A stretch of 32,000 nucleotides of DNA from Calothrix sp. PCC 7716. GTDB lineage: Bacteria; Cyanobacteriota; Cyanobacteriia; Cyanobacteriales; Nostocaceae. The translations under genes and the position numbers were made by a program. Below the pieces are notes generated by a model. That model ran no database searches. It was not told the origin of the DNA and saw only the letters and a list, made by a program, of their open reading frames with translations. The DNA lies in the NCBI GenBank assembly GCA_019977735.1, contig AP025018.1, forward strand, positions 4,746,580 through 4,778,579, read 5' to 3'. How positions within the stretch are numbered: the first letter of the stretch is position 1; every line of letters starts with the position of its first letter. Of the stretch, positions 1 to 32,000 are shown piece after piece.

Positions 1-41
1 AAAGACCCAAAAATCAACTTCTTCATAAAAAAAATCTCGAT

Positions 42-800
42 TTAATAAACATGTGGACGCACTGCAATAACGCGCGCATTAGGAAAAGAACGTCGAATAT
101 TTCTTTGCCTTACAGGTTCGGAACGAGTACTTCTATCAATAAACTCGCCATTACCCACATAAATACCAACGTGAGTAATAGCTCCAGTTGGGAAACTGCC
201 ATAAGTATTGGTCAAACCAATCAAGTCACCAGGTAAGAATTGACTTTGGTCGGTCATCACCTTACCAATATCACTGCCAAAGAACGAGCGCGCCATTAAT
301 TCGCCGTTGTTAGGTTGCTTACCTGCATCCCAAGGTTGATTTGTAACTCCTACACCTTCAACAAAAGCTTCAGCAAGAATGTTACGTACAAAATCAGCAC
401 ATCGCTCTCCTTTACCTGGCTTGAAATCACGACCTATCCACGCGCGCGCACGCTTTAACACTTGAACAGCTACCGGGGATATTGTAGAGGCGCCTTTCTG
501 TGATAATGTACCCACCATCGATTGAAGCTTGTGTACTATTGTTAATGAATCAAGCCAACCTGATGCTGGAGACACCATCATTACAACCAATACAACAGAC
601 GCAATTGCATATTTCCAATTACCAAAACTTTTAGAAGCATCATCTGTACTTAGTTGATTAACAGAAGCTTGAGGTCGATGCTTACTACTTTCACCAATTT
701 CAAAAATTATTCTCATTACGAGGGGGATTTCGCTTACAGCCAATTGCTTGAATGCGCGCGAGTCTCTCAAAATCATTTGTCGGTGCAGGACAGGCTGCAT
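42..800 (-). CDS. NlpC/P60-family cell-wall peptidase with N-terminal membrane anchor
   Basis: 252-aa ORF. Hydrophobic segment YAIASVVLVVMMVSPASGW. Catalytic-type Cys in GERCADFVRNIL and His in GAITHVGIYVGNGEFIDRS, the usual NlpC/P60 (CHAP-like) Cys...His arrangement. The 5' end overlaps ORF 700..999, so the true start may be an internal Met (about 776 or 716). Confidence 0.75.
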   Translation of the reverse strand: MQPVLHRQMILRDSRAFKQLAVSEIPLVMRIIFEIGESSKHRPQASVNQLSTDDASKSFGNWKYAIASVVLVVMMVSPASGWLDSLTIVHKLQSMVGTLSQKGASTISPVAVQVLKRARAWIGRDFKPGKGERCADFVRNILAEAFVEGVGVTNQPWDAGKQPNNGELMARSFFGSDIGKVMTDQSQFLPGDLIGLTNTYGSFPTGAITHVGIYVGNGEFIDRSTRSEPVRQRNIRRSFPNARVIAVRPHVY

Positions 801-999
801 TTATATATTCATCGTTATTATTCTTGGGAGCGGACTTAATGGCATTTGCTTTCGGGCTATTTACAACTTTAGACTTCATCACAACTGCTGCAACATTAGA
901 TAAAACACTCCTTGCATCGTAAAATCTCATATATCCAGGTTGCAGGATATCCAAAATCCAAAGCACAAACAAACACCAAAATATAATCCGGCTCCACAC
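700..999 (-). CDS. hypothetical small protein with N-terminal hydrophobic segment
   Basis: 99-aa ORF. N-terminus IIFWCLFVLWILDIL looks like a signal peptide or TM segment. Lies in register with the surrounding minus-strand operon, 10-nt gap to the upstream gene. Confidence 0.4.
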   Translation of the reverse strand: MWSRIIFWCLFVLWILDILQPGYMRFYDARSVLSNVAAVVMKSKVVNSPKANAIKSAPKNNNDEYINAACPAPTNDFERLARIQAIGCKRNPPRNENNF

Positions 1000-1009
1000 T
1001 ACACTGCTC

Positions 1010-1531
1010 CTAATTCAATCGACGTACTACTGGCACTGCCAGCGAAGGTAAGTTATCGGGAATAACTTTGATTTCTTTACCCGCAGCATAACCAGGTCCT
1101 GTGATTTGCGAATTAAGCACAAACCCAATTGCGCTTAGTACTAAAAACGCAGCAGTACAACATACCCCAACGGGTGAACCAAGAATATTGCCACACCATG
1201 TAACTGGATGCCAGAAATAACGCCACGGGTTTTGGGGGTGAAACCTATGTGCTTTGTAAGTTTCTACGTAATCGATTTCAATTTCTGGTACACGGCGCCT
1301 TGACAAGCGGTCTTGCATACGGACACTTGGCGCCTGTTGAGATATTTGAGAGGGATATATTATTGGTATTGGCTGTGATACAGTTTGCGCTGTTGTATTA
1401 ATAACACCACCATTTTGCTGCATAGCGGAATTTAGCATGTTAGCTAGGTTATTCATTGGAACCAAATTCCCACCTCCTGAAAAATCTACATCTAAATCAC
1501 GAGTTTTATTTGCACCACCACGATTTGACAT
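1010..1531 (-). CDS. hypothetical membrane protein (C-terminal TM)
   Basis: 173-aa ORF. Polar Q/N-rich N-terminal half, hydrophobic segment VGVCCTAAFLVLSAIGFVL near the C-terminus. 9-nt gap to the upstream gene. No family recognised. Confidence 0.55.
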   Translation of the reverse strand: MSNRGGANKTRDLDVDFSGGGNLVPMNNLANMLNSAMQQNGGVINTTAQTVSQPIPIIYPSQISQQAPSVRMQDRLSRRRVPEIEIDYVETYKAHRFHPQNPWRYFWHPVTWCGNILGSPVGVCCTAAFLVLSAIGFVLNSQITGPGYAAGKEIKVIPDNLPSLAVPVVRRLN

Positions 1532-1540
1532 TTAATACTC

Positions 1541-2056
1541 CTAATCGCTCCAAAAATCCTCTGAGTCTATAGCTTTTCTAAATTCATCCGGCGCCAATTT
1601 GTTTGCTGGCACTACAACATTTGTATTTGTATTATGTGGTATTACACCGTCAGCAGTTGGATGCACTAATCGCAGATGGGGATGTTTGATTAAATTTGAT
1701 TGCGGTTCTAACTGCTGACTCGAAGGGTTAATATTCTCAGGTTGTATTTTGAGGTGGTCCTCGGACTCTTGCCCCAAACCAGACTCCACGTAAATACTTG
1801 AGTTGTATCCCTTTAATCCTAGGTACAGAAAGTATATAAAACCTCCAAAAAATACAACACCACATAACAAATGCAAATTCTTTCCCGGTGACGAAATTGC
1901 TACAATTCCTGTTCGACTACTTTCTTGGTAGTTAGTCTCTACTAAATCCTGCTTAAACGAGTAGATAACATTGAAAATGCTTAATCCTAAGCAAGCGACA
2001 CTAACCACAAAACTAATTAAGTAAGTACCCTTTTTACTTCTTGCCTCCATTTCCAT
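1541..2056 (-). CDS. hypothetical two-TM membrane protein
   Basis: 171-aa ORF. TM-like segments YLISFVVSVACLGLSIFNVI and LLCGVVFFGGFIYFLYLGL. Overlaps the upstream gene by 23 nt. Confidence 0.55.
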   Translation of the reverse strand: MEMEARSKKGTYLISFVVSVACLGLSIFNVIYSFKQDLVETNYQESSRTGIVAISSPGKNLHLLCGVVFFGGFIYFLYLGLKGYNSSIYVESGLGQESEDHLKIQPENINPSSQQLEPQSNLIKHPHLRLVHPTADGVIPHNTNTNVVVPANKLAPDEFRKAIDSEDFWSD

Positions 2057-2963
2057 CCCCCTTCGGGTTCATCAGTTTGGCGGGACGGAGACCGACACCG
2101 CCAACTGATTCACCACCTTTGATTACTGGTTTTGGCTCCGGCGCCCCCTTTCGATATAATTCCTTTAACTGCTGGCGCCGTAATTGCTCTAATAATTGCA
2201 ATTCTTCAACCGCTTTGTTGACATCGCTCATTTGTTTGAGGGGGTCAGAATACCCTTGCGCTCTCAATAATTGTTTTTGGCTATCAACGTATGGCTTGTA
2301 TCCACGCTGAATCTCAGTTAGCATTCGCGTAAAATCAACACTCGGTTGACTTTCAAGATTATGCGCCAAATCAATCGCTTCGAGTTTACCCAGCAGTAGA
2401 TACGCAACCGCACTCGCTGGTAATTTTTGCTTTACTTCTGTACCCTCCGTGTCTGTGTAAGACAAATAAAACTCGTTATTTCCGCCTGACACTTCGCCAA
2501 AAGTATCGAGAGTTCGTATCCTCTCAACCTCTAAACCAGGTGTCATATGCATCCGGTAAAATGGATTGCCCTGTTGGTTTCGATTCCGCTCCGATTCGAT
2601 GTAGGCTTTTATGTCTTGCGACCAACGTGCTGCTGCTAACTGGCGCCAACCTACCATTGATGTTCCATCGGGATTATTTAGCCGCAAATTTGTTGAATAG
2701 TCAGTTCGGGATAATTTCTCAAGTACTGCTTCGCGCGCTACTTGTAATTGTTGTTTAGCTGCAACTACTTCAGACCTGTCCTCATTCCCATTCACAGCGT
2801 TTACATCAACTCGTTGCTTCGATGCTGCAATCAACGAAATTGTCACCAAAACTAAGAATCCGCCTATGCCCAACAATAAAAGTAAGGTATTTTGGGGTAT
2901 TGGTTTTCGCTGCTTACTTCCATCAACAACCCCATAACGTTGTTTTGGTGAAGGATGTTGCAT
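2034..2963 (-). CDS. hypothetical single-pass membrane protein with coiled-coil segments
   Basis: 309-aa ORF. One TM (LLLLLGIGGFLVLVTISLIAA), then a soluble domain and a Q/L/E-rich C-terminal helix (VEELQLLEQLRRQQLKEL). 1-nt overlap with the upstream gene. Confidence 0.6.
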   Translation of the reverse strand: MQHPSPKQRYGVVDGSKQRKPIPQNTLLLLLGIGGFLVLVTISLIAASKQRVDVNAVNGNEDRSEVVAAKQQLQVAREAVLEKLSRTDYSTNLRLNNPDGTSMVGWRQLAAARWSQDIKAYIESERNRNQQGNPFYRMHMTPGLEVERIRTLDTFGEVSGGNNEFYLSYTDTEGTEVKQKLPASAVAYLLLGKLEAIDLAHNLESQPSVDFTRMLTEIQRGYKPYVDSQKQLLRAQGYSDPLKQMSDVNKAVEELQLLEQLRRQQLKELYRKGAPEPKPVIKGGESVGGVGLRPAKLMNPKGDGNGGKK

Positions 2964-3184
2964 TAATTAACACCCCCATCTATCACCACAAAACAACGTT
3001 TCGGCTGTTCAATCGTGCGTAATATTGCTACGGTGGCGCCACCTATTAACACTCCAGCTACTATCAACAGCGGGTTGAATGCAAGCGAGGCGCCCACACC
3101 AGTCAACGTTCCTACAACAGAGGAAATAGTTACATTCAAACCTAACCCAGCCAAACCGTTGACTAAAAAATTAATTGCTCCCAT
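2963..3184 (-). CDS. small glycine-rich two-TM protein
   Basis: 73-aa ORF. GxxxG-rich hydrophobic sequence (LVNGLAGLGLNV...LLIVAGVLIGGATVAIL). 14-nt overlap with the upstream gene. Confidence 0.5.
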   Translation of the reverse strand: MGAINFLVNGLAGLGLNVTISSVVGTLTGVGASLAFNPLLIVAGVLIGGATVAILRTIEQPKRCFVVIDGGVN

Positions 3185-3437
3185 CTTTCAGTTCCCTGGT
3201 TTTATTTAATACAACGCCTATACCAATCAAAAAACCAATCATAGTACCCCAAAACCCACCATTTAATATTGGTTCTGGCTTGACTTCTACTTTTTGAGAG
3301 TTTGGCGGTTGGCTAACATACCACCCAACCAAAAGTCCAGAAAAAGTAGAAAATCCCATAATTATCAATGCCGTGAATGAAGCATTTCCTAAACTAGTGA
3401 GCGTGCGGTTACGAAAATCAATCGCGATGGGTATCAT
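3171..3437 (-). CDS. small two-TM protein
   Basis: 88-aa ORF. TM-like FTALIIMGFSTFSGLLVGWYV and FWGTMIGFLIGIGVVL. 4-nt overlap with the upstream gene. Confidence 0.5.
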   Translation of the reverse strand: MIPIAIDFRNRTLTSLGNASFTALIIMGFSTFSGLLVGWYVSQPPNSQKVEVKPEPILNGGFWGTMIGFLIGIGVVLNKTRELKDGSN

Positions 3438-4063
3438 TTTGCTGGTGAGTTCTTCGCTGATGTGGAAGTCCTCGGATTGGATGACTTCAATTGTTTTTGC
3501 GGTTGTGTCGATGCACCCAGAAGCATTGGGTGTTCCCCTTCCCCCCAGTGGATATTCTCGAAAAAATTTACATCAATAGCTTGTAGTGCCCTTTCCTGTG
3601 CGGCGCCGAATTCAGCCGCATTTTTTGTACATCCCGATGACGAACTACCATTAGTTAAGCGGTCGCGTAACACATGTGTGGAAGCTTCAATAATTGACAT
3701 GAAACGTGTATCACCTAATTGATACGCAACTGGCATGTCATTGTACAAAATCCCTACAAAGCTATCTTTAGCTTCATTCTCAGGGTCTTTGCCAAATCTT
3801 TGTTTGATGTAAGAGCGCGCGTCAAATTGGTAGCCATCAGCAGAAACTTTTTTTGCTTGCTGCTGCATCTCTAGTACATGATTAGCAGCGACCAAAAAAG
3901 AAATATTACCTTCAGATGAAACATCTTTGATTTTCTTCAAAAATTCAACAGTTTCTAATGATAACTGGTCGCCATTTACATCCAATGTAAACATTTCACA
4001 TACAGCCAAAATCTCATCACGCTGCACTTTCAACTGTGAAACCACTTGATTGATATGCTGCAT
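3434..4063 (-). CDS. hypothetical soluble protein
   Basis: 209-aa ORF with no TM and no recognised motifs. Second gene of the operon. The start is uncertain: 47-nt overlap with 4017..4412, with an alternative Met about 23 codons in. Confidence 0.55.
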   Translation of the reverse strand: MQHINQVVSQLKVQRDEILAVCEMFTLDVNGDQLSLETVEFLKKIKDVSSEGNISFLVAANHVLEMQQQAKKVSADGYQFDARSYIKQRFGKDPENEAKDSFVGILYNDMPVAYQLGDTRFMSIIEASTHVLRDRLTNGSSSSGCTKNAAEFGAAQERALQAIDVNFFENIHWGEGEHPMLLGASTQPQKQLKSSNPRTSTSAKNSPAK

Positions 4064-4412
4064 CGTTCTCTAATCTCCTCAATACTTCACTTACAACTTC
4101 ATCTTCTTGATCGACATACTTCGGGTCTGATAAAAAATCCCTAAGTGGTATCTTGTGGTAACTTAGTATGTACTCTGGCAATCCTCCTATCGGCAATACG
4201 TTTCTCTCGTATTCTTTAAAAGTCAGTTTACAAAAGCGTGTCGCCACATAAAAATAATCCAATCTCTCAATATCAATTTCTTTAAAATACCCTCCCTTTT
4301 TCATTGGTGGTATAACACCCGCAGGTGAATACCACGCCTTCATCGCTGTTGTTGTCACTCCATAACGCTCAGATAAAGTTGTGCGCGTATGAAGTAGCTT
4401 AATACACACCAT
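4017..4412 (-). CDS. helix-turn-helix DNA-binding protein (MerR/excisionase-like N-terminus), first gene of the operon
   Basis: 131-aa ORF. The N-terminus LHTRTTLSERYGVTTTAMKAWY has the pattern of a short HTH. Preceded by about 840 bp of very AT-rich non-coding DNA. Confidence 0.5.
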   Translation of the reverse strand: MVCIKLLHTRTTLSERYGVTTTAMKAWYSPAGVIPPMKKGGYFKEIDIERLDYFYVATRFCKLTFKEYERNVLPIGGLPEYILSYHKIPLRDFLSDPKYVDQEDEVVSEVLRRLENDAAYQSSGFTVESAA

Positions 4413-5255
4413 TTTTCATGTAAACTCGCACGTGTGTTTATTCATGCTTCAAAAAAAATTATTTAATACGCAGGGTTTCGTTATCTACAACGGAACCACT
4501 AACTACAAGTAAGTTGATTTGAAGCTTCGACTCAATAGTTCGTTTCTTGACTATTCATGAGTATCATACACATCCTTTTCTAGCAATACAATACTTTATG
4601 TATAGTAAATCATGAAAAATTATCTAGTATAAATAATTAACAGAATTACGCTATTAAAGATTTTTTGTATATATGAGTGTAATTTATTAAATATTCGATT
4701 ATATATACAATAATGACGCTTACAATATTGGTTAGCGCCCATATCATCTTGTTTTATTTTTAAAATATTTTTTGAACAATCGGCTCTAAGTCACAATTTC
4801 TAGATACTTTTAAGAGCTTAAGGAAAGAGTACGTAGCACTATGTGTAGCGTTAACATCTAACCGTGCAACCAATCAACGTCTACACGCTCAGTTAGAGGC
4901 ACCTGTAAATAAATGTTGTATAGATTGTTACTTTGTTTTTAATGTAAACATTAGTAATAGCATGGTAAATTAATTAGGTGGAGTAGCAAAAAGCTGCGCG
5001 AGCAAAAAGTTTCTGCACTTTGCTTTGCTCGCGTAGTCAAAGATATAAATTAGATACACTTAAAAATATTTATGTAAAAAATAATACTATTATAGGCACG
5101 TACTTATATTGCTCAACCTACCAACGACTTATCTATGGCTTACTGCTTTTTATTTTGTATTTATCTATTACACATAGGCACCTTATAAAACTTGTATATT
5201 ATTCAATCCTGAATTATAACGGATTTACTAACTATACTTAGTATTTATTACCTGC

Positions 5256-5642
5256 ATGGTAGAACCGTTTTCATTACCCCCTGGATATAAGATTCAAAAA
5301 TTCTCACAAACTTTTTTAGATTCTTTGTTATATGCTACTACCCGTGGTATGGCAGAAATATATATTGCTGAATACCGTGGTGAAGAAGTGGGTCGAATTG
5401 TTTTTGTTAATACAGGCGCCAAGTATTTAATCTATGTATTAAATGTTAGTCCTGAACATAGACGTAAGGGAATTGGCTCATGTCTTGTTCAAACAGTTGT
5501 ACGTCTTGCAGACAAACCAATTTATTTATCTACGTATAGTGCTAAAAACTTTTATACTCGTCTTGGTTTCACGGTAGAACACGAACAAGAAATATTTGGG
5601 TTTGTTTACGGTTATGTAATGGTGCTGCGACCACCTGCTTAA
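5256..5642 (+). CDS. GNAT-family N-acetyltransferase
   Basis: 128-aa ORF. Acetyl-CoA binding motif A: VSPEHRRKGIGSCLVQ (R/Q-x-x-G-x-G/A), followed by FYTRLGF typical of the GNAT C-terminus. Confidence 0.8.
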   Translation: MVEPFSLPPGYKIQKFSQTFLDSLLYATTRGMAEIYIAEYRGEEVGRIVFVNTGAKYLIYVLNVSPEHRRKGIGSCLVQTVVRLADKPIYLSTYSAKNFYTRLGFTVEHEQEIFGFVYGYVMVLRPPA

Positions 5643-6008
5643 ACAAACTTTTAGGCACCTACCGATGCGTTAACTTCTGTTTTACTCTTCATTATTTCAG
5701 TTTACCCTCGCAAATAGCAAAGGCTGAAACTAGCGGGGGGGTAATAACTGATAATCATTTTTATAGATGTATATTATCAAGCAATTAACTTGCTTCTAAG
5801 ATAATTTACTTGGGTCTAAATTATTCATACGATACCGAAGTCGGCGCCTGTAGTAGCGTGTTGTTAGATTAATCGGGCGCCTAATACAATATTATTTTCT
5901 TGGTCTTTTTCTTTTGCCATGCACGTTTTTCACTTTTGCCTTGTTGCACTAGTCCGTTAGAACCACTGCCAGAAATCCAGTTATAATACAGATGTCAATC
6001 CCGATTCT

Positions 6009-6983
6009 GTGTCTACTATGGCATTCTCCCAGCCAGACCGATATATTAGCTTACTAACAGATTTTGGCTTCAAGCGTGTTTTTGGGTCGGAGCCAAATAA
6101 ACGCTTGCTTATAGATTTTCTCAACACGCTGCTACCGGACTATCATCAAATTCGGGATGTGACGTTTAAAAATTTAGAGAACCTGGGCGGTACAATATTG
6201 GATCGTAAAGCAATTTTTGATGTGTACTGTGAGGCAGAAAATGGAGACCGCTTTATTGTAGAACTCCAGAAAGTCAAGCAAAACTTTTTCAAAGACCGTA
6301 GTGTGTACTATGCGAGTTTTCCGATTCAAGAGCAAGCAGAGAAGGGAGAATGGAACTATGAATTAGCTCCTGTTTACCTGGTAGGATTGCTTGATTTTAT
6401 CTTTGATGACCATAAAAATGACCCGACATTTTTGCATGTTGTCGAGCTAAAAGACCAGGAATGTCGCGTTTTTTATGACAAGTTAAAGTTTATCTACATC
6501 GAGTTACCGAAGTTTAGCAAGACATTAGAGCAGTTGGAGACACATTTTGACAAGTGGCTATTTCTGTTTCGCCACCTACCCGAGTTATATGAACCACCAC
6601 CACCGTTGCAGGAGGAAGTGTTTGAGGAAGTGTTTGAGATAGCGGAGATTGCTAACTTTTCTCGTGATGAATACCGTAGTTATCAAGCGAGTTTAAAGGT
6701 TTACCGGGATTGGTATGCCATAGAAATGACTGGTCGGCAGGAAGCAAGACAGCAAGGACTAGAAGAAGGACGAGAAGAAGGACGCTCAGAAGGACGAGAA
6801 GAGGAAGCTAGAGCGCTTGTGAGGCGCCTTTTAACCCGCCGACTAAAACAAGAATTGTCCGAAGAGATACATAATCGTCTTTCCACGCTGCCGCTCTCAG
6901 TACTCGAAGACCTTAGCGAGGCTTTATTAGACTTCGCAACCTTGGCTGATTTAAACGATTGGTTGGCAAAACTCCATTCTTGA
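6009..6983 (+). CDS. Rpn-family (YhgA-like) PD-(D/E)XK recombination-promoting nuclease / putative transposase with DUF4351-like tail
   Basis: 324-aa ORF. N-terminal ISLLTDFGFKRVFG signature. PD-(D/E)XK-like D...E-x-K in FDVYCEAENGDRFIVELQK. C-terminal charged repeat EGREEGRSEGREEE and an alpha-helical tail, as in the many cyanobacterial copies of this family. Confidence 0.8.
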   Translation: MSTMAFSQPDRYISLLTDFGFKRVFGSEPNKRLLIDFLNTLLPDYHQIRDVTFKNLENLGGTILDRKAIFDVYCEAENGDRFIVELQKVKQNFFKDRSVYYASFPIQEQAEKGEWNYELAPVYLVGLLDFIFDDHKNDPTFLHVVELKDQECRVFYDKLKFIYIELPKFSKTLEQLETHFDKWLFLFRHLPELYEPPPPLQEEVFEEVFEIAEIANFSRDEYRSYQASLKVYRDWYAIEMTGRQEARQQGLEEGREEGRSEGREEEARALVRRLLTRRLKQELSEEIHNRLSTLPLSVLEDLSEALLDFATLADLNDWLAKLHS

Positions 6984-7356
6984 CGTTATTATTAGACACC
7001 TAGGAGTGCCAGATGCTAAAGTTGACAAAACATATTTTGACGTTTAACGCATTCGCTGCATACTCAAAATATACTGGCTCTGGGTTGAGCAACTTAATAT
7101 TGAATGCTCCTTTCGTTTTTCAAGCGGCTTGTTCCGCACCTAAAAATCCTTGTACCATAAGCTTTGTAGCTAATTAAGACAGTGTTTGTTCCGCACTTGC
7201 TCCCACTACCTTTGATAACTTTGTCCTCTACTTCAGCAAGCCTAGTCGTAGCGTGAATACTCAGTTTTTTAAATTTATATATTTATACGCTGACTTTTGA
7301 AGGAAGTGCCACAGTCAGAATAAGCGTATTTTAATTCACCTGATGTTGTGTATTGT

Positions 7357-8646
7357 TCACGAATCTGGTCTACTAAGCTTTTGAGGAATGGGCCGTTCAG
7401 CAGCCATCACAGCAACTACTTCACCATTTTCATCGCGTTCAAAATTGAACTTCTTAATCATCGCCATTTTTGCTGCTTCCAATCTAAGTTCTTGGCTGTG
7501 ACTTACCAGCCACTCGTTAAGTAGAGCTATCTGAGCTTCTGGCTGTTTATGGAGATAATTAAAACGGCGCCTTTCCTCCTCTAAATTCACTGATTTCTTT
7601 AACTGCGGTAGTTTTTTGATTTGTGCGGCGCCAGTAGCCTCAGCAAAAGACTGATGAGCGTCTGTTGGTGTGGCTGATTTGGTTGGGACTAAAACAGCGG
7701 CGCCACGTTCAACCAATGTTCTAATATTTGCCATCAGGACTTGTGTATTTTCCTGTGTAGCTTCGGGTTTGGCTACGAAACAACTAGGTAAGATAGCTTG
7801 CCCATTACTATTTTGAACTTGGTTACACGTCTGGGTCGCGGTTGTGATGTATTCCAGAAATTGGGGATATAAAGCTACCTCAGTTCGAGACGGATTGTTA
7901 TAAAACTCGCTATATGCACATCCGTAAGCATCTGCTTCCCAACGTCCGCCTTGAGGCTTGTATTTGGTGTCAGCCCACCAATTCAGGAAAACTGGGTAAG
8001 GGCGCCCAACCTCTATTTCCCAAACAAATTTTTCTCGATTTTCATTTTCTAAGCTTGTTCGCTTTTTCGGGTTTATCGAACCAGCCACGGGAATATTGCT
8101 CTCATGATTAACCTTGTGTTCATTGAAGATTTTGGGTGGGGTTTCTGAGTTGGAAGGGATTTCTGGCGCCTGCGGATTTGGGGTATTTGAAGGAATTGGG
8201 GGATTCTCTCTTGAACCCTCTAGAGAGTGAGGAGTTTTATCTGAAGTGGAATCTATGTTATGTGCTGCTCTTTTTGAACAATTTGAATTGTCTATCATGG
8301 GCGCCTCGATGTGTTCAAAATGAACAAAGGTTTCCAAAGCCTCTTTATTTAAGGTATACCAGTTGGCTTGGTAATAAGTTTTGGCTGCGAGTCTTTCAAC
8401 AGATATCAGCCCAAGTTGCTTAAGGTGACTTACTACTCTTCTAACAGTGCTAACAGATAAACAAAGTTCTTGAGACCATTGCTGATATGTTTTCCAAAAC
8501 CACTTAGTACCATCAACCACTTTGCCTCCTTTTACGCTCATCCAATAATGTGCTTGCTGTAGAAAGGTGGCTTCGTTACGCCCAATTTTGGCAGCCAGTT
8601 CGGTTGAGTAAAATAAATAATTCCCGTCAAAAAGAAGCCTGGTCAT
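7357..8646 (-). CDS. winged-helix DNA-binding protein, candidate plasmid replication initiator
   Basis: 429-aa ORF. N-terminal 90 aa (YSTELAAKIGRNEATFLQQAHYW...WSQELCLSVSTVRRVVSHLKQLGLISVERL) resemble the wHTH N-domains of plasmid/phage replication organiser proteins. Followed by a P/S/N-rich linker and an unrecognised C-terminal domain. The function is an inference. Confidence 0.45.
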   Translation of the reverse strand: MTRLLFDGNYLFYSTELAAKIGRNEATFLQQAHYWMSVKGGKVVDGTKWFWKTYQQWSQELCLSVSTVRRVVSHLKQLGLISVERLAAKTYYQANWYTLNKEALETFVHFEHIEAPMIDNSNCSKRAAHNIDSTSDKTPHSLEGSRENPPIPSNTPNPQAPEIPSNSETPPKIFNEHKVNHESNIPVAGSINPKKRTSLENENREKFVWEIEVGRPYPVFLNWWADTKYKPQGGRWEADAYGCAYSEFYNNPSRTEVALYPQFLEYITTATQTCNQVQNSNGQAILPSCFVAKPEATQENTQVLMANIRTLVERGAAVLVPTKSATPTDAHQSFAEATGAAQIKKLPQLKKSVNLEEERRRFNYLHKQPEAQIALLNEWLVSHSQELRLEAAKMAMIKKFNFERDENGEVVAVMAAERPIPQKLSRPDS

Positions 8647-8830
8647 ATAACTATCTCCTTAAAAATTTAAAGATTGAATCGGCACACACGTGCAAACAAA
8701 TTGCCTGTAACCGCAACCATGACAATGATTGCTCGCGCTTGTTTAATGTTTTGAGTTAATAAATGATTGCTGTTTAAGAGGATGTTTGAAAAGTAATTTT
8801 TAATACACAGTAGTTATGCTAATCCCCCAA

Positions 8831-8883
8831 CCCCCCTTAATAAGGGTTGCTTGAATGTATGTTTTTCGCCTTATTAAGGGGGG
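8831..8883. repeat. perfect 15-bp inverted repeat (CCCCCCTTAATAAGG / CCTTATTAAGGGGGG) with 23-nt spacer
   Basis: Read directly: arms 8831-8845 and 8869-8883 are exact reverse complements. Lies between the 3' end of gene 9173..9973 and the 5' end of gene 7357..8646 (both minus strand). Confidence 0.7.
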
Positions 8884-9172
8884 ATTCTCCAAGACTATAG
8901 TTTAATTTTATACTTTACAAACAACCTCTAAGACTTTGATGATGCCCCTTTGTAAATATTTAACTTGATGTTGAGGCGCCACCTTAAATTATACAGACAG
9001 TGATTGAAATTTTGTTTCAAACAGCTAAATACTTGAAATATTCTGTTTTGACGCAGTTATTTCAACTACGCAATACAAAGGCGTAAACATTGGCGCATGT
9101 TACTAGACAATGACCAAGTTTACACCTTGATTTTAATCGCATCTACATAAACTAGCTTTTTTCACTACATTT

Positions 9173-9973
9173 TTATGCGTAGTAACTAGCGTAGTAAAGG
9201 CTGTCTTCGTTATTTATTGGCAGTTTTCCCAAACCAATCTTTTCTTGTTGAAACGTACTCAACTTGGCATCTAATGATTCATATTTTTGAGGGTGAGCTT
9301 TGAGCTGCGCTGCCTCATATAAGCGCTGAAGCCCTTCAATTGCATCTCGTGGGTACTGGTAACTTTGACCATCGCCACATTGCCAAGATTTTCCTTCCAA
9401 ATGAAATATGAGTCCGATTATTAAACCTTGATGCCGAACTTTGTAAGCAACTTGTGTTCGAGTGGCGCCTGCTGGTAGCAAGGTATATTTGTTTGCATCT
9501 GTCCTTACCTTCTGATCAGAGACTACATCCTTCTCAACAGTGCTGGAAGTTTGAGACGTGGTGCCATTATCAAGTTTCCAATCAGACGAGTGAAAATCAG
9601 CAGCCGAACATGTAAATTTGTGGGCGTACTCTTTGAGAAGGTTTACAGCTTCTTGTTTCGTATGCGCGATTGTCCAAATTCCCCCATGAACCCTCCAACT
9701 TTCGCCAACAGCAAAGTAAGGTTTTTCACACTCACCTACGTCACCAATATAATTACCTTGATAAAAAACTCGGTAGTGCTTCCCGTGAGGAATTAGCTGT
9801 GTTTCTTTAGGGCTTGTGTCAGTAACTCCTGAAGGCATGGCGCCAAGTATTACCAGTATCCAGTTTGCTTTAATGCGCCCGTCGCCTGGAGGTTTGACTT
9901 TTAACTCTTCAGCAATTACTTTAAGTTCTCCAAGAATTTTTTCTTGAAGTTGCACTTCGTTGTAGATTCGCAT
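9173..9973 (-). CDS. hypothetical protein
   Basis: 266-aa ORF. The N-terminal about 35 aa (LQEKILGELKVIAEELKVKPPG) resemble a helix-extended-helix (SAP / Rho-N like) motif. The rest is unrecognised. Confidence 0.5.
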   Translation of the reverse strand: MRIYNEVQLQEKILGELKVIAEELKVKPPGDGRIKANWILVILGAMPSGVTDTSPKETQLIPHGKHYRVFYQGNYIGDVGECEKPYFAVGESWRVHGGIWTIAHTKQEAVNLLKEYAHKFTCSAADFHSSDWKLDNGTTSQTSSTVEKDVVSDQKVRTDANKYTLLPAGATRTQVAYKVRHQGLIIGLIFHLEGKSWQCGDGQSYQYPRDAIEGLQRLYEAAQLKAHPQKYESLDAKLSTFQQEKIGLGKLPINNEDSLYYASYYA

Positions 9974-10060
9974 TTTGTTAGAATCCTAATTGTATAATGT
10001 TTGTTCCTCAGTCGCTTAAGTGCCTGGGGTTTTTTGTTATCTGTATTTAATGTAGCTTTG

Positions 10061-10082
10061 TGTCCAGACATGTGTCAAGACA
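10061..10082. promoter_or_regulatory. tandem palindromic operator-like sites TGTCCAGACA tg TGTCAAGACA
   Basis: Two adjacent TGTC-N2-GACA palindromes in the divergent promoter region between genes 9173..9973 (-) and 10189..10479 (+). The same motif recurs at 10568-10579. Confidence 0.45.
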
Positions 10083-10188
10083 CTGGCTATGAAAACCGCT
10101 AAGTCCCATATTCACATAGCTAATGTGTTTCTAGCCACTATCTAGCCCATGATTTATATTGGTGTTAGGTAATTGAGGTAATAAATCA

Positions 10189-10479
10189 ATGGAAGAGACC
10201 AGAAAAGTCGCAAATCGGAAGCGAGGTTCGCAGTTAAGCATTAGAATTGACGCGACGCTTTACGATGAGTACAAAGCCCTAATAGAACAAGAAGGCTTGA
10301 CGCTAACTAGTGATATAGAGGGTTACATGAAAAATCGCCTGGGTAAGAAAGAGCTAACCAACGTCATCGACATTCAAAAATTTAATCAGCTAGAGAAGGA
10401 TATAGCCGATTTGAAAGAGACGGTGGGAAAGTGGAACATGAACTCGCAGCTGAGAATAGAAAACTCAAGAGCGAGTTAG
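10189..10479 (+). CDS. ribbon-helix-helix (CopG/Arc-like) DNA-binding protein; the C-terminus probably continues in the -1 frame to 10553
   Basis: 96-aa ORF. RHH pattern RKRGSQLSIRIDATLYDEYKALIEQEGLTLTSDIEGYMKNRL. After the heptamer G_GGA_AAG (10425-10431) the 0-frame tail is unconvincing, while the -1 frame encodes a clean heptad helix that ends inside a terminator hairpin. Confidence 0.7.
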   Translation: MEETRKVANRKRGSQLSIRIDATLYDEYKALIEQEGLTLTSDIEGYMKNRLGKKELTNVIDIQKFNQLEKDIADLKETVGKWNMNSQLRIENSRAS

Positions 10480-10525
10480 AGCAAATACTTACCAAAGTGC
10501 AAAATTTAGTTGACACAGGAAACAG

Positions 10526-10560
10526 TTCACCCTCTGCTATTCGCGGAGGGTGAAACTTTT
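10526..10560 (+). terminator. Rho-independent terminator-like hairpin
   Basis: TTCACCCTC (10526-10534) pairs with GAGGGTGAA (10546-10554). 11-nt loop, followed by ACTTTT. Confidence 0.5.
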
Positions 10561-10567
10561 AAATAAC

Positions 10568-10579
10568 ATGTCTAGACAT
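10568..10579. promoter_or_regulatory. perfect 12-bp palindrome ATGTCTAGACAT (TGTC-N2-GACA class)
   Basis: Read directly. Followed by the inverted half-sites TGTCTTG (10590-10596) and CAAGACA (10616-10622). Confidence 0.45.
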
Positions 10580-11030
10580 TATATATTTTTGTCTTGTAAA
10601 TATGCTAGACTATGGCAAGACACTTTAGAGAAATAAGCGCTCACTAGTGCAGGCTCTTTAAAGTTCGCCAGGTAGCAGGTGTCCGCGCTTTGGATAGTCG
10701 GCGCCTGTGAAACTGGTTTCCATACTCAAGGAAAACGTTTTATGGAAATTTTGCAGCAAAACAACCAGATTGGAGAGCTTCCGTGTTGCCATCTTGGCTC
10801 TTCCTACACAAACGGTTCCACTACTACGCACCAAAAAGGTTGTCCTGCGTGTGTTCAGTGGTTATTCAAAAACGATAGACGTACTGAGACCATCCATAAG
10901 TTTGTGTTGGGGGAACAAGGACATATGAATTAATAGCTGGACTTATATGGGTACTGAATCCAAAATGAGTAATTTTTATGACTGTGTGTTTCTTTGCAAC
11001 CTATTTAATGGTGTAAATAGCGCAAAAGGA

Positions 11031-11261
11031 TTATGAATTGTCCTCCTTATGTTTATTGGTGGGGGGATGCGGCTGATTTTGTTGAACATATTCCCTTACA
11101 AACTCAATAATTGCTTCGTTCATGTTTTTGCCATTTAAAGCGCAGGCTGCTTTAAATTGCTCTCGAAGAGACCTGTCGGGAAAAGTAATTTTTAATGTTG
11201 CTGCTGGCTCAGGTTTTTTCGTGTCTGACACTGGGATGTTTGATACTAATGGGTTATACAT
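11031..11261 (-). CDS. ribbon-helix-helix protein (ParG/CopG/antitoxin-like)
   Basis: 76-aa ORF. A disordered N-terminus, then the RHH pattern TLKITFPDRSLREQFKAACALNGKNMNEAIIEFVREYV. Confidence 0.65.
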   Translation of the reverse strand: MYNPLVSNIPVSDTKKPEPAATLKITFPDRSLREQFKAACALNGKNMNEAIIEFVREYVQQNQPHPPTNKHKEDNS

Positions 11262-11729
11262 CCCAAATTATCCACCTTTTATTAGGTCTTTCCTGAAAAT
11301 ATGGCATATGGGATGAATATCCCGTTTGCATTAAACATCCCTTATGCTGTATTATAGCTATGTAAGATTAATTTCACTCAAAAATCTTACGTTGACTAAA
11401 AAGCAACACAAAGCGTGTGTTTTCTTCGTATGCCAAAAATCGCCTTAATCCTATTTTTAGTAAGGATTAGGCGTATTCCATCAGAGTAATTGGAGGAAAT
11501 AATATTGATACAACCGCGATTGGCACCAAATGCTCCAAAATACTCCAGAAACACCTGTGGGCAATGATGAGGGCGTATCTGAAAACTAGTTAAAGGTGCT
11601 TGCTCTCTTGCAATCAAAAAGGCAAGGACTTTTTAGAATTCGTTTCTGGCAGTTTTCATACACAATCTCAAAAATGTTGAAGATTTATTAACTTTCAAGA
11701 CAACTAATATTTTACGAGCGTAGAAATTT

Positions 11730-12323
11730 ATGAATAATCTACCGATAAACAGCCTTCCATCAAAAAGGATGGCGCCACGTGACTTCCTGCGTAACCTACT
11801 AATTGGGCACAATCTACAGGAAACTGAGTATCTCAGGCAAGAAATGGAACGAGGACACAAAACACTGTGTGCGAAAGTTCTCTCTTGTTTGCTGGGAGTA
11901 AGTATGTCAACGATTCGATGTGGATGGGGCACATTAGATTTTGAAACAATGCCTGAATACTACAAGCTCGTTTTAGGATACATAAGTACTGCGAAAATAG
12001 ATTTGCTACACGCAAGTAACATAAAAAGCGGCGCCTACAAGCCAGAAACCATCGAAGCGCAAGAATTTATCGAATACGCGCTCTCACTAAGTAATCTATT
12101 CGGTGATGAAAGAGATATAAGACTTTCAAAAAATGGTTTTTTCCACGAGTGCGCGCGGGCACTAGCTTCTTCGACAGGATTCGATTACAAAACAGTAGTG
12201 TTATGGGGTAATGACATTCGTTTCCATAAAATGCCGCGCGAACATAGGCGTACTTTATATTACGCAAAATTAGCAATTCAAACATCGATGAGCCAGCAGC
12301 CTAAACAGTTAGTTGCTGCATAA
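11730..12323 (+). CDS. hypothetical protein with an internally duplicated HTH-like module
   Basis: 197-aa ORF. Two similar segments, CAKVLSCLLGVSMSTIRCGWGTLDFETMPEYY and CARALASSTGFDYKTVVLWGNDIRFHKMPREH. Confidence 0.5.
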   Translation: MNNLPINSLPSKRMAPRDFLRNLLIGHNLQETEYLRQEMERGHKTLCAKVLSCLLGVSMSTIRCGWGTLDFETMPEYYKLVLGYISTAKIDLLHASNIKSGAYKPETIEAQEFIEYALSLSNLFGDERDIRLSKNGFFHECARALASSTGFDYKTVVLWGNDIRFHKMPREHRRTLYYAKLAIQTSMSQQPKQLVAA

Positions 12324-12641
12324 AGATAGTCTAGGTTCGCACTTTTGAATGATACTTGGGAAAAAAGTTGAAATTTGAACAAAAAACTAGACCCTAGTCA
12401 TACTATTTTTACGTCTCTGGTCTATGTACTATCTAACAAAAATACTTCAAAATGGAGATTAGACTTTTAGGATTTTAGGGTAACGACATACCAAACTAGC
12501 TCACGCGAAAATCGAACACCAACTCTTATATAAGCGAGCGGGTTTATACATTAATTTCTTTCAAATACCACAATTCCCGTTCAAAGTGTCAATAAACACG
12601 GATATCTTTGTACACCTAAGTAAATACATGGTATCGATATT

Positions 12642-12890
12642 ATGTACACAGCGGCGCCATTTACACCAACTTTCGACTACTCTAAATTTGAAAATCAGCA
12701 TTTAGCAGCAAAAGCTTCAGAGGCTCTTGGTAACTTCAAAAGTTTTGTTCGTCAAACCTTCGACGGTATCATTCAAATAGGACAGGAATTACAAGAAATC
12801 GAAGAACAATGCCTTACTCTAGGTAAAAACGGCAAGAAGGTTTTTAAGCAATGGCTCGACAGCAACCAGTTTGGTAAAGCAATACAGTAA
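12642..12890 (+). pseudogene. 5' fragment of a DUF3102-like gene interrupted by the 6.7-kb element
   Basis: The ORF reads ...IIQIGQELQEIEEQCLTLGKNGKKVFKQWLDSNQFG. It then runs into element DNA at 12875 (KAIQ*) and stops. The sequence continues in frame at 19581 (ASAYIARSAMQLHNWF...). Confidence 0.8.
12868..12874. repeat. left copy of the 7-bp junction direct repeat AGTTTGG
   Basis: Identical heptamer at 19574-19580. The two copies flank the element exactly where the host reading frame breaks and resumes. Confidence 0.8.
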
Positions 12891-12979
12891 AGATTTGTTA
12901 AACAACAACAACAGCAATCGATTTTTTATATACCGTTAAATTATAAGCTTATACAAATAAAAATTTTATACGACGTAAA

Positions 12980-14065
12980 ATGCGGTTAGTACTTCAGAAG
13001 GGTATTGACCCTTATACAGGCGCGACAGTTTGGGTAATGCTTGACTCTGATTACCAAGTCATAGAACCGATTCAGCGATACTTAACTTACCTGTGTAGTT
13101 TAAAATCTCCGAACACGGTGGAGACTTACGCCTATGGACTAAAAGCTTGGTGGGAATTTTTATTAAGCAAGAACTTAGATTGGCGTTCAATAGAGCTTTC
13201 TGATTTACAAGATTTTGTTTACTGGTTAAGAGTTGGAGAGACTGGCGATATTATTTCAATGCAACTAGTTCAAGCAAAAAGGTCAGAGCGTAGTATTAAT
13301 TTGACAATTACTGCTGTAACGACTTTTTATGAATACCATGTAGCTTGTAAAAATATTGACCCAGTAGAATTTATCGCTATTTCAGCATGTAAAGGAGCAG
13401 TTCGTAAAGGTTTACTAACAGGTATTGGAAAATCCAAGCCCAGAAGGGAGATGTTAGTTAAACTGAGAGAACCAAAAAAGTTTCCAGGTTGTTTAAGCGA
13501 TAAAGAAATTGAAATATTAGTGAATGCTTGCAACAGATTAAGAGATAAACTTATCATTCTAATGCTTAATAGCACAGGAATGAGAAAAGGAGAACTATTA
13601 GGGTTGTGCCATTCGGATGTGGGGGATAGAGGCAATAATATAGTTCAAGTAGTTAAAAGGCTAAACAACCCCAATTTAGCAAGAGCAAAGGGTAATTCAA
13701 GACCTATCCCTGTGCCATTAGAATTGCTAAAAATGTACAATGATTATCTAATTTATGAATACCCTGATATTATATCAGATTACGTATTTGTAAATATTTG
13801 GGAAGGTGAGATAGGAGCGCCAATGAACCCCAAAGTGTTGAATACAATGTTTAGCAGGTTAACAAAAAAGACAGGAATAAAAGTGTACCCACATCTTTTT
13901 CGTCATACATATGCAACTCGTTTAATTAAAGCGGGCTATTCAGCAGATAGAGTGAAGTACTTATTAGGACATGCATCAATTCAAACAACTTTAGATATTT
14001 ATAATCATGTGATTGAAGAAGATAAATTAATCTCAGTAATAGAAAGAGAAGAGAGGATAGAATGA
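12980..14065 (+). CDS. tyrosine recombinase, Tn554 TnpA-like
   Basis: 361 aa. Catalytic signatures: R in NSTGMRKGELLGL, HxxR in HLFRHTYATRL, H...Y in LLGHASIQTTLDIYNHV. The N-terminal SAM-like domain (TVETYAYGLKAWWEFLLSKNLDW) is as I recall for Tn554 TnpA. Confidence 0.9.
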   Translation: MRLVLQKGIDPYTGATVWVMLDSDYQVIEPIQRYLTYLCSLKSPNTVETYAYGLKAWWEFLLSKNLDWRSIELSDLQDFVYWLRVGETGDIISMQLVQAKRSERSINLTITAVTTFYEYHVACKNIDPVEFIAISACKGAVRKGLLTGIGKSKPRREMLVKLREPKKFPGCLSDKEIEILVNACNRLRDKLIILMLNSTGMRKGELLGLCHSDVGDRGNNIVQVVKRLNNPNLARAKGNSRPIPVPLELLKMYNDYLIYEYPDIISDYVFVNIWEGEIGAPMNPKVLNTMFSRLTKKTGIKVYPHLFRHTYATRLIKAGYSADRVKYLLGHASIQTTLDIYNHVIEEDKLISVIEREERIE

Positions 14066-15519
14066 ATCAAATAGATTTTCTAGATAACTTTCATAGCATA
14101 CTGCCAAGTCCAGAAAGTAAACAGATTTTTGAGAATCCTTTACTAAAACAAGATATATGGTCAACAAAGGATTTGGGGCTGAAAATAAGAGAGCATAACA
14201 GATGTTTGACATTGAACTTTAATGAGTTATCTCAAGATTGGTTCAAATTTTTAGTAAAACTTTATGTTTTATTAAGAGCATTACGTAAAATATCTCTTGG
14301 AACAATTCAGAATGAGATACAGAAATTTAGGCAATTTTCCAGATTTATGAAGCAGTATTCTATCAATAACATTGAAGAAATTAATGAGCAATTATTTGAT
14401 TCGTTTAATGAATATTTGCTTTTTCAAAAGCTGAAAAAGAATACAATTACGGGTTATTACATCGCGCTTAGTAATTTCTTTAACATATGTCGTGGTGAGG
14501 GGTGGCTTGAAGTTAATACTTTCTGGTTTCAAGGTCGTTTAATACGTTTTCGCCCCAATAATGACGAAGTAGACTATATTCCTGAAGATGTTTGGAATCA
14601 ATTAGACCAAAACCTTAATAAATTACCAGAACCTATACAACGAATGGTTTTACTAATTAGAACGACAGGTATGAGAATAGGGGAGCTACTTAACTTACCT
14701 TTTGATTGCTTGCGAAGAAGAGGTAAACAATGGTGTTTACGATTGACTACTGAAAAGTATGATATAGAGGACGAATTACCTATTTGTCCAGAATTAGTCA
14801 GTGTTATAAGAGAACAGCAAAACTACATAAAAGAGAATCTTGGTGCTATTTACGATAAATTATTTTGCAGTAATGGTGGTCATGGGATATCAGATTTTTA
14901 TCCGAAACCAAAAGTGATGTCTGGAGAAAGTTTTAATAAATGGTTGAACAGATTATCAGGTGATTGTAATATTTGTGCGAAAGGAAAAACAGAGCCTTGG
15001 AAATTTAAATCTCATCAATTTCGTAAAACAGTCGCAACTATAATGACGAATAATGGTATTAGGGATTTAATAATTCAAAAATATCTTAGACACCGTTCTC
15101 TTGACATGCAAAATTATTATAAACATTTGCTAAAACAAGTGTTAGAAGCAGAATATGAAGAGTTAATGCGGGAGAAAAAATATATTGATATTTCAGGTCA
15201 TATAGTAGCTACTTACAAACCTGATAATCCAGTGACTGAATTGATGCGTCGTAAAATGCACTCGATTACAACTATATATGGAGAATGTCATCGTCCGATT
15301 TTAAAGAATCCTTGTGAAATTGTAAATGCTTGCCTACACTGTCAGCATCTACATATTTCCATTGATGATTTACCTTTTCTTAAGCAAGACTTAAAGCGAG
15401 TAGAGTCCGAATTAGAAATTGCAAAAAAATTAGGAATGATTAGACAACAGCAAGGGTTGGAATCCGATTACAAACGTTTAATAACTCTAATACAATTGTT
15501 GGAAACTAGTAATGATTAA
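14062..15519 (+). CDS. tyrosine recombinase, Tn554 TnpB-like (paralog 1)
   Basis: 485 aa. The start overlaps the upstream stop (ATGA). R in RTTGMRIGELLNL, HxxR in HQFRKTVATIM, H...Y in YLRHRSLDMQNYYKHL. C-terminal Cys/His motif IYGECHRPILKNPCEIVNACLHCQH. Confidence 0.85.
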   Translation: MNQIDFLDNFHSILPSPESKQIFENPLLKQDIWSTKDLGLKIREHNRCLTLNFNELSQDWFKFLVKLYVLLRALRKISLGTIQNEIQKFRQFSRFMKQYSINNIEEINEQLFDSFNEYLLFQKLKKNTITGYYIALSNFFNICRGEGWLEVNTFWFQGRLIRFRPNNDEVDYIPEDVWNQLDQNLNKLPEPIQRMVLLIRTTGMRIGELLNLPFDCLRRRGKQWCLRLTTEKYDIEDELPICPELVSVIREQQNYIKENLGAIYDKLFCSNGGHGISDFYPKPKVMSGESFNKWLNRLSGDCNICAKGKTEPWKFKSHQFRKTVATIMTNNGIRDLIIQKYLRHRSLDMQNYYKHLLKQVLEAEYEELMREKKYIDISGHIVATYKPDNPVTELMRRKMHSITTIYGECHRPILKNPCEIVNACLHCQHLHISIDDLPFLKQDLKRVESELEIAKKLGMIRQQQGLESDYKRLITLIQLLETSND

Positions 15520-17347
15520 TATTAACTGGAAGACCGATTATCATCGTGAATTTACATGTCCTAATTGTGGCCAAAAAAGCTTAGTATTACAAGGCACTAC
15601 TAACTATAAACGGAGATTTCAATGTAAAAACTGTAAAAAATATGTCAACAATTCTTGCAATGTAAAAATAGATATTAATACAGTTCAATCAAAAATAAAT
15701 TGGCGTACAGACTATAAAGTTGGTGAGTTTGCTTGTCCTAATCCTAATTGCCATGATCGAAATGTTAGACTTAGTGGCAAAGACAGTCATTCTGGTAAAA
15801 AATTTTTTCAATGTAAAACTTGTTTAGCCACGGCAGTAGAGTCGAATGGCTTAACATCTGCCAATTTAAGTAAATATACTAACACAAAACCTAACATAAA
15901 ACCTTTCAATTTTAATGATGCTCAATGGGATTTAAGAGCAATTAATCTTTTGTACAACGAACGCACAAAAGTCACAATTATAAATTTTGATTTAATTAAA
16001 GTTGATTGGTTAAAATTGTTTGTAAAAAAATATATTTATCAGCAGTGTCAAAGAGAAAGCTCTCATGATACAATCAATAGAAAATTCTATGTTCTTTTCA
16101 AATTTTCTGAATATTTATTTAGACGGTGTGTTTTAACAATCGAGCAAATCAGTCGTGATATAATTCGAGACTTTGTTTATAACTGTACTAGAAGCAATGG
16201 AGAAATACGTAGAAACTTAGGCGCATTAAAAGATTTTTTTACAACAGGAAATTTGCATAATTGGTTTAAAATCAGTCAAGATATAGTCAGAAATGAAGAT
16301 TATCCAAAAAAGAAAATAAAGAATCCGGACCCAATTTCTGACACTGTTAGATTACAAATAGAAAGTAATTTAAAGAAATTACCTGAGCCAATTGCAAGAA
16401 TGTGGGTAGTAGCATTTTTCACAGCAGTAAGACCCGAGGAGTTAGCCTTTTTAAAAAAAGATTGTTTAATTCAAGATGGCGGTCATTGGAAAATTATTTG
16501 GCACAGAAATAAAACCAAAGATAAACATGAAGTACCTGTAACAAGAATTATTGCAAAGGTAATTCAAGAGCAGGTGGAATATATTGAAGAACTTTGGGGT
16601 AATGATTGGCCATATTTATTCTGTCATTATCAAGGCATATCAAAAAATGACATAAATCATCCGAAAATTCAACCTGTAAAAAAAGTAATATCTTCAAACA
16701 ATAACCCACTCAAACGAGCTATTTGTTGTTTAATTATAACAGAAAATATTCGAGATGATAATGGTGAACTAGCAACATTTAGTCCTAGTTTAGTACGACC
16801 AACTCGTTTAACCCAACTTTTTGAGCAGGGGCATGACCTTGCTGTTGTTAGCACATGGGCAGGACATAAACAGTTAGCAACAACAAGCCTTCACTATACA
16901 AAAGTCAGTTGCGAGTTAATTGAGAAAGAAGCAGGACATATTCAAAAAGTTCTAGTTAACACTGATGGTAAGCCTTTACATTATGAATCAATGCCTAAAA
17001 CTTTTTGGGAGAATCCTCGCGCTCATGAATTAAGTTTACCAGCCGACCATATCAACACTCCAATTTATGGTTATTGTGGTTTACCATTGAATGAAGATTG
17101 CAATAAGTTTCGTGCTTGTTATACGTGTCCCTGTTTTGTTCCAATACCTGAAAAATTAACCTTGTATATTACAAATCGTGATCAATTAAGAGCAAAAGAA
17201 TCAAGAGCTAGGCTGAACGGGCATGATGTATTAGTTGAACAATATGGACGGCAAGCCGACCAATTAGATAAAATTATTGCTATTTTAACAGGAGGTGACT
17301 ATGAACAAGGAATCAATAAGAGCAGCCAGGATAAAAACCTTAACTGA
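15512..17347 (+). CDS. tyrosine recombinase, TnpB-like (paralog 2) with N-terminal tandem zinc ribbons
   Basis: 611 aa. 8-nt overlap with the upstream gene. Two INW(K/R)TDY...CxxC...CxxC modules. R in FTAVRPEELAFL, H...Y in WAGHKQLATTSLHYTKV. The HxxR box is atypical (LVRPTRLTQLF). C-terminal IYGYCGLPLNEDCNKFRACYTCPC. Confidence 0.8.
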   Translation: MININWKTDYHREFTCPNCGQKSLVLQGTTNYKRRFQCKNCKKYVNNSCNVKIDINTVQSKINWRTDYKVGEFACPNPNCHDRNVRLSGKDSHSGKKFFQCKTCLATAVESNGLTSANLSKYTNTKPNIKPFNFNDAQWDLRAINLLYNERTKVTIINFDLIKVDWLKLFVKKYIYQQCQRESSHDTINRKFYVLFKFSEYLFRRCVLTIEQISRDIIRDFVYNCTRSNGEIRRNLGALKDFFTTGNLHNWFKISQDIVRNEDYPKKKIKNPDPISDTVRLQIESNLKKLPEPIARMWVVAFFTAVRPEELAFLKKDCLIQDGGHWKIIWHRNKTKDKHEVPVTRIIAKVIQEQVEYIEELWGNDWPYLFCHYQGISKNDINHPKIQPVKKVISSNNNPLKRAICCLIITENIRDDNGELATFSPSLVRPTRLTQLFEQGHDLAVVSTWAGHKQLATTSLHYTKVSCELIEKEAGHIQKVLVNTDGKPLHYESMPKTFWENPRAHELSLPADHINTPIYGYCGLPLNEDCNKFRACYTCPCFVPIPEKLTLYITNRDQLRAKESRARLNGHDVLVEQYGRQADQLDKIIAILTGGDYEQGINKSSQDKNLN

Positions 17348-18158
17348 AACACAATTAATAAGAAAACAAGAGACTTTACAAAAAGTTTATACAGCAATCG
17401 AGCGTTTGCAAAAAAACGGTGCAAAAATTAACTTTCAAACTATTGCCAAAGAAGCGAACGTTAGTGTTCCATATTTGTATAAATACCCGGAATTAAAAGC
17501 ACATATAGCTCAATTACGTAACCAACAATCATCAATGTCATCAAGCACGACAGTACAACCCCCTGTTACTGCTAAAACCCACTCTCAAATAGTTGAGCGT
17601 TTGAAAAAACGTATACATGAATTAGAAGCGGATATGAGCGAGATTAAGCGAAAAAATGAAGCATTAGCAGGGCAAGTTTATAGAGTACATTCCTTGCAAG
17701 AGCAAGTTGAACGTCAAAGAGATATAATAGAAACCTTAGAAAATCGTTTAAAATCAGCCAATCAACAAGTAAGTGAAAGTAAAGTTATTCCTCTAAATAA
17801 AAAATCAGTGGTTATAAGTGAGCGTATATTAGGTGAACTGAATCAAATAGGAATAGAACTAAACAGTAACTTAACTAATCTGATTAAAGCTGCTACAGAA
17901 TCAGAGATTTTAGCAGCTATTGAATATTATAAATATGAACAAGAACGAATAGATATTGAAAATCCTGGTGGGTGGTTAGCGCGTGCAATAAAAGGTCGTT
18001 GGAAGAAACCTGATAAATCACAACAAACCTCAGAGCCTGCAAAAGTACCAAAACAATCTGAAATATTTTCATCATCTACTCAAGTAGGTAGAGAATTTGT
18101 ATCTCTAGAAGAACTTACGAATATTAGTACTATATTTGGCGATAAATCAGATGACTAA
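17301..18158 (+). CDS. TnpC/DUF6262-like HTH protein fused to coiled-coil and C-terminal domains
   Basis: The ORF track starts at GTG 17295, but ATG 17301 is preceded by GGAGG (17291-17295). The N-terminal about 75 aa (LQKVYTAIERLQKNGAKINFQTIAKEANVSVPYLYKYPELKAHIAQLR) resemble the small third protein of Tn554-type elements (from memory). Then a coiled coil, and a C-terminal ENPGGWLARAIKGRWKKP motif. Confidence 0.6.
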   Translation: MNKESIRAARIKTLTETQLIRKQETLQKVYTAIERLQKNGAKINFQTIAKEANVSVPYLYKYPELKAHIAQLRNQQSSMSSSTTVQPPVTAKTHSQIVERLKKRIHELEADMSEIKRKNEALAGQVYRVHSLQEQVERQRDIIETLENRLKSANQQVSESKVIPLNKKSVVISERILGELNQIGIELNSNLTNLIKAATESEILAAIEYYKYEQERIDIENPGGWLARAIKGRWKKPDKSQQTSEPAKVPKQSEIFSSSTQVGREFVSLEELTNISTIFGDKSDD

Positions 18159-19464
18159 TAAGATACCTCCACAAAATCTTGAAGCAGAGGAAAGCATACT
18201 TGGTGGTTGTTTACTAGACCCCAATGCTATTGGCAGAATTGCTGATATTTTAATCCCAGAAGCCTTTTATTTTTCTGCTCACCAACAAATTTATAAAGCA
18301 ATGTTAGAATTATATAATCATTCATTACCAACTGATTTATTAACAGTTACTTCTTGGCTGTCTGACCACAAATTATTAACTAAAGTTGGCGGCAGAAATC
18401 AGCTAAGTAAATTAGTTGAGAGTACAGTATCAGCCGTAAATATAGACCATATAGCAAACTTAGTTGTGGAGCAATATCAACGTCGGCAGTTAATTAGTGT
18501 CGGTTATGAAATTGTCGAATTAGGTTATGATGTCACATTTAAAATTCAAGAAGTTTTAGAGCAGTCCGAAAGTAAAATTTTTAATTTAACTTCAAACAAA
18601 CAAGATAAATTTAAACCACAATTAATAAGTGATTGCCTTCGTGAAGTATTTCAAGAGTTAAAACAAGGATATACTCCAGGTTATCCGACTGGATTAAAAG
18701 ACTTAGATGGATTAATTGGAGGATTAAATAAACAAGATTTAATTGTAATTGCTGCAAGAGCATCAATGGGTAAAACTTGGTTGGGTTGTTATTTTGCAAA
18801 TTATATTGCCATACAGCAACAGTTACCTGTTGTTTTCTTCTCTGCTGAAATGTCCTCTTCACAATTAACCAAAAGATTTTTAGCCATACATTCAGGTATT
18901 GATTCTAGCAGGCTAATTCGTAACCAAATATATCAGGACGAGATAGATAGCTTAAAACAAGCTTTGTGTACTTTGCTCAGATTACCTATTGTCATCGATG
19001 ATACACCTGCACTTTATCAAAATCCCGGACGTATATGTTCTGTACTGCGAAGAATTAAGTCAGAGCGAGGTAATTTAGGCTTAGTCGTTATGGATTATAT
19101 TCAAAAACTTGGTGATAGAGCAGTAAGTAATAGAGCGCAAGCAGTTGGCAAATTCTCCGGCGCATTTAAAGACATTGCTAAAGAATTTGACGTTCCATTT
19201 ATAGCTTTAGCTCAAATTAATAGAGGTGTAGAAAGCCAAACAAATAAACGCCCAACGATGGCGGATATAAAAGACTCAGGTGATATAGAACAAGATATGG
19301 ATATTGGATTACTTCTTTATCGAGATGAGTATTACAATCCAGATACACAAGATAAAGGAGTAATGGAGATTAACGTTGCTAAAAATCGCAATGGCGCCAC
19401 AGGAACTTGTAAAGTCTCATTAGACCCAATTATTGGAACTTTTCGCGATATCACAGTTTCTTAA
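18151..19464 (+). CDS. dnaB: DnaB-family replicative DNA helicase
   Basis: DnaB N-terminal signature PPQNLEAEESILGGCLLD. Walker A AARASMGKTW, Walker B LVVMDYIQ. AQINRGVESQTNKRPTMADIKDSGDIEQDMDIGLLLYRDEYY matches the conserved DnaB C-terminal block. ATG 18151 overlaps the upstream stop (ATGACTAA); the ORF track starts at TTG 18136. No intein. Confidence 0.9.
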   Translation: MTNKIPPQNLEAEESILGGCLLDPNAIGRIADILIPEAFYFSAHQQIYKAMLELYNHSLPTDLLTVTSWLSDHKLLTKVGGRNQLSKLVESTVSAVNIDHIANLVVEQYQRRQLISVGYEIVELGYDVTFKIQEVLEQSESKIFNLTSNKQDKFKPQLISDCLREVFQELKQGYTPGYPTGLKDLDGLIGGLNKQDLIVIAARASMGKTWLGCYFANYIAIQQQLPVVFFSAEMSSSQLTKRFLAIHSGIDSSRLIRNQIYQDEIDSLKQALCTLLRLPIVIDDTPALYQNPGRICSVLRRIKSERGNLGLVVMDYIQKLGDRAVSNRAQAVGKFSGAFKDIAKEFDVPFIALAQINRGVESQTNKRPTMADIKDSGDIEQDMDIGLLLYRDEYYNPDTQDKGVMEINVAKNRNGATGTCKVSLDPIIGTFRDITVS

Positions 19465-19573
19465 GACCGACCAAATTGCTACCAAAGTCCAAAAGCTTAA
19501 ATATCGTTGTATAAAGTGTTAACAACAATCAATGCCTTATGTTGCAAACGTTGTATACGTTGTGTATTACATA

Positions 19574-19580
19574 AGTTTGG
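19574..19580. repeat. right copy of the 7-bp junction direct repeat AGTTTGG
   Basis: Identical to 12868-12874. Immediately followed by CGCCAGTG, which completes the host TGGCGCCA palindrome. Confidence 0.8.
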
Positions 19581-20796
19581 CGCCAGTGCTTATATTGCAA
19601 GAAGTGCGATGCAGTTGCACAACTGGTTTAAAGATTTAAATCCGCGATTACAACGATTGATTCGTTCAAACGTTCAAGACTGGAAGGTTTCAGCATTACG
19701 CCATCTGAAGCACTTAACTGATGATGTAATTGAAGCCGCAGTTACTACAGGAAGGAAAACAGCATCGCAACTCAAACAACTGTCTGGTAAAGTTCATCAA
19801 AAAATGGCGCCATCTGAAGTTACTTCGGGCGATAACAACTTGAGTTTTCAGAACAAGGCATCAGAAGAATCAGAGGAATTTGATCTACCAGAAATTGTTT
19901 CTACACCAGAGTTGGCGCTAAATAGTGTAACTCCTACTCCTACACTCCTGTTGACGCGAGGAGTGCGGATAGTTGTGCAAAATGAATCAACTGGCTGGAA
20001 TGGCGCCAGTGGAATAATTACGACTGTTGGCAATAATGATGATTTTTGGGTTTTATTAGACCACACCATAGCTCAAGGGATGGTAACGAAACATTTACTC
20101 AAATCTCACCAATTAAGATTGGAATCTAAAATATCTACTCCCACAGCTTCAGCACAAGTGTTGACCACTGTTGATATTGACAAAATTAAGGCAGAAACTA
20201 TCAGACAGTATCTGCTAGAACATGCAGAAGAACAACAGGGAAAATATTTAGAAATTAAAGGTGCCGCTCTTGTTGCTGCCGAGAAAGAAATTGCATCGTT
20301 TGAAAAACATGCTCAATGTATGACCGATAAAGTGTCTAAGCTAGTTGAGCAGTTGGAGGCATCTGAGCAAGAAATCGCGCGTTTACACTCTTTGCACGCA
20401 GAAAATCAACAGTTACAGCAACGAGTCACAGAATTAGAAAATGCGCTCCTAAAAGCATCAGAAGACAGTTGGGGTAACACTTTCAATACTCAAGCTGCCA
20501 AAGTTATGAACTCGGAAATTGAGAAAAAAGTGGCACCGCTAATGTCTGAGGTTGAACGATTACAGAACTTGGTACAGAAAAAAGATGCCCAATTAGCTCA
20601 AATGCAGCAAATTCCGGCGCCTGATAGTGAAGAAGTGATTTCCGAGTTTGGAGAAATTGGCGAGCAGTTAGGTTGGCATGGCTGGCGCCGTTCTGGGTAC
20701 AGAGACAAAAACGGTACGCTGCATAAAGGCATCAACGCAATTAGCGCATTTGTATCTGATTTAGCGCGGGAGTATCACCAGGAAACGGCATTTTAA
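19574..20796 (+). pseudogene. 3' fragment of the interrupted DUF3102-like / long coiled-coil (KfrA-like?) gene
   Basis: From FGASAYIARSAMQLHNWFKDLNPRLQRLI onward the sequence continues the 12642 fragment in frame. The C-terminal half is an extended coiled coil (EQLEASEQEIARLHSLHAENQQLQQRVTELENALLKA). The first 22 codons of tracked ORF 19507.. are element-end DNA. Confidence 0.75.
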
Positions 20797-21183
20797 ATTA
20801 ACGAATTCATTAACATATACTGTGCGTATCGTTTTTTCTGTAAAACGATTGGTTGATGTCATTGCGTTTACTCTGCCATAACTGTAATTGTGCTTCTCGT
20901 AAAACAACTGTTGGAGATTTAGCTTGCAAAATCCACGAACTTCCCTCGTTTAATACTTCAACCATTTGTACTATTCAACTTAATTAAGCCTTGGTTACAA
21001 GTTTTTAATATTTCTAAGTTATCCGAGGGCTTTTTTAAACTTCAAATGCTTGTAAATAATTTAACTCGTTCAATCTTTCAAAACCTCAATATCCCTTATT
21101 TATATTTTTCCTCTGCCTAGAGTGACAAAAGAGGGATAAGCTTGCAGGGTCAAAATAAAGTGAAAGTCTGCCGTTGCTGTGTT

Positions 21184-22890
21184 TTAGTTATACAAATTAA
21201 CTAAATTGTATATTGCGTGGAGTAAATTATCTGGTTCAACAGGTTTAGGTATGTGCGTTTGAAAACCCATTTCTAACGCCCGTTGTCTGTCATATTCACT
21301 AGCGTAAGCAGTTATTGCAATCGCGGGAATTTGTCCGCCTTGTTTGGCTGGTAATGACCGAATTTGACGAATCAGTTCATATCCATCTTCTTCTGGCATT
21401 CCAATGTCACTTACTACTATGTCTGGCGGGTGTGCAACCAGAGATGAAAATGCATCCGGCACTGAGGTTGCAGAATACACAGAAGCTCCATGTTCTTCCA
21501 AGATATAAATTATTATATTAAGGTTATCGGCTTGATCATCTACCACAAGTACCCGCACGCCGTTTAAATCGAGGTTATTATTATCCTGTCTACTATTTTG
21601 GGTTTTTGCCAAAGTCGGTATGAGTGGTAATCTAATAGTAAAAGTCGCTCCTTGTCCTTCACCAGCACTCTCTGCCTCAATTGTACCACCATGTAGTTCA
21701 ACTAAACGGCGGACAATAGCCAAGCCTAAGCCTAACCCACCAGTACTTCTAGTTGTGCTGCTGTTTTCTTGACAAAAGTAATCAAATATATAAGGTAAGA
21801 AGTTACAATTTATACCTTTGCCTGTATCGCTAACTTGAATTTGAGCATAGCCTTCAACTCTTTCGAGCTTAATTGTTACCTGTCCATGATTTTGTGTAAA
21901 TTTAATGCTATTAGTAAGTAAATTCCAAATCACTTGCTGTAAACGGTTGGGATCACCTAAGCATGATTCGATATTAGTGTCAAAAACAGTATTAATTTCA
22001 ATTGACTTAGCTTGAGCGGCAAGACCTACAGTGTCAATAGCTGCAGTGATTATTGTTTTCAAATCGACTACAACAGGTTGCAATCTAATCTTACCGCGCA
22101 AAATTCGCGAAATATCCAGCAAGTCATCTATAAGTTGCGCCTGTAAAGAAGCATTACGTTCAATAGTTTCTAAAGCTTTCTGTATTACACTTTGATCAAG
22201 TTTACGACTACGTAAAATTTTCGCCCAGCCCAAAATAGGATTAAGGGGTGTTCGTAATTCATGGGACACAATAGCCAGAAATTCATTCTTAAGACGGTTG
22301 GCTGTTTGTGCTTCTTCTAAGAGTTGTTTGAGCCGTTCATTTTCTGCATGTTTACGTACAGTGATATCTCTGAGTGAAACTAGATAGGCGGGTTCTCCTT
22401 GCCATTGGATTTGGGCTACTCGCATTTGCGCGATTACTATTTCTCCAGCACGGTTACAAACATCCACTTCTACATCATTACCATTAATCAAGGGAAAGCC
22501 AAATAACTGACCTAAAAGTTCTTCTTCTTGGCGCCCAAATAAGATCGTCCCTGCCGGATTCAAAAAGCGGATAATTCCCTGCTGGTTAACTACTACCATG
22601 CCATCAACATTGTTGGCAATTAAATTTTGTAACTGTGCTTGAGTTTGCAAAAGTGCTGCTTCTGTCTGGCTTTTACGAGCAATTTCCTGTTGTAATTGCC
22701 GATTACTTTCGATTAATTCTGTTGTTTGCTTAAGAAGCTGTTCCTCGCGGTTAGTACCTAAATCAGAATCGATTTTCTGTTGCTGTAGCGACTCAACGGA
22801 TAATTTTTCTAATCTTATTGCTTGCTTAATCGCTTCTGGCAGTTGTGTTTTTTGTTTTGGAAGCAAGTAATCAGTTGCTCCTGCTTTCAT
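21184..22890 (-). CDS. hybrid sensor histidine kinase (PAS-HisKA-HATPase-REC) that starts with a receiver-domain tail fragment
   Basis: 568 aa. H-box LAIVSHELRTPLNPILGW. HATPase G-boxes DTGKGI and GGLGLGLAIVRRLVELHGGTIEAES. C-terminal receiver VLVVDDQADN...VVSDIGMPEEDGYELIRQIR...KPV. The first residues KAGATDYLLPK are the end of another receiver domain. Confidence 0.85.
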   Translation of the reverse strand: MKAGATDYLLPKQKTQLPEAIKQAIRLEKLSVESLQQQKIDSDLGTNREEQLLKQTTELIESNRQLQQEIARKSQTEAALLQTQAQLQNLIANNVDGMVVVNQQGIIRFLNPAGTILFGRQEEELLGQLFGFPLINGNDVEVDVCNRAGEIVIAQMRVAQIQWQGEPAYLVSLRDITVRKHAENERLKQLLEEAQTANRLKNEFLAIVSHELRTPLNPILGWAKILRSRKLDQSVIQKALETIERNASLQAQLIDDLLDISRILRGKIRLQPVVVDLKTIITAAIDTVGLAAQAKSIEINTVFDTNIESCLGDPNRLQQVIWNLLTNSIKFTQNHGQVTIKLERVEGYAQIQVSDTGKGINCNFLPYIFDYFCQENSSTTRSTGGLGLGLAIVRRLVELHGGTIEAESAGEGQGATFTIRLPLIPTLAKTQNSRQDNNNLDLNGVRVLVVDDQADNLNIIIYILEEHGASVYSATSVPDAFSSLVAHPPDIVVSDIGMPEEDGYELIRQIRSLPAKQGGQIPAIAITAYASEYDRQRALEMGFQTHIPKPVEPDNLLHAIYNLVNLYN

Positions 22891-24361
22891 ACAGTTTACG
22901 GCAGGTTGCTAAACCCATTCCCGTACCTTCGTACTGACTATTACTATGCAACCGAAAGAACGGTGTAAAAATTTGCTCCTGGTTTTCTTCGTCAAAACCA
23001 ATGCCATTATCTTCCACAGTAATTTCATATTGCAAATCTTTATATAGGCTTTGGTAAATTTTTATAATGGGTGCTGCTTCCAATTTATGAAATTTTAGGG
23101 CATTGGAAATCAAGTTCTGAAATAGCTGACGTATTTGAGAACAATCGCATTCAATTATCGGTAGTTCTCCAACATGAATACATGCCTGGTTTTCCTTAAT
23201 TTCTACTTCTAAATCTGACAAAACTTCTTGTAAAACTGTATTTAAATTAACTGAAACAAACGACTGCGCTTGAGTTGTCACTCGTGAGTAGGTGAGTAAA
23301 CTTTTAATTAAGCTTCGCATCCGCATCCCAACGTTTTGCATCCTTTCTAAGTATCCGCGTCCTTTAACGTCAAGTAGTAAACCATACTCCTGTTCTAATT
23401 GCTTACTAAGCATTTCGATTTTATGTAAAGGTGCGATTAAGTCGTGAGAAACAACATGGGCAAATTCCTCTAAATCGTTATTGCTACGTTCCAGTTCTTT
23501 AACAAGTTTCTGCAACTTTACTTCTGTTTGCTTACGCTGATCAATATCTTGAATCTGGGAAATAAAGTAAAGTGGTTTCCCATTACGATTGCGTACTAAG
23601 GAAACACTTAACAAAATCCAGACGCTGTGTCCCTGTTTATGGAAATAGCGCTTTTCCATTTGGTAAGTGCGAATTTTTCCTGCTAACAATTGACGCACGT
23701 AATCCAAGTCAGTGTTCAAATCATCAGGATGGGTAATATCTTGAAAGGTAATTTGTAATAATTCCGCTTCCGAATAGCCAATAATTTCACATAAAGAACG
23801 ATTGACTTTCAACCACTTTCCATCTGGTGAGACTAATGCCTTACCTATTGCTGCATCATGAAAAGCAAGGCTAAATACTTCTTCATTTTGGCTAACTTCT
23901 TCTTCTAGTTTCTTTTGTTTGGTAATATCTCTACCTTCGGCGATAAGTAATACTACCTGTCCTGCTTCGTTTTTTACAGGGCGTAGAGAAAAATCCATTG
24001 TAGTAGTGTACGACCCTTTCCCTAACACATCTACCTCATACCGAACGAGTTTTCCTTGAGCTGCGGTAGCAATTGCAACTTTTAGCTGTTGTTGAGTTTG
24101 AGGTGAAATTGTCCACCATCTTGCTTCCCAAAACGGTTTTTGGATAACATTTGAGTGAGCTATATCACCAAGAGATAACGCAGTTTGGTTAGCATCTAGA
24201 AGCATACCATTGGGTTTAACTAGCACAACAAACTGAAAACTCTGCTCAAAAATGGTACGAAATTGCCTTTCAATTTCGATAATAGTTTGAGAAAATTCTT
24301 GCTCCATAGAAATATTTTTTATGTTTTTATCATTATTGAGAAATTTCGCGTCATTACTCAT
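22871..24361 (-). CDS. multi-PAS sensor histidine kinase with truncated HATPase domain
   Basis: 496 aa. PAS-type blocks. H-box FAHVVSHDLIAPLHKI. N-box LISNALKF, G1 DNGIGF, G2 GTGMGLATCRKL. The ORF then terminates (YESRSN*) about 35 aa short of a normal HATPase_c end. Confidence 0.8.
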   Translation of the reverse strand: MSNDAKFLNNDKNIKNISMEQEFSQTIIEIERQFRTIFEQSFQFVVLVKPNGMLLDANQTALSLGDIAHSNVIQKPFWEARWWTISPQTQQQLKVAIATAAQGKLVRYEVDVLGKGSYTTTMDFSLRPVKNEAGQVVLLIAEGRDITKQKKLEEEVSQNEEVFSLAFHDAAIGKALVSPDGKWLKVNRSLCEIIGYSEAELLQITFQDITHPDDLNTDLDYVRQLLAGKIRTYQMEKRYFHKQGHSVWILLSVSLVRNRNGKPLYFISQIQDIDQRKQTEVKLQKLVKELERSNNDLEEFAHVVSHDLIAPLHKIEMLSKQLEQEYGLLLDVKGRGYLERMQNVGMRMRSLIKSLLTYSRVTTQAQSFVSVNLNTVLQEVLSDLEVEIKENQACIHVGELPIIECDCSQIRQLFQNLISNALKFHKLEAAPIIKIYQSLYKDLQYEITVEDNGIGFDEENQEQIFTPFFRLHSNSQYEGTGMGLATCRKLYESRSN

Positions 24362-24599
24362 TTTACCTGGCTAAAATGTCAAAAAATTGACGTGACAACC
24401 CCTTTTGGTTCTTTACAGGTAGCAGTTGAACCCAAAGCACCCGAAAATAACACAACTACCAATCATACAACATTTGAACTAGTTGAGGCAGCTATTTCGG
24501 AAGTTAGTTCTTTAAAAGCTCAAATACTTGCTAACTTAAAGTAAAAATAATTACTGCTACACTGCTGAAAGTGAGACTTAGAGTGCCACAATTAAAAAC

Positions 24600-24634
24600 A
24601 AGTCGCAAGTCGCAAGTCGCAAGTCGCAAGTACG
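24600..24634. repeat. heptanucleotide tandem repeat (AAGTCGC)x4 plus one degenerate unit
   Basis: Read directly: AAGTCGC at 24600, 24607, 24614 and 24621, then AAGTACG. STRR-like heptamer arrays are typical of some cyanobacteria. Confidence 0.9.
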
Positions 24635-25456
24635 GTTTTGCAATGGGGATTTTGACCCCAACGCAAAACCAGGCAACCCTAGGGGATGGGGAATTAAACC
24701 CCTAAACAAAGTTAAAAAAATATCCATTTTTAATCTCCTAGGATAGGCGTCTCGCCATTGGTGTCAAGTTAAGGTTGGCGCCCATACGTCAACGATAGGT
24801 TTTGTAATTAACGAAGTATAAAGATGAACTTTTTTCTTTGTTTTATACCTAAATTGGGAGCGATGCAGATAAACAAAGCATTAATACCCCCTGAAAAAGT
24901 TTATTTTTTGTTCCTTCAAAATCAAACTTTTAAGCATAAATACTTATTGACGTAGTAAGTTTTAGCTTAACTTGACGCTAATGGCGTCTCGCCTGTCCGA
25001 GCTAATCTGGGGGGTGACGAAAACCTCTGAACCTAGGATACAGCAATGGTTTTAAGCGCGCGTGCCATAAAAAGATAAACACCATTTTCGAGCTTTATTG
25101 ATTCTATTATCAATACGCTTCGTACAAAAGCCTTATTTTTCGTTGGACTTGGTTCTAAATTTACTTTTATCTTTTTAGCGGTCACTCTTATATAACACCT
25201 GCTGCATAAGGCTTGGAAGCTAGATTGTCACCTCTTCAGGGCTAAACCCTAAGAAAGGCAGAAAATATCAAACACAAATAAGCTAGTTTATACTATAACT
25301 GATACACTGTGGGTACTAAAAGCTGAATAACCATTTCTTACAGGCTCAATGCCAATTACAGTAAAAATTTCTCCCCTCTACTAAACTTGAGGAGAGAACA
25401 GGTACATCTTTGCACTACTAAATTTTCTTGACATAAATTATACCACCAATACAGGT

Positions 25457-25496
25457 AAAAAAAACCCTTTTTTCAAACATGCTGAGAAAAAGGGTT
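25457..25496 (-). terminator. Rho-independent terminator on the minus strand
   Basis: AACCCTTTTT (25463-25472) pairs perfectly with AAAAAGGGTT (25487-25496), 14-nt loop. On the minus strand the hairpin is followed by a run of six U (A run 25457-25462 on +). No annotated ORF lies upstream of it. Confidence 0.55.
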
Positions 25497-26305
25497 ACTG
25501 TTGTCTATTTATACATAACCAAATTCAAATTATAAAGCTAAGAGAGAAAATCCCTCTCACCCTTTAGCAAGAGGGGTTGTATGAGGGTAATGTTGGAATT
25601 TGTCATCTACCAAGCAAATTATAACCGCTCAACTCTTAGTATTAATGACTGCTGCAACGGGAGCATCCACTTTTGGAAGAAACATAAATTATATGGCGCC
25701 GGAGACCTTACTATATGGTTGGTCTAAAAAAGTGTATCTGCCGAAAGTGGATGCTCCCATCACTACGAAATAAATTGGGCAATATCAATGTCTGCCAATC
25801 TCAAAATGGGCATTTCAAAAAACACTTTCAAAACTCTTGTACTGGTATGCTTCACTTGTTTGGACTCTGGCGGTTGAATAATTACTCTATCAGAAAAACC
25901 CCCAAATTGCTCTAGGGTCTGTGAGGGTGAAGTTTTTTAACCAAGCAACCCTTTTTAATTTTGATTGCTTGGTTACACAGGGTAATATCCACTAACTTGT
26001 ATTATAATAGTCCTAGATAAAGTTACCGTAGCGGACTAAAGGAATACATCAGCATAACATAGGCAATTCTTTCAATCTAGTAATTTTTTACCACTTTTAC
26101 TCCTAGTAGCTTTTTACCTCGCCAGATTAAGATTGGAAGTTTTATCCTCCGATTTGGCTTATATTCACATATTCTTCATCTTCTCTATAGAGAATAGTCA
26201 ATTCTCACCATAATTTAACCTTTCTCATCGGGTATCCTAAGTTTAAGAAATGTTGCTCGCCTTTGCAACCCTTCTTGCTTCTCGATATGTTGACGGACAA
26301 ATGGA

Positions 26306-28474
26306 ATGTTAAACACGCTACTCATCGCCTCCAACAGCGTGATCTCGCTGTGCTATTTTATCATTGCTTTTTTAATTTTGCTTCCATACCTGCGGGGGGA
26401 GCAAAAAACAAGTCTTGTGCTAGCCACCATTTGTGTCTTTTTTAGTTGCGCCCTTGGACACGGCGGGCATGTCTTGATGATGGCACTCTCTAATAGTGCT
26501 TATTCTCCACTAATACTAAAGGGACAGCTCATCGTTGACTCTATGACGGCTTGCATTGCTATCACCTATATTGCCCTGCGACGGTATTTTTCTTTTTTAG
26601 TTGATGGGCCACTGCTGTTGAACCAAACACAAGAAAGATTGGAAAAAGCTAATTTGGAATTGCAGAACTTGAATACCAAACTCGAAGCGGCGGTTTTGCA
26701 AAGAACCCTTGAACTATCCAAAGCCAACGAAGAGTTAGCAGCTAAAGCGGCGGAGCGCAAAGACATGATCGCGGCACTTAAACGCAGCAACGCTTTTTTG
26801 CAAGCCCAGCAGGAAGCAGGTGTCGATGGCATATTAGTGGTCGATGAAAATAATCAAGTGGTCTTTTACAACCAAAAGTTTTATCAAACTTGGCAAATCC
26901 CTGAAGAACTTGTACAGCAGAGGGATGACCGTAAAATTCTGGAACTGGTGATTACTCGACCTCTCAACGGGCAAGAGTTTATCGAGAAAGTAGATTATCT
27001 ATATAGACATAAAGAAATGGTCAGCAGGGACGAAATTATCCTTAAAGATGGACGCACTTTAGATCGCTACACCACCCCTATTTATTCGGGAAACATTTAC
27101 TACGGACGAATTTGGTTTTTTCGCGACATCAGTGAATTTAAAATTATGGAGGAGGAGCTAAGACAGGCGCAAGATTTTCTGAAACTGATTATCAACCTCA
27201 TGCCTCAAGCGCTGGCGTGGAAAGATCGAAATTCAGTTTATTTAGGTTGTAATCAAAAGTTAGCGGCCATTGCCGGATTAACTAAACCTGAAGAAATTAT
27301 TGGTAAAACTGACTACGATTTGGCTTGGAAAAAGGAGGAGGCTGATTTCTTTCGCCAGTGCGATAGACAAGTTATGGACAGCAATCAAGCTAAGTTGCAT
27401 ATAATAGAGTCTAAACAACAAGCGGGCGGCAAACAAGCGTGGCTCGATACTAGTAAAATTCCCTTGCACGATAAGATAGGACAAGTTATCGGTATTTTAG
27501 CAGTCATTGATGATATTACTGAGCGTAAGGCCGCTTCCGACGCGCTAATTGCTTCCGAGGCTTTATTGAAACAGAAAACAGTGGAACTAGAAGCAACTTT
27601 ATCGGAATTGAAGCAAGCTCAAATTCATTTAATTCAAAGCGAGAAGATGTTGGCACTGGGACAACTGGTCGCCGGAATTGCTCACGAGATTAATAATCCA
27701 GTTAATTTTATTTATGGCAATCTGCCTCATATTAATGAATATGTGCAGGATTTAATTAATTTATTACAAGCTTATCAGCAAGAGCATTTAAACCCGTCTC
27801 AGAACTTACTTTTGCAAGTAGCAGAAGTGGACTGCGAGTATTTACTAGAGGATTTACCCAAGCTCCTAAGTTCCATGAAAATGGGAGCAGATCGAATTCG
27901 AGAAATTGTTTTGTCGCTGCGTAACTTTTCCCGTCTTGATGAAGCAGACATGAAAGAAGTCGATATTCACGAGGGACTAGATTCGACGCTGTTGATTATT
28001 CAAAATAGATTGAAAAATAAGCTAGGGACTAAAATTAAAGTTCTGAAAAACTATAGTAATTTACCACCCGTAGAGTGCTATGCGGGGCAGTTAAATCAAG
28101 TGTTTATGAACGTGCTTTGTAACGCCATTGACGCTTTAGAAAGCGAAATTGACAACGCTAGTCCTACTATTGAAATCAGTACCTATTTACAAGAGGAATT
28201 ACAAGCAGCAGACAAGCAGGCAGAAAATAAACCACCACAAAAGAAACGAGTAATTATCACCATTACCGATAATGGTGCTGGTATTGCCGAAGATACCCAA
28301 GCTCAGATTTTCAACCCCTTCTTTACCACTAAAGAGGTAGGTAAGGGTACAGGTCTTGGACTCTCTATTAGTTATCAAATCGTGGTGAAGAAACACAAAG
28401 GTGTTTTTACCTTTAGCTCTAAACCGGGAAGGACTGAATTTTATATTGAAATACCGCTAGTACAAATGAAATAG
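26306..28474 (+). CDS. membrane-anchored PAS sensor histidine kinase
   Basis: 722 aa. N-terminal multi-TM region (ISLCYFIIAFLILLPYL, LVLATICVFFSCALGHG, ...), coiled coil, PAS blocks. H-box LVAGIAHEINNPVNFIYGNL. N-box VFMNVLCNAIDAL, G1 DNGAGI, G2 GKGTGLGLSISYQIV. Confidence 0.9.
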   Translation: MLNTLLIASNSVISLCYFIIAFLILLPYLRGEQKTSLVLATICVFFSCALGHGGHVLMMALSNSAYSPLILKGQLIVDSMTACIAITYIALRRYFSFLVDGPLLLNQTQERLEKANLELQNLNTKLEAAVLQRTLELSKANEELAAKAAERKDMIAALKRSNAFLQAQQEAGVDGILVVDENNQVVFYNQKFYQTWQIPEELVQQRDDRKILELVITRPLNGQEFIEKVDYLYRHKEMVSRDEIILKDGRTLDRYTTPIYSGNIYYGRIWFFRDISEFKIMEEELRQAQDFLKLIINLMPQALAWKDRNSVYLGCNQKLAAIAGLTKPEEIIGKTDYDLAWKKEEADFFRQCDRQVMDSNQAKLHIIESKQQAGGKQAWLDTSKIPLHDKIGQVIGILAVIDDITERKAASDALIASEALLKQKTVELEATLSELKQAQIHLIQSEKMLALGQLVAGIAHEINNPVNFIYGNLPHINEYVQDLINLLQAYQQEHLNPSQNLLLQVAEVDCEYLLEDLPKLLSSMKMGADRIREIVLSLRNFSRLDEADMKEVDIHEGLDSTLLIIQNRLKNKLGTKIKVLKNYSNLPPVECYAGQLNQVFMNVLCNAIDALESEIDNASPTIEISTYLQEELQAADKQAENKPPQKKRVIITITDNGAGIAEDTQAQIFNPFFTTKEVGKGTGLGLSISYQIVVKKHKGVFTFSSKPGRTEFYIEIPLVQMK

Positions 28475-28640
28475 AAAAGTTTTTTAAAATTGTTGTATAA
28501 AAATGGTTCTTTCGTACATAGCGTGCTAAATTTTAATTAAAATCTATCAATTATGCTTTATTTACAAGGCTTACAGGCACTTATATTTTCAATTTAAGCA
28601 AGGAATACTGTCAATACTGCTCGGTTAAGAATTTTCCTTA

Positions 28641-28883
28641 TTGTTTTTGGGATGTAGAGACGCGTTCACGGAGTACGCATTGATTTCTAAAATTAGAAAC
28701 TATTCTGATGGCATAATTTGCAAAATGCCTGCGATTGCTTTGACTGCGCTTGCTGATAATGACTCAAGAGATTTAGCAATAGACCAAGGATTTGATACTA
28801 TTGTCTTTAAGCCATGTGATTTTGATTTACTAATTGAAACTGTCAAGATAATTATTATAAATTACAACCTGCCACGTATTTAG
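28641..28883 (+). pseudogene. response-regulator receiver domain, C-terminal fragment only
   Basis: 80-aa ORF beginning at TTG. ...YALISKIRN...MPAIALTALADNDSRDLAIDQGFDTIVFKPCDFDLLIETV corresponds to alpha3-alpha5 of a REC domain. The phospho-acceptor Asp region and the N-terminal half are missing. Confidence 0.65.
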
Positions 28884-29049
28884 TTAGTCGTGACTCACTC
28901 CCGAAAAGGTGTGGTGCCATGATAACTCAACAAGTTTAAGCGTTTATGGCGCCGCAGTTCCAAAGATGTTTAACTATTTAATTAATTCTCCCTCGTGAGT
29001 TATGTAATTACTTTTCGTCTTAATTCTTGGTATACTTCTATATCTTTCC

Positions 29050-29133
29050 GTAAGAATTCAGGTAACCAGTGGGTGCCTCCTCTCCAAGACTTTAAGCGAG
29101 TGACACCCGAAGGGTGTCACGGCGCCATAAAAA
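29050..29133. repeat. IS left terminal inverted repeat (contains hairpin GTGACACCC-GAA-GGGTGTCAC)
   Basis: GTAAGAATTCAGGTAACCAGTGGGTGCCTCC...GTGACACCCGAAGGGTGTCACGGCGCCATAAAAA matches the reverse complement of 30801-30884 at 76 of 84 positions. Confidence 0.85.
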
Positions 29134-29249
29134 CGCTCATAAAAAAGTATAAACAGAACTTAAGAGAAAAGATAACAATTACTTTAAGGCGCACGTTTTA
29201 ACAAAACGTATATAGGTACAGAAATTTTACCCATAATCAAGGTCGTAAT

Positions 29250-30716
29250 TTAAGGAATTAAAGATGGTGCTTGTATTTTTGGGTTGACGATTGCTTGTAG
29301 AGCTTGCTCAAAAAATTCAATCACGGAACGCCCTTGGCGCCGACAAGTTTGTACAATCGTCAATAAATTAGCAGTATGTTGGAACCGCTCCATAGAACGA
29401 GAACCTCCACTAACTTTTCTTTTTGTTACAGCTAAACGTAACGTTCGTTCCGCTTGATTATTATCAGGTGGTATCTCTGGATGTTCTAAAAAGTACCACC
29501 ATTGATGTGCTTTGTCTCGCAAACAACGTAAAAGCTTGCCCGCTTCGCCTCCCGCTGTATCAATCCATTCATTTATGGAAGATTCGACTTTTACTTTAAA
29601 CTCAGATGCCCAACTAAAGAAATCCAAAATATCTTGTTCTTGTTGGAACTCCGCGTAGTGTCTAAACGCTTCATCGATTAACTTGACAAAAGCTTCCCCT
29701 ATTTTTAGGTTGTTTAAGCCAGGAAGTTTCATTAATTTTTTGAAGTGGCGCCGTAAATGCGCTAGACATTTTTGTTGGGCTTTTACATCATAGCCGTTAT
29801 AAACACTATAATCGTCAGAACTAAGCACACCATTATAATTTGGTCCAAGAATCATTTCTAGCTCCGCGCGCGAGCGAGTGTCTGCCGCATGGAACAAGGC
29901 AAAATCAGTATTTGCAAAAATCCACAACCATTCTTTTACACCTTTAACAATCCAAGGTGTTTCATCAGAATGTATGTTTGGTTGATTATCTTGTATCCAG
30001 TCTTTAAGGTCTGAGACGCTTTTACTGATTGCTGCATCTATTCTTTCATTTGTAGTAACAAGGGTTCCAACCCCAATTTCAATCTTCCCTAACTCCCACA
30101 AAAGCTCTTGTTGCTTTTCATAGGACAAATGTCCATAATTATTCATCCACCCCAACAAAGCCTGTAAATTTATTCCTAAGTCTTGACCCGGAACCATATT
30201 AATAGACCAGTCTGCAGTTTGCTCGGTACCGCAATTCCCGCATAAACATGTATGGCGATGATACTCAACTATTTCAATTGGGCGCTCCACCAACTGCGCT
30301 ACTTGCTGTGTTTCAATTTTTATTGGCTCTGTTACAAAACACGCATTGCCGCAGCAGCTACAAACTTCTGGGCGTAAAATTTCCAAACGGTCAACTCTGC
30401 CAAAACCCTTACGGGTTTTACCCACGTGACCTGGTTGACCTCCTGGTTTACGTTTTGGCGCCTCTGGGTCTGAGTTGGTATTATCTTCTTTCTTTTCTGG
30501 TTTTTTAAGGATATCTCCAGATGGAGGTTTTGATGAGGTTTTGCTATCTAGGCTTTGACTTACTTTTAGCCGCTTTACTTCGGCTTCAAGCTCTGTAATT
30601 ACTTTTTTTAATTCTTGAATTGACTCGCCCTGCTCAATTACCATATCCACCAGTTGTTCCTGTGGCAACTGGAAGAGGTTTTCGCGACTTAGTTTGAGAG
30701 GCTCGTTTTTATCCAT
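29250..30716 (-). CDS. IS66-family transposase (TnpC-type DDE)
   Basis: 488 aa. N-terminal leucine-zipper-like helix (ELEAEVKRLKV), Cys cluster CSCCGNAC...HRHTCLCGNCG. DDE-type blocks SDETPW, LSSDDYSVYN, CLAHLRRHF, NNQAERTLR, typical of IS66 transposases. Confidence 0.9.
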   Translation of the reverse strand: MDKNEPLKLSRENLFQLPQEQLVDMVIEQGESIQELKKVITELEAEVKRLKVSQSLDSKTSSKPPSGDILKKPEKKEDNTNSDPEAPKRKPGGQPGHVGKTRKGFGRVDRLEILRPEVCSCCGNACFVTEPIKIETQQVAQLVERPIEIVEYHRHTCLCGNCGTEQTADWSINMVPGQDLGINLQALLGWMNNYGHLSYEKQQELLWELGKIEIGVGTLVTTNERIDAAISKSVSDLKDWIQDNQPNIHSDETPWIVKGVKEWLWIFANTDFALFHAADTRSRAELEMILGPNYNGVLSSDDYSVYNGYDVKAQQKCLAHLRRHFKKLMKLPGLNNLKIGEAFVKLIDEAFRHYAEFQQEQDILDFFSWASEFKVKVESSINEWIDTAGGEAGKLLRCLRDKAHQWWYFLEHPEIPPDNNQAERTLRLAVTKRKVSGGSRSMERFQHTANLLTIVQTCRRQGRSVIEFFEQALQAIVNPKIQAPSLIP

Positions 30717-30800
30717 AATGAAAGATAATCTGCCCTCATGTTACCTTTGTCAAGACCCACCAGACCAACCGCAGCGTTTTTTACGTACTTGTTTATTTAA

Positions 30801-30884
30801 TTTTTATGGCACCGTGACACCCTTCGGGTGTCACTCGCTTAAAGTTTTGTGGAGGAGGTGCCCACTGGTCACCTGAATCCTTAC
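30801..30884. repeat. IS right terminal inverted repeat
   Basis: Reverse complement of 29050-29133 with 8 mismatches. Ends ...CCTGAATCCTTAC. Confidence 0.85.
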
Positions 30885-31002
30885 GATACAATCGTTTATC
30901 TGACTGAAAGTACCTCAACATGTCATTAATTTCGCAATAACTCACAAAAAGCGTCTCAATTAATGGAATAATGGTTTAGATATTAATTAAGCTTGGTCGA
31001 TT

Positions 31003-32000
31003 ATGCGAGACTTTAGCCAACTTTTAAATGAACGCTCTCAAACAATTGTTTCGCAATGGGTAAAGGCAGTTGCTCAAAGCCGAGAGATTACAAGTACAGA
31101 TGGAATGTCTCGCTCTGCCATTCGTAATCATATCGATCAAGTTCTGGCGGCACTGGTATCTGTTTTGGCACAAGATCAACAAAGTGACGTACCTCTAGCT
31201 ATCACAGCCAGCTTGACACATGGAAAATGGCGGGCAGATCAAGGATTTGATCCGGCAGAAATTGCTCAAGAGTATCGTTTACTGCGATTAACAATTCAAG
31301 CCGCAATTCAGCCAGATTTAATGCAAGGAACAGCACAGGAAGCCGTGAGAGCGATGACCATGATTGATGAAGTAATCGATACGGCGATTGCTTATTGCTT
31401 TCAAAGTTACGTTGCCGAACGCATTGAAGAACTCGGTCAAATTCAGGAACAGTTAAATATTACTATCAAAGAACTGACTCGCTTAGTCAAAGCCAGCCAA
31501 GACAATCTTTCGATGCTTGCCCATGAGGTCAAGTCACCTTTATCTGCCATTATAGGCTACGCTGAACTGTTTTTGCGACAACAACGGATGCAGCAACGAG
31601 ACACGATATTAAACTATGAAGCGATCAAGCGCATTATTCGTGCCGGACAAGGGTTACTACACCTGATCAACGATACTTTAGAACTCTCCCGTGCCAGTGA
31701 TGGAGCGATGAAAATTAATCCGGTAAAGATTTCAGTTTCAGAGTTATTGGATAGCATAATCTCAATTATGCAACCCTTGGCGCTCGACCGCAGTTTAGAA
31801 CTTATATTACAGATTGACGATGCACCGGAAACAGTGGTGAGCGATTCGATTAAGCTCCAACAAGTTCTTATTAATCTAATCGCAAATTCAATTCAATATA
31901 CTCAAGTCGGCAGCATCAGTATCACCTGTTGGTGTCCCACACCCGATCTATGGGCAGTTGCAGTGGCAGATACTGGTGTAGGAATTGCACCAGAGGAGCA
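31003..32000 (+). CDS. sensor histidine kinase, 5'-partial view (runs off the window)
   Basis: Not in the ORF track because it is open at the window end. My translation from ATG 31003: MRDFSQLLNERSQTIVSQWVKAV... (RsbRD-N-like sensor helix bundle), H-box LSMLAHEVKSPLSAIIGYAELF, N-box LINLIANSIQYT, G1 ADTGVGI at the window edge. Confidence 0.8.
   Translation, partial: MRDFSQLLNERSQTIVSQWVKAVAQSREITSTDGMSRSAIRNHIDQVLAALVSVLAQDQQSDVPLAITASLTHGKWRADQGFDPAEIAQEYRLLRLTIQAAIQPDLMQGTAQEAVRAMTMIDEVIDTAIAYCFQSYVAERIEELGQIQEQLNITIKELTRLVKASQDNLSMLAHEVKSPLSAIIGYAELFLRQQRMQQRDTILNYEAIKRIIRAGQGLLHLINDTLELSRASDGAMKINPVKISVSELLDSIISIMQPLALDRSLELILQIDDAPETVVSDSIKLQQVLINLIANSIQYTQVGSISITCWCPTPDLWAVAVADTGVGIAPEE

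What the first reader, a model, noticed from the sequence alone, without database searches (positions are those of the whole stretch)
1..32000. GGCGCC is a highly iterated palindrome here (about 41 copies against about 2 expected), with a sharply patchy distribution
By-eye count of GGCGCC start positions:
- Backbone left of the element (27): 489, 1294, 1329, 1590, 2140, 2174, 2642, 3035, 3089, 3602, 5415, 5843, 5876, 6823, 7566, 7627, 7699, 8001, 8165, 8300, 8975, 9464, 9839, 10700, 11771, 12030, 12653.
- Inside the 6.7-kb element (1): 19393.
- Backbone right of the element (5): 19579, 19806, 20002, 20616, 20684.
- Kinase/IS region (8): 22530, 24777, 25695, 28948, 29121, 29336, 29747, 30457.

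For roughly 40 percent GC DNA, 0.2^6 x 32,000 is about 2.

Sites fall in all three codon phases. Examples are GGC GCC = GA at 489, G GCG CC at 1329, GG CGC C at 1294. They also occur in intergenic DNA, and the flanking bases vary. The signal is therefore at the DNA level, not a codon artefact.

The canonical cyanobacterial HIP1 (GCGATCGC) was not seen at all. Alternate HIPs paired with cognate orphan methyltransferases have been reported in cyanobacteria that lack HIP1, and this looks like such a case.

GCGCGC also recurs (72, 288, 442, 444, 754, 2743, 3815, 12151, 25066, 29876). Densities are about 1 per 430 bp in the plasmid-like backbone, 1 in 6.7 kb in the element, and 3 in about 8 kb of kinase genes. 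This partitions the window into at least three compositional histories.
Basis: partly seen in the sequence, partly recalled or inferred. Interest (0 to 1): 0.7.

Follow-up and report, generated by a model that had tools for sequence, protein, structure and literature searches.

The report
Known GGCGCC iterated palindrome of Calothrix
The window comes from the chromosome of the cyanobacterium Calothrix sp. PCC 7716, and its 41 scattered GGCGCC sites are the lineage's own replacement for the usual cyanobacterial HIP1 palindrome, already published for the sister strain PCC 7103, so the finding is real but not new.

Summary
There are 41 GGCGCC at the listed coordinates, against 1.6-2.8 expected under Markov order 0-2 and 2.1±1.4 in dinucleotide shuffles. 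It is the top hexamer under every model up to order 4. HIP1 (GCGATCGC) is absent.

The sites are independent hexamers. Their flanks are unrelated, and they split 13/10/10 across codon phases with 8 intergenic.

The window is chromosomal DNA of Calothrix sp. PCC 7716. Elhai (2015) described GGCGCC as the alternative HIP of the sister strain PCC 7103 (O/E 30, 1535 per Mb). Homologous loci of PCC 7103 and of a metagenomic relative carry about 41 sites per 20 kb, many at the same aligned positions. In contrast, 79 loci from other cyanobacteria have HIP1 and avoid GGCGCC.

The patchiness is real:
- The 6.7-kb element is a proven insertion, because both relatives have the empty site.
- Resident genes encode 70% of all GGCGCC-compatible peptide contexts as GGCGCC.
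- The element does so in 8% of contexts and the kinase genes in 10%.

Sites that differ between relatives differ almost only by transitions at the central CpG. This fits m5C on the inner cytosine.

The cognate methyltransferase could not be searched.

The parts
1..12874 (.). Resident chromosomal block with 27 GGCGCC sites (2.1 per kb, O/E about 34). Positions: 489, 1294, 1329, 1590, 2140, 2174, 2642, 3035, 3089, 3602, 5415, 5843, 5876, 6823, 7566, 7627, 7699, 8001, 8165, 8300, 8975, 9464, 9839, 10700, 11771, 12030, 12653. GGCC is 1 against 20 expected and GATC is 3 against 46 expected.
   Evidence: Homologous to Calothrix PCC 7103 (L083) and a metagenomic relative (L084) at 82-91% nucleotide identity, with most sites shared.
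12868..12874 (+). Left copy of the 7-bp core AGTTTGG at the element junction.
   Evidence: Junction alignment with the empty sites in L083 and L084.
12875..19573 (+). Inserted mobile element of about 6.7 kb. It carries three tyrosine recombinases (12980-14065, 14062-15519, 15512-17347), a DUF6262 protein (17295-18158) and a DnaB-family helicase (18136-19464). GC is 33%. It holds a single GGCGCC (19393). No terminal inverted repeats were found.
   Evidence: Pfam and NCBIfam. Absent from the homologous locus in L083 and L084, where window 12874 abuts 19571-19574. No terminal inverted repeat. It forms its own 6715-bp unitig in a short-read assembly of the strain. GGCGCC saturation is 1/13.
19574..19580 (+). 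Right copy of the core AGTTTGG. Its last two bases are the GG of the GGCGCC at 19579, so the element inserted into a HIP site (empty site CAGTTTGG|CGCCAGTG).
19574..20800 (+). Resident DNA: the C-terminal part of a gene split by the element. The N-terminal part is 12642-12874, and the intact gene is 482 aa in L084. It carries 5 GGCGCC (19579, 19806, 20002, 20616, 20684).
20801..29048 (.). Histidine-kinase region (21184-22890, 22871-24361, 26306-28474) plus spacers. It has only 4 GGCGCC (22530, 24777, 25695, 28948), or 0.5 per kb. GATC is 10 against 29 expected, which is much weaker avoidance than in the resident block.
   Evidence: The kinase genes realise 1/10 GGCGCC-compatible contexts.
29049..30885 (-). 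IS66-family insertion sequence, 1837 bp with 85-nt terminal inverted repeats. It has host-level GGCGCC density, with 4 sites (29121, 29336, 29747, 30457). The site in the left repeat is GGCGCC, while the matching position in the right repeat reads GGCACC.
   Evidence: Pfam DDE_Tnp_IS66. Inverted repeats. Sequence read directly. Collapsed multi-copy contig L088. Saturation 3/4.
30886..32000 (+). Start of another histidine-kinase gene (from about 31013) that runs off the window. It has 0 GGCGCC. GATC is 7 against 4.3 expected, so it is not avoided here.

Best explanation
Shown. GGCGCC is the lineage-specific highly iterated palindrome (alternative HIP) of the Calothrix PCC 7103 / PCC 7716 clade. 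In this clade it replaces HIP1 (GCGATCGC). Copies are not spread by transposition. Each site arises in place by point substitution in DNA that has resided long in the lineage, in all reading frames and between genes. In resident genes about 70% of the peptide contexts that can be spelled GGCGCC are spelled that way. Once made, sites are kept: they are shared between strains far more often than other hexamers. DNA that arrived recently has not yet acquired the motif. The clearest case is the 6.7-kb tyrosine-recombinase element. The kinase genes probably belong in the same class. This explains the patchy map.

Inferred. The motif is methylated to GG(m5C)GCC by GrCGyC-type cytosine methyltransferases that have no active cognate nuclease, as predicted for PCC 7103. 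Accumulation and retention would then result from methylation-linked biased mismatch repair, as in Elhai's ratchet model. Selection for a function of the methylated motif may also contribute.
For: Statistics. 41 observed against 1.6-2.8 expected, and 0 of 100 shuffles reach 41.

Independence. Flanks are unrelated, codon phases are 13/10/10 and 8 sites are intergenic.

Organism. The window protein at 7357-8646 is 100% identical to CAL7716_042070 of Calothrix sp. PCC 7716, on an 11,423,121-bp contig. The genome is 38.4% GC.

Published precedent. In PCC 7103, GGCGCC has O/E 30.0 at 1535 per Mb and is the most frequent hexamer. HIP1 O/E is 2.9. Two GrCGyC methyltransferases are predicted. GGCGTC, GACGCC and GACGTC have O/E 0.30, 0.28 and 0.05. 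The window shows the same pattern at 1281 sites per Mb.

Clade specificity.
- PCC 7103 locus L083: 41 sites in 19.8 kb.
- Metagenomic relative L084: 42 sites in 19.7 kb.
- Calothrix FI2-JRJ7 locus L004: 14 sites in 12.3 kb.
- None of these contains HIP1.
- 79 other cyanobacterial loci (1.39 Mb): GGCGCC 27 against 225 expected, HIP1 1469 against 15 expected.

Retention. GGCGCC is conserved between strains in 10/10, 10/14, 10/11 and 12/13 comparisons. All hexamers are conserved at 44-69%, and other all-GC hexamers at about 50%.

Substitutional origin and saturation. The fraction of compatible contexts spelled GGCGCC is 28/40 in resident genes, 3/4 in IS66, 1/13 in the element and 1/10 in the kinases. 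Relatives show 19/28 and 28/39.

Recent insertion. Both relatives have the empty site.

Inner-C methylation signature. 8 of 9 single-substitution variants are GGTGCC or GGCACC. GGTGCC+GGCACC is the only one-off neighbour clearly above expectation, at 11 against 5-6.6.
Against: No methyltransferase lies in the window. The PCC 7716 chromosome and plasmids could not be reached. So the enzyme, its orphan status and the methylated base are all inferred.

The conservation and variant counts are small. They come from three related sequences over about 4-6 kb, and the two directions of each comparison are not independent.

Higher conservation fits selection as well as biased repair.

GGTGCC and GGCACC are not depleted, which a strong T:G-to-C:G repair would predict.

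The 722-aa kinase has its closest full-length match (66%) in another GGCGCC-rich genome, and it lacks sites there too. 'Recent arrival' is therefore not proven for the kinase genes.

Spacing between sites is close to random (CV about 1), not the even spacing a saturating ratchet might give.
Confidence: 0.85

Rival explanations
1. The motif is kept by selection for a cellular function of its own. Candidates proposed for HIP1 are nucleoid or chromosome organisation, and a self-DNA tag that promotes uptake or recombination. Under this view it is not a by-product of methyl-directed repair. The methyltransferase could still be part of the system.
For: Sites are conserved well above control hexamers. 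Xu et al. 2018 interpreted the same result for HIP1 as evidence of selection. Resident genes hold about twice as many GGCGCC-compatible peptide contexts per 100 aa as the element or the kinases (1.17 against 0.47-0.59), so even protein sequence appears bent towards the motif. HIP1 raises transformation efficiency in a homology- and methylation-dependent way, and has been proposed as a phylum-wide uptake tag (abstracts and text).
Against: Nothing in the window points to a specific function. Sites are not concentrated between genes (8 of 41 in 26% non-coding DNA). They show no regular spacing (CV about 1). Biased repair would also produce conservation. A 6-bp palindrome has no orientation, unlike Chi or classical uptake sequences.
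Confidence: 0.3
2. The enrichment is a coding artefact: frequent Gly-Ala or Ala-Pro peptides, or a codon-pair preference.
For: 33 of 41 sites are in ORFs. Phase 0 (Gly-Ala) is the largest single class, with 13 sites.
Against: The three phases are nearly equal (13/10/10), and 8 sites are intergenic. 12 of 18 Gly-Ala dipeptides in resident genes use one codon pair of the 16 possible, whereas the element uses it in 1/8 and the kinases in 0/5 within the same genome. Other cyanobacteria with similar GC content avoid the hexamer.
Confidence: 0.01
3. The hexamers are the conserved core of a longer dispersed repeat (REP-, MITE- or IS-end-like) that has multiplied.
For: One site (29121) lies in the terminal inverted repeat of the IS66 element.
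Against: The ±12-nt flanks of the 41 sites share nothing. The only trend is a mild pyrimidine preference at position -1. The commonest octamer occurs 8 times. Sites sit at aligned positions inside genes homologous to those of the relatives.
Confidence: 0.01
4. The patchy distribution is only chance plus local GC content, not different histories.
For: With a simple GC-scaled expectation, the element-versus-backbone contrast is only p=0.07-0.11.
Against: The empty site in two relatives proves the element is an insertion. The saturation test is independent of GC and amino-acid content and gives p=1.8e-4 and p=8.6e-4. GATC avoidance differs in parallel: 3/46 in the resident block, 10/29 in the kinase region and 7/4.3 at the right end.
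Confidence: 0.05

Closest known systems
GGCGCC alternative HIP of Calothrix sp. PCC 7103 (and Calothrix D253), Elhai 2015, Life 5:921 (PMC4390886)
   Same: It is the same hexamer at the same scale: O/E 26 and 1281 per Mb here, against 30 and 1535 per Mb there. HIP1 and CGATCG are absent in both. The side pattern is the same: GACGTC strongly and GGCGTC/GACGCC moderately under-represented, with GATC O/E about 0.2. Individual sites sit at the same aligned positions as PCC 7103 sites in the homologous locus.
   Different: The strain is different. The PCC 7716 genome was published in 2021, and no paper in the searched library links it to GGCGCC. This work adds three things. First, the sites are conserved between strains. 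Second, variants are central-CpG transitions, which bears on the inner-C methylation that Elhai's model requires and lists as unknown. Third, a codon-level saturation index separates resident from recently acquired DNA.
HIP1 (GCGATCGC) of most cyanobacteria, with the orphan methyltransferases DmtA (GATC) and DmtC (CGATCG)
   Same: It is a short GC-rich palindrome, hugely over-represented, dispersed in all frames and between genes, conserved between homologous regions, and a methyltransferase target.
   Different: The sequence and length differ (6 against 8 nt). HIP1 itself is absent here. The predicted enzymes are GrCGyC m5C methyltransferases, not GATC or CGATCG enzymes.
GCsGC in Cyanothece PCC 7822 and rCCGGy in Oscillatoria PCC 10802 (the other alternative HIPs in Elhai 2015)
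   Same: The scenario is the same: HIP1 is low, a different GC-rich palindrome is highly iterated, and a methyltransferase covering that palindrome has been gained.
   Different: The motifs and lineages are different.
Dcm/Vsr very-short-patch repair in E. coli (from general knowledge, not tested here)
   Same: A cytosine-methylated site is protected against deamination loss by T:G-directed repair. This raises the frequency of the methylated word relative to its deamination product.
   Different: The E. coli effect is modest, well below 2-fold. Here the effect is about 20-30-fold, and the deamination products GGTGCC/GGCACC are not depleted. No Vsr-like gene could be looked for.

Membership tests
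Alternative HIP (GGCGCC type) sensu Elhai 2015 | Short GC-rich palindrome with extreme over-representation, about 1000-2000 copies per Mb | tested here: met
   41 in 32 kb, or 1281 per Mb. O/E is 26 (order 0), 17 (order 1) and 14.5 (order 2). It is the top hexamer even at order 4.
Alternative HIP (GGCGCC type) sensu Elhai 2015 | Occurs in a genome where HIP1 is low or absent | tested here: met
   GCGATCGC 0 and CGATCG 0 in the window, in L083, in L084 and in L004. Only the window and these loci were tested, not the whole genome.
Alternative HIP (GGCGCC type) sensu Elhai 2015 | Independent dispersed copies, not part of a longer repeat, in all frames and in non-coding DNA | tested here: met
   Unrelated flanks. 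Phases 13/10/10 plus 8 intergenic.
Alternative HIP (GGCGCC type) sensu Elhai 2015 | Belongs to the Calothrix PCC 7103 lineage and shares its sites | tested here: met
   The source is Calothrix sp. PCC 7716. The PCC 7103 locus is 82-91% identical, with 10 of 14 window sites shared. 79 loci from other cyanobacteria lack the enrichment.
Alternative HIP (GGCGCC type) sensu Elhai 2015 | The other GrCGyC words are under-represented (GGCGTC, GACGCC, GACGTC) | tested here: met
   GACGTC 0 against 2.5-4 expected. GGCGTC+GACGCC 2 against about 5. Counts are small.
Alternative HIP (GGCGCC type) sensu Elhai 2015 | The genome encodes methyltransferase(s) whose specificity covers the motif, without an active cognate nuclease | not testable with these tools
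   No methyltransferase in the window. The PCC 7716 chromosome is not in the gene-position index, and its plasmids are not in the plasmid collection. It is predicted for PCC 7103 only.
Alternative HIP (GGCGCC type) sensu Elhai 2015 | Motif methylated at the inner cytosine (required by the biased-repair model) | tested here: inconclusive
   Indirect only. 8 of 9 single-substitution variants between relatives are central CpG transitions. No methylation data.
HIP1 | The iterated word is GCGATCGC | tested here: not met
   0 copies. Only 4 one-mismatch variants in 32 kb.
Dispersed repeat element (REP/MITE) | Copies share sequence well beyond the core | tested here: not met
   The flank table shows no shared sequence.
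DNA uptake sequence / Chi-type oriented signal | Asymmetric word with strand or orientation bias, and in uptake sequences a frequent position in terminators | tested here: not met
   The word is a perfect palindrome and is not enriched between genes. A methylation-dependent uptake or recombination role like that proposed for HIP1 was not testable.
Tyrosine-recombinase transposable element (RIT 'recombinase in trio' / Tn554-like), for the 6.7-kb insert only | Adjacent tyrosine-recombinase genes; RIT: long terminal inverted repeats; Tn554-like: site-specific insertion with a short core and no inverted repeats | tested here: inconclusive
   Three adjacent, overlapping Phage_integrase genes. No terminal inverted repeats. 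A 7-bp core AGTTTGG sits at both junctions. The definitions of the two families are from memory. Subfamily placement of the three recombinases was not tested.

The most novel reading that the evidence does not exclude
Three side results are not in the literature I could search, and the evidence does not exclude them.
1. Comparative evidence that the inner C of GGCGCC is the methylated base and that sites are actively retained. Variants are almost only GGTGCC or GGCACC, yet sites evolve several-fold more slowly than their surroundings. This would supply the unverified premise of Elhai's methyl-directed repair ratchet.
2. A codon-level 'HIP saturation' index (about 70% in resident genes against about 10%) works as a residence-time clock. 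It flags the histidine-kinase cluster, not only the mobile element, as late-arriving DNA.
3. A tyrosine-recombinase/DnaB element whose 7-bp crossover core overlaps a HIP site. This raises the possibility that HIP sites serve as landing pads for mobile elements.
Probability: 0.3. Interest if true: 0.4.

Novelty: already known. Interest (0 to 1): 0.22.

Why it matters
This is a clean, independent re-discovery of a published phenomenon from raw sequence. It extends that phenomenon from PCC 7103 to PCC 7716, to a metagenomic relative and to the MAG Calothrix sp. FI2-JRJ7, so the trait belongs to a clade and not to one strain. Three practical points follow.

- The clade is the best natural experiment on how a HIP is replaced, because HIP1 was lost and GGCGCC gained.
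- The motif's saturation level separates resident from recently acquired DNA at gene resolution.
- The central-CpG variant signature gives a cheap, testable prediction, GG(m5C)GCC, for a model whose key premise is still unmeasured.

None of this changes the current picture of HIPs.

Tried and rejected
**Searches that did not reach the rest of the genome**
- Plasmid collection, 'near' mode. The left 12.9 kb gave no match. The rest gave only short IS or kinase fragments in Nostocales plasmids. There is therefore no support for a plasmid origin.
- The single genome-contig scan was run with the 722-aa kinase. It did give 80 useful comparison loci.
- I tried to sample more of the PCC 7716 genome through its multi-copy IS66 transposase and through the element's recombinase. 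Only short collapsed Logan contigs came back, because the NCBI chromosome is not in the gene-position index.
- The PCC 7716 plasmid AP025019 is not in the plasmid collection.

**Methyltransferase**
- I could not search for it. I have no reliable query sequence for a GrCGyC enzyme. A generic C5-methyltransferase query would not surface one strain's genes among the many homologues, so I judged it not worth a 13-CPU-hour search.

**Tests that gave nothing**
- The DRR312005 run accession is in no paper.
- Rfam and tRNA scans of the window found nothing.
- Spacing of sites shows no regularity (CV about 1).
- Depletion of the deamination neighbours GGTGCC/GGCACC, expected under strong VSP-like repair, was not seen: 11 against 5-6.6.

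**Explanations rejected**
- Codon or dipeptide artefact.
- Longer-repeat family.
- GC content alone as the cause of the patchiness (see rivals).


Full report
**Observation**

The window is 38.3% GC. Expected counts are as follows.

| Markov order | Expected count |
|---|---|
| 0 | 1.58 |
| 1 | 2.39 |
| 2 | 2.82 |
| 3 | 8.6 |
| 4 (maximal) | 21.6 |

- One hundred dinucleotide-preserving shuffles give 2.13 ± 1.42, with a maximum of 6.
- GGCGCC has the highest z-score of all hexamers under orders 1, 3 and 4.
- The canonical HIP1 octamer GCGATCGC and its core CGATCG are both absent.
They are 2733, 25056 and 29866.

**The sites are independent hexamers at the DNA level**

- The 12-nt flanks of the 41 sites share nothing. 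The commonest octamer, TGGCGCCA, occurs 8 times. The only trend is a mild preference for a pyrimidine at position -1.
- Against ORF-based gene calls, the sites fall 13/10/10 in the three codon phases. Eight are intergenic, in a window that is about 26% non-coding.
- A codon artefact and a longer repeat family are both excluded.

**Where the window comes from**

- The 429-aa protein at 7357-8646 is 100% identical to CAL7716_042070 of Calothrix sp. PCC 7716. It lies on a contig of 11,423,121 bp.
- That genome is one chromosome plus nine plasmids, 12.37 Mb in total and 38.4% GC, under accessions AP025018-AP025027 (Hirose and Katayama 2021, PMC8638574).
- The window is therefore chromosomal. 'Plasmid-like backbone' is not a replicon assignment, although some of its genes do have plasmid-borne relatives.
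- The same DNA appears as short Logan contigs of runs DRR312005 and DRR312007.

**It is a known phenomenon**

Elhai (2015, PMC4390886) examined 97 cyanobacteria. [quoted passage not shown] His findings and supplementary values for PCC 7103 are:

- GC 38.5%, and GGCGCC at O/E 30.0 and 1535 per Mb, the most frequent hexamer of that genome.
- HIP1 O/E 2.9 and GATC O/E 0.16.
- GGCGTC, GACGCC and GACGTC at O/E 0.30, 0.28 and 0.05.
- A lost CGATCG methyltransferase, and two predicted GrCGyC methyltransferases.

The window reproduces this signature:

- GGCGCC at 1281 per Mb, with O/E 26.
- GATC 23 against 78-112 expected.
- GACGTC 0.
- GGCGTC+GACGCC 2 against about 5 expected.

**Comparative check**

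The locus homologous to the window in PCC 7103 (L083, GCA_000331305.1) has 41 GGCGCC in 19.8 kb. A metagenomic relative (L084) has 42 in 19.7 kb. Neither has HIP1. I scanned genome representatives with the 722-aa kinase and obtained 80 cyanobacterial loci.

- Only one of the 80 is GGCGCC-rich and HIP1-free. It is L004, from the MAG Calothrix sp. FI2-JRJ7, with 14 sites against 0.6 expected.
- The other 79 loci total 1.39 Mb and all contain HIP1, at 1469 against 15 expected.
- Those 79 loci avoid GGCGCC, at 27 against 225 expected.

The trait is therefore a sharp, clade-specific inversion of the general cyanobacterial pattern.

**Patchiness**

- In L083 and L084 the sequence matching window 12874 runs straight on into that matching 19571-19574.
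- The junctions show a 7-bp core, AGTTTGG, on both sides. The empty site reads CAGTTTGG|CGCCAGTG, so the element landed inside a GGCGCC site and split a gene that is 482 aa in L084.
- The element spans 12875-19573 and is 33% GC. It carries three tyrosine recombinases, a DUF6262 protein and a DnaB-family helicase.
- It has no terminal inverted repeats.
- It assembles as its own 6715-bp unitig from short reads. This suggests several copies, or an insertion that is polymorphic in the culture.
- It holds one GGCGCC.

*The IS66 element looks resident.* It spans 29049-30885 with 85-nt inverted repeats and has host-level density, with 4 sites.

*Density alone is an incomplete test.* By length, the element and the kinase region are significantly poorer than the left block (p=2e-4 and p=1e-3). 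A naive GC-scaled expectation weakens this to p=0.07-0.11 for the element and p=0.01 for the kinases.

*A saturation index settles it.* I built a test that is independent of base and amino-acid composition. It counts the peptide contexts that can be spelled GGCGCC by synonymous choice: Gly-Ala, x-Ala-Pro and [WRG]-Arg-[LPHQR]. It then asks how many actually are.

| Gene class | Contexts spelled GGCGCC | Fisher test against resident genes |
|---|---|---|
| Resident genes | 28/40 (70%) | - |
| IS66 transposase | 3/4 | p = 1.0 |
| Inserted element | 1/13 | p = 1.8e-4 |
| Kinase genes | 1/10 | p = 8.6e-4 |

- Relatives show the same resident level, at 19/28 and 28/39.
- GATC avoidance runs in parallel. 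It is 3/46 in the resident block, 2/20 in the element, 10/29 in the kinase region and 7/4.3 in the right-end kinase.

Three histories are therefore supported. Whether the kinases are recent arrivals is less certain. The 722-aa kinase has its closest full-length match (66% identity) in the GGCGCC-rich FI2-JRJ7 genome, and it is site-free there as well.

**How the motif behaves over time**

In alignments of the window with L083 and L084 (76-95% identity), GGCGCC sites are retained much more often than other words.

| Comparison | GGCGCC conserved | All hexamers conserved |
|---|---|---|
| Window to L084 | 10/10 | 50% |
| Window to L083 | 10/14 | 44% |
| L083 to window | 10/11 | 45% |
| L083 to L084 | 12/13 | 69% |

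- Other all-GC hexamers are conserved at roughly 50%. Other GC-rich hexamers centred on CpG are conserved at 36-50%.
- Where a site differs, the other sequence almost always reads GGTGCC or GGCACC. That is 8 of 9 single-substitution variants, and two further variants include the same change.
- The IS66 element offers an internal example. Its left inverted repeat reads GGCGCC, and the matching position in the right repeat reads GGCACC.
- GGTGCC+GGCACC is also the only one-off neighbour clearly above expectation in the window, at 11 against 5-6.6.

Transitions at the central CpG are the footprint of deamination of 5-methylcytosine at the inner C. Elhai's model requires methylation at that position and lists it as undetermined. 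This is suggestive, not proof. The counts are small, the two directions of each comparison overlap, and a three-taxon set cannot polarise most changes.

**Mechanism**

*Shown.* Sites arise in place by substitution, saturate resident DNA, are retained between strains, and are lacking in a demonstrably recent insertion.

*Inferred.* The motif is methylated as GG(m5C)GCC by GrCGyC-type methyltransferases with no active nuclease, as predicted for PCC 7103. Methylation-linked biased repair (Elhai's ratchet) then builds up and holds the sites. Selection on the methylated motif may also contribute, for nucleoid organisation (Xu et al. 2018) or for uptake or recombination of self DNA.

My data do not separate repair bias from selection. 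Conservation fits both. Resident genes have about twice the density of compatible peptide contexts, which shows that the pressure also reaches protein sequence. Spacing is near random (CV about 1), apart from an absence of pairs closer than 33 bp.

**What could not be done**

There is no methyltransferase in the window, and the rest of the PCC 7716 genome was out of reach. The enzyme, its orphan status and the methylation itself remain untested here.

**Verdict**

The phenomenon is already published for the sister strain, and many of the window's sites match PCC 7103 sites position for position. It is therefore already known.

Interest is low (0.22). The modest additions are:
- the clade-level distribution;
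- the conservation of sites and the central-CpG variant signature;
- the saturation index;
- the element inserted into a HIP site.

Noticed in passing
window 12868-19580: A mobile element of about 6.7 kb (three tyrosine recombinases, DUF6262, DnaB helicase; no terminal inverted repeats) is inserted with a 7-bp core AGTTTGG at both junctions. The target was a GGCGCC site (empty site CAGTTTGG|CGCCAGTG in PCC 7103 and in a metagenomic relative). The element forms its own 6715-bp unitig in the short-read assembly, which suggests several copies or an insertion that is polymorphic in the culture.
   Followed up: partly
window 12642-12874 and 19571-20796: The two halves of one gene, split by the element. 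The gene is intact and 482 aa in L084 (5242-6690). It has no Pfam family and a coiled-coil C-terminal part.
   Followed up: partly
window 71-77, 288-293, 441-449, 754-760, 2732-2738, 3815-3821, 12151-12157, 12235-12240, 20376-20381, 25056-25062, 29865-29872: Alternating (CG)3-4 runs form a second enriched word. GCGCGC occurs 10 times and CGCGCG 12 times, against about 1.6-2.7 expected each. They are also enriched in L083, L084 and L004, but are below expectation in 79 other cyanobacterial loci (249 against 449). The cause is unknown. A second methylated word is one possibility.
   Followed up: partly
whole window: There is very strong avoidance of many short palindromes. GGCC is 6 against 43-56 expected, and GATC is 23 against 78-112. 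Twenty of the 64 palindromic hexamers are absent, including TTCGAA and AGATCT (each about 7-11 expected) and TGCGCA. This suggests a heavy load of restriction systems, consistent with the GATC and CGATCG nucleases listed for PCC 7103.
   Followed up: no
window 21317, 28731, 31384: Three of the four one-mismatch HIP1 variants in the window lie in the kinase part (the fourth, GCGGTCGC, is at 3659). All three are the same variant, GCGATTGC or its complement GCAATCGC, which is HIP1 with a CpG transition. They may be decayed HIP1 sites in DNA that came from a HIP1-bearing donor. The counts are too small to be sure (3 against about 1.4 expected).
   Followed up: partly
window 29049-30885: An IS66-family element of 1837 bp with 85-nt terminal inverted repeats that are 91% complementary. 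Its left repeat contains GGCGCC (29121), and the matching position in the right repeat reads GGCACC. A 26-nt stretch of the right repeat (30860-30885) matches L004 (Calothrix FI2-JRJ7) 11533-11558 exactly, so a related IS is present there.
   Followed up: partly
window 1-12900; L083, L084, L004: No two GGCGCC sites are closer than 33 bp in 120 inter-site gaps, where about 7.7 such gaps are expected under random placement. Some gaps are shared between related loci and so are not independent. Otherwise spacing is close to exponential (CV about 1). In the window, three pairs sit 33-35 bp apart.
   Followed up: partly
window 31013-32000: A further histidine-kinase gene runs off the right end. It has 7 GATC in about 1 kb, so GATC is not avoided there, and it has no GGCGCC. 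It is the most foreign-looking kilobase of the window.
   Followed up: no
window 24400-26300: About 1.9 kb without any ORF of 100 aa or more, between two kinase genes. It has no Rfam or tRNA hit. It contains two GGCGCC sites (24777, 25695).
   Followed up: no

Follow-up and report, generated by a model that had tools for sequence, protein, structure and literature searches.

Elements of the Tn554, GInt and SE types spread antibiotic resistance and virulence genes. The literature asks whether they are cut out or copied out when they move and which functions of host replication they need (PMC10214605). The Tn554 family (Tn554, Tn558, Tn6260 and Tn6674) is known from Firmicutes, with related elements in Actinobacteria. 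Its members insert site-specifically at a 6–7-bp core without long terminal repeats or true target duplication, take the attL core from the target and the attR core, which may differ from the target, from the donor, and encode from the left end, in overlapping genes, a TnpA of ~361 aa, a single TnpB with a C-terminal cysteine cluster and a TnpC of ~121–125 aa, together with resistance cargo. GInts (Tn6571 family) open at the 5′ end with three consecutive tyrosine-recombinase-fold genes and a small TnpC-like gene (ginABCD), end in a short AT-rich 3′ region, are flanked by imperfect direct repeats of 10–17 nt, allow precise target restoration and occur in Proteobacteria and a few other phyla; their cargo is variable (2.5–70 kb), with no helicase reported. 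GinC lacks the catalytic RHRY motif (PMC10214605). Cargo begins directly after the ginD stop codon, and Bardaji 2017 suspected replicative excision for some GInts (PMC5385486).

SEs (strand-biased circularizing integrative elements; intA-tfp-intB-srap) have four core proteins including a TnpC/VPA1267-like auxiliary, a non-catalytic middle protein (Tfp), a 6-bp footprint rule and a proposed copy-out route needing DNA synthesis. They are found in Gammaproteobacteria only, have a median length of 15.7 kb with cargo, and have no encoded helicase reported (PMC10214605). RIT elements have a set of three neighbouring tyrosine recombinase genes that overlap and all encode the catalytic tyrosine (RitA/RitB/RitC, 315–410 aa), as well as 34-bp inverted repeats at their termini, without a TnpC/DUF6262 partner or a helicase. 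Integrative elements that do encode a replicative helicase include ICEs of the SPI-7/ICEclc type, with their own DnaB, and SCCmec, with the Cch helicase. In both, the helicase implies replication of the excised form; these islands are large, comprise many genes and use recombinases of other types.

The locus described here lies in a 32,000-nucleotide stretch of the Calothrix sp. PCC 7716 chromosome (the window), where 6,699 bp (~6.7 kb, positions 12875–19573) are bounded on the + strand by two copies of AGTTTGG, the attL (12868–12874) and attR (19574–19580) crossover regions. The span 12875–19580 given in the preliminary description thus comprises the element plus one copy of this 7-bp core. 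Alignment of a syntenic relative with an empty site (L004, whose positions 6224–7487 align with window 19571–20834) showed a single AGTTTGG. An independent short-read assembly, broken at the element ends, yielded a Logan contig (L003) identical to window 12870–19584 (100%), its start at 12870 falling near the left end, and homology to the closest relative found (L093) begins exactly at 12875. For PCC 7716, g1, g3, g4 and g5 are each represented by two identical-sequence accessions, and since the genome holds two identical copies, the element moved recently. The empty site, the two identical copies and an assembly unit whose ends match those of the element together show 12875–19573 to be a discrete unit that is mobile, has inserted site-specifically and contains dnaB. 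The break points of L003 suggest an imperfect core pair at the second copy; no PCC 7716 locus came out of our contig search for related loci.

Both non-coding ends carry short motifs. The left end (105 bp, 12875–12979) has the terminal arm TAAAGCAATAC, a conserved AAACAACAACAACA at 12900–12913 and TTGTATA-type repeats in inverted orientation at 12950 and 12967 (− strand), while the right end (109 bp, 19465–19573, + strand) has the terminal arm GTATTACATA, (C)GTTGTATA as a direct repeat at 19507 and at 19551, AACAACAA at 19521–19528 and TTGTGTA at 19560. Read directly, the two arms form an imperfect inverted repeat (GTATTAC/GCAATAC). Left-end motifs are kept in four relatives (L013, L015, L031 and L093), and the right arm and repeats also occur in L093; these arm and repeat motifs lie in AT-rich DNA, and the repeat scan is therefore suggestive only. 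GC content is 33.3% in the element versus 39.6% in the rest of the window. A self-comparison revealed no long terminal inverted repeats, and a tRNA-targeting island was rejected, as no tRNA or Rfam feature was found. A promoter scan was uninformative (31 promoter-like sites versus 30.8 expected), and no terminator-like site lies between genes, the sole match being inside g5.

The element interrupts a conserved protein-coding gene. Codons 1–77 (12642–12874, +) end in ...NQFG and in the occupied state run into element sequence (KAIQ*); the 3′ part (19581–20796, +) is annotated CAL7716_042180 and is 100% identical to P0002. Joining the two parts gives a single uninterrupted ORF that restores a 482-aa gene in frame, with 86–90% identity to the intact homologs P0001 and P0003, whose sequence across the junction is ...WLDSNQFGASAYIA...

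Five + strand genes fill the interior: g1 (12980–14065, 361 aa), g2 (14062–15519, 485 aa), g3 (15512–17347, 611 aa), g4 (17301–18158, 285 aa from its ATG, with a GTG at 17295 also possible) and g5 (18151–19464, 437 aa from its ATG). Exact-protein look-ups found matches with the ATG starts and none with GTG 17295 or TTG 18136. The ORFs and their overlaps across 12980–19464 are exactly those first noted, namely ATGA (4 nt) between g1 and g2, ATGATTAA (8 nt) between g2 and g3, 47 nt between g3 and g4, and ATGACTAA (8 nt) between g4 and g5. The five genes form one overlapping operon, in which g5 is translationally coupled to g4. The arrangement is not due to chance: strong homologs exist for each gene, and dozens of loci repeat the order.

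Profile searches assigned Phage_integrase to g1 (5.7e-29), g2 (1.1e-17) and g3 (8.3e-11), DUF6262 to g4 (4.9e-11), and both DnaB and DnaB_C to g5. The first gene encodes a TnpA-like tyrosine recombinase that also matches SAM_1 and is 35.8% identical to Tn558 TnpA over residues 2–348 (E 4e-62), with R202, H305, R308, H331 and Y341 invariant in 20/20 sequences. Two TnpB-like tyrosine recombinases follow. The g2 product matches Tn558 TnpB across its length, C-terminal cysteine cluster included (26% identity, E 8e-40), and keeps R205, H318, R321, H344 and Y353 (20/20 sequences); the g3 product (E 7e-24 to Tn558 TnpB) keeps R307, R429, H452 and Y462 in 20/20, its His-II position being variable and mostly Lys, and bears two N-terminal CxxC...CxxC zinc-ribbon-like motifs (Zn_ribbon_IS1595, 24.6 bits, just below cutoff). 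As first proposed, g2 and g3 are paralogs (27% identity over 423 aa, E 5e-25), with the LPEPIxRM motif and C-terminal cysteine cluster common to both. The catalytic signatures originally noted in all three recombinases are thus conserved across homologs, and both TnpB-like paralogs are, by these residues, catalytically intact.

The g4 product resembles a lengthened TnpC. Behind an N-terminal DUF6262/HTH-like part come a long coiled coil and, at the C terminus, a four-helix domain in which the motif NPGGWLxxAIxxGW occurs, and the protein is 33% identical to Tn558 TnpC (E 4e-13) with ~150 extra C-terminal residues. The VPA1267_fam profile matched g4 weakly (20.5 bits, cutoff 90), as it did g4 homologs. 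A Foldseek search of the PDB with an adequate AF2 model (pLDDT 77) gave no significant fold match (best E = 0.7), returning only weak similarity to HTH regulators of the TetR, DtxR and Rex types. We dropped the idea that the C-terminal domain is a helicase loader because no loader-like fold was matched and the same domain occurs in DnaB-less relatives.

The last gene encodes a complete DnaB-family replicative helicase. Its N- and C-terminal domains are full-length (DnaB 1.5e-30, DnaB_C 1.3e-75), it scores as an equivalog of cellular DnaB (TIGR00665, 461.3 bits, above the curated cutoff of 385.25), and it matches G. stearothermophilus DnaB (2r6a) over its full length (E 5e-88), with the hallmark segments AARASMGKT, VVMDYIQ, ALAQINR and SGDIEQDMD, picked by eye, aligning with their 2r6a counterparts. 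The SPI-7-type DnaB model gave 325.7 bits (cutoff 655). A recent duplication of the host dnaB was rejected: the nearest non-element DnaBs are 45–51% identical to g5, and the intein-containing, chromosomal host-type cyanobacterial DnaB is only ~47% identical. A phage-borne origin was likewise unsupported, with the phage DnaB model below cutoff and PHROGs matches to generic DnaB only. No initiator, primase or helicase loader was recognisable within the element.

Judged by sequence, the element is a site-specific transposon of the Tn554 superfamily. It shares with the Tn554 family the left-end gene order, the overlaps, a leading TnpA of matching size, site-specific insertion at a short core and the absence of long terminal repeats, TnpA, TnpB and TnpC being homologous to g1, g2/g3 and the N-terminus of g4; it differs in its two TnpB paralogs, its far longer g4, a DnaB helicase in place of resistance cargo and its cyanobacterial host. 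Like GInts, it has three recombinase genes and a TnpC-like gene at the 5′ end, a further gene starting at the stop codon of the fourth, a short AT-rich 3′ end and direct repeats with precise target restoration, whereas its third recombinase keeps Arg, Arg, His and Tyr, its repeats are 7 bp, its host is a cyanobacterium and its sole extra gene is a conserved dnaB of 1.3 kb. Matches on Proteus and Staphylococcus plasmids considered as possible GInts were identified as Tn6260 and Tn558 and rejected. The four core proteins recall SEs, but the middle protein here, g2, retains its catalytic residues, and the GmtY profile used as an SE test gave 48 bits against a cutoff of 340. Unlike those of RIT elements, the recombinases measure 361, 485 and 611 aa and are joined by a DUF6262 partner, and in contrast to the helicase-bearing islands there are no conjugation or packaging genes.

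The preliminary description had proposed a candidate new family. Among the papers searched or read, none described a helicase in an element of the Tn554, GInt, SE or RIT type, and none a cyanobacterial member, which upholds the novelty of the helicase-bearing arrangement; that proposal had, however, overlooked the two closest architectures, those of GInts and SEs. Because these already have three recombinase-fold proteins and a TnpC-like protein, the element is a new branch of a known superfamily and not an entirely new kind, GInts having been compared by description only. With it, cyanobacteria join the hosts reported for Tn554-related elements.

Related loci indicate how firmly the helicase is tied to the module. 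The order g(1)-2-3-4-DnaB recurs in ~44 of 78 related loci across cyanobacterial orders, and look-ups started from DnaB found the module upstream in 3/3, so that the five-gene synteny extends to other genomes and the helicase, lying inside the discrete unit, belongs to the element and is not an unrelated neighbour. Within the module, DnaB shows the highest conservation (mean pairwise identity 0.70), and its divergence tracks that of g1 (rho 0.63) and g4 (rho 0.72); the g4/g5 start-stop overlap is kept in relatives' gene calls. In a Waterburya MAG, 6.75-kb units made up of these five genes alone are present in multiple copies. Unicellular genera without heterocysts, such as Crocosphaera, Chamaesiphon, Waterburya and Stanieria, harbour the family abundantly and in multiple copies. 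Some relatives have extra cargo after dnaB. Two-recombinase versions with DnaB also occur in cyanobacteria, DnaB-less two-recombinase relatives are common, and a DnaB-less three-recombinase relative is present in three copies in Calothrix parasitica; as DnaB-less relatives too are multicopy, mobility in the superfamily can do without the helicase. In these comparisons dnaB behaves as a conserved core gene of a large cyanobacterial family.

We consider it moderately probable that the DnaB of this Tn554-superfamily transposon supports a copy-out route or a replicating circular intermediate. The three recombinases and the TnpC-like protein would bring both ends into synapsis, and strand exchange across the 7-bp core would form a circle with the predicted junction GTATTACATA-(7 bp)-TAAAGCAATAC. 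Copy-out has precedent in the superfamily in SEs and possibly in Tn554 and GInts (PMC10214605; PMC5385486), and the element's DnaB would most likely support the DNA synthesis that such a route requires, either by unwinding the donor duplex from a recombinase-made nick or by replicating the excised circle; the donor copy would be retained and copy number would rise. The excised, replicating form hinted at in the preliminary description is something we infer: no suffix-prefix overlaps and no circular or permuted contig appeared among 31 short contigs, and their only g5-to-g1 junction joined two different tandem elements (L011). Also weighing against copy-out, two identical copies could stem from cut-and-paste behind a replication fork, the element has no recognisable initiator, primase or helicase loader of its own, and DnaB-less relatives are mobile too. 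More tentatively, and with less confidence than we give the copy-out account as a whole, this may be the first transposon family to pair tyrosine recombinases with an element-encoded replicative helicase, in which DnaB loaded at the nick, perhaps via the extended TnpC-like protein, drives strand displacement and synthesis while the donor stays in place.

The most serious alternative, which we regard as unlikely, is that DnaB is a long-retained passenger, the first and only cargo gene of an ordinary Tn554- or GInt-like island that is cut out and pasted in, with no part in transposition, and that it benefits the host or plasmids carrying the element or merely hitch-hikes. The place of dnaB is the one where GInt cargo starts, behind the stop codon of ginD; many plasmids of cyanobacteria have a DnaB of their own, and both the multicopy DnaB-less sister elements and the extra cargo after dnaB in some relatives fit such a reading. 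Cargo is usually variable, yet dnaB is retained across orders as the most conserved gene, co-diverging with g1 and g4 and staying translationally coupled to g4, and minimal elements lack any other cargo. Less probable still is an integrative mini-plasmid, in which the excised 6.7-kb circle would be an autonomous episome with DnaB as its helicase, an origin in the repeat-bearing ends and integration as a parking state. Such an episome would suit a full replicative helicase, the iteron-like direct GTTGTATA repeats and AACAACAA motifs, and the plasmid- or phage-like region with a DnaD-like loader/initiator gene 4 kb away, but the element contains neither initiator nor primase, no element-sized circular contig was present among at least 30 short contigs, and every sampled copy is integrated.

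Replication-type ATPases regulate transposition in IS21, Tn7 and Mu. DnaB might by analogy have been recruited for ATP-dependent target selection or regulation, like IstB (DnaC-like), TnsC or MuB, for example to steer insertion to replication forks or single-stranded DNA, and the tight coupling of g5 to a TnpC-like protein would accord with this, Tn554 TnpC being known to influence integration. We think this improbable, as g5 keeps all translocating-helicase features checked and scores as a cellular DnaB equivalog, the targets look sequence- or motif-specific and not fork-specific, and we know of no precedent for DnaB in such a role. Very improbable, in our view, is a developmentally excised interruption element like those of nifD, fdxN and hupL, whose removal would restore the 482-aa gene in one particular cell type of this heterocystous cyanobacterium. 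The interrupted gene is conserved, has the insertion in frame and can be restored precisely, and such elements are numerous in Calothrix genomes (PMC4874684); the known ones (xisA/xisC/xisF), however, are excised during differentiation and carry a single xis recombinase near one end and not three, the present family abounds in multiple copies in genera that are unicellular and form no heterocysts, and targets differ between close relatives.

Returning to helicase-supported copy-out, a natural lineage whose core operon has a replicative helicase hard-wired into it suggests replication to be a built-in part of the pathway, and a 6.7-kb element without other cargo offers a minimal system for testing this. 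If helicase-driven copy-out holds, it would provide a genetic handle on the copy-out proposed for Tn554, SEs and GInts. Among cyanobacterial genes that bear the annotation 'replicative DNA helicase', many probably belong to transposons.

Target choice in the family appears to follow the proteins. L093 has identical arms but a different core (ATACATT) within an integrase gene; because close relatives share arms while differing in core and target, the circle would integrate at protein-chosen sites and not by core homology alone. The two cores are identical as a pair in the window and in L093. In L031 the attL core (ACCTGGG) equals the target and attR differs (ATTTGGG), as it may in the Tn554 family, which would conform to the Tn554/SE 'footprint' rule. 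None of the relatives' elements fetched lies in the 482-aa gene family; the insertion sites seen fall in conserved protein motifs of different genes (QFGAS, an apparent C5-methylase motif I, and the tyrosine-recombinase HxLRHT box), making these elements a source of restorable gene interruptions.

Four independent lines of evidence agree that the five genes g1-g5 constitute a discrete, recently mobile element with dnaB inside it. A 6,715-bp contig from Logan short-read data (L003) matches window positions 12870-19584 at 100% identity and carries these five genes only, the typical signature of a repeat collapsed by the assembler into its own contig. In a related strain, a syntenic metagenomic contig (L004, 87-88% nucleotide identity) aligns to 11042-12874 and 19571-20834 with a single AGTTTGG at the junction; the window has two copies of this sequence, at 12868-12874 and 19574-19580. 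Removal of the insertion joins 12642-12874 and 19581-20796 as one 482-aa ORF with 86-90% identity to intact proteins, which read …WLDSNQFGASAYIA… through the junction; F77 and S80 do not vary within the family of the interrupted gene. Lastly, Calothrix sp. PCC 7716 has two identical-sequence accessions each for g1, g3, g4, and g5, with one element copy at the window locus (BDA70047-51) and another at a second locus (BDA74720-24). These data show that the target gene is exactly restorable, that the insertion site is defined and has a 7-bp core, and that duplication within this genome was recent. They bear out the proposal in the preliminary description that the five genes, helicase included, form one integrative unit, and we hold this identification of the element with high confidence. 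Its GC content is 33.3%, versus 39.6% in the remainder of the window.

The interrupted gene (12642-12874 and 19581-20796) and its homologs (P0001-P0105) form an uncharacterised coiled-coil family of ~480 aa, with several paralogs per Calothrix/Rivularia genome (some plasmid-borne), an invariant N-terminal motif (KKVF.xWL…F.xS.Y.A), and no match in Pfam or PHROGs.

An ORF listing of the window reproduced the five + strand genes, and all four overlaps described previously recurred exactly when junctions were computed from ATG starts: ATGA at 14062-14065 (g1/g2), ATGATTAA at 15512-15519 (g2/g3), 47 nt at 17301-17347 (g3/g4), and ATGACTAA at 18151-18158 (g4/g5). Domain calls were backed by Pfam and NCBIfam, which place Phage_integrase in g1 (12980-14065), g2 (14062-15519), and g3 (15512-17347), DUF6262 within the N-terminal 124 residues of g4 (17301-18158), and DnaB plus DnaB_C in g5 (18151-19464). 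The suggested paralogy of g2 and g3 is supported by 27% identity over 423 aa (E 5e-25), and both contain LPEPIxRM and a C-terminal IYGxC…C…C..C cluster. None of the three recombinases shows any variation at Arg-I, Arg-II, His-III, or the nucleophilic Tyr across 20 sequences, as expected from the catalytic signatures noted earlier; the sole varying catalytic position is His-II of g3, mostly Lys. The g5 product scores 461 bits against the equivalog model TIGR00665 (curated cutoff 385) and matches G. stearothermophilus DnaB over its entire length (2r6a, E 5e-88), and all hallmark NTPase segments, checked by eye, align with their 2r6a counterparts. Our analysis shows g5 to be a conserved, intact helicase, translationally coupled to g4.

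Several observations concern how closely this helicase is tied to its module. The best 120 DnaB homologs of g5 have 64-91% identity and lengths of 432-445 aa, and when loci were sampled starting from DnaB on longer contigs, the four-gene module lay directly upstream in all three. Among 19 dereplicated class I elements (three recombinases, DUF6262, and DnaB), mean pairwise identity was highest for DnaB (0.70), followed by g1 (0.69), g2 (0.59), g4 (0.57), and g3 (0.56), and DnaB distances correlated with g1 distances (rho 0.63) and with g4 distances (rho 0.72) as strongly as the recombinases did among themselves. In an approximate NJ tree of TnpA, built without bootstrap, three-recombinase elements form one clade in which DnaB is the prevailing state and DnaB-less lineages are nested. 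The nearest DnaBs outside the element clade have 45-51% identity, among them chromosomal cyanobacterial DnaBs that contain an intein, with about 47% identity to g5.

The family is widespread in cyanobacteria. At E below 1e-3, g4 has 346 homologs, essentially all cyanobacterial and many carried on contigs of 6.2-7.2 kb. Scanning GTDB species genomes yielded 78 loci, which fall into four architectures when their ORFs are scored against g1-g5. The five-gene synteny is kept in about 44 of the 78 (class I), with hosts including Calothrix, Stigonema, Scytonema, Iningainema, Nostoc, Crocosphaera, Chamaesiphon, Waterburya, Xenococcaceae, Symplocastrum, and a Chondrocystis plasmid. Class II has three recombinases and DUF6262 with an altered C-terminus, without DnaB, and is exemplified by C. 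parasitica NIES-267, which has three copies; class III has two recombinases, DUF6262, and DnaB (e.g., Stanieria pSTA7437.01); and class IV, with two recombinases and DUF6262, is plain Tn554-like. One Waterburya MAG contains a 6.75-kb repeated unit of the five genes only, and another a unit of ~8.9 kb in which dnaB is followed by ~2.2 kb of additional DNA. The three NIES-267 copies (L051-L053) are 95-97% identical, their DUF6262 protein has a different C-terminal tail, and they also have ~2 kb of upstream sequence in common, including a DUF6876 gene, which reflects either related targets or a larger unit. On Chondrocystis sp. NIES-4102 plasmid1 (7956-15802), a five-gene element is decaying, with IS transposases between g2 and g3 and dnaB annotated in two fragments (dnaB2_2, dnaB2_1).

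The proteins were compared directly with those of Tn558 from an E. faecium plasmid: g1 has 35.8% identity to TnpA (E 4e-62), g2 and g3 have 26% (E 8e-40) and 25% (E 7e-24) to TnpB, and residues 42-131 of g4 have 33% to TnpC (E 4e-13). Five groups of tyrosine-recombinase transposons are recognised (ICE/IME, SE, GInt, RIT, and Tn554), and Tn554-related elements have been reported from Firmicutes and Actinobacteria (PMC10214605). The most similar architectures are those of GInts (ginABCD) and SEs (intA-tfp-intB-srap), but in these one of three proteins lacks the catalytic motif, whereas all three recombinases here keep Arg-I, Arg-II, His-III, and Tyr, and neither group has been reported with a helicase or from cyanobacteria. 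RITs, unlike this element, have no TnpC partner. Since single genes are already labelled in databases (e.g., 'Tn554-related, transposase C' for Crocosphaera cce_4564), the Tn554 homology itself is no novelty; the novelty lies in the element, the duplication of its TnpB, and the integral DnaB. The earlier claim of an undescribed family needs narrowing: no description of the five-gene module with DnaB was found in literature on Tn554 and DnaB in cyanobacteria, DUF6262, interruption elements, or tycheposons/DnaB, but the element is a member of the Tn554/GInt/SE superfamily, not something outside known kinds.

The closest relative, on JGI 3300083027 contig L093 (about 83% nucleotide identity), defines the ends. 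Its homology to the window begins exactly at 12875 (TAAAGCAATAC…) and stops at …GTGTATTACATA, and it is flanked by ATACATT, not AGTTTGG, indicating that the element proper spans 12875-19573 and that the 7 bp constitute a crossover core that depends on the target. The L093 element lies within a tyrosine-recombinase gene, which it breaks at the …IHDLRHTF box; a more distant element in an uncultured Calothrix MAG (L031) divides an apparent C5 DNA-methyltransferase gene at motif I (GGLDLG|F). Both insertions lie precisely within conserved catalytic or cofactor motifs. At L031 the left core is that of the target (ACCTGGG) and the right is ATTTGGG, matching the Tn554/SE rule that the target core is kept at attL and the donor core at attR (PMC10214605) and arguing against fill-in target duplication. 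From the L003 break points (12870 and 19584), we infer that the second PCC 7716 copy carries a base other than G where the window has 12869, and the same …AAGTTTGGCGCC on the right, which would make an imperfect core pair in a similar TTTGGCGCC site. The arms are imperfect inverted sequences (GTATTAC…/…GCAATAC), with sub-terminal TTGTATA-type repeats in opposite orientation; each end also has a AACAACAA(CAACA) motif, which relatives conserve. These motifs are no more than suggestive, given that the DNA is AT-rich. Insertion was co-oriented with the target ORF in all four reconstructable cases (window, L093, L031, and L029), a small sample that weakly fits the read-through expression reported for GInts (PMC5385486). 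An uncultured cyanobacterium MAG (L011, 164-11706) holds two different five-gene elements head to tail, 1.5 kb apart, with g5 63% and 80% identical to that of the window, possibly a hotspot or an insertion beside a resident element.

We hypothesise an excised, replicating form. The recombinases and the TnpC-like g4 would form a circular intermediate with the junction GTATTACATA-N7-TAAAGCAATAC (attP: …GTGTATTACATA-NNNNNNN-TAAAGCAATACAG…), the empty attB being …CAACCAGTTTGGCGCCAGT…, and the circle would integrate by the Tn554/SE footprint rule; DnaB would support the replication needed by a copy-out route or a replicating circle. Four points are the main counter-evidence: DnaB-less relatives multiply too, no circular molecule was seen among the contigs examined, the element encodes no initiator, primase, or loader, and structure model comparison gave no loader-like fold match for the g4 C-terminal domain. 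For the element identity combined with a replicative role of the helicase, we lean slightly towards acceptance.

A 429-aa ORF at 7357-8646 (-), 4 kb away and outside the element, has PHROGs matches to DnaD-like helicase loader (1.3e-19) and replication-initiator (O-like) families, without a Pfam match, and is a potential DnaB loader judging by these profiles. The empty-site relative L004 also conserves this ORF. The transposon therefore occupies a chromosomally integrated region of plasmid- or phage-like character. In the window (6009-6983) as well as at an Okeania locus (L088, 1102-2034), the element has a PD-(D/E)XK_2 'transposase' plus DUF4351 gene nearby, which may be coincidence because this family is very abundant in cyanobacteria. 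Farther downstream, 85-bp inverted repeats of 90.6% identity (29049-29133 and 30801-30885) enclose an IS66-family transposase (29250-30716, -; DDE_Tnp_IS66 1.9e-36), and 29049-30885 probably represents a complete IS element. The interrupted gene is directly followed by clustered (hybrid) histidine kinases with PAS domains (21184-24361, -; 26306-28474, +), which are ordinary chromosomal signalling genes.

What the first reader, a model, noticed from the sequence alone, without database searches (positions are those of the whole stretch)
12642..20796. Host gene split by the element rejoins in frame across a 7-bp direct repeat; reconstructed attP shows dyad symmetry
The left fragment ends ...KQWLDSNQFG (ttt gg|t at 12870-12875). 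The right fragment resumes ttt gg|c gcc agt = FGASAYIARSAMQLHNWF at 19576 onward.

Deleting 12875-19580 (6706 bp) restores one ORF of about 483 codons, with a DUF3102-like N-terminus (IGQELQEIEEQ...WLDSNQFGAS.YIARSAMQL) and a long coiled coil. AGTTTGG is present at both junctions (12868-12874, 19574-19580).

Joining the element ends gives TGTATTAC-ata-AGTTTGG-taaa-GCAATACA, that is 8-bp inverted arms (7/8 match) around a 14-bp centre. That is what a tyrosine-recombinase core site would look like.

Subterminal motifs are also inverted between the arms. On the left: TTATACAA (12949), TATACGACG (12967) and TATATACC (12927). On the right: CGTTGTATA (19505, 19549) and CGTTGTGTA (19558).
Basis: seen in the sequence. 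Interest (0 to 1): 0.8.

Follow-up and report, generated by a model that had tools for sequence, protein, structure and literature searches.

The report
Tn554-like transposon splitting a Calothrix gene
A 6.7-kb mobile element related to the staphylococcal transposon Tn554, but carrying three recombinases and its own DnaB-type helicase gene, has inserted precisely into a conserved codon pair of a Calothrix gene; it belongs to a widespread cyanobacterial element family I could not find described in the literature I searched.

Summary
Removing window 12875-19580 restores a 482-aa ORF. A metagenomic allele (L001, 87-88% nt identity, same neighbourhood) has exactly the predicted uninterrupted junction.

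The insert is a 6,700-bp element (12875-19574). It encodes a Tn554 TnpA-like recombinase, two TnpB-like recombinases, a TnpC-like DUF6262 protein with a C-terminal extension, and a DnaB helicase. All three recombinases keep the catalytic Arg..Arg..His..Tyr.

More than 50 cyanobacterial loci share this architecture and the same conserved ends. Each end is a 12-bp imperfect inverted repeat that abuts a 6-bp junction sequence, with GTTGTRTA and AACAACAA subterminal motifs.

The "7-bp direct repeat" is a 6-mer (GTTTGG) plus one coincidental base. It is not a target duplication. In 6 of 14 related insertions the left and right 6-mers differ. In one genome the right 6-mer of one copy equals the left 6-mer of a 99.96%-identical sister copy, as described for Tn554 and SE elements.

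Calothrix PCC 7716 holds a second copy with identical recombinases, so movement was recent.

Verdict: a real feature whose interpretation is largely right; a new variant of a known kind (Tn554-related, GInt-like architecture). "DUF3102-like" is not supported.

The parts
12642..12874 (+). 5' fragment of the interrupted host gene (77 codons plus 2 nt). The ORF as it now stands runs on into the element to a stop at 12888-12890.
   Evidence: 88% nt identity to the uninterrupted allele in L001
12869..12874 (+). Left junction 6-mer GTTTGG (L6), here part of codons Phe-Gly of the target
   Evidence: a 6-bp unit restores the target ORF in 12 of 12 insertions
12875..12886 (+). Left terminal inverted repeat TAAAGCAATACA (first base of the element is 12875)
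   Evidence: Conserved in relatives; several contigs begin at or within a few nt of this point. 9/12 complementary to the right terminus.
12900..12913 (+). AAACAACAACAACA subterminal motif of the left arm, 26 nt inside the junction
   Evidence: Present at the same distance from the junction in nearly all loci; conserved block in A5
12967..12975 (+). TATACGACG, the inverted copy of the right-arm CGTYGTATA motif, just upstream of the YR1 start codon
   Evidence: Conserved TATACRACGTAA(A)AATG block in A5; TAYACRAC occurs only twice on the + strand of the window
12980..14065 (+). YR1: TnpA-type tyrosine recombinase, 361 aa
   Evidence: Pfam Phage_integrase 5.7e-29; 36% identity to Tn558-type TnpA over 349 aa, E 6e-74; catalytic R, H-x-x-R, H and Y present
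14062..15519 (+). YR2: TnpB-type tyrosine recombinase, 485 aa, with a Cys-rich C-terminal extension
   Evidence: Pfam 1.1e-17; 26% identity to TnpB over 481 aa, E 1e-38; catalytic residues present
15512..17347 (+). YR3: second TnpB-type tyrosine recombinase, 611 aa, with N-terminal zinc ribbons
   Evidence: Pfam Phage_integrase 8.3e-11 and Zn_ribbon_IS1595; 25% identity to TnpB over 449 aa, E 2e-23; R307, R429, H452 and Y462 conserved, box-II His replaced by Ser
17295..18158 (+). TnpC-like protein (DUF6262) with a coiled coil and an extra C-terminal four-helix domain, 285-287 aa
   Evidence: Pfam DUF6262, 43.2 bits against a cutoff of 29; 29% identity to the Tn558-type TnpC, E 2e-13; structure model
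18136..19464 (+). DnaB-type replicative helicase, overlapping the end of the preceding gene
   Evidence: Pfam DnaB and DnaB_C; TIGR00665, 461 bits against a cutoff of 385; present after the TnpC-like gene in about two thirds of related loci
19505..19566 (+). Right-arm subterminal motifs: CGTTGTATA (19505), AACAACAA (19521-19528), CGTTGTATA (19549), CGTTGTGTA (19558)
   Evidence: invariant blocks in five relatives
19563..19574 (+). Right terminal inverted repeat TGTATTACATAA (last base of the element is 19574)
19575..19580 (+). Right junction 6-mer GTTTGG (R6). By analogy with relatives, probably carried in from the donor site.
19581..20796 (+). 3' fragment of the interrupted host gene (reading frame continues from 19576; 405 codons plus stop)
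   Evidence: annotated in NCBI as CAL7716_042180

Best explanation
Window 12875-19574 is an intact, recently active site-specific transposon of the Tn554 lineage, in a variant that is widespread in cyanobacteria. Its gene order is a TnpA-like recombinase, two TnpB-like recombinases, a TnpC-like DUF6262 protein, then DnaB.

It is inserted in the chromosome of Calothrix sp. PCC 7716, inside the conserved Phe-Gly codons of a 482-aa gene of unknown function that exists in several copies.

Proposed mechanism:
- The recombinases bind the two 12-bp imperfect inverted repeats at the element ends.
- The GTTGTRTA and AACAACAA arm motifs probably give extra binding sites and polarity.
- Strands are exchanged across a 6-bp sequence between the joined ends of a circular or junction intermediate (..TGTATTACATAA-GTTTGG-TAAAGCAATACA..) and a 6-bp sequence in the target. 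Mismatches in the 6 bp are tolerated.
- After insertion, the left 6-mer is the target's own. The right 6-mer is the one carried in, copied from the left flank of the donor site.

Here both 6-mers are GTTTGG, so the split gene can be rejoined exactly.

What is shown: the insertion and its exact boundaries, the empty site, homology to Tn554 TnpA/B/C, conserved ends, unequal 6-mers in relatives, and a second copy in the genome whose three recombinases and TnpC-like protein are identical.

What is inferred: the circular intermediate, the direction of 6-bp carry-over, which protein binds which motif, and any role of DnaB in replicating or copying out the element.
For: Insertion and empty site.

Protein homology to a Tn558-type transposon (L054), whose third gene is annotated 'DUF6262 family protein':
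- YR1 vs TnpA: 36% identity, E 6e-74.
- YR2 vs TnpB: E 1e-38.
- YR3 vs TnpB: E 2e-23.
- TnpC: E 2e-13; locus annotation.

Catalytic R..R..H..Y is invariant in all three recombinases.

Family: 50 cyanobacterial loci share the gene order. Left ends are conserved and so are right ends. The 12-bp terminal inverted repeat has P about 6e-4.

A 6-bp unit restores the target ORF in 12 of 12 insertions. L6 differs from R6 in 6 of those 12, and in four of the six the difference is synonymous in the target gene. R6 of L014 (ATATCC) equals L6 of L013, and the two copies are 99.96% identical within one genome.

This genome:
- YR1-3 and the TnpC-like protein each carry two locus tags in PCC 7716.
- The read-level contig L060 equals window 12870-19584 at 100% identity. 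The two copies therefore share 5 nt on the left and 10 nt on the right, so copy 2 has L6 = xTTTGG (x is not G) and R6 = GTTTGG.

Literature: 6 bp from the donor's left flank ends up at the right junction in SEs and Tn554-related elements (PMC10214605). GInts use 6-nt staggered cuts and produce att-site variants (PMC5385486).
Against: - No circular junction (attP) was found. The 6.7-kb stand-alone contigs are collapsed repeats with no terminal overlap, and the metagenome scan gave only attR junctions.
- The flanks of copy 2 were not read. Its 6-mers are inferred from where a de Bruijn contig ends.
- In the window both 6-mers are identical, so this insertion on its own cannot separate carry-over from a shared core or a duplication.
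- The direction of carry-over rests on one clear pair (L013/L014).
- Canonical Tn554 has one TnpB and no DnaB, and nothing here tests whether the extra genes take part in movement.
Confidence: 0.8

Rival explanations
1. Classical phage- or ICE-type integration. The element has a fixed attP whose 7-bp core AGTTTGG is identical to a core in attB. Exchange happens within that identity, so both junctions always carry the same element-specified core.
For: In the window both junctions carry the same AGTTTGG, and the joined ends have dyad symmetry. The inferred copy-2 junctions (xTTTGG on the left, GTTTGG on the right) would also fit a fixed attP with exchange inside TTTGG.
Against: - 99.96%-identical copies in one genome have different right 6-mers (ATATTA against ATATCC) and different left 6-mers.
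- A relative whose TnpC-like protein is 87% identical, with the same termini, carries TACATT on both sides in an unrelated gene.
- The A of the 7-mer is part of the invariant terminus.
- The recombinases belong to the Tn554 TnpA/TnpB type, not to the phage Int type with arm-binding domains.
Confidence: 0.12
2. A member of the GInt family (genomic islands with three integrases, ginABCD) rather than of the Tn554 lineage.
For: The architecture is the same: three integrase-like genes plus a TnpC-like fourth gene at the 5' end, cargo right after the fourth gene, a short AT-rich 3' end, and site-specific insertion with imperfect flanking repeats (PMC5385486; window).
Against: - The partial GinA/B/C sequences of P. 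stutzeri DSM 4166 show no significant similarity beyond the box-II motif: GinA vs YR1 E 0.09, GinB vs YR2 E 0.11. TnpA vs YR1 is 6e-74.
- GinC lacks the first catalytic Arg (PMC5385486) and the RHRY motif (PMC10214605), whereas all three window recombinases keep R..R..H..Y.
- GInt flanking repeats are 10-17 nt.
- YR1's plasmid-borne relatives are TnpA of Firmicute and Actinobacterial Tn554-type elements.
Confidence: 0.1
3. A developmentally excised interruption element of heterocyst-forming cyanobacteria (like the nifD, fdxN and hupL elements). It would be cut out by its recombinase during differentiation to restore the host gene.
For: Calothrix is heterocystous (own knowledge). The element splits an ORF that can be restored exactly, and both fragments are still free of stops and frameshifts.
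Against: - The same element family occurs in genera that, to my knowledge, do not form heterocysts: Waterburya, Crocosphaera, Chroococcus, Chamaesiphon, Gloeocapsopsis.
- It is multi-copy and recently transposed.
- It interrupts many unrelated genes, including the dnaB of a sister element.
- Its recombinases are of the Tn554 type.
Confidence: 0.04
4. A transposon that makes a 7-bp target-site duplication by staggered cuts (DDE-type chemistry).
For: A perfect 7-bp direct repeat flanks the insert in the window.
Against: - No DDE-type transposase domain was detected in any of the five element proteins scanned.
- The unit is 6 bp.
- The left and right 6-mers differ in 6 of 14 related insertions and, by inference, in the second copy in this genome.
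Confidence: 0.02

Closest known systems
Tn554 family of site-specific transposons (Tn554, Tn558, Tn559, Tn6674; TnpA, TnpB, TnpC)
   Same: - Homologous proteins in the same order and on the same strand. TnpA and YR1 are both 361 aa and 36% identical. YR2 and YR3 are TnpB-type large recombinases with the Cys-rich C-terminal extension. The TnpC-like protein is DUF6262.
- Similar size: the window element is 6.7 kb, and Tn554 itself is about 6.7 kb (from memory).
- Short imperfect terminal inverted repeats.
- 6-bp junction sequences that are not a target duplication, with carry-over of the donor's left 6 bp to the right junction.
- Insertion into specific sites inside genes.

   Different: - Two TnpB paralogs instead of one.
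- TnpC is extended by about 150 aa, adding a long coiled coil and a small helical domain.
- A DnaB helicase gene sits where Tn554-type elements carry resistance genes.
- The host phylum is Cyanobacteria. Tn554-related elements are tabulated only for Staphylococcus and Enterococcus in PMC10214605 (which notes that the host range has not been formally investigated), and relatives are reported in Actinobacteria in PMC3414803.
- The targets are conserved codons of several different gene families, not one att554 site.
[quoted passage not shown] 2017, PMC5385486)
   Same: - Four-gene recombination module at the 5' end: three integrase-fold genes plus a small TnpC-like gene.
- Cargo follows the fourth gene directly.
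- Short AT-rich 3' end.
- Site-specific insertion inside or at the ends of genes.
- Imperfect flanking repeats.
- 6-nt staggered exchange that generates att variants.
   Different: - No significant sequence similarity to the available GinA/B/C segments.
- GinC lacks the first catalytic Arg (PMC5385486) and the RHRY motif (PMC10214605), whereas all three recombinases here look catalytically competent.
- GInt cargo is 2.5-70 kb; here it is a single gene.
- GInts were not reported from cyanobacteria.
SEs (strand-biased circularizing integrative elements; intA-tfp-intB-srap; PMC10214605)
   Same: [quoted passage not shown]
- A 6-bp 'fingerprint' from the donor's left flank is placed at attR.
- Target specificity, and no conjugation genes.
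- Weak NCBIfam hits of YR1 to GmtY and of the TnpC-like protein to the VPA1267 family point the same way.
   Different: - Tfp lacks the RHRY residues, whereas YR2 has them.
- SEs are reported mainly from Gammaproteobacteria.
- SEs carry no DnaB.
RIT elements (recombinase in trio; RitA, RitB, RitC)
   Same: Three adjacent, overlapping tyrosine recombinase genes on one strand.
   Different: - RIT recombinases are 315-410 aa, belong to their own subfamilies, and have no TnpC-like partner.
- RITs have 34-bp terminal inverted repeats (PMC10214605). Here the inverted repeats are 12 bp, and no long terminal inverted repeat exists.

Membership tests
Tn554-related transposons | TnpA-type tyrosine recombinase (about 360 aa) | tested here: met
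   YR1 is 361 aa and 36% identical over 349 aa to the TnpA of a Tn558-type element, E 6e-74. Its plasmid-borne relatives are Tn554-type TnpA.
Tn554-related transposons | TnpB-type large tyrosine recombinase with a C-terminal extension | tested here: met
   YR2 (E 1e-38) and YR3 (E 2e-23) both align to TnpB through the catalytic domain and the Cys-rich C-terminus. There are two copies rather than one.
Tn554-related transposons | TnpC (DUF6262) encoded downstream of tnpB on the same strand | tested here: met
   Pfam DUF6262, 43.2 bits against a cutoff of 29; 29% identity to TnpC, E 2e-13. The Tn558-type tnpC is itself annotated as DUF6262.
Tn554-related transposons | No target duplication; 6-bp junction sequences, with the donor's left 6 bp carried to the new right junction | tested here: inconclusive
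   In the window L6 = R6, which is uninformative. In relatives L6 differs from R6 in 6 of 14 insertions, and R6 of L014 equals L6 of L013. Copy 2 in this genome is inferred to have unequal 6-mers. This is consistent with the feature but not shown experimentally.
Tn554-related transposons | Site- and orientation-specific insertion | tested here: inconclusive
   Each sub-lineage sits at the same codons of homologous genes and in one orientation. Close relatives of the window element, however, use different genes.
GInt | ginABCD-type operon (three integrase-fold genes plus a TnpC-like gene) at the 5' end, then cargo, then a short AT-rich 3' end | tested here: met
   Gene order; the 110-bp right end is 34% GC and the 105-bp left end 23% GC.
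GInt | Third integrase-fold protein (GinC) lacks catalytic residues | tested here: not met
   R..R..H..Y is invariant in YR1, YR2 and YR3 and across 25 YR3 homologs.
GInt | Sequence homology to GinA-D | tested here: not met
   Only partial Gin sequences (Fig. S1 of PMC5385486) were available. GinA vs YR1 gives E 0.09 and GinB vs YR2 E 0.11; only the box-II motif matches.
SE (strand-biased circularizing integrative element) | Tfp: a recombinase-fold protein without RHRY, lying between intA and intB | tested here: not met
   YR2 keeps R, H-x-x-R, H and Y.
SE (strand-biased circularizing integrative element) | attL x attR product made without leaving an empty site (copy-out) | not testable with these tools
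   This needs PCR or sequencing of junctions. The only relevant fact here is that the presumed donor copy is still in place while a second identical copy exists.
RIT element | RitA/RitB/RitC trio flanked by terminal inverted repeats of 34 bp or more, with no fourth gene | tested here: not met
   No long terminal inverted repeat; a fourth, TnpC-like gene is present; the protein sizes are 361, 485 and 611 aa.

The most novel reading that the evidence does not exclude
Cyanobacteria harbour a distinct lineage of Tn554-type transposons with two special traits.

1. They encode their own DnaB-type helicase next to an extended TnpC. They would use it to replicate or copy out the element, leaving the donor copy in place.
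2. They 'home' into short, highly conserved coding motifs of multi-copy genes that are often themselves mobile-element genes. Examples are methyltransferase motif I, the Dcm GGLDLG motif, box II of tyrosine recombinases, the dnaB of sister elements, four-helix-bundle proteins, and the FG motif here. Conservation at the protein level would then guarantee landing sites in new genomes.
Probability: 0.3. Interest if true: 0.7.

Novelty: new variant of a known kind. Interest (0 to 1): 0.5.

Why it matters
The transposition route of Tn554-type, SE and GInt elements is still unresolved; PMC10214605 says so explicitly.

This cyanobacterial lineage offers natural material to address it:
- many recent copies whose junction 6-mers can be read,
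- three apparently active recombinases in one operon,
- an element-borne replicative helicase that hints at a replicative step.

It also widens the known host range of Tn554 relatives to a whole phylum. There they seem common and repeatedly disrupt genes at conserved motifs, which matters for genome annotation (split genes, 6-7-kb repeat contigs) and for understanding genome plasticity in large cyanobacterial genomes.

For the window itself the practical result is an exact element boundary, a reconstructable host gene, and a testable attP sequence.

Tried and rejected
- **Genome scan with the single YR3 sequence:** found nothing. An alignment-based scan was needed, and Calothrix PCC 7716 itself is evidently not in that collection.
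- **DUF3102:** not detected by Pfam in the rejoined protein even at E up to 10, nor in any of 16 family members. The host gene stays 'unknown function, coiled coil'.
- **Long terminal inverted or direct repeats:** none.
- **Circular forms:** the 6.7-kb stand-alone contigs L060, L062 and L063 have no terminal k-mer overlap, and they begin and end at the element borders, so they are collapsed repeats. The metagenome scan with the right-end pattern returned two attR junctions and no attP.
- **Promoter and terminator scans:** the sites found across the element region, junctions included, do not exceed the shuffled controls.
- **Rfam:** no hit in the window.
- **C-terminal domain of the TnpC-like protein:** no PHROG or PDB sequence match. 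The AlphaFold model is good locally, but Foldseek against the PDB gives nothing significant; the best hit has E 0.87 and is an HTH regulator.
- **7-bp unit:** using 7 bp breaks the target ORFs in the Waterburya insertions, whereas 6 bp restores all of them.
- **Flanks of the second genomic copy:** could not be retrieved. The look-up returned only the read-level contig.
- **Wasted literature searches:** two were too broad and gave nothing useful.

Full report
**1. Observation**

AGTTTGG is at 12868-12874 and 19574-19580. The left fragment ends ..KQWLDSNQFG, and the right fragment resumes FGASAYIARSAMQL. Joining 12642-12874 to 19581-20796 gives a 1,449-nt ORF of 482 aa.

The window comes from the chromosome of Calothrix sp. 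PCC 7716. The right fragment is annotated there as CAL7716_042180 at 100% identity.

**2. The empty site exists**

The rejoined protein finds 105 homologs. Many are full length, for example P0001 (482 aa, 86% identity, 100% coverage). In an alignment of 16 sequences the junction is gap-free and lies between invariant residues F77 and S80.

P0001 is encoded on metagenome contigs such as L001, whose neighbourhood is syntenic with the window. L001 matches window 11042-12874 and 19571-20834 at 87-88% nt identity, and the two matches overlap by 10 nt. Base by base, attL follows the empty site up to ..CAGTTTGG, and attR follows it from AGTTTGG onward.

**3. Content of the insert**

The insert has five co-oriented, overlapping genes:

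| Gene | Coordinates | Size | Identification |
|---|---|---|---|
| YR1 | 12980-14065 | 361 aa | tyrosine recombinase |
| YR2 | 14062-15519 | 485 aa | tyrosine recombinase |
| YR3 | 15512-17347 | 611 aa | tyrosine recombinase with N-terminal zinc ribbons |
| TnpC-like | 17295-18158 | 287 aa | DUF6262 above the Pfam cutoff, plus a coiled coil |
| DnaB | 18136-19464 | 442 aa | DnaB helicase above the TIGR00665 cutoff |

A plasmid search led to a fexA transposon of the Tn554 family (L054). Its genes are a 361-aa recombinase, a 637-aa recombinase and a 121-aa 'DUF6262 family protein'. Pairwise comparisons:

- YR1 vs TnpA: 36% identity over 349 aa, E 6e-74.
- YR2 vs TnpB: 26%, E 1e-38.
- YR3 vs TnpB: 25%, E 2e-23.
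- N-terminal 133 aa of the DUF6262 protein vs TnpC: 29%, E 2e-13.

In a joint alignment the box-I Arg, the box-II Arg, the His and the catalytic Tyr are invariant in all five recombinases. YR3 has Ser in place of the box-II His. YR2 and YR3 share TnpB's Cys-rich C-terminal extension. So the element is a Tn554 relative with two TnpB paralogs, an extended TnpC, and DnaB in the cargo position.

**4. A large cyanobacterial family with conserved ends**

YR3 has at least 194 homologs, mostly 50-60% identical. A scan of species-representative genomes with an alignment of these gave 50 loci, all cyanobacterial.

tblastn shows the same YR1-YR2-YR3-DUF6262 order throughout. DnaB follows in about two thirds of the loci. 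Several genomes hold near-identical copies.

*Left ends.* Anchoring on a motif upstream of YR1 shows a conserved left end: flank | T(A/T)A..AATACA.., then about 13-17 nt, then AAACAACAACAACA. The junction lies 26-27 nt before the motif, as in the window. Several short contigs begin at or within a few nt of this point.

*Right ends.* Right ends are conserved too. In five close relatives the blocks GTTGTA.AAA, AACAACAA, GTTGTRTAC and the terminal TGTAT..CATAA are invariant, and the sequences diverge right after ..CATAA.

*Consequences for the window.* The A at 19574 therefore belongs to the element. The element is 12875-19574 (6,700 bp) and the repeated unit is the 6-mer GTTTGG. The terminal 12-mers, TAAAGCAATACA and TGTATTACATAA, are 9/12 complementary (P about 6e-4). 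By my reading of the termini printed, they are 10/12 in other sub-lineages. This gives a 12-6-12 core when the ends are joined.

GTTGTRTA occurs three times in 61 bp, while the whole window has 7 against 2.4 expected. The inverted TATACGACG in front of the YR1 start codon is conserved. The motifs at 12927 and 12949 are not well conserved. AACAACAA has the same orientation in both arms, so the arms are not simply symmetric.

**5. Nature of the flanking repeat**

With a 6-bp unit, 12 of 12 insertions with both ends visible restore an ORF that runs continuously through the junction; with 7 bp several do not.

In 6 of these 12 the left and right 6-mers differ by 1-2 bases. In four of the six the alternatives are synonymous in the target gene. 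One example is GATTGG/CATTGG in ..YEPAIGTG..; another is CCTGGG/TTTGGG in ..GGLDLGF... That is expected if the incoming 6-mer came from a homologous site elsewhere.

In one Waterburya genome, copies L013 and L014 are 99.96% identical. L013 has ATATCC on the left and ATATTA on the right. L014 has ATAGCA on the left and ATATCC on the right. The right 6-mer of L014 is the left 6-mer of L013. This is the rule reported for SEs and Tn554-related elements, where 6 bp of the donor's left flank is placed at the new attR (PMC10214605). It is also compatible with the 6-nt staggered exchange and att variants shown for GInts (PMC5385486).

Two further insertions bring the tally to 14, with unequal 6-mers in 6:
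- L061 has TACATT on both sides.
- L062 has CTCAAA on both sides.

**6. Recent activity in this genome**

The exact YR1, YR2 and YR3 sequences each carry two GenBank accessions in PCC 7716 (BDA70047-49 and BDA74720-22). The TnpC-like protein has two locus tags.

A read-level contig from DRR312007 (L060, 6,715 bp) equals window 12870-19584 without a mismatch. I read this contig as the maximal sequence shared by the two copies. On that reading they share 5 nt (TTTGG) to the left of the element and 10 nt (GTTTGGCGCC) to its right. Copy 2 would then have xTTTGG (x is not G) on the left and GTTTGG on the right. That excludes a simple duplication. It fits the window copy, or one with the same left flank, being the donor.

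This is an inference from assembly behaviour, not a read-out of the locus.

**7. Targets**

Sub-lineages sit in conserved coding motifs. I read these from the flanking translations; no HMM confirmation was obtained because one search failed.
- A methyltransferase-like EPxxGxG motif (L023, L041).
- A cytosine-methyltransferase-like GGLDLGF motif (L027).
- An ..IALKEAxETxYW.. small helical protein (Waterburya L010 group).
- The Phe-Gly of the 482-aa family (window).

A relative whose TnpC-like protein is 87% identical to the window's, and which has the same termini, sits in a tyrosine recombinase gene at the box-II codons ..HDLRHT|F...

In L052 an element interrupts the dnaB of another element.

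Target choice is therefore specific within a sub-lineage but changes between close relatives. How the site is recognised is unexplained. The attB flanks of the window and of L061 show little similarity.

**8. Comparison with known systems**

- **Tn554 lineage.** By sequence the element belongs here. Some genome annotations already label cyanobacterial homologs 'Tn554-related transposase'.
- **GInts.** By architecture it matches GInts: three integrase-fold genes plus a TnpC-like gene, then cargo, then a short AT-rich end. But the available GinA/B/C segments show no significant similarity. GinC lacks catalytic residues, whereas all three recombinases here keep them.
- **SEs.** SEs share the four-gene logic and the 6-bp fingerprint, but their middle protein lacks RHRY, and they are reported mainly from Gammaproteobacteria.
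- **RITs.** RITs differ in protein families, have long inverted repeats and lack a fourth gene.
- **Literature.** I found no paper describing this cyanobacterial type. The nearest is one sentence on a tyrosine-recombinase element in cyanobacterial comM (PMC9881144). The searchable library is limited, so prior description elsewhere cannot be excluded.

**9. Mechanism, and what is shown**

*Shown:* the boundaries, the empty site, the protein homologies, the conserved ends and motifs, the unequal junction 6-mers among relatives, and the second copy in the genome.

*Inferred:*
- recombinase binding to the 12-bp termini and arm motifs;
- a junction or circular intermediate carrying one 6-mer;
- exchange across 6 bp with tolerance for mismatches;
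- carry-over from the donor's left flank to the new right junction.

*Speculative:* that DnaB and the C-terminal domain of the TnpC-like protein serve replication of the intermediate. That domain is a confident small four-helix bundle with no significant structural neighbour.

Exact excision would restore the host gene, because both 6-mers are GTTTGG. Whether excision leaves an empty site is unknown.

**10. Assessment**

An insertion that splits a gene is ordinary in itself. The element type is a new variant of a known kind and gives natural data on an unresolved transposition route.

Interest 0.5.

Noticed in passing
L052:5587-12161: Nested elements. A more distant relative (one TnpA-like and one TnpB-like gene, a DUF6262 gene and DnaB, in reverse orientation) interrupts the dnaB gene of a three-recombinase element. 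The dnaB resumes about 5.3 kb downstream.
   Followed up: partly
L041:7345-19784: Two elements of different sub-lineages lie tail to tail, with their dnaB genes facing each other.
   Followed up: no
L059 (Logan contig from DRR312007, 5,790 bp): Calothrix PCC 7716 holds a second, more distant element family: recombinases of 359, 490 and 594 aa plus a 295-aa DUF6262 protein, without DnaB. It assembles as a stand-alone contig and its YR3 carries two locus tags, so it is probably multi-copy. One copy (CAL7716_080100) lies a few genes from an intact paralog of the host gene (CAL7716_080180).
   Followed up: partly
window:19507-20796: A TTG-initiated ORF starts inside the element's right end and reads through the junction into the host gene's 3' fragment (429 aa). 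A truncated or fused C-terminal product could therefore still be made. No convincing promoter was found.
   Followed up: partly
window:12900-12913 and 19521-19528: The AACAACAA(CAACA) motif is conserved in both arms in the same orientation, unlike the inverted TGTAT/ATACA and GTTGTATA motifs. This asymmetry could mark element polarity.
   Followed up: partly
window:15512-15900, compared with L035:2658-3389 and P0106 (875 aa): The N-terminal zinc-ribbon region of YR3 is repeated a variable number of times among relatives. Protein lengths range from about 590 to 875 aa.
   Followed up: no
window:7357-12323 and L001:3365-7681: The host gene sits in a small syntenic module that is conserved in L001: a 429-aa ORF, a 266-aa ORF, a 76-aa protein with a weak, sub-threshold ribbon-helix-helix match, and a 197-aa ORF. 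The host-gene family is multi-copy in Calothrix genomes and also occurs on a plasmid (NIES-4071). The 'host' gene may itself belong to a mobile or plasmid-derived module.
   Followed up: partly
window:6009-6983 and 29250-30716: Other mobile-element genes in the window: a PD-(D/E)XK nuclease family transposase with DUF4351, and an IS66-family transposase. PAS histidine kinases lie at 21184-24361 and 26306-28474.
   Followed up: no
L005, L006, L007 (Calothrix parasitica NIES-267): Three copies without DnaB share 1.4-2 kb of sequence upstream of YR1, beyond the usual left end. These copies may be nested in, or fused to, another repeated element. An intact homolog of the host gene lies 4.4 kb upstream in L005.
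   Followed up: no
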